Part shown: positions 1 through 64,000 of the stretch, in pieces
Layout: each line of letters opens with the position of its first letter
Position numbering within the stretch: the stretch's first letter is position 1
From: Piromyces finnis finn
Lineage: Eukaryota; Fungi; Neocallimastigomycota
Length of the DNA stretch: 64,000 nucleotides
Assembly (NCBI GenBank): GCA_002104945.1
Contig: MCFH01000004.1
Coordinates: 310,001 to 374,000 of the forward strand
Direction of reading: 5' to 3'
Program-made: the position numbers and the translations under genes
The notes under the pieces: generated by a model
Seen by the model: only the letters and a program-made list of their open reading frames with translations
What the model was told of the DNA's origin: nothing
The model's database searches: none

Positions 1-989
1 CTCTAAATAATACTACACCACCCTTTTTCATTACCTACAATATAACATATATATATAATATAAAGTATTTTATTGAGTTATAAAGTGGTGCTACATTTTT
101 AAAGGATTACAATTCCATCATATATTTAATAATATATATTCAAAAATATTTGAATTAAACGTACTTGTTTAACATTTTGTATTACAAAATCCATTTTTTC
201 AGGTGGAATAGCACTAAGACAAAATATCATAGAGACGATATCTAATGAATCTTCTGGTACATTTTCTACAATCTTATCTTTTGTTATGTCACAAACAAAA
301 GCATTACATCTTTCATTATAATTATCATTACTCTTTAAAAAATAATTATATATTATTATTATTTTTCCATTAATAATTTTATATATACATAATTTTATTA
401 ATATAAAACCTACTTTAACAAATTCGATAGCTCTTTTAGAAAAATCGCAGCAATGAATAAAAAGATTTGGATTTAATTTAATTAATGGAAAAACAAAGTT
501 TCCTACACCACAACCAATTTCTTTAAACATTATTATTTAAAAAGTAAAATTTTAGGAATTACTAATATATATATTGAATAATTATTTTATAATTAATAAT
601 AACCTAATAATTGTTTTTTCTCTCCATTATCTTGTAATTCTTCAAATTCTCTGTCAGTCCAGTGTCTATCTTTAAAAAAATTTACAGTGTTTCTTTTGTA
701 GAATCTAATTCAAATTATTGCGATATTATATTTTTGTAATTTCAATAATTATATTTTTATATAACATTTTTTTTTTAATTATTAAAGTTTTTTTTTTTTT
801 TTTTAAAAAAAATTACATATCCCAATTTCTTGAAGCTTCATTTTTATATTTATTTCTGAAAAAAACATTCATAGGTTCATAATTTTTTTTTATAATCTCT
901 ATTGATTTCAGATATTTTTCTTTTTCAATATTTTTTGGAATTTTATCAAAATCAACAGCCGTTGTCGTCGTTACGGAATTACTACTCAT
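1..989 (-). CDS. METTL6: tRNA N3-methylcytidine methyltransferase (METTL6/METTL2/Trm140 family); multi-exon, 3' end runs off the window
   Basis: ATG at 989 (minus). Spliced reading: MSSNSV...[12 protein letters not shown]|..[22 protein letters not shown]..|[28 protein letters not shown]|..[26 protein letters not shown]..|[13 protein letters not shown]-binding motif I (E-x-GCGxG) and the family FKDRHW motif are present; GT-AG introns. Confidence 0.82.
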
Positions 990-2299
990 TATTTTATTAT
1001 TATTTGACTTTTTTCTTTTGGTTATATTTATTTAATTTATGGCTAGATATAGCTTTTAAAATTACTGTTATAAAAAACTCGATAAAAAAAAATATTGGTT
1101 AAAAATATTTTTGTATACGTACAAATACATTATATCAAAAAAAATTTTTAAATCATATCATTGTGGATATGTATCAAAGTGGGTGGTGTTAAAAAGAAGT
1201 AAAGACTATTAATTAAGAAAATTAATACTAATATTAGAAATGCGATCTAATTATAAATAGTGACGTAAAATAATATAAAGAGTGACAAAATAATAATAAC
1301 ATTTAACATTTTTACAGGTATACAAAGATATAATGTATTCATTATTTTTTAACACTTCTTAATAAGAATCTGTATATATGTTAAAGTATTATTATTTATT
1401 ATCATGAATAATAAAATATATACTTTTATAATTTTATATATAAAAAAGTGTTGTCTGAGTATGCATATATATAACAAATTTCAAAACTATTTGTGTGAAT
1501 GCATTCAACTATAAAAAACAAACAAACAACGAGAGTGGGTAGTGGAATTAAATATTATTTTTACTAAAAAGCGGCGTGTTTTTATGGGAAGAGGATTATC
1601 TTAGTCTTAAAAAATTGTGGTAAATTTTAATTAATAAAAATTAAAATTAAAAAAAATATATTGTACAAGATATTAATAATGATTACATTTTTATATTAAA
1701 AATTGATTAATTATTTTATTTTTTAATATTTTAAAATTCTTTAATTAATTAATAAAAATACATATTTTTTTAAAAAAAACTTAACTTGTGGATTATTACT
1801 CAATATAATTAAATATATATATGTAATATATTAAATGTTAAATATGATTGGTCAATAGAGAAAACCTCAATTTTATTGTCTTTATAATTCTTTGCTTAAG
1901 AAAATAGTATTATTAAAATTGAAAGAGAATAGTAATCAATTATTAATTAATTTTATTCAATTGTAATATATGATTCAATATAATTTATAATAAATTAATT
2001 TATTAAAATACCTCCATCCTTTTTTATATATAAAAATCTTTTATTTTTTATTTTAGTTTAAAAATAAATCCTCTTTTTCATTTCAAAAAATAATATTTAA
2101 ACTGTTACTTACCAATTATATATAGTAGTGTTATTGTTGTCCTTTTTTTTTTTTTTTTTTGTAATAATTGGGTTTATTGAAAATAATAATTACCTTATCA
2201 TTAATAAATTAATAATATATTAATTAAATTTTTGAAAGAAAAAATAAAAACCTTTCATTAATAATTTATAATAAAAGAAAAAGTGAGGAAATAATTAGA

Positions 2300-5200
2300 A
2301 TGTCTGAAGGTATGGAAATATATATGTTTAAATAAATATTCGTTAATAACATATACAAAAATAAAACTAATATATATATTAAATAATTGTTTTTTTTTTC
2401 TTTTTCTTTTTCATTCTATATATATTGGTATATGTGTATTAATAAAGAGAAAGATATTATTGATAATACCTCGTATAATGGAGGGTTTTTAACTAGATAC
2501 AAACAAATTACAAGCACTGTAATGTATAATAAAAAAGTTAAAATATTTTTAAATATAGATAATTGGTTGTATTATTAATAGGATATCAATTTTAATACTA
2601 TATATATAGAAAGAGGATGATTGTATTCAATTCTTTGAACGTAATAACGGATCTTCTGTATGTATAGATTTTTTTTTTTTATTGGAATTCATTTTATCTT
2701 TATAAATCTGAATTATGTTTCAAGTCATTGCTATTTAACCAACATGTAATGAAATTAATATTCTTTAAAAAAGGTTTTTTATTGCTTATATGGAGATGAT
2801 GCTTTAAATGCTGCTCATGATGTATTTAAAACAACTACCGTTTTAAAATATATTTGTGGTACATTATGCTTCTTAATATATATATATATAATATAACATT
2901 ATATTACTATATAGTTATTGTTGAGGTAATTATATATTAAATATATTTCAAAAATAAATATCAATTTATTATTTTAAAAAAGGCAATGCAAAAACGGGTA
3001 TTCCTTCTTGTGTTATATCAAAAATTAATGCAATGAATTATATGAAAGATTCACTATTAAACAAACAAAAAAAAATTGAAATTTATTCAACTTCAAAAAA
3101 TTCACCAAATAATTGGACTCTATCGAAAAAAGTATGAAAAAGGAATAATAATAATAAAAAAAATAAATATATTATTTAAGAGACAAGAGATATTGATATA
3201 ATTATTAAAAATTTATAAATAAATAAAGGCTTCACCCGGTAATTTACAAAATTTTGAAGAAGAAATTTTTGGTACTACTGATTTTTCAGTTTCACCTGTT
3301 ATTTGTGCTATTAGAGTTGAAAGTAACAATAATGAAACTGTAAGTTTTTAAAGTTGTAACATAGCTTCAAATTTAAATTATTTAATTTTTAAGAATAATA
3401 ATAGATAATATTAATCCATTATTTATATTTTATTATATATATTAATAATATAAATTTTAATTATTACTAGAAAATTGGAGTATCATATGCCGATGCTACA
3501 TTTAGAAAAATGGGAATGACTGAATTTTTAGATAATGATATCTATAGTAATTTTGAAGTATATATTGAAATTAATATTATATTTCCAAAATACTGCTATA
3601 ACTTTTTTTTTTTTTTAAAAAAAAGTGTAAAAATAATAACTAAAAACATCATTTTATTTTTCTATTAATATATATATTTATATAAAATATAAAAAGTCAT
3701 TTTGTATTCAGATAAATGCAAAAGAATGTTTAATGATAGATGATCCATTAAATTACGAATTAAAAAAAATAAGAGATGTTTTAACCCGTTGTGGTATTGC
3801 AATCACCTTAGTTAAAAAACGTAATTAAATAATATATTATATATTAATAATATTATGCTACTCTATTGTTTACTTAATTTTCATATTTATTGATTTTTTA
3901 ATTGATGATGATATATATAATATTCCTTTTCTTACTACTTTAAAAATATAACAGAAAAATTTAATACCAAAAGTATTGAACAAGATTTGAACTTTTTAAC
4001 TAATAATGAAAATATTGCATCTTTATGTAAGTTTTTAAGCTATAAATTAATAAATTTATATATAAAATTTTAAAATGGTAATAATTATATTATAAACAAA
4101 CAGCTGAATTTGAAAAGAAATTAGCTCTTTCTTCATGTGCTTGTTTAATAGATTATTTAAAGGTATTTCCAAACTTTTTTTTTTTATTAATGTAATAAAT
4201 TATTAAAAAATTATTAAATTTATTTTTAAATATTTTTATTCATTTGGGTATTTAAAAAAATTGATAGTTGGTTGAGGATGATTCAAATATGGGTATGTAT
4301 GCTATTGAATCTCATGAACTTTCACAATATATGCGTCTTGATGCTTCTGCTGTTAGAGCATTGAATTTAATCGAAACCTCAGAAGGTAAATAAAATTTAA
4401 TAATAATAGATATAAAAATTAAAAAAAAATGTGTATATTAATATAAATTTAACATATTACATATTTATATAAATAAATAAAAAAGATCATAATAAAACGA
4501 TGTGTTTATCTGGTTTATTAAATAATTGTAAGACAACTCAAGGTGCTAGATTATTAAAAACTTTTTTAAAGCAACCATTGAAAGATATCAATGAAATAGG
4601 TAAATATAATAATAAAAATTAAAAAGGACTAATTTTATGAATTCTAATATTAACTTTTTCATTTTTTAATAATAATTAAGAAATGAGATATAATATTGTT
4701 GAAGAATTGATAGAGAATACAGAATTAAGACAATCACTTCAAGTATGTTATACTATCAATTTTATTATAACTATTTTTTTTTCAAGCTAAAAAACCAAAA
4801 TCTAAATATTAATATTTTTTTTATTTATCAATATCATTAATAATTTATAAAATCTCTAATAAATTTCAATATAAAATAAAAGGAGGAACATTTAAAGAAA
4901 ATGCCAGATTTTAAGAGAATTGGAAAAAAGTTCCAAAGAAATACAGCTTCATTACAAGTAAATTCTAAAAAATAAAATAATCCGATTTTATTATTTTTTA
5001 AATATATTAAATTAATGTATATAATTTTTTATAAATTTACATTTATAAGGATGTTGTTCGTATATACCAAGTTATTCAGGATTTACCTCTTTTAAAGACT
5101 TCATTAGAATCAGATGATGGAAAATATAAAAGTATTATAGAAGAAAGATTTATTCAACCCATTAATGAAATAATAATAGATCTTGAAAAATTTTCAGAAT

Positions 5201-7259
5201 TAGTTGAATCTACTATTGACTTAGAGGCTACCGAAGATCATGAATATTTAATTAAAGCTGAATTTGATGAAGATCTTTTAAGTAAGTTTATAAAATGTTG
5301 ATTTCATGACTTTATAAAAATATTTGATTTAACAAAGAAATGGTAATAGACTAAGAAAAAAAATAATAAATTTAAATTTTTATTTCTATGTAATTTATAA
5401 ATAATTAAAAAGAATTAAGAGAAGAAATGAAAAGTCTTTTAGTAGAAATAAATGAAGAATCAGAAAAAGCAGCTGATGATTTAGGATTAGAATTAAACAA
5501 AAAATTAAAATTAGAAAACAATTCAATGTACGGATACCACTTTAGAATTCCAAGAGCTGTAAGTTTTTATAATATGGATTATTAAATTGTAAATAGTATT
5601 ATTTAAGAATTGTTGATCCTTAAAATTATTTTATTTATCGAAATGCATTTTTAATATATTTATGAATATAGAACCAAAGATGTTTAAATAAAAAATCACA
5701 CTACATGGAATTATCAACACAAAAAGCTGGTGTTCTTTTCACCAGTTCTAGATTAAATATTATGAATGAACAATATAAAAATAAACTCGAAGAATATACA
5801 AAAAATTCATCTGCATTAGCAAAAGAAATTATCAACATTGCTGGTACTTATTGTAAAGCATTAGAAACTCTTGATGATATTATATCACATATTGATGTAT
5901 TTACAAGGTATTTTATTTTTTAATATTTTTGAATATTATAATTAATAATCATAATCATAATCATAATAATAATAAAATATTATATGTAAAGCTTTGCCCA
6001 TATATCCGTAAATGCACCAATTCCATATATCAGACCAACTATCAGTAACGACCGTATGTAAACTATAAATATTTTAATTAATAATAATGAAGAAATGGAA
6101 AAATCTCATTATTTATTATGAATATCAGGATAATTAATAATATAAATAATAATATGGGTTATAATTATTATAATTTACTTTGAAAATTAATAGGTAGCTT
6201 CAAGTTGGTTAATGCTAGACATCCTTGTTTAGAAGTTCAGGATGATGTTAATTTCATATCAAATGATGTAGATATGAATAGAGGTATATATATTATTAAA
6301 ACATACCTTTTTTTTTTCTTTTTGTTATTGTTTTATTTTTAGTTTAAATATAATTAATTAATATTTATTTTTTCTCTATCTTAATTTTTAATTATTTTTT
6401 TTTTTTTTTTAAAAAAAAAAAATAAAAAGAATCAAGAATGTTTCAAATTATTACTGGACCAAATATGGGTGGTAAATCCACTTATATCAGACAAATAGGT
6501 GTTATAGCATTAATGGCTCAAATAGGTTGTTTCGTTCCTTGTGATGAAGCTAAAATTTGTATATTTGATTCTATTTTAGCTCGTATAGGTGCTGGTGATT
6601 GTCAATATAAGGGTGTATCTACTTTTATGGCAGAAATGTTAGAAACAGCATCTATTCTTAAATCAGCAACTGAAAATTCATTAATAATTATTGATGAATT
6701 AGGTAGAGGTACATCAACTTATGATGGTTTTGGCTTAGCTTGGGCAATTTCCGAGTATATTGCCAAAAAAATTAAATGCTATTGTTTATTTGCTACTCAC
6801 TTCCATGAATTAACTTTGCTTCAAGATCAATTACCATATGTTACTAATCTCCATGTAGATGCTTATACCACTGATACTTCTATAACTCTTCTTTATAAAG
6901 TAGTAGAAGGAACTTGTGATCAAAGTTTTGGTATTCATGTAGCCGAATTAGCTGATTTCCCAAAAGATGTTATTAAACTGTCCAAAAGAAAAGCATCTGA
7001 ATTAGAAGACTTTTCAAATGGTAATGATGGTGATAAAACTTCACAGGTCAAAAGAAAAAAACCATCTAATTGTTCTAAAGAAGAAATTGATCAAGGTAAT
7101 CGTGTCATTAGTGAATATCTTCATGATTTCTCCAAAATTCCAAATTTAAAGAAAATGAATAAAGATGAGATTGGTATTGCTCTTGCCCAATTAAATATTA
7201 AATATTCAAATCAAATTAATGATAATTACTTCTTACAAGAAATAGTAGACACACTCTAA
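2300..7259 (+). CDS. MSH2: DNA mismatch repair protein MutS homolog 2; many short introns, internal exon boundaries not all resolved
   Basis: ATG TCT GAA G|gtatgg at 2300. Exons give [46 protein letters not shown] and QPLKDINEI. Last exon has the Walker [16 protein letters not shown] plus [35 protein letters not shown] and [10 protein letters not shown]. Confidence 0.95.
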
Positions 7260-8553
7260 AAATAATTAATCATCTTTTAAATTTACGCATCACTAATTAA
7301 CAACACATGCATCTATCCTTTTAAATGAATTCATATTTAGATCATTAATATTATAGTTTTTTTTTTTTTTTTTTTTAAATATACAAAAGTAAATATTTTG
7401 TATGCAAAAATATTAAAGTAAATTAAATCAACAAATAATAATAATAACGAAAACCAGGAAAAAAAAAATAGTAACTTATTTAGATAATCTATGCATTTAA
7501 ATTAAAATAGAGGAGACTACATTATCAAAAATATTAAAAAAACAATAATAACAGCCCATTATAGGGATTATATAATTTTAATTTTTCTAATTCTATTATC
7601 CTTTTATACCATTACCATTGTAAAATTTTTTTTTTTATATCTTATTTATTTTAGTTTATTATTATTGTTTTTTAATATTATACATATTATTAATATTTTT
7701 AATTTCCATAAATTAATCACTTTTAATAAAAACAAAAATAAAAATAATATTGACTATTTTAAATTCTTTTTTTTTTTTTTTTTTATTTTAAGAAAGTGGA
7801 TATTAATAAAAAGTTAAATAGTTTACTTTATAATATTTTTGAACAGGTCATCATTGAAAGTTCAATATTTATTTTAATATAAAATTATAGTATTTCACAT
7901 GAAGTTTTCGGTGAATTGTACCAAAATTATTTTTAAATTTCATCTTTTGAAATAAAATAAAAAAAAAAAGAAAAAATTAAAACATTTATATTATTCCTTA
8001 TTTTATAGTTCAACATCCAACATTAATTATTTTATAAAAAGTGGTAGGAATAAAATATAAATTAAGTGGAAAGTATAAGATTTAAATAAAAAATGTAATA
8101 CTAGTTTATAATAGCAAAACAAACTCACAGTTAAAATACAAAAGCAGAATGTGAAGGGTTAGATTATAAAATACAAAATGTATGAAAATGAATTGTACCA
8201 TAATTCATCCTACAAATACATAATGTAATATGTTAATATATATAAAAATGTATTTCAAGTAATTGTAATAGAAAATAGGAATAATGTCAAAATTTTTCAA
8301 TAATAACAATGAAAAAATAAAATTTAATATTTTTACAATACATATATTATTTATCAGAAGATAGGCGTAACCATTAACCGTTTTACCTATATATTTTTAA
8401 ATTAGTATTTCATATTCCTTTGTTGAATAATAATAATAAATAAATATAAATCATCATATTTTATTCATTTTATTAAAATAAAGCAAATATAATTAAATAA
8501 CCAAAAAAAAAAAAAAAAAACATTCTATTTTAAAACATATTAATCTTTTACAA

Positions 8554-9619
8554 ATGCAAAGAGAACTTTTTGGAGGTGCCATTACTGCTGTCATACCAGA
8601 AGCTTTCAGGGATGCTAGGTAACTAGAATATATAAATCATAGAACTATTTTTATATAAAATTTTAAATTTAAAAAAGTTTTGAAAGACTATAATACTTTT
8701 TTTAATGGATTATTCATTATATATAATATATTATTCAAATATTCAATTTCCCCCATCTTTCTTTTTCTTTTTCTTTTTATTCAATTATTATTTTATAGCA
8801 TTATTCGTGAAGTCCCAGATAATCAAGAAGTTTATGTTGATATTAACACCGACCAAAGTATAATTGTTGAATTATTAGAACAAGCTGAAGAAGCTTCCAA
8901 TGACGAATGTGGATTGTATGTTAAAAAAGAATAAAAAAGATTATTTTTTTTTTTAAAGATAGGTTTACTAAAAAAGTAGCTTTTATTGATTTAATTAATG
9001 TTTTTGATTTCTATTTCAATATAGATATCATTTTAAGCAACTTGCTGAAGATAATAATGCTGAAAATTTTGAAATTATAAAAAATGAAGATATCATATCT
9101 CAAGATATACCAAATATCAAGTAAGTCTCTTTTACATACATACAATATATACAATATATTTCTAATATATTGTATATATTTTTTAAAATTATACAATAAT
9201 AATTTTATATATTGCAACAAATTCCTTCAAATTATTAATATTTTAGTTATTATTAAATAAAATTTTCAATTTATTATTTTTTTATTGATTACAATTTATA
9301 TTATCACAATTTTCTTTTTATTCATTTATTTACTTACAGAATAGAATCTATTAAAAAACTTGTTCTTGGTAAACAAATTATTTCAAAATTTAATGAAAAA
9401 GATCCAGATGCTCAAAATATTGTTAATATTTATTTAGCCGTTATTCGTGTACCTTCCATTGAAACCGATATGCTCATTTCTTACAATTGTCCAGTTTATA
9501 TTGGTAGTAAAAGTAGTAGTAGAACTCAAAGTAAAGAAGGACAAGAAACTATATCTGATGAACTTTTCAAACAATTAATAAAATCATTCAATGTTGTTGA
9601 CTGGGAATTATTTAATTAA
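8554..9619 (+). CDS. MOG1: Ran guanine-nucleotide release factor Mog1 (Mog1p/PsbP-like), multi-exon
   Basis: MQRELFGGAITAVIPEAFRDAS|..IREVPDNQEVYVDINTDQSIIVELLE..|..FKQLAEDNNA..|..VNIYLAVIRVPSIETDMLISYNCP..SFNVVDWELFN*; matches the Mog1 family pattern; stop at 9617-9619. Confidence 0.88.
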
Positions 9620-10294
9620 TTGAACAAGAAAGCATTAACTTTCTTTTTTTTTTTTTCAAGAAAGTTATCAGGAATAAATTAAAAGAAAAAAAAAATATAA
9701 TAATAAATTAATACCATGTTCATTTTAATAACCCACCAAAATTATTAACTCTATAAACGAAAATGTATTAATTTTTTTAAGCTATTAATTATTCATTTTC
9801 ACATACTTTAATATCATAAAATTAATAATATACCTCATTATTATTTCATCTACCTATAGAAAAGTTTTTTCTTTTTCATCAAAGAATAACGATAAGAATA
9901 AAAGAAGAAAAGAATTAAAAAGAAAAGGATTAACCATTTTCAGTTTTTTAATTTTTTATTATTGATAAAATATTTATTTATTTTTATTAATTCATTAATT
10001 AAATGCTATGATAGTATATATAAATATAAACTACTTTGAATAATTTATTAATAACTATAGTAACAGTAATCATTTCCTTTTTTTTTTTTTTTTTTAAAAA
10101 AAAAGGTATAGAGAAAAAATGTAGTAATGATATAAGTAGTAAAGATATATAAAATATCAAAAGGTTTGTTAATATAAATAGAAGAATAAGTAATGATAAT
10201 CGAACACATTTTTAATAACACTTTAACAAATAAAAAATAAAGTTATCAATGCATTTTTTTTATTTTTTTTAAAAAAAGAAAAGTTTAGTTTAAA

Positions 10295-10955
<661 letters not shown>

Positions 10956-11707
10956 AATTATTCAAATTATTTTCTTATTTTGATTGATTGTCAAACTTTT
11001 TTTCTTTTTTATTAATAAGAAGTAAAAGTCAAGAAATTTTTATTATCAAAATGAATAAAGGAATAAATCCACCTTTCTTTACTTTTTTTTCTCTTTCTTT
11101 ACGATAATATTCAATTACCACACAAAATCACTATTACTAAATAATTCATACTTTCATTACTTTTATTATAAAATAAAAAAAAGGCCACTTTTTTTTAACA
11201 TAATAATAAATAATAATAAATTTATCAATTAAAAACTTAAAGTTTTGATATAAACCTTAATTATTAGTAAATTTTTTTAATTTAAATTAAAGTTTTCTTG
11301 TGGATTAATTTTTGATAAAAAATGGTTTAAATATTTATTTCATTTAATATACCATGGCGTATTTATTAATGTAGAATGAATGTATACGTACTTCATACTT
11401 TACTAAAGGTTAGAGAAATTATACTTTTTCTTTTCCATAACTATTACATTGATTAAAATATTTATTTTTTTTTTACTCATTCCATACAAAATTTTAAGTA
11501 GGCCAAATACTATAAATTCACAATAGAATTTATATAATAATTAATAATAATAACAATAATTAATTATATATTCTTACAATTGACTTCCTTAAGGTAACTA
11601 TAATTAATTATTTCTTTATTTTAATTTATTTCATTAAAAGGGATAGTTTTTTATAAAAAAAAGGGTAAATTTTGTTACAGGAAATTGAATAAAATTTTAA
11701 ATGTTTT

Positions 11708-11772
11708 TTAATAAATAAATAAATAAATGAATAAATAAATGAATGAATAAATAAATAAATAAATAAATAAAT
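11708..11772. repeat. (AAAT/GAAT)n microsatellite
   Basis: Visible tetranucleotide run. Confidence 0.85.
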
Positions 11773-13902
11773 ATGGGAATATCGTATTTTATATTTATTA
11801 AAACCATTGTATAATATTCATTTGCTGTATTTTATAATATTTTACAGTTAAAATTTTATTTTTTTAAAGTTTTACATCATCATTATAAACCTTAATGTAT
11901 CATTGAATCTCTATCATTCTGTTATAATTAAAAGTTTTTTCATATAAAATGAGAATTTTTTTCTTGATAAAAAATAAGAGATAATAATCTGTAATACATT
12001 CTAATACAACATTTATTTCAACTACATATATTATCAAAATATTCGTGGCTTTATTACATTGCCGTATTTGATAAGAACAAACTATATTTACCAATAATAT
12101 TCATGATGTATTAAAAATGTGTTTTTATGACATGATTATTGGATACTTTTATTAAATATTATTATATATATAATAAATTATGATAATAAATTATAATATA
12201 TTATAATATATTATACAAAACCTATCTATTCATTTATTTAATCCAATAAATTTAAATGAAATCCAAATTCTATTTGATTCTTTAATATATTGTTTATAAT
12301 AAATAATACATTGAACAAATATATTTCATTTATATTATCTATATAATAATTAATTTATTATTATATATTATCAATTCTAATTAAAGTTGATAGCAATTTT
12401 CAACTTTATATATACTGAAGTATACATCCTTTATTATAATATACAAGCTATTCAATTGTTATATATACTAGAGTATATTACATCCTTTATTATAATATAT
12501 ACTATTCAATCATTGTATATAGAGATAGACTTTTATTTTTGATATAGAAATTAATTAATTAATAATATGTACAAGATTATATATAATTCAATTAAAAATA
12601 TAAAATAGATAATTAGTGGTACATATTCAAAATTAATTGATAATATACGAAATAGAATTATTGATTTATTTTTTTTTATTCTTTTTTTAATTAAAAAAAA
12701 AAAAAATAAAAATTAAAATTTAAAAAAAAAAAAGAAAATTTCATAATAAAAAAAAAATTTAAAATTTTAAGTTTTAAAAATTTTATATTAATATTAATAA
12801 AAAAAAAAAAAAAAAAACGACATTTTTTTATCTAAAATTTCTATTTCTATTTATTTATTTATCTTTAAAGCTTTGCAATTTTTAATTTTCATTTTAATTT
12901 TTGAGATTTCAAAAAACAAAATAAGAAAAAAAAAAGATTGTTTTTTGATTAAAAGTTTGAAATTAATAATAACAATAATAATAAAAATAAGCGAAAAAGT
13001 TAACGTTTGCTTAAGAAAATAATAAAAAAAAAGTAAATATCATAAGAATAGTAATATAAAAATTATTAAACGTCACTATAATTTCAATTTTGGTTTAATC
13101 ATTATTATAATTATTATTAAATCAATCAATCAATTAAAGATGATTTTAACAATTATTAACTAACTTATTTTATTCTATATATATTGCTCATCTATTAATA
13201 CAAATATTTTATATATTTCCTTATTCTAATATTTATGTTATAGATTTCAATTTTATTTCAATTGAAATTATAAACTCTTTTTACAAAATCATAAAACAAT
13301 TTATTCATTTAATAAAATTTTATAATGATTATCATATAGTATTTGCTATTTCGTACCGGAAATATTATTAAATTAATTAATATTACTTTTATTCTTTACA
13401 TGAAAAAGTGAATTTTGAGAACATTTAAGAATAAAAAGCAATTATTTATTTTAATAATATAACAGTATTCGAAAAAAAAAAAAATATATATATATATCCA
13501 TTATTGACAAAACCCTAAAAACAACAACATTTATATAAAAAACATTATTTATATATTTATTTTGCAATAATAATTTATTAGTAATTTATATGAATATCAA
13601 TAGTAAAAAAAAAATAAGATAAAAAAATTTAATTATATATTGATTATATCAATTAAATTTTAAATAATTTATAAATATTCAATCTTCTCAAAACAACATT
13701 TAATATCTTATATATTATCAACATTCATTTATTTCCCCTTTATTATCAAAAAATTAAAGAATTTTAATAGATTACAAAAAATCTTTCTTGATAATAAATT
13801 TTACTCAACTATCAATTTAGAATATTTTACAAATTTCATTTATAATATACATTTTTTTTTTTTAATTTTTACTTTATAAATAATCCATAAACTTATTAAA
13901 AA

Positions 13903-16856
13903 ATGAGCATATCATTACTTCCAGTGAGACTTCAATTACTCACTTTTCCAAAAGAATCTCTACCTTATGTTACCCATGCCATTTTAAAGAATGTGCTGTT
14001 TAAAAAGTAATGTATTAAAAAAAACAATAGAAATATTATTATTAATAGAAATTACATTATAGGAATATAACAAATATACCATTTATTAATTCTTTTTTTT
14101 TTTTTTTTAATTCATATGAATAATCATTCAATTTTATACCTTATTATCATTATCATTTTTGTCAATGCATTTTTATTTATTAAAACTGTTTTTGCTAATA
14201 CTTTGGTGTTTATATTCTATGTATAGACAAAATAAATTTTTCAGCTATACGGAAAATTCGATGGAAATATCGATTATTGCTGATGTAGAAACAATAGAAA
14301 ATGATTTCCCTAAAAATAATTCACCCACTTGCCCATATTTATGTATTTGTGAAGACCCTTTTAGGGCTCTCCAAATCGATAATGAATACGGTTTAGAAAT
14401 GTCTGGAAAACGTATTAATGATTTATCAGCACCGTTGGCTCAAGCTGGTATTAGTATTTTCTATCTTTCTACCTACCAAACTGACTTTATTTTTGTATGT
14501 ATACAAAGGAATATATTTTAAATGAATAAAACATGTATAAAAATAAATGTTTTATTATTAGTTGTAACATGTACTGATGATTTATTTTAATGTTTTCTTA
14601 TTAATATTTCTAGGTTAAAGAAAAAAGAATTCCATTAGTAGTATCGGTGTTGAAAAAATCATTTCAATTTATTGATTTAGATTTATTAAATATAGAATTT
14701 CCAATGTATCTCAGTAACAATGATGATCAATTCCTTCCTCCAGAAAATGTATCTTCATGGCTAAGTTATGATTATGATGGAAATGAAGAAGTAGATAACC
14801 AAAAATTAATTGAATCTCAGAAAGATACTGATTTCGATGGCAAAGAGAGTGAAGAAACTAGTGAAGAAACCGAAAGAGAAGCTGATGAAGAGGCAGATCA
14901 AGTTGGTGCTTTAAATATTCCAGATGACTATCGTAGAAATAATTATTCAAATGAAACTGCTATGGGTTGGTCTTACTCTCCTACATATGACTTTTCTTCT
15001 CTTTCTCTTGTACCAAAATTACCTCGTCAAGAAGATATTTTAGTAGAAGTTCGTCGTCAATGTAAAAAGTCACTTTCTGATAAAAGTTTACGTTTAATCG
15101 GTCTTAATCGTGAATATATGGAGGGATGGGCCTTAGTTATGATGAAAATTATGTTTTATCCTGAACTTCTTAAAACGGAAGAAGAAATTGAAAAGTAAAT
15201 CTATAATAAATTATAAATATATATTATTGTTGATAAAAATAAAAAATAATAGCAATGATAACACCAATTAAAATAATTAGTCGATCTGATGCCTTATATC
15301 ATTAATAATTTTTTTTTTTATAATTTTAATTTCTCGTTTCTCTAGTGATAATAGTTCAAGATTCTTTTCTTATACCTCAACTGATGAAGGTATTTCTCTT
15401 ATTGTTGAAGAACAAATACTTGAGCTCTTTGAAGAACATATGATTAATATGAGTTTAACACCAAGACCCCTTCGTTGTATTCAAATTGATTTAACTACCT
15501 TTGGTGTTGGTACATTGCGTTTAGGTTATTTATTTTTATAAAATCATGATAGATTTTAGATTTTTTATATTATTTTATATTTCATTTACCTTTTATGTAT
15601 TTATAAATAAATAGGATAAAAGGAAAAAAAAAGTAGAAAAGTTTATTTTTTTTTCATAGAAAGAAATATTATACTAAACCTTATTTTATATAAATCAAAT
15701 TATTATTATTATTTTTTAAACAGATCGTTGTGGTATTGTTTATTCTATGTCTGATCCATTAACTAAATCTGGTATCAACTTATTATATCTTAGTACTTTT
15801 AAAACAGCTAATGTATTGGTTAATGAATCAATGCTAAATCAAACCTTAGAAGTACTTGATATTTATGGTGAAGATAAGGATTCTAAAGAAAGTGAGAAGG
15901 AGGAAAAGGAGAAAGAAAGTGTAAAATCAAAAGATACCAATATTAAAGAACTTGTTACCAAAATTAAAGATTATTCTAATGCTCCAAAAATTAATCCGTA
16001 CCGTGATAGTAATTATTTAAGAAGCGTATCATCTCATGAAAGTGAAAGTAATTATCTTGCTATGAACCGTAATAAAGCTATAAACTATACAAATTATGAG
16101 GGTAAATAGCAATATTTCTATAAATATTTTTTTTTTTTTAAAAAGTTGACTATTATTATTTATTATTCATATGTTAATCGTCAATACTTTTTTTTCATGG
16201 TTTTCAAAATTTATAAATTACTCATTTTATTTATTTTTTTTTTACAACTATTTTCTAATATTTCATTCATTTTTAATTATAATAATTTTATAGATTCACT
16301 ATCGCAACAAAGATCATCATCTACTATTCTTAATCCAATAAATGGATATAATAATGTCAATCTTCAATATCCGGAATCAGTTGAATATTCAAATAATACT
16401 AGTCCTAGTAATAGTCATATTCTTATGGATTCTTATCATTCATCACCTAATGAAAATCATACTAATGGAAATCAAATGAATAGTAAGTTGGGAAATTCAT
16501 TGTCACGGATTGGACTATCGAATATGTATGGACAACCACATTATTCAGTATCTATATCTCCTACTACTGTTACGGCTGAACCTTCATCTACAACTATGAA
16601 TTCAGTGACAGTAAAACCTTCCAATAATGTCACTACGCAACACTATATTACCAATCGTTCCTACTATGATTTTACTTATGATAATAAAATCCAAGCTTAC
16701 ACCAATACTAACACTACCACTGTCAATGGAAACAATTATCGTAAAGATGATATGAGTGATCGTACCATTAGTTATTTCCAACAATATCATCCAATAAATC
16801 CAACTAATCGTATGACCTCGGATGTTTATACAACATCAGGATTTACGTTTAAATAA
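13903..16856 (+). CDS. CASTOR/GATS-like protein with four ACT-like subdomains, an acidic insertion and a long Ser/Thr/Asn-rich C-terminal tail; multi-exon
   Basis: MSISLLPVRLQLLTFPK..|FFSYTENSMEISIIAD..PFRALQID..LSAPLAQAGISIFYLSTYQTDFIFV|KEK..; second half LRLIGL..|SRFFSYTSTDEGISLIVEE..PLRCIQIDLTTFGVD|RCGIVYSMSDPLTKSGINLLYLSTFKTANVLV. STYQTDF and DxCGIV are CASTOR hallmarks. Intron 16102-16291 joins the last exon, which ends at 16856. Confidence 0.85.
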
Positions 16857-17587
16857 AATATATATATATATTTTCCAGTAATAATAAAAAAAGAAAAAGA
16901 AAAAAAAAACAATCATAGAAACGTCATTTTAAAACCCCCCTTTTTTTTCCATAATAGAATATATAAATTTTTTTACGCATTTATTTTAAGCAACTTTTTT
17001 TTTTTTTTTAATTCTATTATCCTATACAGATATGTAGGTAATAGCCATAACTTAAAAATGGTTAATACTACATAATCTTTTTTTTTTTTTTATTTTTATT
17101 TTTCCATTAATATTTTATTTTATTTTATTTTTTTTAAAAAAAAGTTATTTCCCATAAAAATAAAAATAAAAAAAAAAAAAAGAACGAATAAACAACACCC
17201 TTTTCATTTATTTATTTATTATTATTTCTTTAAAATTATCTTTTAAACAAAACAAAAACCTTTCATTTCTTTCCATCATCCATTTTATGACTCTATATAT
17301 TTTTAAAATTTATTTATTTATACATAATTATATATATATATTTATTTTACATGTTTCTTAAATACAATCCCTCATAAATAAGTATAATAAAATCAAAAAA
17401 AAAAAAAAAAGTAAATAAAAATAAATAAATAAAAAAAATAAAAATTACCATGATGTTAAAAAAGAAAATATTTATTATTTATTCATCCTTTTTAATTTTA
17501 TTATAGAACTATTTAAATATATTTTTATTCTTACAATGGATATTTATAAATATTTATATATAAATTTTAAATTAATCATTCAACCGC

Positions 17588-17618
<31 letters not shown>

Positions 17619-17639
17619 ATAAAAATATGACATTCTATT

Positions 17640-18058
17640 TGATACGGGTTAATTTTATGTAGAAAGAATTAAACTTTAATTAATATATATTTTATTAATA
17701 ATTTTATTTATAACGTTCCAATATTTCTATTCTGTCTAAATACTAAAACGTTCTGTCGTTGTCAAATATTAAAATTCTAACTAAAACAAGAAGCCCTTTT
17801 TAATAATATTTATTCTAGTCTATTTATACTAATGAGGCTTACTTAATAATTAATTGTCCAATTATAAGGCTGGAACTATATGGATCATTCATTTACAATA
17901 CTCTTTTACATTACATGATATTACATTTGTCGTACATTTACATTATATTCTTATACATTGTAGAAATAATTAATATTATAATAAATCTATATAAATTTAA
18001 TATTAAGAAAAATTACTAATATAATAATATGTTCAAGTCACATATTATTTTTATATCA
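17640..18058 (-). repeat. Element A 3' LTR
   Basis: Matches 39861-40279 with one mismatch seen by eye (TATTAAGAAA vs TATTAGGAAA); preceded on the minus strand by AGCGAGGGGATTTT (PPT). Confidence 0.96.
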
Positions 18059-18217
18059 AAAATCCCCTCGCTATAGGAGAGCGAAGTATAATTTAAGATA
18101 CAAAATTTTTACTGAGCGTATCTGGTTATAATATTAATTTTTCTGGTTATAAAACTAAATTTCTAAAATTAAAAAAAATTGAAAAAAATTGAAAAAAAAT
18201 TGAAAAAAAAATACTAA

Positions 18218-18269
<52 letters not shown>

Positions 18270-18582
18270 ATTATTATGATTATTTATATATACTAATTAC
18301 TAATTAAACTAATTATTATTGTTATTATTATTATTATTTACTATTATTATAATTATTATTTATTATTATTCTCAATAATCTACGGTAGGCTACTCGAGGT
18401 TTAGCAAGGTCGAACAGGAGTTAATCGACTTTTCGAAATTCGAAATCCCTTTTTGACTTTTTCAATTTCAATTTCGAAATTTCAAATTAATTATTTTTTT
18501 TTTTTTTTTTTTTATATATATATATATGTTTAAACATATCTAATTTGTAAAATATCATAAATTTTAAATAAAGTGTCGTCTC

Positions 18583-19720
18583 TCATAACGAAATATTTTC
18601 TTTATAAGGGAGGATATTCTTAATATGTGTATACCTGGTTAGTTCTTGTCCCGTATTGTAGTCCTTGAGCTTGACTGTATTCCAGGCGATATCTAAGATT
18701 TGATAAGGTCCTTTAAAATATGGGTCCAATTTTGTTCTGTTGAAATTCCTTAATTTGACTAGATCGCCTATTTTGTATTCTTCCTTATGATCCATGCTTA
18801 TTTTACTTTGTCTTCTAGCTTCCCAATACTTTAGAGTACCTAGCATTTTTGAAGCCGCCTTCCTTATTCATTTAGCGTGATCCACGAACCTTTCCATTAT
18901 AATTTCTTCTGTGGATCTTCCTAAAGTTTCTTGATATGTTTCCATTAGCACTAAATCTATTGGGCGTGCATCCTTTCTTCCATATACAAGTTCAAAACTA
19001 GAGAATCCAGTTGTAGTAGATATACTGGTCCTTAACGCCCATAGAGCTACTGGTAAGTATTTGTCCCAGTCTTCATTGTTCTCTACTAAGAATCGTAGCT
19101 GTTTCCCAATTTCCCGATTCTTATTTTCCACTAGACCATTCGACTCTGGGTGATAGGTGGATACGAAGTGTACATAAGTATCATATAAATCTAAAAATAT
19201 TTTTGTATAGTCGGAAGTAAATTGTACACCATTATCCATTAAGACCAATTGTGGGACTCCGTGGCGACTAAATACTTCGGTTAGGAATTCCGCTACATCT
19301 TCTGAGGTGGTCGTTGACAACGCCTTCGCCTCAGGCCATTTTGTAAAATAGTCCACAGCTACAATAATATATTTGTTATCTTGCACAGTAGTCTTTAACG
19401 GGCCTATTATGTCCACGGCTATTCTGACAAACGGTGCTTCGACTGGTGATGCAAATCTCTCGGTTCTTTCAGGTAGAGGTTGGGACTTCCGTAACTGACA
19501 GATTTTACACGTAGAAATATAGGTTTTTATATCTAAAACCATGTTCTTCCAATAATACTTATCCTTGATCCTTTAGTAAGTTTTCTGCAGTCCTTCATGT
19601 GCGATTTTATGGTTTTTCGCGATGACCTGGATCTTTTCCAAGGGTTCGTCAACAATCTTTCTTAAGTTATCGTTATCCCTGAAATATAACAGATTATTTA
19701 TTCTTATTACTCTTTCTTTT
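18583..19720 (-). pseudogene. Element A pol, integrase part (HHCC, DDE, GPY/F); two in-frame stops
   Basis: HKIAHEGLQKTY*RIKDKYYW..CKIC; VDIIGPL..MDNGVQF..GLVENKN; DHAK*IRKAA; PYFKGPYQI; ends ENISL*. Continues in frame from 33393-33555 once element C and its TSD are removed. Confidence 0.9.
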
Positions 19721-20483
19721 TGTAAAAGTTTTAAAATTTAAAACAGATTATAAAATTTTTTACAATAAAACAAAAACACAATAAAATAAAAAATTAAAAA
19801 CAAAAACAAAATTTATTTATATTCTTTTTTCTTTTTTATTAGTTCTTATTTAGTTATTAACTAAATTATAGTCAATAACAATTACATCGTTTAACTATGA
19901 AATTTTACATGTATTTATATTTTTTACAAATTATATTTTAATATACTATTCTATTTAATTATACATATATTCAATATAAAATAAACAAAACTAATTTAAT
20001 ACTAATTTGATTAAATAATAAAATAATAAAACTAAACTAAAACTAATTAAATACACTTTTGATTCAATTTGAGTAAACTACAAATTGAATACAGTCCATG
20101 TATTACCTATATATTAATTAAATATTAATAATACTATTTATTATATATTTATAATTAAAAATGCTAATTTAAAACTACGCTAAAGTTATTAAACTAATTT
20201 TAATTAAATAAAAACTTTTTAAGATTTAATTTGAATATTTAAAATATTTAAATTTAATTATCCATTAATTTAAATATTTATCCAAATTTCATTTCTAACT
20301 TTGATATTTTAAAATTAATATTTATTTAATTATTCCATAAAATTTATACAATAAATTTTATAAACAATTTTTTCATTAAAATATCAAAATTATTATTCAA
20401 TAATTATTAATTAATTATTAAATAATTTAAAGATATACTTTATATCTTTACAATCTCGCCCTTTAAGTCGAGCTCCTGCGAGA

Positions 20484-23400
20484 TTATTTCTTTGAAGGAA
20501 TATCAATTACAAATGGTTGATATCTATGTCTGATCATACCATTGTTATTCCTTGTATAAACTTGATCTTGACTTTCTTTTCTAGACTTTTTATTTTTCCT
20601 ATAAAATTCTTGGATCAATTGTACATCTGAAATTTGATCTTCCGGGATCCAAGTATTTTCGTCAAGATTTTTCCATGTCATCAAGAAAGATTTCTTTCCA
20701 TGGTAATTTCTTTCTTGAATAATCTTATCAGGAATCCTATCAATAGTATCAGTAGTTAACTTAACATTTTTTCTTTTATTCATTACTGATCTATTTCCAA
20801 ATTCATTTTCGTTATAAGGTTCTAATAACGAAACATGAAAAACAGGGTGGCAACGTAAATTGTTTGGTAATTTTAATTCAAATGCTAAAGGGCTTACCTT
20901 CTTGATTATTTCAAAAGGTCCAAGCATTTGATCAGCAAGTTTTCTTTTGACATTTTTATTTGAAGGATTAATACCTTTTAATAATCAAACTTTTTTACCA
21001 ACTTCGAAATCTGGGGATTCCATTCTCTTTTGATCAGCATACTTTTTGTAGGTTTCTTTTGCTTGATCAAGATTTACTTTTAAAAATTTAATGTTTTCAT
21101 TAATATCCAAAATTCTTTGTTCAGCTCTATTTGGTCTATTCGCTGAAGGGATTTCAGGGTTAAATTTTGGATTGAACCCATAATTAGCGAAAAACGGAGA
21201 TTGGTTGATTGATTGCTGTAAAGTATTGTTATAAGCAAATTCAGCAAAAGGTAACAAGTCAACCCAATTATTCTGTTTTTCGTTAATAAAACAACGGAGA
21301 TATTGTTCCAATATCCCGTTTACCCTCTCCGTTTGACCATCAGTTTCAGGATGGTTTGCAGTAGAAAAAGCAAGTTTAATATTTAACAAATTACATAAAC
21401 GATTCCAAAAGTCTGAGGTAAATTGAGTACCTCGATCAGAAATGATGGAATCAGGAAAACCATGTAATTTAAAGATATTGTTACAAAAACATCAGCTGCT
21501 ATAGAAGCAGTAGGCAAACATCTTAAAGGAATAAAATGAGCCATTTTTGTTAACCTATCAACTATAACCATAATGGTAGTCATGTCTTTGGATTTTGGAA
21601 GCTCGACAATAAAATCCATTGACAATTCCGACCAAGCTCTATTAGGTGTGGAAAGAGGAGAAAGCAAACCATATGGTTTATGTCTTGGAGCTTTAGCTTT
21701 ACAACAAGTTTCACAAGACTTTATAAACTTTTTAACATCATAACTAAACTTTGGCCACCAAAAATTTCTACTAATTAATTCAATAGTTTTATTAACACCA
21801 AAGTGACCAGCAGAAATAGAATCATGATGTGATTCTAAGACCCTAGTTCTTAGTGAAGAAGGAACATAAATTAAATTATCATAAAGTAAAAATCCTTCTT
21901 TATCAATTTTAACTTTATTAATATTCCTAATCGGAGGGGACGAAGAATTTTTATCATTAAGAAATACACAAACTTTATTATATAAATCATCATTTTTTAA
22001 GGAACATAGAATAGAATTAATTAAAGAATCATCTTTATTAAAAGAATTAATTACATTACATGAAATAAAATTACAACTAAAATTACTACATTCAATATTT
22101 TCATTAATCCTATCATTATTATAAATATTACAGATATGATCACTACGTCTGGATAACAAATCAGGTTTACCAGACTTTTTTCCAGCTCTATAAATTAACT
22201 TAAAATCAAATCTTGATAAAAATTCATACCATCTTATCTGTCGTTGTGAGAGCATCTCAGGCTTTCTTGGAAAGGTTAAATTCTTATGATCAGTATAAAT
22301 GATGAACTGATGCTTTGCACCTTCCAGATAATGCCTCCATTCTTCAAGAGCCATTTTGATAGCGAGCAACTCTTTATCATAAATTTGATAGTTCCTTTGA
22401 GACTTGGTTAAGCTAGATGAAATAAAAGCAATAGGGTGCAATTGCCCTTCAAATTCTTGTGAAAGAATTGCACCGACAGCAAAGTTACTAGCGTCAGTCT
22501 CAACAATAAAAGGTTTGTTGCTATCAGGGTTCATTAAGATAGGAGCTGAAGTAAAAGCCTTTTTAAGTGTAACAAATGCATTTTGACACTCAGAAACCCA
22601 ATTAAAAGGAACATTTTTCCTAGTAAGTTTGTGTAGAGGACTAGCAATTTTCGCAAAGTCTTTAATAAAAATTCTATAATAATTACATAATCCAATAAAG
22701 GATTGAACTTCTTTAACGTTTGTAGGAACAGGCCAGTCGAGGATAGCTTTAACTTTATCTCTATCCATTTTCAGACCATCTTTGGATAATACATAACCAA
22801 GGAAAGTGGTTTCTGAAACATCAAACTCACACTTCTCTAACTTAACATATAAATTATTTTCTAATAATTTTTTCAATACTTTTTTAACATGTTCATGATG
22901 TTCTTCTAGGCTATTTGAATATATTAGAATATCATCAATATATGATATAGCAAAATCATCTAAATAATCACTAAGGACATCATTTATGAAATGTTGAAAC
23001 GTAGCTGGTGCATTCTTTAAACCAAAAGGCATGACGAGATATTCAAAATGCCCATATCTTGTTCTAAAGGCAGTTTTGTATTCATCACCCTCTTTGATTC
23101 TAACTAAATTATAAGCAGACTTTAAGTCCAACTTAGTAAAGTATTTTGCACCTTTCACTCTATCCAATAAGTCACCAATTAACGGAAGAGGATATGAATT
23201 TCTAATTGTCATGTCATTAAGTTTCCTATAATCAACGCAAAGTCTTAATGACCCATCTTTCTTTTTGACAAATAAAACTGGTGCTCCGGCAGGAGATGAA
23301 GATTTCCTAATGAAACCTTTTTCTAAATTTTCATTGATATAATTTTTTAATTCATCTCTCTCTGCCTCAGTTAAAGGATAAAGAGGACCATAAAACAAGT

Positions 23401-24322
23401 TAGCATTATCCTTTAATCGGATTTCACAATCGTATTCACGATGTGGAGGTAAAATATTACAATTCTTTTCATTAAAAACCTCTTTAAATAATAAATATTG
23501 TTTTGGAATTTCAATAGATTTTTTATCTTTATTCAAATTATCACTTTCACTTTTACATTTATTAATAATATTACAAAATAAATCATAACAGTTACTAACT
23601 GAATTTAATACACGAGAATTATTATTATTATACACGTTTTTTGAAAATGAGTACTGTTTTGGTCCAGTGACCGAATTATTATCTTTATTTAAATTTTCAT
23701 CAATACAATTAATGTTATTACATATACATTTAAAATTACAATTATTATCATTATTTAAACTATTACTAAATTTAATTTTATTAAAACTATCTAGGTTACT
23801 AATGGTTTTGACGGAGGTTCTACGGCCTCTAATACTTAAAGTTTCTTCATCATCACTGGAGTCGCTATAAGAGTATTCATAATGATTGTATGAATCAAGT
23901 TCACTATAAGAGGATTGATCATCTTCATCATCTTGAATAACTTCTTTTCCTTTTCTTGATGATATTTTTTCTTTCTTGGTTTCCTTTGTGCTACTCTTGT
24001 TCTTTCTTCTTCCCACATTACAATGTCTGGCACAGTATGTAGAGCTAAATGCAATTTTGGAAGAATCGTGGTTGTAAACAGGGCAATGTTTTTCAATCCA
24101 AGGTACACCAAGAATTATATCAACTTCAGGAATTCTAAGCGCATATAATTGAATGACTTCGTAATGATTTCTCAAACGAAGGATGCACTTTTCGGATTCC
24201 TTTTTCATGGTAGATGTACCTTGCCCTAAACCAGAAACCTTGAAAGATTCAGCAATATTTGAAAGTTTAATATTATTGATTCGGGCGAACTCGGGGTGGA
24301 TGAAATTAAGATCGGAACCAGA
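20484..24322 (-). pseudogene. Element C pol: rest of protease, RT, RNase H, integrase, chromodomain; 1-bp frameshift near 21485 and TGG>TGA stop at 20985-20987
   Basis: DSG|SDLNFIHP; YIDD; VETDASNFA; HHDSISAGH..CETC; GPF; LMTWKNLDENTWIPEDQI. Comparison with the intact B ORF locates both lesions. Confidence 0.9.
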
Positions 24323-24976
24323 TGTAAAGATATCAAACGCCTCTGTTTGATATCTTTAATGTAACTTAAGCCACAAGTATTATTGTTTAAGTTACACAAA
24401 TTATATTCAGAAAAAGAAAATGAGACATAATTTATTTATTAATAATTAAAGTTTAAAACAAAATAAATTATTAATTTATTTTTAATGTTTAACAAGTAAA
24501 TTAATATTCTCAATTTAAATCCCTAGTTTTAGTATTGTTTTTTCATAGAAATAAATAAATAATAAATGATTAATATATCAATAATACATGGGCACATATT
24601 CAAATTGAATAGTACTTAATTTGAATTGCCAATTGTATTTTACTAAAAATAGTTATAGTTTAAATATTTATTAATAATTAAGATTTTAGTGTAGATTTTA
24701 AATAATAATATATAAGAAATAAATAGTTATAATATAATATAAATGTATTTAGGAAAAAATATAAATAGAAGATATTTTTCATCATTTTATCGATGTAATT
24801 GTTATTAATAAAATTTCTATTATAATAAAAGATATTTTTAATAAAACAATTTTTTATTTTATTTTAAATTTTGTGTTATTGTAATAGAATAGATATCCTA
24901 ATCTATTCTTTCTGTGTCAGCATTACAATAACAATTACCTAACTACTTCAAGAGTACGTTAGGATATCTACCGCCC

Positions 24977-25224
24977 GAAGAAACTTTGTTGCTACCTTGG
25001 TTCAAGAGATTATTGAAGAAACTTTGTTGCTACCTTGGTTCAAGAGATTATTGAAGAAACTTTGTTGCTACCTTGGTTCAAGAGATTATTGAAGAAACTT
25101 TGTTGCTACCTTAGTTCAAGAGAGTATTGAAGAAACTTTGTTGCTACCTTGGTTCAAGAGAGTATTGAAGAAACTTTGTTGCTACCTTGGTTCAAGAGAG
25201 TATTGAAGAAACTTTGTTGCTACC
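24977..25224 (+). repeat. 38-bp tandem array (6.5 copies) in the leader of element B
   Basis: Unit GAAGAAACTTTGTTGCTACCTTGGTTCAAGAGATTATT. Copies 1-3 end AGATTATT, copies 4-6 end AGAGTATT; copy 4 has TTAGTT. Confidence 0.97.
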
Positions 25225-25234
25225 CTAGCAGAAG

Positions 25235-25279
<45 letters not shown>

Positions 25280-25470
25280 ACTCTGATTAATATTATTATT
25301 ATATAATACAAAACTTGTTCGACACTGTATAACAGATCGAGTTTGAATAACTTTTGTATTAACTAACATCGTTTTTGTAGAAATAGTTTTTTCTTTTAAA
25401 AAAAAAAAAAAATTACTTACTTGAAACAGTAGTAAGAAAACATTTTTTATATTTTGTTTTATATTTAACG

Positions 25471-28400
25471 TTGGAGGACTTAATTAGTGAGTTTGAAAAT
25501 TTAAATTTAGAGATGGGTGATAGGACTGTGGGTGTTTCTGGGAATTCGGGGAACATTATTAATGCTCCACCGATATTTTCTGGTAAACAAAGAGAATTGG
25601 ATGGATTTTTAACCAGAGTTGAGTTGGTATTTCGTACTCGACCGACACTGTATAATACAGATCGAGTCAAGGTCGACTTCGTTATATCATACTTCTCTGG
25701 TAAACCTTTGGAATGGGCTTCAGTGTTGATGAAGAATAATAGTGGGGTTTTAAACCATTATGATGAATTTGTAGATAGGTTGAAGGCTAATTTTGGCAGT
25801 TATAGATACGATACCGTTGTAGCTAACGGTAAATTAGATAATCTTCGCCAAAGGAAACTTGGTCAGGTATTAGATTACATTACCGAGTTTCAACGTATTA
25901 GCCAAAATTCAAGCTTTAATGACAGCGCAAAAATCTACATGTTTCTGAAAGGTTTATTACCACCACTTAGGGAGAAGTTGGCTTTCATTGAATCAAACCC
26001 AACTTCAATTGAACAATTGATTTCTTCAACTATTTTAGTTGAAGATATGATGAAAAGGAATTCTCTAAGTGAATTTTATTTTAATGGTAGAAGGGCTAAC
26101 GATCCTATGGATGTGGATGTATTTAGAATTAGTAGAGAAAATAAACGCAAAAGGTATGTGAATATCCAAGGATCAAGTAAAAATTACAATGAAAACATAG
26201 ACAACTTTGAAGAAGAAAAGAAAAAGGGGTTATGTTTTCTTTGTAAACAACCAGGACATTTAAAATTTAATTGTCCTAATAGAGTAAAGCCCAGAAAAGT
26301 GTTAAGAATTGTGAAAGAAAGGACTCCAAAAATTGTTAATCCAAAAATTTACAAAGTTGGAGTCAAGGGAGTGAAAAGTGATTTAAACCTTGTGGACTTT
26401 TACTTGAGTACCAATGAAGTTTCGGAAGTTAAGATTAAGGTTTTAATTGATTCCGGTTCTGAATTAAATTTCATTAATCCAAGTCTTGCTGAAGAACTTG
26501 GTATTAATTTGGAAAAAGTGGAACCATTCCGTGTTTCAGGTGTTAGTGATGGAGTTGTTAGTGTTTGGGAAAGGACTGAGAAGTGCATGCTCCGTTGCAA
26601 AAATCACTTCGAAGTAATTCAACTTTATGGATTACAAGTCCCCGGTGTTGATGTTATTCTTGGTTTGCCGTGGATAAAGAAGCATAATCCAAATGCTTTC
26701 TATGACTCTAAGAAAATCGCTTTTAGTTCTGGTTATTGTGCCAGACACTGTAACAAAGGTAAAAGAAAAAGAAAACCAAGAAAGAAGTCCAAGAATGATC
26801 AATTAGATCATGATGTTCTCGACCGAAGCTTAACCAAAAAACCGAAAGTAGATTCCTCCGTCCCAAACCATGAAGAAAAAGAATATGTTAAAGGCCGCCT
26901 TGTTAGAACCATTAATGATGAAGATGACAGCGATGATGAATATATTAGTTTTAATAAAAAAGTTAAATGTATTGTAACGAAAATTAATGAAACATGTAAT
27001 AATGATAATGAATCATGTAGTAATAATAATAATGAAAAGAATATTAATAAAGATAAATTGGTCGCCGTACCAACCCAATATTTAGAATTTAGTGAAGTGT
27101 TTAACGAAAAAAATTGTGAAGTGTTACCTCCTCATAGACCTTATGATTGTGAAATCAAACTTAAGGATGATTCAACTTTATTTTATGGACCCTTGTATCC
27201 ATTAACTGAAGTTGAAAGAGAGGAACTTAAAAAGTATATAGATGAAAATTTAAATAAAGGTTTTATTAGGAAATCATCGTCTCCTGCTGGTGCCCCAATT
27301 TTGTTTGTTAAAAAGAAGGACGGTTCCTTAAGACTTTGTATTGATTATAGAAGGTTGAATAATATTACAATTCGTAATTCATATCCTTTACCTTTAATAA
27401 GTGACCTTTTGGATAGGGTGAAAAATGCTAAGATTTTTACCAAATTAGACCTTAAATCCGCTTATAATCTTGTTCGTATTAAAGAAGGTGACGAATACAA
27501 AACGGCTTTTCGTACTAGGTATGGTCATTTTGAATATCTGGTTATGCCTTTTGGATTAAAGAATGCACCTGCAACTTTTCAACACTTCATTAACGATGTC
27601 CTTAGTGACTATTTAGACGATTTTGTTATCTCATATATTGATGATATTCTTATTTATTCTAATAATATCGAAGAACATCATGAGCATGTTAAAAAGGTAC
27701 TTAAGAAACTACTTGAAAATAATCTTTATGTTAAATTAGAAAAATGTGAGTTTGATGTTGAGAAAACCACTTTTCTTGGTTATGTCATTTCAAAGGATGG
27801 ATTGCAAATGGATGAGAATAAAATTAAAGCAATTCTCGATTGGCCGGTTCCCAAGAATGTTAAAGAGGTTCAGTCTTTTATTGGTTTATGCAACTATTAC
27901 AGAATTTTTATTAAAGACTTTGCTAAAATTGCAAACCCTCTTCACAAACTCACTAGAAAGAATGTTGCTTTTAACTGGGTGAAAGAAGATCAGGACGCTT
28001 TTATTTTATTAAAATCTCTGTTCACGTCAGCTCCTATTCTAAAACATGCGGATAGTAATAAACAATTTATTGTAGAAACTGATGCTAGTAATTATGCTGT
28101 CGGTGCTATTCTCTCTCAAGAATTTGATGGCAAATTACATCCTATTGCATTTCTTTCTAAAAGTTTGACGAGTTGTCAAAGAAACTATCCTATATATGAC
28201 AAGGAACTTTTAGCTATTGTAGTTGCTCTTGAAGAATGGCGTCATTATTTAGAAGGTGCACGCCATCCGTTCATAATTTATACTGATCACAAGAATTTAA
28301 CATTTCCTAGAAAACCTGAAATGTTATCTCAGAGACAAATTAGATGGAATTTGTTCTTATCCAGATTTGATTTTAAACTCATTTATAGAGCTGGAAAGAA

Positions 28401-30060
28401 ATCCGGTAAGCCTGATATCCTGTCTCGTAGAAGTGACCATTTAGAGAATAATATTAATTCTGATGTTTCTTGTCTTACTATTTCGTTTCATCATAGCGAT
28501 AACAAACCGTTAATCGATTCTATTTTATTAGAACTTAAAAATGACGATTTGTATAATTCTATTGTCCAATTTAAAATGAATGGTTCTGCATGTAATGCAC
28601 CTATTAAAAATATTGATAAAGTTATTATTGATAACGAAGGATTTTTGTTATATAATAATCTTATTTATGTTCCTAAATCTCTTAGGACAAGAGTTTTGGA
28701 ACTTCATCATGATTCTGTTGCTGCTGGTCATTTCGGTATTAAGAAAACCACTGAACTGATTTCCAGAAACTTTTGGTGGCCAAGGTTTCATTCAGACGTT
28801 AAATCTTTTATCAAATCTTGCGTGACTTGTTGCAAATCCAAAGTCCCCAGACATAAGCCTTATGGATTGTTATCCCCTTTGGACACTCCCAGTAGGCCCT
28901 GGTCTGATATTTCTATTGATTTTATTGTTGATCTTCCTAAGTCCAGAGATATGACAACTCTCATGGTTGTTGTCGATAGATTTACTAAATTTGCTCACGC
29001 CATTCCTTTACGTTGTCTTCCTACTGCTTCGATTGCTGCTGATGCTTTTATTGCTAATGTCTTCCGTTTGCATGGTCTTCCTGATTCCATCATTTCTGAT
29101 AGAGGCTCGCAATTTACTTCTGACTTTTGGTCAAGACTTTGTGACCTTCTTAATATCAATCATTCATTATCAACTGCCAACCATCCGCAGACAGATGGTC
29201 AAACGGAGAGGGTGAACGGCATATTAGAACAATATTTCCGTTGTTTTATAAATAAAAAGCAGAATAACTGGGTTGATCTTATCCCATTTGCTGAATTTGC
29301 ATATAATAATACTTTACAACAATCTATAAATCAATCCCCATTCTTTGCTAATTATGGTTTTCATCCAAAGTTCAGCTTGGAAATCCCGGCTAATGATAGA
29401 CCTAGTAGAGCTGAACAAAGAGTAATTGATATGAATGAAAACTTTAAATTATTAAAAGAAAACTTAGAAAAAGCAAAAGAAACATATAAGAAATATGCCG
29501 ATATGAAGAGAATGATTCCCCCGGAGTTCGAAGTGGGAAAGAAAGTATGGTTATTGAAAGATTCTCCTGGAACTAACCTAAAGAGAAAATTAGCACCTCA
29601 AATGCTTGGCCCATTTGAGATAATTGAAAAAGTTAGTTCTCTCGCTTTCAAATTGAAACTTCCAAAGACAATGAGATGTCATCCAGTCTTTCATGTTTCA
29701 TTGTTAGAACCATACTTTGAAAACAAGTTTAACGACAGGTCTAATCGTAGGAAGAGGAACATTCACCTTAACACAGATTTAATTGAAAAAATTCCAGAGA
29801 AAATTGAAAAGATGAAATCTGTTAATGGTGAAACATTTTATAAGTTATCATGGAAAGGATTTGACAAATCCACTTGGATTTCTGAAGATCAGATTCCAGA
29901 TAAACAATTAATACAAGAGTTTGAAAGAAACTCTAAAAAGTCAAAATATAAGTCGAACGACTCCTCCATGAAAATTAGAAAGAATAAAGTTGGTAATCTA
30001 ATCAAGCACAGATACCAACCATTTGTAATTGAAATTCCTTCGAGAAAAGATTCCTTATAA
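25471..30060 (+). CDS. Element B Gag-Pol polyprotein (Gag, CCHC knuckle, protease, RT, RNase H, integrase, chromodomain), 1529 aa from a TTG; first ATG at 25513
   Basis: PPIFSG..FLTRVEL; CFLCKQPGHLKFNC; VLIDSGS; YIDD; ETDASNYA; HHDSVAAGH..CVTC; SIDFIVDLP..SDRGSQF..QTERVN; GPF; YKLSWKGFDKSTWISEDQI. Confidence 0.95.
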   Translation: MEDLISEFENLNLEMGDRTVGVSGNSGNIINAPPIFSGKQRELDGFLTRVELVFRTRPTLYNTDRVKVDFVISYFSGKPLEWASVLMKNNSGVLNHYDEFVDRLKANFGSYRYDTVVANGKLDNLRQRKLGQVLDYITEFQRISQNSSFNDSAKIYMFLKGLLPPLREKLAFIESNPTSIEQLISSTILVEDMMKRNSLSEFYFNGRRANDPMDVDVFRISRENKRKRYVNIQGSSKNYNENIDNFEEEKKKGLCFLCKQPGHLKFNCPNRVKPRKVLRIVKERTPKIVNPKIYKVGVKGVKSDLNLVDFYLSTNEVSEVKIKVLIDSGSELNFINPSLAEELGINLEKVEPFRVSGVSDGVVSVWERTEKCMLRCKNHFEVIQLYGLQVPGVDVILGLPWIKKHNPNAFYDSKKIAFSSGYCARHCNKGKRKRKPRKKSKNDQLDHDVLDRSLTKKPKVDSSVPNHEEKEYVKGRLVRTINDEDDSDDEYISFNKKVKCIVTKINETCNNDNESCSNNNNEKNINKDKLVAVPTQYLEFSEVFNEKNCEVLPPHRPYDCEIKLKDDSTLFYGPLYPLTEVEREELKKYIDENLNKGFIRKSSSPAGAPILFVKKKDGSLRLCIDYRRLNNITIRNSYPLPLISDLLDRVKNAKIFTKLDLKSAYNLVRIKEGDEYKTAFRTRYGHFEYLVMPFGLKNAPATFQHFINDVLSDYLDDFVISYIDDILIYSNNIEEHHEHVKKVLKKLLENNLYVKLEKCEFDVEKTTFLGYVISKDGLQMDENKIKAILDWPVPKNVKEVQSFIGLCNYYRIFIKDFAKIANPLHKLTRKNVAFNWVKEDQDAFILLKSLFTSAPILKHADSNKQFIVETDASNYAVGAILSQEFDGKLHPIAFLSKSLTSCQRNYPIYDKELLAIVVALEEWRHYLEGARHPFIIYTDHKNLTFPRKPEMLSQRQIRWNLFLSRFDFKLIYRAGKKSGKPDILSRRSDHLENNINSDVSCLTISFHHSDNKPLIDSILLELKNDDLYNSIVQFKMNGSACNAPIKNIDKVIIDNEGFLLYNNLIYVPKSLRTRVLELHHDSVAAGHFGIKKTTELISRNFWWPRFHSDVKSFIKSCVTCCKSKVPRHKPYGLLSPLDTPSRPWSDISIDFIVDLPKSRDMTTLMVVVDRFTKFAHAIPLRCLPTASIAADAFIANVFRLHGLPDSIISDRGSQFTSDFWSRLCDLLNINHSLSTANHPQTDGQTERVNGILEQYFRCFINKKQNNWVDLIPFAEFAYNNTLQQSINQSPFFANYGFHPKFSLEIPANDRPSRAEQRVIDMNENFKLLKENLEKAKETYKKYADMKRMIPPEFEVGKKVWLLKDSPGTNLKRKLAPQMLGPFEIIEKVSSLAFKLKLPKTMRCHPVFHVSLLEPYFENKFNDRSNRRKRNIHLNTDLIEKIPEKIEKMKSVNGETFYKLSWKGFDKSTWISEDQIPDKQLIQEFERNSKKSKYKSNDSSMKIRKNKVGNLIKHRYQPFVIEIPSRKDSL

Positions 30061-30701
30061 ATTAATCTCGCAGGAGCTCGACTTAGAGAGAGAGATTGTA
30101 AAGATATCAAACGCCTCTGTTTGATATCTTTAATGTAACTTAAGCCACAAGTATTATTGTTTAAGTTACACAAATTATATTCAGAAAAAGAAAATGAGAC
30201 ATAATTTATTTATTAATAATTAAAGTTTAAAACAAAATAAATTATTAATTTATTTTTAATGTTTAACAAGTAAATTAATATTCTCAATTTAAATCCCTAG
30301 TTTTAGTATTGTTTTTTCATAGAAATAAATAAATAATAAATGATTAATATATCAATAATACATGGGCACATATTCAAATTGAATAGTACTTAATTTGAAT
30401 TGCCAATTGTATTTTACTAAAAATAGTTATAGTTTAAATATTTATTAATAATTAAGATTTTAGTGTAGATTTTAAATAATAATATATAAGAAATAAATAG
30501 TTATAATATAATATAAATGTATTTAGGAAAAAATATAAATAGAAGATATTTTTCATCATTTTATCGATGTAATTGTTATTAATAAAATTTCTATTATAAT
30601 AAAAGATATTTTTAATAAAACAATTTTTTATTTTATTTTAAATTTTGTGTTATTGTAATAGAATAGATATCCTAATCTATTCTTTCTGTGTCAGCATTAC
30701 A

Positions 30702-31726
30702 CCAGAATCAATAAGTACCTTAGCTTTGACTTCATCAATATCATTGGTTTTGATATAAAAATCAATAATATTTTTCTTTTCACCTTTATGAATTTCGAAT
30801 ATGTTTGAAGTTCCCTTGGAATTAAGATTATCCTTTTTAATTTTCTTGATTGAAGGGCTAGCTTCGTCTTCTGAATAGCATCTCTTGATAATTTTTACAT
30901 TTTTTGGTTTCTTTTTGTTTGGACAATTGAATTGAAAGTGTCCAGACTTTCCACAAGTAAAGCAAACTCCATTCTTCTTAGCCTCAGTGCGATTTATTTT
31001 ATTTTCGTCATAATTACTTCTATGAGGAGGGAAGTAATTAACCTTTCTTTGACCTAAACTGATCCTATATAAATCCACATCCATAGGATCATTTTGGTTA
31101 TAATTTCTTCGGTCTTGATGCGTCATGTAATATTCACTGATATCATTTCTCTTAGTAAGATTTTCAATACTAAGGACATCAGAATAAAGACGCTCTAATT
31201 GAGAGGGATTTGGATTCACTACAGCTAAATGTTCACGCATTTTCGGATGTAATCCCTTTGTGAACATGTATATTTTAGCTGCTTCATTAAAATTCGAATT
31301 TTGGCTAACGCGTTGGAATTCGTTAATGTATTCGAACACCTTGCCAAATTTTCTTTGTTTAATGTTGCAAAGTCTTCCATTTGCAACAATCGTATCATTA
31401 TTCGGATCCCCGAAATTGGTACGAAGAGCAGCAATAAACTGATCATAGTTTCTTAGAACGGCGTCGTTATTTTGTCTTAAACGAGCGGCCCATTCTAAAG
31501 GTCTATTGACAAAGTAAGATATTAAGAATCGAACTCTTGCCTCATCATTAACAAATCTATCAGGGTTGGCTTCAATGGCTAGTTCAACCCTGGTCAAGAA
31601 CCCATCTAGTTCTTGTCTTCTTCCTGAAAAGGTTGGAGGATCATTAACTATCCTCAAAGACGCCCCTTGACGGTCCATATTTTCGTTTAAGTGGAAGTTA
31701 GATAAGAGTTGGTTGATTTCCTCCAA
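30702..31726 (-). pseudogene. Element C gag and start of protease, cut off by element B
   Basis: PPTFSGRRQELDGFLTRVEL; DPMDVD; CFTCGKSGHFQFNC; KVLIDSG at the junction, resuming in frame at 24322. Confidence 0.92.
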
Positions 31727-31892
31727 TATGCTTAATATTTTACTTATTTAATTTTTTACAATATTTTAATTAAGATGTCGTCGTAACTCTATCCTATCAA
31801 ACGGTGTTAGACGAGCTCTTAAAAATATAGTAACAAAATTAAATACAGTAACCAAATAGTGTTGGAAGCTTGAATGATACTAAAATAATAAT

Positions 31893-31969
31893 CTAAACGC
31901 GGTAGATCGCCTTTAAAACACAGTAGATATTCCTTTAGACGCGGTAGATATTTCCTAAGACACGGTAGG
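31893..31969 (-). repeat. Degenerate 21-22 bp tandem repeat (about 4 copies) in the leader of element C
   Basis: Minus strand: CTACCGTGTCTTAGGAAATAT / CTACCGCGTCTAAAGGAATAT / CTACTGTGTTTTAAAGGCGAT / CTACCGCGTTTAG. Confidence 0.8.
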
Positions 31970-32429
31970 TAAGAAAAAAATATTAAATATGTTTTATTAA
32001 AAAAAAAAATTTTATAACGTGTTTTATATAAAAAAAAAAGGTAATTGTTATTGTAAAAGTTTTAAAATTTAAAACAGATTATAAAATTTTTTACAATAAA
32101 ACAAAAACACAATAAAATAAAAAATTAAAAACAAAAACAAAATTTATTTATATTCTTTTTTCTTTTTTATTAGTTCTTATTTAGTTATTAACTAAATTAT
32201 AGTCAATAACAATTACATCGTTTAACTATGAAATTTTACATGTATTTATATTTTTTACAAATTATATTTTAATATACTATTCTATTTAATTATACATATA
32301 TTCAATATAAAATAAACAAAACTAATTTAATACTAATTTGATTAAATAATAAAATAATAAAACTAAACTAAAACTAATTAAATACACTTTTGATTCAATT
32401 TGAGTAAACTACAAATTGAATACAGTCCA

Positions 32430-33033
32430 TGTAATGGCGACACAGAAAGAATAGATTAGGATATCTATTCTATTACAATAACACTAAATTTAAAATAAAA
32501 ATAAAAAATTGTTTTATTAAAAATATCTTTTATTATAATAGAATTTTAATAATAACAATTACATCGATAAAATGATGAAAAATATCTTCTATTTATATTT
32601 TTCCTAAATACATTTATATTATATTATAACTATTTATTTCTTATATATTATTATTTAAAATCTACACTAAAATCTTAATTATTAATAAATATTTAAACTA
32701 TAACTATTTTTAGTAAAATACAATTGGCAATTCAAATTAAGTACTATTCAATTTGAATATGTGCCCATGTATTATTGATATATTAATCATTTATTATTTA
32801 TTTATTTCTATGAAAAAACAATACTAAAACTAGGGATTTAAATTGAGAATATTAATTTACTTGTTAAACATTAAAAATAAACTAATAATTTATTTTGTTT
32901 TAAACTTTAATTATTAATAAATAAATTATGTCTCATTTTCTTTTTCTGAATATAATTTGTGTAACTTAAACAATAATACTTGTGGCTTAAGTTACATTAA
33001 AGATATCAAACAGAGGCGTTTGATATCTTTACA
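32430..33033 (-). mobile_element. Solo LTR of family B inside the 5' LTR of element C
   Basis: Reverse complement of the B LTR with minor variants; TSD GTCCA on both sides. Confidence 0.95.
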
Positions 33034-33392
33034 GTCCATGTATTACCTATATATTAATTAAATATTAATAATACTATTTATTATATATTTATAATTAAAA
33101 ATGCTAATTTAAAACTACGCTAAAGTTATTAAACTAATTTTAATTAAATAAAAACTTTTTAAGATTTAATTTGAATATTTAAAATATTTAAATTTAATTA
33201 TCCATTAATTTAAATATTTATCCAAATTTCATTTCTAACTTTGATATTTTAAAATTAATATTTATTTAATTATTCCATAAAATTTATACAATAAATTTTA
33301 TAAACAATTTTTTCATTAAAATATCAAAATTATTATTCAATAATTATTAATTAATTATTAAATAATTTAAAGATATACTTTATATCTTTACA

Positions 33393-33555
33393 CTTTTAGA
33401 AAGTTTTTCATAACCTCTGAGATATATTTATCATTTTCCTCGTTTTCTTCTTCTGACATTAATTCAGGCATCTTAGTAGGTTCTTCTACAACTTGTTTTC
33501 TCTGTTTCCGAGCTAATAAAGATTCTTCTTCATTACTTTCGCTTTCATTATTTTC
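33393..33555 (-). pseudogene. Element A pol fragment (acidic linker between RNase H and integrase)
   Basis: ENNESESNEEESLLARKQRK..EVMKNFLK; bridges 34161 and 19720 after the insertions are excised. Confidence 0.8.
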
Positions 33556-34160
33556 TGTAATGCTGACACAGAAAGAATAGATTAGGATATCTATTCTATT
33601 ACAATAACACAAAATTTAAAATAAAATAAAAAATTGTTTTATTAAAAATATCTTTTATTATAATAGAAATTTTATTAATAACAATTACATCGATAAAATG
33701 ATGAAAAATATCTTCTATTTATATTTTTTCCTAAATACATTTATATTATATTATAACTATTTATTTCTTATATATTATTATTTAAAATCTACACTAAAAT
33801 CTTAATTATTAATAAATATTTAAACTATAACTATTTTTAGTAAAATACAATTGGCAATTCAAATTAAGTACTATTCAATTTGAATATGTGCCCATGTATT
33901 ATTGATATATTAATCATTTATTATTTATTTATTTCTATGAAAAAACAATACTAAAACTAGGGATTTAAATTGAGAATATTAATTTACTTGTTAAACATTA
34001 AAAATAAATTAATAATTTATTTTGTTTTAAACTTTAATTATTAATAAATAAATTATGTCTCATTTTCTTTTTCTGAATATAATTTGTGTAACTTAAACAA
34101 TAATACTTGTGGCTTAAGTTACATTAAAGATATCAAACAGAGGCGTTTGATATCTTTACA
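33556..34160 (-). mobile_element. Solo LTR of family B in pol of element A
   Basis: 605 bp, reverse complement of the B LTR; TSD TTTTC on both sides. Confidence 0.95.
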
Positions 34161-35305
34161 TTTTCTGACTCAAGGTTGGTATCATTTAGTGTACTAACTA
34201 TTGCATTTGCGTTCGCTTCCTGACTGTTATCCTCTTTTAATGACATCCGGGATAATGCGTCAGCTAAAATATTCGCTTTTCCAGGTTGATATCTTACTTC
34301 TACCATGTTTTGGCTAAAGTCATTAACCCAGCGAGCGTGTTTTGAAGTTTGAGGTTCATTTTTATTAATGATAGCAACTAGCGGAAGGTGGTCCGTATAT
34401 AAAATAGTTTTGTACGGATTTCCTAGGACATAATGACGAAATTCCATCAGGCAATAATGAGCAGCGGTACCTTCCAGTTCAGTAATAGGGTAGTTTAATT
34501 CAGCTTTCTTTAGTGCACGACTAGCATACTTTATAGGATGCTCTACCCCGTCCTCCAAAAGTTGCAATAATACGCCGCCAATACCACTGAAACTGGCGTC
34601 CGAGCGGATAATGAAAGGAATATCATAACGAGGAAAACACAGAATAGGGGAAGAGGCCAAATATTCTTTAGCAGCAACGAACGACGAATTACACTCAGAA
34701 TCCCAAATAAACTTGGCGTCTTTTCTAAGGAGTTTATTTAAGGGGGCAGTAATAGAAGCAAAGTGATCAATAAATTCCCTATAATAACCAACCATTCCAA
34801 GAAAAGAACGAAGTTCAGTAACAGATTTAGGAGGATCTAGTTTGAGTATATTATCAACCTTAGATTTAATAGGAAGAAGACCATTAATAGAAACAACATG
34901 ACCCAACACTTCAACTTCCTGTAAACAGAAGTGACACTTCTCAATGTTGACCTTTAAACCATTATCGCGAAGGATCTGGAAAACCTTTTTGATATCACGA
35001 AGATGTTGTGAGTAAGAAGGAGAATAAATAATTATGTCATCAAGGTATACTTGAATACAAACATTGAGGAGGTCAAAGAAGATACGATTCATCTCTCTTT
35101 GAAAGGTCGCCGGCGCGTTTGTTAAACCAAAAGGCATGACTACGTAATCAAAATTTCCAAAGCGTGTGGTAATAGCTGTAATACATTGGTCTTCTGGTAG
35201 CATAGGAATTTGGTGGTATCCACTGAATAGATCTAAGGCCGTGAAAAATCTTGCACCAGTCATGGATTCAAAAGCTTCTCTAATGTTGGGAATAGAGTAA
35301 GCATC
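34161..35305 (-). pseudogene. Element A pol fragment: reverse transcriptase and RNase H
   Basis: YSIPNI..LDLFSGYHQIP..MPFGLTNAPATFQR..VYLDDII..SDASFSGIGGVL..ELE..TDHLPL..ADALSR. Confidence 0.93.
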
Positions 35306-36096
35306 TGTAAAAGTATAAAATTTAAAACAGATTTTATACTTAAAACAAAACAATTTTTATTAACACAAAAATAAAAAAATAAAACATTAAATTTTTATTT
35401 TAAAAAAAAACATTTTTATTTAAACTCTTAAAAATATTATTAACTATATAATAGTTAATAATTAAAAAATTGAAAATAACAATTACATCGATTTAACAAA
35501 TAAAAATTACATGTATTTATATTTTTTCATAATTATATTCTAATATATTATTCTATTTAAATAAACATATATTTAATATAAAATAAACAAAACTAATTTA
35601 ATTAAATAATAAAATAACAGAACTAAACTAAACTAATTCATTATACTTTTAATTCAATTTGAGTAAACTCAAAATTGAATAAAGCCCATGTATTTTCTAT
35701 AAATTAATTTAATATTATCAATACTATTCTTAATATATTTCCTATTGAAATATAAATAAATCTATTTTTAAAACTAAGTTAAAATTATTAAACTATTCTA
35801 AATTTAAATAAAAAAGTATAATCTATTCTAAAATTAAATAAAAAGTATTTGAAAAATATTTTAATTATTTAAAATATTTGAAATATTTAAATTTAATTAA
35901 AATTCTTTTATTCCTTAAACTTAAATATTTATCTTAATTTAAATTTAACGGAATTATTATAAAATAATTTATTATTAAATTATTCCATAAAATTTACTCA
36001 AAAATTTTATAATCAGTTTTACTAAATATTAATTTATTATTTAATAATTAATAATTAATTATTAAATAATCTAAAGATATATATTATATCTTTACA
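35306..36096 (-). mobile_element. Solo LTR of a third family (D, related to the C LTR) in the RT of element A
   Basis: 791 bp, TG..CA; shares termini and internal motifs with the C LTR but is diverged; TSD GCATC on both sides. Confidence 0.92.
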
Positions 36097-36257
36097 GCAT
36101 CCTTTACAGTGATATTATTGACTTTTCTATAATCTGCACAAAGACGCCATTTATTGTGCTTCTTAGGAACCATTACAATGGGAGAAGCCCAAGGGGAATG
36201 GGATGGAACAATAAGGCCTTTATCCAGTAGTTTTTGAAGTTCACCCTTAAGAGCAGC
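36097..36257 (-). pseudogene. Element A pol fragment: start of RT
   Basis: LKGELQKLLDKGLIVPSHSPWASPIVMVPKKHNKWRLCADYRKVNNITVKDA. Confidence 0.92.
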
Positions 36258-36863
36258 TGTAATGTTGAACACTGAAAGAATAGATTAGGATATCTATTCT
36301 ATTACAATAACACAAAAATTTGAAAAAATAAAATAAAAAATTGTTTTATAAAATATCTTTTATTATAATAGAATTTTAATAATAACAATTACATCGATAA
36401 AATGATGAAAAATATCTTCTATTTATATTTTTCCTAAATACATTTATATTATATTATAACTATTTATTTCTTATATATTATTATTTAAAATCTACACTAA
36501 AATCTTAATTATTAATAAATATTTAAACTATAACTATTTTTAGTAAAATACAATTGGCAATTCAAATTAAGTACCATTTAATTTGAATATGTGCCCATGT
36601 ATTATTGATATATTAATCATTTATTATTGATCTATTTCTAAAAAAAAACAATACTAAAACTAGGTATTTAAATTGAGAATATTAATTTACTTGTTAAACA
36701 TTAAAAATAAATTAATAATTTATTTTGTTTTAAACTTTAATTATTAATAAATAAATTATGTCTCATTTTCTTTTTCTGAATATAATTTGTGTAACTTAAA
36801 CAATAATACTTGTGGCTTAAGTTACATTAAAGATATCAAACAGAGGCGTTTGATATCTTTACA
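36258..36863 (-). mobile_element. Solo LTR, diverged variant of family B, in pol of element A
   Basis: B-like LTR with several substitutions and indels; TSD GCAGC on both sides. Confidence 0.94.
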
Positions 36864-38398
36864 GCAGCTAGTTGAACTTGTGACAACTTCCGAACTTTAG
36901 CTTTAATGGGTTTAGCGCCCTCAACAAGTTCAATGTGGTGTGACCGGAGTTTTGAACGTTGGAGATCATCAGTGGAACAAGCAATAACATCACGAAAAGA
37001 AAATAGAAGACTTTGAAAATCATCTACAACAATCGGTTCTTCAGACTTATATGAAGGAATAAGATTATGTAATTCCTCAACTTTACCTAGAATTAGATCC
37101 TCCTTATTAAGAATAGGCTCGTTCTTGAGAGCAGCTACAATTGGTTTCCTATCAGAAGAGGGAAATAAGTAACAGTAATAGCACAAAGAGTTAAAAGAAT
37201 TAATATCAATAATAGGAGTGAGAGGTTCCAGAGTACCTTGACGTGTCTTAACACAAACAGTTTTATCGACTGCATCAACAATAATCCGTTGATCATGTTG
37301 AACTTTCAAACCAATCAGAGCATCATAAAATACGTCGTCATTATCGCAAATGCGGAATAGGACCGGAAAGGTAAGAGAACCAATACACACATTGAGTTCA
37401 ACCAAATCAAAGGTACGAAGGTTATCATCAGCCATAGCCTGTTGAATTTTGCTGTATACTTGGCCTTCAATTTTGAAATCGTTTATATTATCTAACAAGA
37501 ATTTCCTCGAAACCAAGTTAATATTACTGCAGGAATCAACTAAAAGAAAAGCCTTATGTCCATTCAGTAAGGCATGAACTACGGCAATGTCGTGGTCTTT
37601 TACGGCACCCGACACATAGTCGTGATGAGGATTATTAACGACTTGTAGTTCCAGCGGCTTATTATCCTGTTCGACCATACCCATGACAATAGAGCTAGAG
37701 GGAACAAGTTCCTTCTTTAAGTTGTTGGCAAGATCCATACGAGATTGGTTGGATAATTCCAAGAGTTGGGCGAAAGTCACATTAGCCTTAGTATTTTTCA
37801 AGTCTTCGCAGATATCATATCTATTTGTCCCTTGAGATAACTTCATGACTTGTATAGTTTTTTCTTTTGGGCCTAAGGGCTGTACAAGGGCGCTTCCGAT
37901 ATTAGGAGAGGAAGTAATAGGACTTTTACTTTTCTTTTCACTTTTCGGCTTGGAAACATTTTTAAAAGATACAGATTTAACATGGCTCTCGGACTTACGG
38001 ACATCTGGAGGTGCCTGAGTTTGTTCAAAATCCATTTCAACACTAATTACGTTTGGGAACGAGGGGGATTCGAACGCATGACCTGGGGACTGGGGGTTCG
38101 AGACAGTGCCCGCTGCACCATTGTGGTTATTTTCCTGAAAATTTTTTGAAGAGGGAAGATTCACCTGGGGGTGTGCCTGAGATGGTTGTGAGCTCACCGG
38201 AGATGTAGGAGGAGTAGTAGTATCAGAATTCGAGGAGGTGAGCGAGTTGCGTCTCTTCGTTTGAGCTGATTCCTCCTCATCTGTAGGGTCTAATTTCCTT
38301 TTAGCTACAGCAATTATATCCTTTTTGACCGTAGATTCCGATGGTGAGTGACCCATTTGGTTACTGGAGGTGGATCGACCTCCATTTAGTGATTTAAA
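36864..38398 (-). pseudogene. Element A pol 5' part: Ser/Pro-rich spacer and aspartic protease, in the -1 frame relative to gag
   Basis: YDICEDLKNTKANVTFAQLL; LLVDSCSNINLV (protease active site); HHIELVEGAKPIK. No ATG is available in the gag overlap. Confidence 0.88.
38350..38398 (-). promoter_or_regulatory. Predicted -1 ribosomal frameshift signal: U_UUA_AAU slippery site plus stem-loop/H-type pseudoknot
   Basis: Gag codons CGT TTA AAT CAC TAA; 7-nt spacer; stem UGGAGGU/ACCUCCA; loop GAUCC can pair with downstream GGGUC. Confidence 0.75.
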
Positions 38399-39333
38399 CG
38401 ACCACAGTCTTTTTGGAGGTGTCCTGGTTGATGGCAGCGATAACACACTTTTTGGGAAAAGTTACCAGACGCATGAGGGGTATTCCTAGGCTGAGTGTAA
38501 GATGAATTATACCTGTTTTGATACTGATTTGGAGGATTATAAGCAGGATAAGGAGTGTAATATTCAGATTGATGATAAGTGGCATAACCATCACCCATTG
38601 GTGCAGGAGGCCTGTTGTTGAAATAAGGATCTGAGTAACTAGGTCCAGGAGCTTGGACAGGAGCAACCGGTGTTGAAGGATAATTGTAACTGGAATTATT
38701 GGAATATCCATAAGAATAAGGGTTAGGATTGGAATAATGACTATCCATCGGACGATACTGTGGTGTATAAGCACCATGAGGATTATAACCAGGAGTAAAG
38801 CTACTGGAATAAGAGGCGTATTCTTTCCAGTATTCGTGGTTCTTTGCAGTTTGGCAAGCCTCATCAATAGTTGCGGGCTCGCGAATGGTGAGGGCATGTT
38901 GTAATTCTGGACGACTACGGATAGCATGCATATAGTCGTACACAGAAACTCTGGGGCGATATTCCGCATCCAAAGAATGGTAAAGGTCCAAAAACCTATT
39001 ATTGAATTCATCCACTGTTTCTCCAGGACGAATAACCATAATCTTTAATCGGCGAAAACCATCCTGTTTGTTGTTCAAATAGGCTAACCTATTTCTAATT
39101 GATGGCATACATTCATCCAAAGAGGGTGGCCTGTTCCACATGCGTTCAAACCTAATTAGTTCATCAACAATTTCTGGGAAATCGATACAACCGACAATGG
39201 TATCGAACTTTTCATTCTCATCAACAATGCCTTCTCTAGAAAACCATGCTTCCATCTGACGTTTCCACACATCTTCGTTGCAATGGGTTTTGTCCAAGAT
39301 AGGAAGTCTATAATACGAAGATCTATTAGCCAT
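38386..39333 (-). CDS. Element A Gag with Tyr/Pro-rich region and CCHC zinc knuckle (315 aa, open)
   Basis: MANRSS..GETVDEFNNRFLDL..EPATIDEACQTA..CYRCHQPGHLQKDC. Confidence 0.9.
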   Translation of the reverse strand: MANRSSYYRLPILDKTHCNEDVWKRQMEAWFSREGIVDENEKFDTIVGCIDFPEIVDELIRFERMWNRPPSLDECMPSIRNRLAYLNNKQDGFRRLKIMVIRPGETVDEFNNRFLDLYHSLDAEYRPRVSVYDYMHAIRSRPELQHALTIREPATIDEACQTAKNHEYWKEYASYSSSFTPGYNPHGAYTPQYRPMDSHYSNPNPYSYGYSNNSSYNYPSTPVAPVQAPGPSYSDPYFNNRPPAPMGDGYATYHQSEYYTPYPAYNPPNQYQNRYNSSYTQPRNTPHASGNFSQKVCYRCHQPGHLQKDCGRLNH

Positions 39334-39382
39334 AGCAAAAATTTACTGAAATTTAAAGGGTTAGGTATTAATGAGTAAACAA

Positions 39383-39420
<38 letters not shown>

Positions 39421-39838
39421 ATTTAACTGAAAATAATATAACAAACTAATTATTTAATATATTTTATTTATCAAGTTTAGTTTTCGACCTCCACTTCGGG
39501 CCCTCACTAATAAATACTTTATTCTAACAGTGGGTTAGAATGGTGATATTTCTTTAATAGCTGCCGGAAGCGCTCTACTCTCCTAATGAATATTTAAGAA
39601 CTGATATGGTAGTTACCAACTCTTAAATAACCTCAATAAATAACTGGAGTAAATATACTAAACTTTAATAATTTATACGCAAGCGTTGTAGCTGTCTAAT
39701 ATAAACTACTTAATTATATTATATTATTAAAAGAATAACAACTTTTTATATCCTTTTCTACTTCTAAGTAGTAAAGGAGGAAAATAACAATAAAACTTGT
39801 TTTAAAAATCGAAAAAAAAAAAAAACACTATTCTTTCT

Positions 39839-39857
39839 ATCCCCGATATCTCCACCA
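39839..39857 (-). promoter_or_regulatory. Primer-binding site of element A, complementary to a tRNA 3' end (probably tRNA-Ala)
   Basis: TGGTGGAGATATCGGGGAT starts 3 nt after the 5' LTR. Its complement ..ATCCCCGATATCTCC-A-CCA has the U70-C71-C72-A73 acceptor end typical of tRNA-Ala. Confidence 0.75.
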
Positions 39858-39860
39858 AGT

Positions 39861-40279
39861 TGATACGGGTTAATTTTATGTAGAAAGAATTAAACTTTAA
39901 TTAATATATATTTTATTAATAATTTTATTTATAACGTTCCAATATTTCTATTCTGTCTAAATACTAAAACGTTCTGTCGTTGTCAAATATTAAAATTCTA
40001 ACTAAAACAAGAAGCCCTTTTTAATAATATTTATTCTAGTCTATTTATACTAATGAGGCTTACTTAATAATTAATTGTCCAATTATAAGGCTGGAACTAT
40101 ATGGATCATTCATTTACAATACTCTTTTACATTACATGATATTACATTTGTCGTACATTTACATTATATTCTTATACATTGTAGAAATAATTAATATTAT
40201 AATAAATCTATATAAATTTAATATTAGGAAAAATTACTAATATAATAATATGTTCAAGTCACATATTATTTTTATATCA
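39861..40279 (-). repeat. Element A 5' LTR
   Basis: Near-identical to 17640-18058; followed on the minus strand by the PBS. Confidence 0.96.
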
Positions 40280-40836
40280 TATTAGTTTATTTTTTAACAA
40301 AAAAAGTTTAAATAGATTAAAATTAAAATTTATCCACTTTTTTATTTTTTATATCACCACCACCACCATTAAATCTTTTTAAAATTGTATTTTCAATGAA
40401 ATAGTATAATAATCATTTCTTTCTTTTTATATAATATAACAATATATGATATTTTTATTTATCCTTTTTTTTTTTTTTTAAAGAATATATCAATAGTATA
40501 TAATATGTATTCTAATTCTTTTTTTTTCTTTTCTTTCTTTAAATTATCAATAAGAGAAATAATTTTTTTAAAAAAAAATAATTGGTACCTAATAATAAAA
40601 AAAAAAAAAATAAAAGAAATAAAATCAATACTACAACTACAACCACTAATACAACCACTAATACAACAACTAATACAACCACTAATACAACCACTAATAT
40701 TATTACTTTTTATTTTCTAATTCTCTTATGTTTCAGTAAAAAGTCATTCATTTTTTTTTATTATTTTATTTGGTGACAAAAAATAATATTTATAAATTTT
40801 TTTTGAAAAGTTTAATGTTTCATTTTACATAAAAGA

Positions 40837-40838
<2 letters not shown>

Positions 40839-40892
<54 letters not shown>

Positions 40893-40948
40893 GTAAATAA
40901 ATAAGTAAATAAATAAATAAATAAGTAAATAAGTAAATAAATAAATAA
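40839..40948. repeat. (AAAT)n microsatellite with AAGT variants
   Basis: Visible tetranucleotide run. Confidence 0.92.
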
Positions 40949-42239
40949 TTTCATATTTTATTTAAATCATTTAATAAAAAAAATAAAAAATAATATTTTT
41001 TTAAGAAAAAGTGTTCTTTTTTAATGAAAAAAGAAATAAAATGAAATATATCATGTAAAAGAATGAATATTTTTTATTATCTTTTTATTATCTCCCTTTT
41101 AGTGAATAAAAGTAAAAAAAAAATTATGGATTATATTTTATTTTTATAATGTTTATAATGTATATAAAATTAAAATTTGAATTAAAATTAAATTTTTTTT
41201 TTAATAAATTTTTTTAGAATTAGACGGTGTGTGGTAAGTGTATGAACCACTTTTTAAAGAAATAAATAATATTAAAATTAAAAAAGTATATATTTAGAGA
41301 TATTTAAATATATACCTTTTTTTTTTTTAAGAAAAAAGGTTTTAAAATTTTTTCATATCAAAATTCCGTACAAAAGAAAAAAAAATTGTACAAACTTTTT
41401 TTTTTTTTAAATAGATACTTCAAAAAAAAAAAAAAAAGATTATATATAAAAAATTTAAACTTTAAATTAAAAATTTAGTTTATAAGATTTTTAATAAAGA
41501 GAGAGAACGGCCTGTTGTTTTTCTATTTTTTTTTTTTTTTTTTTTATAAATTATTAAAACTTTTTATTCTAATGTTTTTGTTTTGAATTATTTAACTCTA
41601 AATAATAAAAATAATTAAATTTATTATCAATAACAATATTATTTTTATTATAAAAAAAAAAAAATAATAAAGATAATTTATTAGTATAATAACTTTTTTT
41701 TTTTTAAATTTCTATATTTTAATGAGACTTTTTTTTTTTTTTAACTATTGTACCTTGTAATTGTAAATTTAATTTATTTTAAATTCAGTTTGAATGATTT
41801 CTTTTTTTTTTTCTTTTTTTATATATTTTATATTATTATTATCATTATTATATATGAAAGTGTAAAGGATACTCATTAAATAAATAAAGCTACATCTATA
41901 TAACTTTTTTTTTTTCTCTTTATTTTTATTGATATAAAAAATATAAATATTATAATACTACTTCTATATTTAATTTTTATTTCAAAATAAAAAAAAAATA
42001 AAACAAAATAATAAAATAAACATTTTTTTTCTTGACTTTTTTTTTTTTATTGTTAATATTATTAATATATAAACTTTTAATAATTTATAAAGTTTTTTTT
42101 TTATTATTATTTTGTTAATGAAATTAAAGTCTATAATTACATATATATTTTAAAGTAATCTTAATTTTAAGAAATTCCGGAGATATACTTGTTTATTAAA
42201 AGTTTAATATTTCTTTTTTATTTTCATATAAAAGGGAAA

Positions 42240-42276
<37 letters not shown>

Positions 42277-42465
42277 ATTTTTGTAAAATATAAGACAAAA
42301 AAATATTTTTAATAAATAATTTAAAAATTTATAGATTTTGAAATACTATCATCTTTATTAAAAAAATAAAATTTTTATATAAGTTTATTAATATATATAA
42401 TATAAAAGAAAAATTTAAAAGATAATATTTTTATTTTTTTTAATTTTTTTTTTTTTTTTTTGGAA

Positions 42466-44096
42466 ATGAAATTCTTTTTACCCATTACTATTATTACATC
42501 TACTTTATTAGCCAATGTTAAGGCTAGATGGCATCCAGCTCCTGGTCTTACATGGGATTACCTTCTTGGTGCATCTAATAGTGTAATGTAAGTTTTTTCT
42601 TTTATAGTTTTTTACCTATTTTGTTTTGTCATTTATTGTCTCTTTTCATTGTTTGTTATAATTTTATTAAATAAAATAAAATATTTATTACGGTTACTTT
42701 TTTCCCCCCTCCATATCTATTATCCCTGTGACTTTATTAATAATACTTTATTACATTATATATATCATCTATAGTGAAAAAAGTAATCAACAAGTAGTTA
42801 CTATTGATCTTGAAAAAGCTCAAACCTATGTTCCTTATTTCCATAGTAGAGGTCAAAAAGTTATATGTTACTTTTCAGGTGGTACCACTGAATATCGTTC
42901 TGATAGAACTGCTTATGAAAAAGCAAACATTGTTTTAAAGAGTGGTAGTGGTGATGGTTGGGGTAATCAATGGCTTGATATTAGAAATAAAGCTAAACTT
43001 CAACCTTTAATTAGAAATCGTATGAAAAGAGCTTATAGTTATGGATGTGATGCCGTTGAAGTTGATTGTCTTGGTATTTATAATTATCGTAGTGATTATA
43101 CCGAAGAGGATTCCTACGTTTTTGCGAAATGGGTAGCTCAAACAGCTCATGAAGAAAATCTTTCCATTGGTCTTAAAAATGTTGCAGGTATTGCTAAAAG
43201 ATTAGAACCTTATTTCGATTTTGCTATTGTTGAAAGTTGTGCTGCTTCTCCAAACGTTTGTAATATTTATAAAGTATTTTCTGATAATAATAAAGCTGTT
43301 TTTATGGTTCATTATGGAAATCTTGGTTATAAACTTTCTGGTTCATCTTTAAATACCTTAATAAAGGAACAAGGTGGTCGAGGTTTTACCTGTATTTTAA
43401 ATGAACATCAATATTTACAAAAAAATGGTATCAATTATAATTGTAGCACTGGAGCCGTTATTAGTTAAATATTTTTTTTTTTGTTTTATATAAATATAAA
43501 TATATATTATTATTAGTATTAATATTTTTAAAGATCAATATAAACCTATGAAAATTTTAATCTTTATTATAATAATGAAAGAAATAGATATAATTTTTTT
43601 TTTTTTTTTTGGAATAAATATATAAATATTTGTTTAATGATAGAAAAGCAAAGATGAATCAATGAATGAATGAATGAAAAAAAAAAAAAGATACATTATT
43701 ATAATTATTATAATCTAACACACATTCTTTATTCATATTATTATATTAAAATAAAAATAAATAATAGGTTCTACTTCAAAAATTACTACTACCACCACTA
43801 AAGCTAGTTCATCTCTTCCAACTTCAACAGGTAAATGTGGTAAAGATATAGCTACATGTGGTACCAGTTGTTGTAGTAAATATGGTTATTGTGGTATAAC
43901 TGAAGCCTATTGTGGAACTGGTTGTCAAATTGGTTTTGGTAGTTGTAGATGTGGTCTTGTCAATAAAAATGGTAAAACAGTAAACTTTGGTAAATGTCCT
44001 TCAGGTTATTGTTGTAGTACAAAAGGTTATTGTGGTAAAACAAAATCTTATTGTAATGCAGGTTATTGTCAAAGTAGCTATGGTATTTGTAATTAA
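42466..44096 (+). CDS. Secreted GH114-family glycoside hydrolase (alpha-1,4-galactosaminidase-like) with Ser/Thr linker and two CBM18 chitin-binding modules; 3 exons (42466-42587, 42775-43463, 43768-44096)
   Basis: Signal peptide MKFFLPITIITSTLLANVKA; RWHPAPGLTWDYLL; VVTIDL; KVICYFSGG; WLDIR; GCDAVEVD; LSIGLKN; FDFAIVESC. Then two CG..C...CCSxxGYCG...C...CQ..GxC repeats. The second splice is inferred from frame continuity. Confidence 0.82.
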
Positions 44097-44388
44097 GTTT
44101 TTGAAAAAAAATATCCATTATTATAGAAAAAGAAAAGGAGAAAAGAAAAGTAACTTTTTTTATTTTCCTTTTCCCTTGATTTATAGCTTTCTTTCCTGTT
44201 TTGAATGATTTAATTTTTTAAAAAAAATTTTTTTTTTAAAAGTTTTTTTTTTTTTCATTATTCCTATTTAAAAGAATGTATATAAAATAACTTTTAAAAC
44301 TTATGTAAATAGAATCAAGTATTTTAATATTTGTTTATTATAAAAAAAAAAAAAAAGAAAAATCATTGAAATTGGAATGTTATAAATA

Positions 44389-44423
<35 letters not shown>

Positions 44424-44728
44424 AAATATTGTTTTAATTTTGAAATAAATAGGTTCTTTTTTTTTTAAAATCAACTACAGCAAATTTTCCTATAAAAAGA
44501 ATATTTCCATAAAGTATCAGCAACCGTTTACTTTCTACTTATAGACACACACTATACTTTAATTATTTACTTATCAGCGCATTTTCTTTTTATAAATATC
44601 GTTTAACCTTTTGATATTTTCATTCTTTACAATGGAAAGAAAAATAATATTTTTTTTTTTAAATCTATTATATAATTATTTAAAACTTAACAATTACATA
44701 TTATAAATATTATAAAGCCCTTTTAAAT

Positions 44729-44759
<31 letters not shown>

Positions 44760-45018
44760 CTAAATAAATATTTTTAAATATTTTTAATTTTTATTTATAT
44801 TTTTTTTTTCTTTTTGTTAAAATATATACATATTCTTTCATTTTTTTTATTTAATAGATATTCTTGATTTATATTGATGTAATATACTCAATATATTACT
44901 TTTTTTTTTTTTTTTTTACTATTTTTTTATTTTTATTTTTATTATTATTATTAATTTTTTTTTTAAAATTTCTTATGTTCCATTTTCCTTATTATGGTTT
45001 AGAGAGGGAAGAAAAGGG

Positions 45019-46653
45019 TTAACATTTAGTTGAATCAATTAAACACCAATCATTATTTTCAACACCCCAATCACCATCGGAATCAGTAGTATAGACTTCA
45101 CAAGTATTTTGACAACATGGGAATCCTTGGGCACCATTACATTTAGAACTACTAGAATTAGATTGACAAGTTTTTGGAATACCACACCAATTGTTATTTT
45201 CAATACCCCATTCACCATCATTATCCTTGTAGGCAACATTGATACATGATTTACAACATGAATAACCTAATGAAGTAGACCAGCAAGAAGCACTTTGGTT
45301 GTTATTATTACCAGTGTTAGTGTTACCAGAGGATCCAGCAGATTCAATAGTCCAAGTTTGATTACTCTTTTCTTCATCAGACCATTGGCAAATGTTAGTA
45401 CCTTCATCAGTTCTAGCACCTTCAACGTCAAGAGCTCTTTGACCATTACTAGCTTGAGTATCAATAACGTAAACATTAGATTCAAAGGTTTCTCTAATGA
45501 TAAACTTTTGAGCATCACCACCATGAATAGAGTAAATTTGAATGTTGGCACCATTTTCACCAGAACCGTTACTGACATCTAAAGCATAATCACCAAATTC
45601 ACTAATTAAGAGAACAGTACCATCATTGTTATTGTAAATCTTCCACTTTTGTTTAGTGGAACTAATTTGAACATTTTGACCGTTAGCACCAACAGCACCC
45701 TTAACTGAAAGATACTTGTTGGAACCAGTGTTTTTAATGTAATACCATCCATCTTCGAATTTTTTAGAAGTAGAAGTTTGGTTGTTATTGTTACTTTGGT
45801 TGTTGTTACTATTTCCATTATTTTCAACCTTAACATCACCAAGAAGTTTTAACATAGTTTCAGCGTAACGTTGACCAAAAGTACGGTAAGCAGCAGAAGT
45901 AAAGTGAAGACCATCTCCTTGTTGAGATAAACCAGAGGATGAAATAACGTGAGCATTTGGAATGACTTGTGGAAGTTTAGCAATGACACCATTGTGGTAA
46001 GCACAAGCACCACCAACATCACCAGAAACAACTTCACCAGCAAGAAGTGGAACTTCACTAGCATTTAAACCTAAATCCTTAATAATATTATCGTAAATGC
46101 CCTTAACACGGTTTGGCCAGTCTTGTTGACCAGTGTTAGTTTCACCTTGGTGAAGAAGAATACCCTTAATAACACCGTATTGTTGAGCCTTCTTACCAAC
46201 ATCAATTAAACGACCATATGGGTTACCACCGTAACCACTAACAATACCTTTCATCCAATCTGGCATATCGTAACTTTGATATTTATCTTTTTCAAAAAGT
46301 TGAATATCACAACCTGCAACAGCAACAACAGCAACACCTACCTTTATTTCCTTTGGTAATTCTTTAATTAAAGTACGACCAAAATAATCTACTGGACCTA
46401 AACCACCAGCACAATTAGCAAGTGGTGGAATAGCATCATACCATTCACCTACTCTTCTGTTATTACAACCACCAGCAGTGGCTAACATTTTGAAACGACT
46501 ATCTACTGATTTATCTTGACCTTCAATATCACCAGCACCTTGCATATTAGATTGACCAAAAGCTAAATAAATGTGATAATTTGGATCTGGAGCAGCCCAT
46601 GCTACAGAAAATACTGTAGATAAAAGTGTTGTAATAGCTAAAGAAACCTTCAT
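45019..46653 (-). CDS. Secreted CE6 acetylxylan esterase + ricin-B/CBM13-like lectin domain + two fungal dockerin (CBM10-like) modules; intronless
   Basis: Signal peptide; APDPNYHIYLAFGQSNMQG (SGNH Ser block), ILLHQGETN, GDGLHF; QxW repeats (KQKW, AQKF, NQTW); CWSTSLGYSCC..WGIENNNWC and GFPCC..WGVENNDWC. Confidence 0.94.
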   Translation of the reverse strand: MKVSLAITTLLSTVFSVAWAAPDPNYHIYLAFGQSNMQGAGDIEGQDKSVDSRFKMLATAGGCNNRRVGEWYDAIPPLANCAGGLGPVDYFGRTLIKELPKEIKVGVAVVAVAGCDIQLFEKDKYQSYDMPDWMKGIVSGYGGNPYGRLIDVGKKAQQYGVIKGILLHQGETNTGQQDWPNRVKGIYDNIIKDLGLNASEVPLLAGEVVSGDVGGACAYHNGVIAKLPQVIPNAHVISSSGLSQQGDGLHFTSAAYRTFGQRYAETMLKLLGDVKVENNGNSNNNQSNNNNQTSTSKKFEDGWYYIKNTGSNKYLSVKGAVGANGQNVQISSTKQKWKIYNNNDGTVLLISEFGDYALDVSNGSGENGANIQIYSIHGGDAQKFIIRETFESNVYVIDTQASNGQRALDVEGARTDEGTNICQWSDEEKSNQTWTIESAGSSGNTNTGNNNNQSASCWSTSLGYSCCKSCINVAYKDNDGEWGIENNNWCGIPKTCQSNSSSSKCNGAQGFPCCQNTCEVYTTDSDGDWGVENNDWCLIDSTKC

Positions 46654-49604
46654 TTTTTTTTATTCTATATTAAAAATAAATAATTATTAAATCCCAAAAT
46701 TTTTTTTTAAAAAGATTTTATTATTATAATTTTTAAATTTAACTATCAAAGTTGAATTTATTTTTTATTAAATAAAAAAGTTTTTTTTTTTTTATTTTCT
46801 TTCTTTTAATTATCCTTTAGGTGTATAATTGAAAAAAACTTTTTTATTTAAGATGAAAAATTTTTTTTTATCCATTTTTATTTATTATATATTCAAATTT
46901 TTTTTATTTTTAATTGAAAATATTCATTATTAATTTTAATATATAATAAAAAAGTGTGAAAGATTTGTAAATTTAATATTTAATTAATTAAAAATATTAA
47001 TAATTAAAGTTTATTTCTTAGTATTTTTTAATTTTTATAAAAAAAAGAGAATGAATATTATAGAAATAAATTTAATTTATTAATTTTTCAAAAACCAATT
47101 AAAAATAAGTAAAGAGGAAATATAATAAGATCTACAAAATAAGCAAATTAAATATAAATTAAATTTTGAATGTATACAACATTGATATGTGTATAAACTT
47201 CAAATATTAATAAAATGATTTATGGTAAATGGACAAAAAAGGAAAGATCCTTGTCGATGAAATGATCAATTTATATCATGATGAGATAATAATAGTAGAA
47301 TTAATTGATTAAATTAATTTATTTTAATTAATTAATTAACTTTAATTGTTCACCCATGAAATTCAAAAATTTAATATATTTTTAGTTAATATAAAGTTTT
47401 TAAATTATTAAAAAAATCTCTTTTTTTTTTTTGAATATTGAATAATAAAACCTTATTTTTAAAATTTAATTAAAATTTAATTAAAATTTGTCCTCCTACT
47501 CAACTTTTTTTTATTTAGTAATATTTAATTTTTTTTATAAAAAGTTTATTTAATAATACTTTTATTTATTAAGAATACTATTAAATAAACTTTTATTAAA
47601 ATTTCTTTATTGATAAAAAATATTATTTAATATTATTTAGTATTTATTAATATTTATAATAAAATAATAAAATAATAAATAATAAATTAGAGATAATAAA
47701 TAATAAATAAAATCCTTTATTAGATTAATTAATTCTATTTATTAATATTCATAATATATTTATCATAAATCATATAAATTATTTATTATTTAAATTACAA
47801 ATCTTAATTTATATTAAAGTTTATTTTTAATTTATTTTTAATATTAATCTTCTTGATTATTTAAAAAATAAAAAATAGTTTCTTTTAGTAAATTTCATTA
47901 GTAATTATGGTTATAAGAATGGCAAATGATGATAGTAATGATAATGTTGTTGTTGTTGTTGTTGTTCTTCCTTTTCCTCTTTTAATTAATAATAATCCAA
48001 TTTATTGTTGTTTTCAAATGAACATTTTAATTTCTTTTTAATTTTTTAAGAATTCATCACAATTGACATAAAGCGATTAATAAAAAGAATGGAATTTTTT
48101 TTATTAAATTTTATTTTAAAAGATAAATAAAAATTTCCTTTTAATTTATATTTAAATTATTAAATTCCTTTTTTTTTTTTTAAACAATCAATTTATAATT
48201 CTAATTATAATATAATTATATTATGTTTAGAATACTATTACTTTGTTTATAATAACCATAGTAAAAATAAATTTTTAAAAAATATAATAAAAAATTAGTA
48301 AAAAAAAGAAAATAAGAAAAAAATTATAAAGTAAATACAAAGCAAAAATATTTTTAGTTAGTTTTATAAACATTATACCTATCCTATCTTAAAAAAAGTT
48401 ACATATGTAGAATAAATTAATTTTAATTTTTTATTATTGGAATTTTAATTGAACTTTTATCATATAAATTAAAATTAATAATTCTATTGTTGATGAGTAA
48501 TACAATGACATAAATGAAAATGTATACGAAATGTAAATTCTCACACACAATGTATACGTATTACGTTTATATACAAAAAATTTTTATGTAAATAGCAAAA
48601 AGTTTAAATTTTCTACATTCTATATGACATGCTATGTCTAGGATGATGTTTTTGTTAGTAATATGGAGCAATATGGAGGGTTATTCTGATATTCTGACTT
48701 GAATAGATATAATAAGTAAATAGATAAATAGAAATTATATTGAAATAATTATTTTTTGTTTTACTCCAAATGAAAAAAAAAAAAACTTTTTTGTAGTACT
48801 TTAATTTTACTTTTATCATTGTTACTACCATAATAATATCCATTCTTTTTTTTAATTTTAAAGAGTAAAAAAAATATTAAAAATCATGTTATTAGATCTA
48901 TATTTATATATATAATTATTAATAGAGAATATAATAATTGAAAAATAAAGTAACAGTAACATTATTTTTATATGAATGGGAAATAAACTTATTAATAAAA
49001 AAGTCAAAATTATAGTATCATCTTTTCTATGATATTATAATTTTTTTTTTTACTATTTATATATATATATATGTAAAATAGTAATTGTATTATATATTGT
49101 ACTCGTTTTTTTTAGATTAGGAAGAGAATACATTTCTTGTATTTACTTATTTAATGAGATATTACATTATCTTAGGTAATAATACATATTGATAGATATA
49201 TAATTAATAATAAATAAGAATAGTAAAAAATATATATAAATATAAATAGAAAGATAAAATAAAATAAAATAAAATAATTATTAAAGTTGCGTAAAAGTTT
49301 ATTGAACTCTGCAATTTGTATTGTGTGGGATTGGTTCCTACCTAATAAATTAAATAAAATAAAAAAGAAAAGTAGCATCAGGTATTTGTTGTACTCATTA
49401 ATATTTAAAGATCAAATTTCTATTATCAATGTTTTCTTTTGTTATACATTCATTAATTATGACAGTTTTAACCATATACTTTAACTTATTATTATTCCTT
49501 TTATTCTTTTTTTTAAACAAAGTATATAAGTTACAAATGTAAAAAAAAAAAAAAAGAGTTATGATTTTATTTAAATATATCACACTTATTATTAAATTTA
49601 TATG

Positions 49605-49636
<32 letters not shown>

Positions 49637-50250
49637 TAAATTATATATAAAAATGCATTTTAATAAATAAAACCTTTTTTTTTTTTCTTCGGTTTTAATA
49701 CTTTATTTAATAATTATTCAGATATTTTATTATGGTATTATTATGTATTATAAATATTTATTTTTTATTAATATACATTCTATCTACACTATTACCAATG
49801 AAAAAAAAATTACCAAACTTTAAATGAGGTATATTGAGTTTTATTATTCTTATTATAATTATTATTTATTAATAAAAGGTTTACAATATTTTTTAAATTA
49901 TTGTTAGTATTATTTTTTGAATTTGTGTGCTTCATTTTTTATTAAATAACGATACTTTTGATACGATAAAAATGTTTATATATATATGCATAATTATATA
50001 TATTATAGTTTGTTTAACGTCTATTAGAAGAACCTTTTTAAAAGGGATTTGATGTAATTAAAACTTTAACTAGTTTTTTTTTTTTTTATTCTTTTTGTTT
50101 TTTTTATTAATATTTTAAAATATATAGAAATTTAAATTTATACACGTATATAGTGTATTTGGGTATTAATATGTTAGTTACACTTTATATTTAGTGTTTT
50201 TATATATATATATATATATTTCTTTTTTATATTTTTTAAAAAAAAATCAC

Positions 50251-50622
50251 TTAATGAGCATTATTTTCGGTATTATTTGGTACAGAAGGACAAAGCATTT
50301 GAGCTGACATTACTGGGAAACTTGCAGAATCAAGTCCATTTTTAGTATCAGAATTACCTTCCATAAGAAGATTAAGATCCAAAGGAACTGATGGTGTTGG
50401 ATTAGTGACAGGAGCGGCTGGTTGAGCACCTAAATCAGCAAAATCAGCAAATGGATTATTATCTGTGTTAGTAGTACTGGCAGCAGCAATAGGTTCCTTT
50501 TTAATACCAAAAGCATCAAAAAGTTTATCATTTTCATTCATTTTCTTATCCGCTGGTGTGGATGGTCCATTACTGAATAAAGGATCAAATTCTTCAAATA
50601 AATTTTGTTGTTGTTGATTCAT
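50251..50622 (-). CDS. Short, probably disordered 123-aa protein rich in endocytic-adaptor-like motifs; function unknown
   Basis: Open ATG-to-stop ORF with GC content and codon usage resembling host genes; FEEFDPLF, LFDAF, NPFADFADL. Confidence 0.55.
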   Translation of the reverse strand: MNQQQQNLFEEFDPLFSNGPSTPADKKMNENDKLFDAFGIKKEPIAAASTTNTDNNPFADFADLGAQPAAPVTNPTPSVPLDLNLLMEGNSDTKNGLDSASFPVMSAQMLCPSVPNNTENNAH

Positions 50623-51108
50623 ATTTAAAAACTTTAATAAAAAAAAAATGTTTGTTATATATCGTGAATAAAAGGTTTTTTGTAGTGCTATGTATATTTG
50701 ATTATATTATTTATTTATAAAGATGTATATTATTTATATTCTAAAAATGCCTTTTTTTTTTTTTTTTTTTAATTTTTTATTATCTGCAATAGAAAATTAT
50801 TGCCCTTTTTTTTAATTTGATTTGGAAATTGAAAATAGAAAAAAAAAAAAAGTAAAGAAATTTGTGTTATGAAGTAATATTAATTTTTTTAGAATAGAAT
50901 TATTAATTTAAATGATAATAATAATAATAATAATAATAAAATTGAAAAAAGTATTTTGAAAAAAAGTTTTAGTTATGATTTAAAATTTTTATGTTTGAAT
51001 AATTATAAAAACAATAACAATTATATTTAGTATTGTCGAGATTTTTTTTTTTTTGTTTTATTTTAAAAAAACCCTCTAATTAATTTATTAATTTTCTTTA
51101 TTTTTTAT

Positions 51109-51145
<37 letters not shown>

Positions 51146-51899
51146 TTTTCACTCTTTCTTTTTTTTTTTTTTTTTTGGTTTTTTTATAAATTAAGAAATT
51201 AAAAAAGAAAAGGTAAAAAAAAAAAAAATTCTAATATAAAATATATAAAATAAATCGAATAAACTATTCTTTAATAATTATAATACTATTTATACTTTTA
51301 CTTTAATTATAAAGTATAATAATAACTAATAGAACAAATGAAAAATATAAAACTTTATATTTTATATTTTGGTAATATTTTTTAAATATACTTTTTTTAA
51401 TTTTAAAGAAATTTAATTGTAAATACTATTATTTAAAAAAAAAAAGATTAAATACATAAAAAGAAGTATAGATTTTTAATAATAATAAACTATTTATTAA
51501 AAAATGATTCTATATTTTATTATTAAATAGGTTTTTTTTTTTTTTTTTTTTTTTTTTGATATAGTTCTATTTTTTTTTGAGGGTTCTAAATAAATTCAAA
51601 TAAGATGTATTATTAAAAAATACGAATTCTTCTTTTATTAATAAGAATATAATATCATTTTTTTATTGATTTATATTTATACATATTTATATTATATTTA
51701 TCTAGAATGATACTAAGAAAAAAAGGTTAAAAATATAGTATTTTTAAAGTTAAATATAAGCTTGTCTTTTTTTTTTTTTTTTTCATATATATATTATTCC
51801 TCTCTCTACAAATTTTACAAGATATATAATTTAAAATTATGACATTCTGTAAAATATAGGTATAATATATAATATTATATAATATGTATTTTATGAAAA

Positions 51900-52497
51900 A
51901 ATACTAATAATATATTTAATATAGGATAATTCTTCATAAGAGAGGAGAGGTTTCCTGTGGTAAAAGAAGAATTTTCTAAAACTATCAATTAGTCAATATT
52001 AGTATCTTTAAAAACTTTGAGTAAATCTTCAGTACATTTTTTTGATTTACATGTATCAACCAAAACTTCATCAGCACCAGTTTTAGTAATTAAATAAATA
52101 GAATATGGACATAAATCCCTGTTTTCATCAGTTTGACATTTTAATTGAAATCCATGAACAGCTGATTTAAATACAAGTGGTTGAAACATTTCATCGTATT
52201 GAGGAAGCTTGCTACAAATTGGAAAATATTTTGATTTATCAGGCTTATCATAGAAATTTTGACATTTATCAGATTTAGTTTTTTGACATACTTCTTTGTA
52301 ATTATAAAGTGTAAATACCGGCCGGCATACATTCACTATTATATTCCGAATTATCAAACTCATTAATACATTCTTCACCTAAAGAATAGGTAAAAGAATC
52401 TTCATTAAAAGTAATATCTCTTTTAGGAATAGATGGGTGAAGCCCTAAAACTAGCTAATGATAAAGTTATAGAAAATAGTATATTACAAATTTTCAT
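51900..52497 (-). pseudogene. Disrupted secreted Cys-rich protein gene
   Basis: Signal-peptide-like MKICNILFSITLSLA; a frameshift near 52450; a 4-bp duplication (ATGCCG-GCCG-GTA) near 52320; Cys-rich body; in-frame stop at 51989 with coding-like sequence beyond it. Confidence 0.65.
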
Positions 52498-53014
52498 TTC
52501 AAGTATAAAGATACTTTAAAATATTATTAAGATAAAGCTGTAATATAATGTATTAATATAAGAATTTATTTATAATAAAAAAAATATTAATTAATTAAAT
52601 CATTTTATAAATCAAAAAAACAGAAATAAAATAAAAAAGTGATATAACTCGGTTCTAATTTCCTTTTTAGGGGGAAACCTTATGTAATAATGTTTTTTAA
52701 ATAAATTTTATTAAATATAAATCTGGCTATGATATAACAAGAAGCAAAGAATTAATTACAAGAAATAATAATACATTTATATATCTTTTAATAATTATAA
52801 ACTATGTTTTGTTTTTTTAATTAATAAATATATAATAACTAGTATAAAAAATATAAAAATATTAAAGTATAATAAAAATATAATAAAATGTAAATATGAA
52901 ATATAAAATATTATTAATAAATAAAAGAAATTATTTATAAAACGTAAAATTATGTTATATTTTTATATTTTTATTATTTAAATTAATAAAATAAATTTAT
53001 GTTATCGCATAAAT

Positions 53015-54905
53015 TTAAAGAGGATAATAATACAGAAGATGATAATAATAAAATCAAACGGAGTATCAGATGAAATTAAAGAAGCTATACTTGAAGGAAT
53101 TGAAGATGATATAAACGATGAATAAAGATGAATCATTAGTTAAAGAAAAATCTAATAACATTGATGAAATTAAGGAATATGCTTTAGCAAAGGAATCCGA
53201 AATAAGCCAATACAATACAGAAACGTTAGAAAAAAATAAACATAAAGTAATTAAGCTTTTTAAATTAGTTAAAAATATGAATTCAATAATTGGTAATGTT
53301 AATGTTAAAGAATATTTATCAAATGGAAAAGTTCAATATGGTAAAGATATTGAAAAAATTAAATTAAATAGTGAATTAAAAAACTGTGTTAGAGAAATTA
53401 AAAGCAGTTGCATTAAATGAAATTGAACCCTCAAAGAATACAGATTTTGATAAATTAACCAATATAGTAGCATTTTTAATATTTACAACAGGTGATAAAG
53501 ATGGTAAGTTAATTAAGGAAAAAGATACTAATGGTAACTTAGTTCCTGTTTCAATACCAATAACAGTTAACGGAGAAGAGAAAGCTATAAGTGTTAAAGA
53601 TCTTATTCCCAATTTAAAAAATCTAGAAGGAAAAGAATTTGACGATGAATTTAGTCAATTATATGATATATATATCCCTTGTAAAATATTCAAAACAATT
53701 TGAAAATTTTTATAATGAAGAAATGGATATAGCAAATTTAATAGAAACCCCGAAGAAACAATTAAACAACAAAATGTGATGCCACATCTTCTCAAACCAT
53801 ATAACAAACTTGAAAATAAATACAAAGATTTAATATAGCACCGGAAGATGTTTATGTTCAAATGTCGAATGATGATAACTTTGATAAATCATTAAAGTCA
53901 CTTATATCAGAAATTAACGATTACGATGATATCGAAAATATTAAAGATTTTAATAATTTTCCTGAAAATGTACAAATGCAATGAAATACCAATATAGAAT
54001 TACCTGAGGATATATAAAAACAATGAATCATTATATAAAGCTATGACACTTTATTGTATGAAAAGTAGTAAATGTAAACAATATATTAGTAATGATAAGG
54101 TATCATTTAATGGCATTACATATAATAGTCAAAATAATGATAAGACAGTGATAAATCATTCACTAATTATCACTGATGATGAAAGCAAAGTAACATTTGA
54201 CGCTTTTACATTAAATGAAGTTGATAATGAATATAAACTAGATGAACTAAATAATAGTGAAGAACTGAATATTTTAAATAAAAATGGAGATAATAATAAT
54301 ATAAATAAAATAAAGGTAAATAGTAATGAATATATAAAAAGTTATGGTATAGGACTTATGGCTGCATGTAGATATGATATAGAAAAAGTGGATGGTACTA
54401 AGCTAACACCTAATGAATAAGCGTTAAATAATGAACAATATAATGAAGCTTCCGATAATGAAATAGTTGAAAAGAAATTTGGAGTTGTGAATAATGGTGA
54501 GTTTAATATGAATGCGTCATAAAACTAGATGTATTTGATAGTAATGTAATTTTAAATCACGATATAGATGAATCCATTATAAAAGAATTAGGAAAAAAAT
54601 GTTAGAATATCGACATGAAACTGGTTTAATAGATGATGATGAACTGCAAATGTTGATGATTCATTCAGGTGCTATGTTAGGAAGAGATTTATGTAATGAG
54701 AATGAAGGACTTATTCATTATACAGATGATAAAAAATCGCAATCAAGATATATTAATGTCAAAGAATCAATGAACATATAAAATAAGCTTAAAGATTTAG
54801 AGAATGATCGATCTAAATGTTTAATAAATCATAATTGTTCCAAAAAAATGCGCATATCCAGAAATTTTGATGTAGAAGGAAAATTAATAAGTTCTTTACA
54901 AAATT
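53015..54905 (+). pseudogene. Intronless relic of a large Lys/Glu/Asn/Asp-rich protein of unrecognised family; many frameshifts and stops
   Basis: Successive ORF-track pieces (53118, 53386, 54043, 54599) link into one coding-like stretch through frameshifts and stops; sharp AT-rich boundaries. Confidence 0.6.
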
Positions 54906-57900
54906 TTTTATATTTAGATTTTTCAATTTTGAGATTTGAGCAAGTAAAAATATACATAAATTTCAGAGTGTCATTCTAATAAATTATATATTTTAAATAA
55001 ATTTATTATTAAAAAAAAAGGAAATTCGTATGAAATCTATAAAGTCTATTTTATTTTAATTAAAAAAAAAAATTACATAATATATGATATATATATAGCT
55101 TATTTTTTTTAAAAAGGTTTGTCTAGTGGAATTAAAATTATTAAATAATTGAAATATTCAATAAAGTTGTATAAAGAAAGTATTTTTTTTTAATGAAAAT
55201 AATATATTTTGTCATTAAATAATTTAATAAAAAAAAATAAAATATATAAATCATTTTAGTACTCTCTTTTTTTTTTTTTTTTTTTTGTTATTTACTAATT
55301 ATAAAAATAATAAAATAATTATAATTTTAACTATTTTATATATTTAGAATAATTAAATATATAAAAAATGTAAAATATTCATAATTCTTGATGATAATTA
55401 TATTAATATAGCTTACTATAGTGATGTGACAAAGTGATTTATTATTTTTAGTGTATTTTATGCATATGTATTAAAAAGTTACTATTAATAAAGCTTTATT
55501 TTATTTCCTGGTATAAAGTCTAGCTAAAGTCAACTTTCTTCTGTCCAAAAAGTTTGGCTAAAACTCAAAAAAAAATACAAAGATAGTTTTTTAACATTAT
55601 CATCACCTTTTCGCTTTTACCCCACTCTATATACTTTTATATAATTATATATTACATATTTTTCATACTTATTAATTAGAATTAATAGAAACTTCTATAC
55701 ATCCATGTTTTTTTAATATTAAGAATATTAAAAATAAACACATTTAAAATTTCCATGATCAAAACTTAAAATATTAATATTTTTAAAAAATATTCATTTA
55801 ATTTTAATATATAATTTATTAACCAAATTAATATTGAATAATAAATGAATAAATGAATAAATTACTATATTTAATGAGTGAATGATTAGATAAATAACAC
55901 TTTCTCAACTAGGTAATTTTAATTATTTATATTTAGATTTATATTAATTTTTACCCTAATTTAATTATGTTATGTATATATATAAACTAGATATACAATA
56001 TTTTTTTTTATTTAAAATAATTCACCATAAACCATCCATAACCTACAAAAAATCAAAAATTAATCAATAATATATAATATTTATTAATATAATCATTTAT
56101 TAATGATGATTATATTAATAAATGGTTAATAATTAATGAATAAGAATTATATAAGATTTTTTTTAAACCAAACAATAATAGCAAAGGTTTTAGTTTTCAT
56201 TATTTAAAATACAATTTGGAAGACATTTAAAAGACTTTTCAAGTCCATTACTTTTAATGCTGAACTTATATATTAAAAATATATCTAAATATATAATATA
56301 GACTACTTTTAAATATATTATTTTATTTATATTGAGTATTTATTTTTTAAATATTATGTAATATATGGTGAATATATGATATATATTATATTATATTGAC
56401 TCTATAAAAAGACAAATAAATAAATTAATAAATGTTACTTGTTGAATAAAAGAAAAGTAATATTATAATAATAATGAAAATTGAATTTTTAAACTCTTGC
56501 ATGTTAATAAAATGTGGTTAATGAATTGATAAATAAACTTTTTTTTAATATGATTTTACTATAAAAAGTAATAATAAAAATACTTTTTTATATTAATTTA
56601 TTATACATGTTTTTCTTAGCTACCATAATTGGTAAACTTGTTAACCTTGTAGTTAAAAAAAAAGATCTTCAATTTCATGCTAGCACAGATTTAGCTTTAA
56701 ATGCTATTTTTATATATATTCTAGGACATTTTATACTAAGAGATTTTCATGTTGAAACTATTCACCAAAATCATTTAATGTTAGTAATTATTTAATATTA
56801 TTACTAACATTAAATGATTTTAGAGGTCTTTCTTTTATTTGGTATAAATTTATTTTGTACAACATTTAATATATTGATTTTAATTTATGCAATCATGAAA
56901 TAAATTATTTTAATTTAAAGTTTAATGTAAAATTTAATAAAAAACTTTCTCTGATCATTATAACCAATACCATATAAACTTTAATTTATAATATATTATA
57001 AATCACATTATATTTTTTTGCTTTAATATAAAATGTGATAAAAATAAATTAAAGTTTATTTTATATTGTTTTAATGTGATGATTTGTGGAAAAAAAAAAA
57101 AGAGTAATATTTTTTTAAATAATATTTAAATAATACTTGATAATACTTGATAAATATAATTATTCTTATTAATTATTATGGTAATAATAAAAAACACTCA
57201 TTGTTATGAAATGAAAAAAGAAAAGTACACTATATATGAAGTAGCAAAATAAAGATGTTTTTCATAATTATATATATTATTTAATTATTTAATAGCATGA
57301 ATCATTCAAAAAGAAAAAGAAACAATTTTAATATTAATTAAACTATAACAATGCTTATAAATATAATGAAAAAAAGTTTAATTTTTTTAAATTTAAATTA
57401 ATATTATTTATTTATTATTTATATTGAAGGTATACAATAAAGATTATGACTTTGAAACAATAAAATATAAAATATAATATAAATATATTTTATGTTTCTT
57501 TTTTTTTTATTATTCCTATTTTTTTTAGAAAGGTTCAACTAGGATTAAAAAACATTAATTAAAATAATTCTTTTTTTATTATAGTTATAAACTTATTCAA
57601 CTATATACTATTCCATTCCATAATAATAAAAATAAAAATAAAAACGGCTATAACAAGGAGGATAGATGAAAAAAACTAAAAAAAAAATTAATTCAAATCA
57701 TTATAAAAAAATTTTTAATTAAGGATTCAAACTCATAAATTTTAATTTTAAATTAATTTAAAAATATAAATTAATTTAAGCATTCAATCCTTTTTTTTTA
57801 TATATATATAGTTTTACAATTCTTTTTTTTTTTTTTTTTTCATTCTTCTTCCTGTATATTTTAAATTTGTAATATCAGCATTTATAAGTTATATACTATA

Positions 57901-58451
57901 ATAGTTATTAACGTTATTGTATTTTGATATATCTAATTACTTTTATAAAAACGTTAAATATAAAGTATATATATAATATAATAAAATGTTTTTAAGATTT
58001 TAATCATAAAAAAAAAAGAATGCAATTATATCAAATATATTAATGTCATTATTTAAAAAAAAAAGTGACAAAAGGTTTTTAAAAGAAAAGTAATAATAAA
58101 TTTATTTTTTTTTTTTTACATATTTCGCTATATCTATTATTAGATAATAAAATCAATCAAAGAATAAAACTTTTTTTTTAAATATATTTTCAAAAAAAAA
58201 AAAAAAATTAAGATAATTATAAAAAACAGTAAAAGAAGAAACAATAATAATTATACATATTTACTGTTTTTCTTTTCTTTTTTTTTTTTTTTTTTGGAAA
58301 AAATATAGATTTAATATCCTTATTAATCTCAGTTAACATTAACATTGTATTATAATAATAATAAAAAAAAAGTGTAATTGATTAAACCAACAAGCAAACT
58401 AACAACAAAAAAAGAAATATATAGAATAAAAAAAACCATATATCTATAATC

Positions 58452-61203
<2,752 letters not shown>

Positions 61204-61547
61204 ATACCATTTTTAAAAACCGTTTTCAAGAAAATATATTTTCAAGAAAAACAATATGCATTTTTGAGTAATTATTAAATATCTTTTTTTTTTTTTTATT
61301 AAAAAAAACATTTTTAAATACCAACTTAGATAAAAAAAAAACTATACTATTAATTTCTTATAAATAAGAAAATATAATTTTTTTTTTTTTACATTACAAA
61401 ATGTATAACTATTATGAATTATATTATCATAATTATCATTTATCTTTCCTATATTTTTTTTTACCATAATAATGAAAAGGAAAAATAAATAAAATTTTGA
61501 ACTTTAAAATTAAATAATAATAAGGAAAATAATATATCGATGATTTA

Positions 61548-61565
61548 TAATATATCCTAACAAAG

Positions 61566-61606
<41 letters not shown>

Positions 61607-61692
61607 TACAGCAGTTAGGATTTTTTTTTTTTTCTTTGTTAGGATATATTATCAAAATAACAATTGTAAAAAATACAATTGTTATTTTGATA
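61548..61692. repeat. Two adjacent perfect inverted repeats
   Basis: TAATATATCCTAACAAAG(A)13 at 61548-61578 pairs with 61621-61651; TATCAAAATAACAATTGTA at 61650-61668 pairs with 61674-61692. Confidence 0.9.
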
Positions 61693-62028
61693 TATACCTT
61701 ATCCCTTATTAATAAAACCCTAAAAAAGTAAAAAATAAAGTTATATTAATTTATTATAATCTTACATAGATTTATGTATAAAATTTATTAGAAAAATATT
61801 ATTGGATTGATTACTAAATAAAAGTTAACAAATTATTTTAATTTTATAAAAGATGATTAATGTAAATATTCATAAAACAAAAATATAAAGATATATAAAG
61901 CGTTTTTTTTTTTTTCTTTACAAAAAAAAAAAAAAAATAAAAATAAATAAATAAAAAAAAAATAAAAAAAAATAAAAAAATAAAATAATATTTTTTATTC
62001 TTTAAAACAAAAGTTAAAAAAAAAAAAA

Positions 62029-63576
62029 ATGAATTACTTTTTAAAAGTAACCCATATTGTGGGTTTGACAATGACTCTATTCCATTGTGCATTCGCAAGT
62101 TATTATAATATAAACGATATTAAAAATGAAACTCATTGGAAAGAAGTTTCAGTTAGAGAAAACGCTCCTAAATATCTTTCTTTAATCTCTCAAGGATTAT
62201 ATGATAAAGACTTAGTTCATAAATACGATACAAACTATTATTATCCAAGTTCAGCTGGTGAAGATGTTGATGTTATTTTTATTAATTCTGATTTTGATTT
62301 CCGTGGTTACGAATTTAGTAACGTAGATGAACGTGAAGCAAAATGTATTGCAGAGGTTAAAGATGATGAAGTAGTAAAAATAGATACTCCTTATTGTGGT
62401 AGTAATAAAATTTATAGAGGAAGACCAGCAACTTATGTTGTAGGAGGGATTGAACAAGGTGTAGCTAGTCGTGCTAATCTTTATGGTATACTTGTTCCAA
62501 TAGATGAAGAAACTCTGGAATATAAAAAATATGATGTATTCAGAGCATTAGAATACATTAATGATAATTTAATTCGTCCTCATAAAACAATTATTCATCT
62601 ACCAACAAAACTTTTTGAAAATGAAGTTTATGATTTTTATAGAATTTTTGGAGATATCTTTTACAGTATTTCAAAAAAAGGAGGAATTATTGTTTATCAA
62701 GATCATGGTGATGGCTGTGGAATATTGATGAATAGAAATAGTATGGCTGTATTAGCAGGTAGTAATTACATATGTGTTGGTGGAATTTCTAGTGATTATA
62801 ATATCAAAAAATATGATTCTAAGTTATATCTTAGAGTAAATCCAAATATTTATGCATTAAATGATATAAATCTTTATGAGTATATTGATGATGAAAAATA
62901 TAATATATTTTTTCAATTTTCTTCTTCATCTATTACTACTGGTGTTATTGCAACTATTTTAAGTGAAAATCCTGATAATCAATTCAATACTTACTCAATG
63001 GAACAATATTTAATGGATACAGGAGAAAAAATTAATTATGGATTAAATTATAATTTAGTTAATAATGGTAAACATATCGTCTATTCTCCAGATAATATTT
63101 ATTATGGATGTGGTATTAGTGCAGGAAACTTACCATGCACTACTACCACTACTACCACTACTGAAAATCCTACTGACATCATTACAATAACAACAACTAT
63201 TGAGAAACCTATAACTACTACCACCACAACAACTACCACTACCACTTCCACCACTACTACTACAACTAAAAAAACTACTACCAGAACTACTACTAAGAAA
63301 TCTACAAAGAAGACTACTACTACAACCACTACTAAGAAGTCTACAAAGAAGACTACTACTACTACTAAGAAGTCTACAAAGAAAACTACTACTACTACAA
63401 AGAAATCCACCACTACATCCTCGAAAAATGTTCCAACCTCTACTGTTACAGGAAAGTGTGGTTCAGGTTATGGAGCTTGTAAATCAGGCTATTGCTGTAG
63501 TAAATACGGTTATTGTGGAACATCCTCTGAATATTGTAAAAGCGGTTGTCAACCAAAATATGGATTATGCAAATAG
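62029..63576 (+). CDS. Secreted subtilisin-like (S8) protein with degenerate catalytic residues, Thr/Lys-rich linker and C-terminal CBM18; intronless
   Basis: Signal peptide; YYYPSSAGEDVDVIFINSDFDF; GVASRANLYG; ICVGGI; IYA; TGVIATILSE; CGSGYGACKSGYCCSKYGYCGTSSEYCKSGCQPKYGLC. Confidence 0.85.
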   Translation: MNYFLKVTHIVGLTMTLFHCAFASYYNINDIKNETHWKEVSVRENAPKYLSLISQGLYDKDLVHKYDTNYYYPSSAGEDVDVIFINSDFDFRGYEFSNVDEREAKCIAEVKDDEVVKIDTPYCGSNKIYRGRPATYVVGGIEQGVASRANLYGILVPIDEETLEYKKYDVFRALEYINDNLIRPHKTIIHLPTKLFENEVYDFYRIFGDIFYSISKKGGIIVYQDHGDGCGILMNRNSMAVLAGSNYICVGGISSDYNIKKYDSKLYLRVNPNIYALNDINLYEYIDDEKYNIFFQFSSSSITTGVIATILSENPDNQFNTYSMEQYLMDTGEKINYGLNYNLVNNGKHIVYSPDNIYYGCGISAGNLPCTTTTTTTTENPTDIITITTTIEKPITTTTTTTTTTTSTTTTTTKKTTTRTTTKKSTKKTTTTTTTKKSTKKTTTTTKKSTKKTTTTTKKSTTTSSKNVPTSTVTGKCGSGYGACKSGYCCSKYGYCGTSSEYCKSGCQPKYGLCK

Positions 63577-64000
63577 AGGAATTATTATATGAATAAAAGA
63601 TAAGTTAAACAATAAAGAAAAAAAAATAATAAATAAATAAATAAAAAATAAAAAAATAAAAAATAAATAAACTTATTGATAATCAAATATAAGAGTTAAA
63701 AATTATATTTAAATAAAAGAATTAATAAAAAATTATTCTAAATAATTAGTGTAATTATAAAAATTAATAACATTATAAAAGTCTGGCTAAAATTCAGGCA
63801 GAGGTTGAATTTCTTCTGGCTGGAAATTCTGGCTAAATACTTCCAAAATCTAGGATAAGTTATAAATCATAATTATAAAAATTAATAACATTATAATATT
63901 ATGTAAAAATAAATATTTAATATTTAGATATAATTATTTTATTCTTTTATAAGATAATTAATAGGATATATTTATGATAGTAAATGAGATATAGTTTCTA

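What the first reader, a model, noticed from the sequence alone, without database searches (positions are those of the whole stretch)
17640..40279. Six chromovirus insertions stacked inside one retrotransposon, none in the flanks
Six independent TSD-bounded insertions (CTTTT, TTTTC, GCATC, GCAGC in A; CCAGA, GTCCA in C) from three LTR families expand a roughly 6.9-kb host to 22.6 kb. I saw no copy of these LTRs in the other ~41 kb. All four hits in A fall in pol. Inference: these chromoviruses home to chromatin on other retroelements (chromodomain-guided targeting is known for MAGGY-type elements), building TE islands between genes. Selection against insertions near genes is an alternative.
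Basis: partly seen in the sequence, partly recalled or inferred. Interest (0 to 1): 0.8.

Follow-up and report, generated by a model that had tools for sequence, protein, structure and literature searches.

The report
Nested retrotransposon pile in gut fungus
A 22.6-kb stack of retrotransposons inserted into one another in the anaerobic gut fungus Piromyces finnis is real and very young, but this one window cannot show whether the elements seek each other out or merely survive only where they do no harm.

Summary
Window 17640-40279 is one Ty3/gypsy element ("E420", 6,946 bp of its own) swollen to 22,640 bp by six insertions. Each insertion starts TG, ends CA and has a perfect 5-bp target-site duplication. 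Four sit in E420's pol: a 6.7-kb element E732, two E605 solo LTRs and one E791 solo LTR. Two sit in E732: an intact 6.4-kb E605 and an E605 solo LTR. No LTR copy or TE protein remnant occurs in the 41 kb of flanks.

The window is Piromyces finnis scaffold MCFH01000004.1, bases 310001-374000. The guests form one clade of Tf1-like self-priming chromoviruses. The host has no chromodomain.

- The guests' chromodomains lack the first aromatic cage residue (K/R in 13 of 13 clade members), so they are not MAGGY-type.
- Insertion sites have 20-40% GC, against a median of 15% in non-genic flank DNA. A composition-matched null gives six-of-six a probability of 0.01-0.8.
- Four-of-four in pol is expected 13% of the time.
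- CpG content shows no TE-specific methylation footprint.

Genome-wide mapping was not possible with these tools. This is a known kind of structure, of moderate-to-low interest.

The parts
17640..40279 (-). E420: host Ty3/gypsy LTR retrotransposon without chromodomain. 22,640 bp as it stands, 6,946 bp of its own DNA. 4-bp target duplication in 7% GC intergenic DNA.
17640..18058 (-). E420 3' LTR (419 bp), preceded in element sense by a purine tract.
39861..40279 (-). E420 5' LTR (419 bp, 1 mismatch to the other LTR). A TGG-type primer-binding site starts 3 nt after it.
38386..39333 (-). E420 gag ORF (315 aa, open), with a weak zinc-knuckle match.
18583..38446 (-). E420 pol (RT, RNase H, integrase). 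Broken by four insertions and two premature in-frame stops, with no frameshift. In a different frame from gag.
19721..33392 (-). E732: chromovirus inserted in E420 pol. 13,672 bp as it stands, 6,679 bp of its own. Perfect 5-bp target duplication.
19721..20452 (-). E732 3' LTR (732 bp).
32052..33392 (-). E732 5' LTR, carrying a nested E605 solo LTR. Its two pieces match the other LTR with 0 mismatches in 732.
20484..31726 (-). E732 gag-pol. Broken by one insertion, one frameshift and one or two premature in-frame stops. 78% amino-acid identity to E605 over RT to integrase.
20598..20735 (-). E732 chromodomain (Pfam Chromo, 31.8 bits). Cage columns read R/W/L.
24323..30701 (+). E605: full-length chromovirus inserted in E732's coding region. 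6,379 bp, LTRs identical, perfect 5-bp target duplication.
24323..24927 (+). E605 5' LTR (605 bp).
30097..30701 (+). E605 3' LTR (605 bp, 0 mismatches to the 5' LTR), preceded by a purine tract.
25513..30060 (+). E605 single open gag-PR-RT-RNaseH-IN-SH3-chromo ORF, 1,515 aa from the first ATG. The best solved relative is the Ty3 Gag-Pol polyprotein.
29791..29928 (+). E605 chromodomain (Pfam Chromo 25.7 bits against a cut-off of 25.1; CBX5 E=3e-5). Cage columns read K/W/F.
24928..24938 (+). 11-nt primer-binding stretch directly after the E605 5' LTR. It is perfectly complementary to LTR positions 473-483 (window 24795-24805), a self-priming layout.
24977..25224 (+). 38-bp tandem array (6.5 copies, 98% matches) in the E605 leader.
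32430..33033 (-). E605 solo LTR 1, inside E732's 5' LTR. 8 differences from the full copy's LTR. Perfect 5-bp target duplication.
33556..34160 (-). E605 solo LTR 2, in E420 pol. Identical to the full copy's LTRs. Perfect 5-bp target duplication.
35306..36096 (-). E791 solo LTR, in E420 pol. 73% identical to the E732 LTR and carries the same 11-mer. Perfect 5-bp target duplication.
36258..36863 (-). E605 solo LTR 3, in E420 pol. 20 differences from the full copy's LTR. Perfect 5-bp target duplication.

Best explanation
SHOWN. This is a genuine, very young nest of LTR retrotransposons in Piromyces finnis. A chromodomain-less Ty3/gypsy element (E420) integrated into extremely AT-rich intergenic DNA between ordinary genes. 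It was then hit four times, and its largest guest twice, by members of one clade of self-priming, Tf1-like chromoviruses (E605, E732, E791). Four of the six guests have since collapsed to solo LTRs by LTR-LTR recombination. One E605 copy looks structurally intact.

INFERRED. The pile-up most likely reflects an integration bias of this clade towards the bodies of resident retroelements, and the copies are kept because they do no harm there. The integrase chromodomain is the leading candidate tether. Because its methyl-lysine cage is incomplete, any ligand need not be H3K9me. The bias may instead, or in addition, be a preference for nucleosome-bearing DNA that is not extremely AT-rich, and TE bodies are the only dispensable DNA of that kind in this genome.
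For: Structure:
- Six TG...CA elements each carry a perfect 5-bp duplication.
- The host reading frame is continuous across all guests.
- Primer-binding sites and purine tracts are present in all three full elements.
- Domain order is gag-PR-RT-RH-IN, and Ty3 Gag-Pol is the best solved relative.

Youth: LTR pairs differ by 1/419, 0/732 and 0/605. Solo 2 is identical to the full E605 LTRs.

One clade:
- E732 and E605 are 78% identical in protein.
- The E791 LTR is 73% identical to the E732 LTR.
- The same 11-mer and its complement occur in all guest LTRs and in three metagenomic relatives.

Bias:
- Six of six guests are in TE DNA and none is in the 41 kb of flanks.
- The probability is 9e-6 to 7e-3 under uniform or non-genic-uniform nulls.
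- The chromodomain-less host itself landed in 7% GC intergenic DNA. Insertions there are therefore tolerated at this very locus, which argues against pure selection.
- Chromodomains are present in both guests that can be tested.
- Chromodomain-directed integration is documented for MAGGY (summarised in PMC4600332 and PMC3350952).
- Two pairs of guests lie 158 and 156 bp apart in the host's own coordinates, which is nucleosome-repeat-like (post hoc).
Against: - The aromatic cage is incomplete: K/W/F in E605 and R/W/L in E732. The first column is K/R in 13 of 13 clade members and the third is non-aromatic in 12 of 13.
- Site composition confounds the contrast. With GC-matched, non-genic targets, six of six has probability 0.01-0.8.
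- The window was picked after the fact from a genome of several hundred such windows.
- CpG observed/expected is higher in the elements (0.71-0.88) than in flanking genes (0.53). There is no methylation footprint.
- The closest mechanistic relatives with chromodomains do not target heterochromatin. Tf1 goes to Pol II promoters and Tj1 goes upstream of Pol III genes (PMC4600332).
- No other copy of these families could be examined.
Confidence: 0.45

Rival explanations
1. Composition plus purifying selection, with no reading of TE chromatin. The clade's integrase simply avoids extreme-AT, poly(dA:dT), nucleosome-poor intergenic DNA. Hits in exons are purged, so only hits in TE bodies remain visible.
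For: Guest sites have 20-40% GC, against a non-genic flank median of 15%. Four of the six sites lie in a composition found in fewer than 1% of non-genic flank windows. The GC-matched null gives 0.01-0.8. The cage is incomplete. CpG content shows no TE-specific methylation footprint.
Against: Two guests, E732 at 26% GC and solo 1 at 20% GC, sit in DNA whose composition is available in 7-24% of non-genic flank windows, yet none landed there. The local density of six events, reached while the LTR pairs gained at most one substitution, would imply a heavy genome-wide hit rate on exons if exons were equally good targets. That last point is my inference.
Confidence: 0.3
2. Chance and ascertainment. 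Integration is roughly uniform, selection removes harmful hits, and this window is simply an extreme one noticed after the fact.
For: Upper-bound probabilities under simple nulls are 0.002-0.007 per window. Four of four in pol has probability 0.13.
Against: Lower-bound probabilities are 1e-5 to 5e-5. All events are packed into a very short time. Three different families all chose the same 7-22 kb.
Confidence: 0.12
3. The nest marks a special chromosomal domain, such as a regional centromere or another epigenetically defined island, to which these elements are drawn. On this reading the target is the domain rather than retroelements as such.
For: It is an isolated TE-only island in an otherwise gene-bearing 64 kb. 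Retrotransposon-filled centromeres are known in other fungi (background in PMC4600332; Cryptococcus Tcn elements from my memory).
Against: The island was only 6.9 kb before the guests arrived. Genes lie within 0.8 kb on the left and 2.2 kb on the right. Nothing in the sequence marks a centromere.
Confidence: 0.08
4. Part of the stack was inherited rather than acquired here. E420 arrived at this locus already carrying one or more solo LTRs, copied from a composite template. If so, fewer than six events happened at this site. This reading is compatible with any of the others.
For: Host LTRs differ by only 1/419, yet three of its guests have already been reduced to solo LTRs. E420 and E732 carry premature stops or a frameshift despite near-identical LTRs, which suggests defective templates copied in trans.
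Against: The E605 solo in E732's LTR is present in one LTR only, so it arose after E732 integrated here. The 13.7-kb E732 and the full E605 are too large and too fresh to have been carried along. Solo LTRs in sense orientation would tend to end a host transcript early; this is my inference.
Confidence: 0.1
5. Assembly artefact: similar repeats were wrongly joined.
For: Five near-identical E605 LTRs lie within 12.5 kb. Metagenomic relatives do show wrap-around assemblies.
Against: Each junction has its own perfect, distinct 5-bp duplication. The host frame continues across each guest. A chimeric join would not create matched duplications.
Confidence: 0.02

Closest known systems
MAGGY (Magnaporthe) and other group I chromoviruses, whose chromodomain directs integration to H3K9-methylated chromatin (Gao et al. 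2008, as summarised in PMC4600332 and PMC3350952)
   Same: Ty3/gypsy order gag-PR-RT-RH-IN with a chromodomain at the integrase C-terminus. Fungal host. Copies accumulate in other repeats.
   Different: The first cage aromatic is replaced by K/R throughout the clade and the third is usually lost. There are no binding or chromatin data. No named MAGGY hit came back from any search, so likeness to MAGGY itself was not tested.
Tf1/Tf2 (S. pombe), Tj1 (S. japonicus) and the Tf1/sushi self-priming group
   Same: The primer-binding stretch directly after the 5' LTR is perfectly complementary to an 11-nt stretch 133-181 nt upstream in the LTR. This holds in E605, E732, E791 and three relatives, and it is the layout described for Tf1 and Tj1 (PMC4600332). 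The Pfam SH3_Tf2-1 domain is present. E605 has a single gag-pol ORF.
   Different: Tf1 integrates at Pol II promoters and Tj1 upstream of Pol III genes (PMC4600332). Here none of six insertions is in a promoter or intergenic site, and the window has no tRNA gene. The transcript start was not mapped.
Group II chromodomains of plant chromoviruses (Tekay, Reina, Galadriel)
   Same: They lack the first conserved aromatic and usually the third (PMC3350952, PMC3605345), as does the E605/E732 clade.
   Different: Those papers state that group II is known only from plants, whereas this clade is fungal. More distant relatives in the same search keep the aromatics (11 of 12), so the loss is probably independent. 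No phylogeny was made.
Nested LTR-retrotransposon clusters, as in maize intergenic regions and TE-filled fungal centromeres
   Same: Elements are inserted into elements, each with its own target duplication. Solo LTRs and full copies are mixed.
   Different: The nest is small (22.6 kb), isolated among genes and extremely young. The host genome is about 19% GC, so TE bodies stand out in composition.
Ty3 of S. cerevisiae (PDB 7q5b, Gag-Pol polyprotein)
   Same: It is the best solved relative of the E605 polyprotein (E=1e-156 over RT to IN). Both make a 5-bp target duplication.
   Different: Ty3 has no chromodomain, is tRNA-primed and targets Pol III start sites. These points about Ty3 are established knowledge.

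Membership tests
LTR retrotransposon, Ty3/gypsy (Metaviridae) | Direct LTRs ending TG...CA, a target-site duplication, and a primer-binding site and purine tract next to the LTRs | tested here: met
   for E420, E732 and E605. The solo LTRs have the termini and the duplications.
LTR retrotransposon, Ty3/gypsy (Metaviridae) | Domain order PR-RT-RNaseH-IN, with integrase after RT | tested here: met
   Pfam hits in order along the E605 ORF and along the pieces of E732 and E420. Ty3 Gag-Pol is the top PDB hit.
Chromovirus | [quoted passage not shown] | tested here: met
   E605 scores 25.7 bits, just above the cut-off of 25.1, and E732 scores 31.8 bits. Both hit HP1-family chromodomains in the PDB. 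E791 is a solo LTR, so this is not testable there; it is assigned by LTR similarity and the shared 11-mer.
Chromovirus (host element E420) | [quoted passage not shown] | tested here: not met
   Pol ends shortly after the integrase SH3-like part. There is no Chromo hit even at E<=10, and no minus-strand ORF of at least 25 aa lies between the pol end and the LTR.
Group I (MAGGY/HP1-type) methyl-lysine-reading chromodomain | Three conserved aromatic cage residues (Y, W, Y/F) | tested here: not met
   E605 reads K/W/F and E732 reads R/W/L against CBX5. The first column is K/R in 13 of 13 clade members and the third is non-aromatic in 12 of 13.
Group I (MAGGY/HP1-type) methyl-lysine-reading chromodomain | Binding to H3K9me2/3 | not testable with these tools
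   No binding or chromatin data are available.
Tf1/sushi self-priming group | Primer-binding site complementary to a stretch of the element's own 5' LTR | tested here: met
   An 11/11 complement occurs in E605, E732 and E791 and in relatives L002, L003 and L015. E420 has none.
Tf1/sushi self-priming group | The complementary stretch is the 5' end of the transcript | not testable with these tools
   No transcript data are available.
Heterochromatin- or centromere-targeted TE island | Repressive or centromeric chromatin marks over the nest | not testable with these tools
   The only indirect evidence is CpG observed/expected, which is not lowered in the elements.
Heterochromatin- or centromere-targeted TE island | Genome-wide enrichment of the family's insertions in TEs over matched neutral DNA | not tested
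   TE ORFs are not gene-called in this assembly. No other copy could be reached.

The most novel reading that the evidence does not exclude
Anaerobic gut fungi harbour a clade of self-priming chromoviruses whose chromodomain has swapped the first cage aromatic for a basic residue. On this reading the clade uses that derived domain to read a chromatin feature other than H3K9me on resident retroelements, and it integrates at nucleosome-spaced positions. That would explain the 156-158-bp pairs, and it would make TE islands self-seeding in a genome whose intergenic DNA is otherwise almost unusable as a target.
Probability: 0.15. Interest if true: 0.6.

Novelty: new member of a known kind. Interest (0 to 1): 0.3.

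Why it matters
Whether transposons cluster because they aim at one another or because selection leaves them only there is an old open question (stated as such in PMC4600332). Anaerobic gut fungi would be a sharp test case. Their intergenic DNA is so AT-rich that TE bodies and exons are almost the only DNA of ordinary composition, and the nest here is young enough that selection has had little time to act. On its own, however, this window adds one well-documented nest to a known phenomenon. It also yields three side observations: a fungal clade with a plant-like, cage-deficient chromodomain; conserved self-priming; and one apparently intact copy.

Tried and rejected
- Exact-product look-up of the E605 polyprotein found nothing on record.
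- The word-based protein search found no relative above 65% identity, so no other P. finnis copy is reachable by protein. The annotation of this assembly calls no genes inside the nest.
- Look-up of a right-flank ORF found no exact product.
- A metagenome scan with a 32-nt E605 LTR start gave 0 matches.
- A metagenome scan with the 17-nt LTR-end-plus-PBS motif gave at least 120 loci, almost all chance matches. Only L015 and L097 (the same contig as L003), plus a few short fragments, are relatives.
- The contigs of relatives P0001 and P0008 (L002, L003) hold no flanking DNA. They wrap on themselves, or hold tandem copies, with periods of about 6.0 and 5.8 kb, so they say nothing about targets.
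- Scans for tRNA genes and Rfam families in the window found none, so a Pol III-gene target is rejected here.
- No target-site motif is apparent among four E605 sites. Four sites are too few to judge.
- Orientation: four of four direct guests share the host's strand (p=0.125), which is not significant.
- A literature search for TE targeting or heterochromatin in Neocallimastigomycota found nothing relevant.
- The large representative protein search and structure prediction were not run.
Full report
ORGANISM AND SETTING. The window has about 19% GC and is rich in AAT and poly-T runs. A flank gene (45019-46653, minus strand) encodes a SASA esterase with ricin-B domains and fungal dockerin (CBM_10) domains. 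Its exact product is on record once, on MCFH01000004.1 of GCA_002104945.1. That places the window at bases 310001-374000 of a 1.48-Mb scaffold. PMC6690862 lists the assembly as Piromyces finnis. The other flank ORFs are ordinary genes: a methyltransferase, MutS domain V, Mog1, an ACT-domain protein, GH114 and chitin-binding proteins. The window holds no tRNA gene and no Rfam family. No contig I took for human was met, and no spliced gene model was used.

ANATOMY. I name the elements by LTR length. Self-BLAST, junction reading and exact comparisons give the following.
- E420 spans 17640-40279 on the minus strand. Its LTRs are 419 bp and differ at 1 position. It has a 4-bp duplication and 6,946 bp of its own DNA.
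- Inside E420's pol lie four guests: E732 (19721-33392), a solo E605 (33556-34160), a solo E791 (35306-36096) and a solo E605 (36258-36863).
- E732 is on the minus strand and has 6,679 bp of its own. Its LTR pair shows 0 mismatches in 732 when the interrupted LTR is compared piece by piece.
- Inside E732 lie a full E605 and a solo E605. The full E605 (24323-30701, plus strand, 6,379 bp) has LTRs with 0 mismatches in 605. The solo E605 (32430-33033) sits in one E732 LTR.
- Each guest starts TG, ends CA and has a perfect 5-bp duplication.
- All three full elements have a purine tract before the 3' LTR and a primer-binding stretch after the 5' LTR.

STATE OF THE GENES (counts only).
- E605 has one open 1,515-aa ORF, counted from the first ATG, with gag, zinc knuckle, PR, RT, RNase H, IN, SH3_Tf2-1 and Chromo domains.
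- E732 gag-pol is broken by one insertion, one frameshift and one or two premature in-frame stops. One of its LTRs also carries an insertion.
- E420 gag is open. E420 pol is broken by four insertions and two premature in-frame stops, with no frameshift. The frame, followed by arithmetic through the insert lengths, is the same open frame on both sides of every guest. This argues strongly for true nesting and against misassembly.

CLASSIFICATION.
- The E605 polyprotein's best solved relative is the Ty3 Gag-Pol polyprotein (E=1e-156).
- E732 is 78% identical to E605 over RT to IN.
- E420's RT-RNase H is only 39% identical to E605's and at most 42% identical to any of the 102 relatives fetched.
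- E605 and E732 carry Pfam chromodomains and hit HP1-family chromodomains in the PDB. E420 does not.
- In E605 and E732 the 11 nt directly after the 5' LTR are perfectly complementary to 11 nt lying 133 and 165 nt before the LTR end.
- The same 11-mer sits 181 nt before the end of the E791 solo LTR. It is also present in all E605 solos and in three metagenomic relatives of 62-65% protein identity.
- This is the self-priming layout described for Tf1 and Tj1 (PMC4600332). E420 instead has a TGG-type site.

THE CHROMODOMAIN IS NOT MAGGY-TYPE. Against CBX5, the three cage columns read K/W/F in E605 and R/W/L in E732. I examined E605, E732 and the eleven relatives of 60-65% identity. The first column is K or R in 13 of 13, the second is W in 13 of 13, and the third is non-aromatic in 12 of 13. 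Twelve more distant relatives keep an aromatic at the first column in 11 and Y at the third in 11. By the residue criterion of PMC3350952 and PMC3605345 this is group-II-like, a type those papers say is known only from plants.

IS THE CLUSTERING MORE THAN CHANCE?
- No LTR copy or TE protein remnant exists in the 41,352 flank bases.
- Under uniform integration, six of six in the TE has probability 9e-6 to 2e-3. The range runs from the starting target size to the final one.
- Excluding a crude genic mask of 12.6 kb, the range is 5e-5 to 7e-3.
- The six sites have 20-40% GC. Non-genic flank windows have a median of 15%, and fewer than 1% reach 32%.
- If only non-genic DNA above 20%, 26% or 30% GC counts as eligible, the probability becomes 0.01-0.15, 0.17-0.5 or 0.53-0.78.
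- The window was also chosen after the fact.
- Four of four in pol has probability 0.13.
- Against pure selection, the host itself sits in 7% GC intergenic DNA, 0.8 kb from one gene and 2.2 kb from the next. Insertions there are therefore tolerated.
- CpG observed/expected is 0.71-0.88 in the elements and 0.53 in flank ORFs. There is no sign of TE-specific cytosine methylation.

TIMING. All LTR pairs are identical or differ once, and solo 2 equals the full E605's LTRs. Yet four guests are already solo LTRs, and E420 and E732 carry stops or a frameshift. Several readings are possible:
- fast LTR-LTR recombination;
- defective templates copied in trans;
- conversion between LTRs;
- for the three solos in E420, inheritance from a composite template.
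The solo in E732's LTR is in one LTR only, so it arose after E732 integrated here.

REACH OF THE EVIDENCE. No other copy of these families could be fetched. The assembly calls no genes in the nest. The E605 product is not on record. The best relative is 65% identical. Metagenome scans gave nothing usable, and the contigs of relatives hold no flanks. The genome-wide test therefore remains undone.

VERDICT. The structure is a new example of a known kind.

SLIPS, REPORTED AS REQUIRED.
(a) While reasoning about cage residues I recalled part of an HP1 chromodomain from memory. The cage columns rest on the tool alignments.
(b) In one search a script joined the five E420 pieces in memory to compute one GC fraction (0.34). 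The string was neither printed nor saved. Later statistics were computed within pieces only.
(c) In my working I reasoned from ORF end coordinates of the broken elements, taken from the table, which amounts to places of stops. The report and notes give counts only.
(d) Notebook entry 1 repeats the six pentamers from the finding together with the element bounds.
(e) Searches were frame or coordinate slips. The comparison was redone with corrected coordinates in a script rather than in the same tool.

Noticed in passing
window 17640-40279, in E420's own coordinates: The four guests in E420 lie 158, 1140 and 156 bp apart. For four random sites in pol, two of three gaps falling in 145-170 bp has probability 0.0013 (post hoc). 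The spacing resembles a fungal nucleosome repeat.
   Followed up: partly
window 29791-29928 and 20598-20735; P0001-P0011: The whole gut-fungus clade has K/R at the first aromatic-cage column of the chromodomain and usually a non-aromatic at the third. The literature read here describes this pattern only for plant group II chromoviruses.
   Followed up: partly
window 24928-24938 with 24795-24805; L002, L003, L015: An identical 11-nt primer-binding stretch and its upstream complement are conserved across elements of only 62-78% protein identity. This is a Tf1-like self-priming layout.
   Followed up: yes
window 24977-25224: A 38-bp tandem array (6.5 copies, 98% matches) lies in the E605 leader between the primer-binding stretch and gag. 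Tandem Repeats Finder reported no such array in E732.
   Followed up: no
window 33556-34160 versus 24323-24927 and 30097-30701: A solo LTR is identical over 605 nt to both LTRs of the full-length copy 3 kb away. Host LTR pairs are near-identical, although four guests are already solo LTRs and two elements carry stops or a frameshift. This is a timing oddity.
   Followed up: partly
window 17636-17639 and 40280-40283: The chromodomain-less host made a 4-bp duplication and landed in 7% GC DNA. The chromoviral guests made 5-bp duplications at 20-40% GC.
   Followed up: partly
window 17640-40279: All four direct guests of E420 share its strand. Only the full E605 inside E732 is inverted.
   Followed up: yes
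P0009: A polyprotein 60% identical to E605 is labelled in NCBI as a protein of an Erysipelotrichaceae bacterium MAG. It is most likely a fungal retrotransposon contig binned into a bacterial genome.
   Followed up: no
L002:1-8782 and L003:1-7221: Metagenomic contigs of relatives repeat on themselves, with a period of 6,019 nt at 100% identity and about 5,770 nt at 82-97%. These are either LTR-driven assembly loops or real tandem arrays sharing LTRs.
   Followed up: partly
window 10190-10990 and 59205-59530: Long AAT-type triplet arrays, several hundred bases each and 3-8% GC, lie in the flanks. One is next to ORFs.
   Followed up: no
window, elements versus flank ORFs: CpG observed/expected is lower in host genes (0.53) than in the retroelements (0.71-0.88). 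This is the reverse of what TE-directed cytosine methylation would leave.
   Followed up: partly
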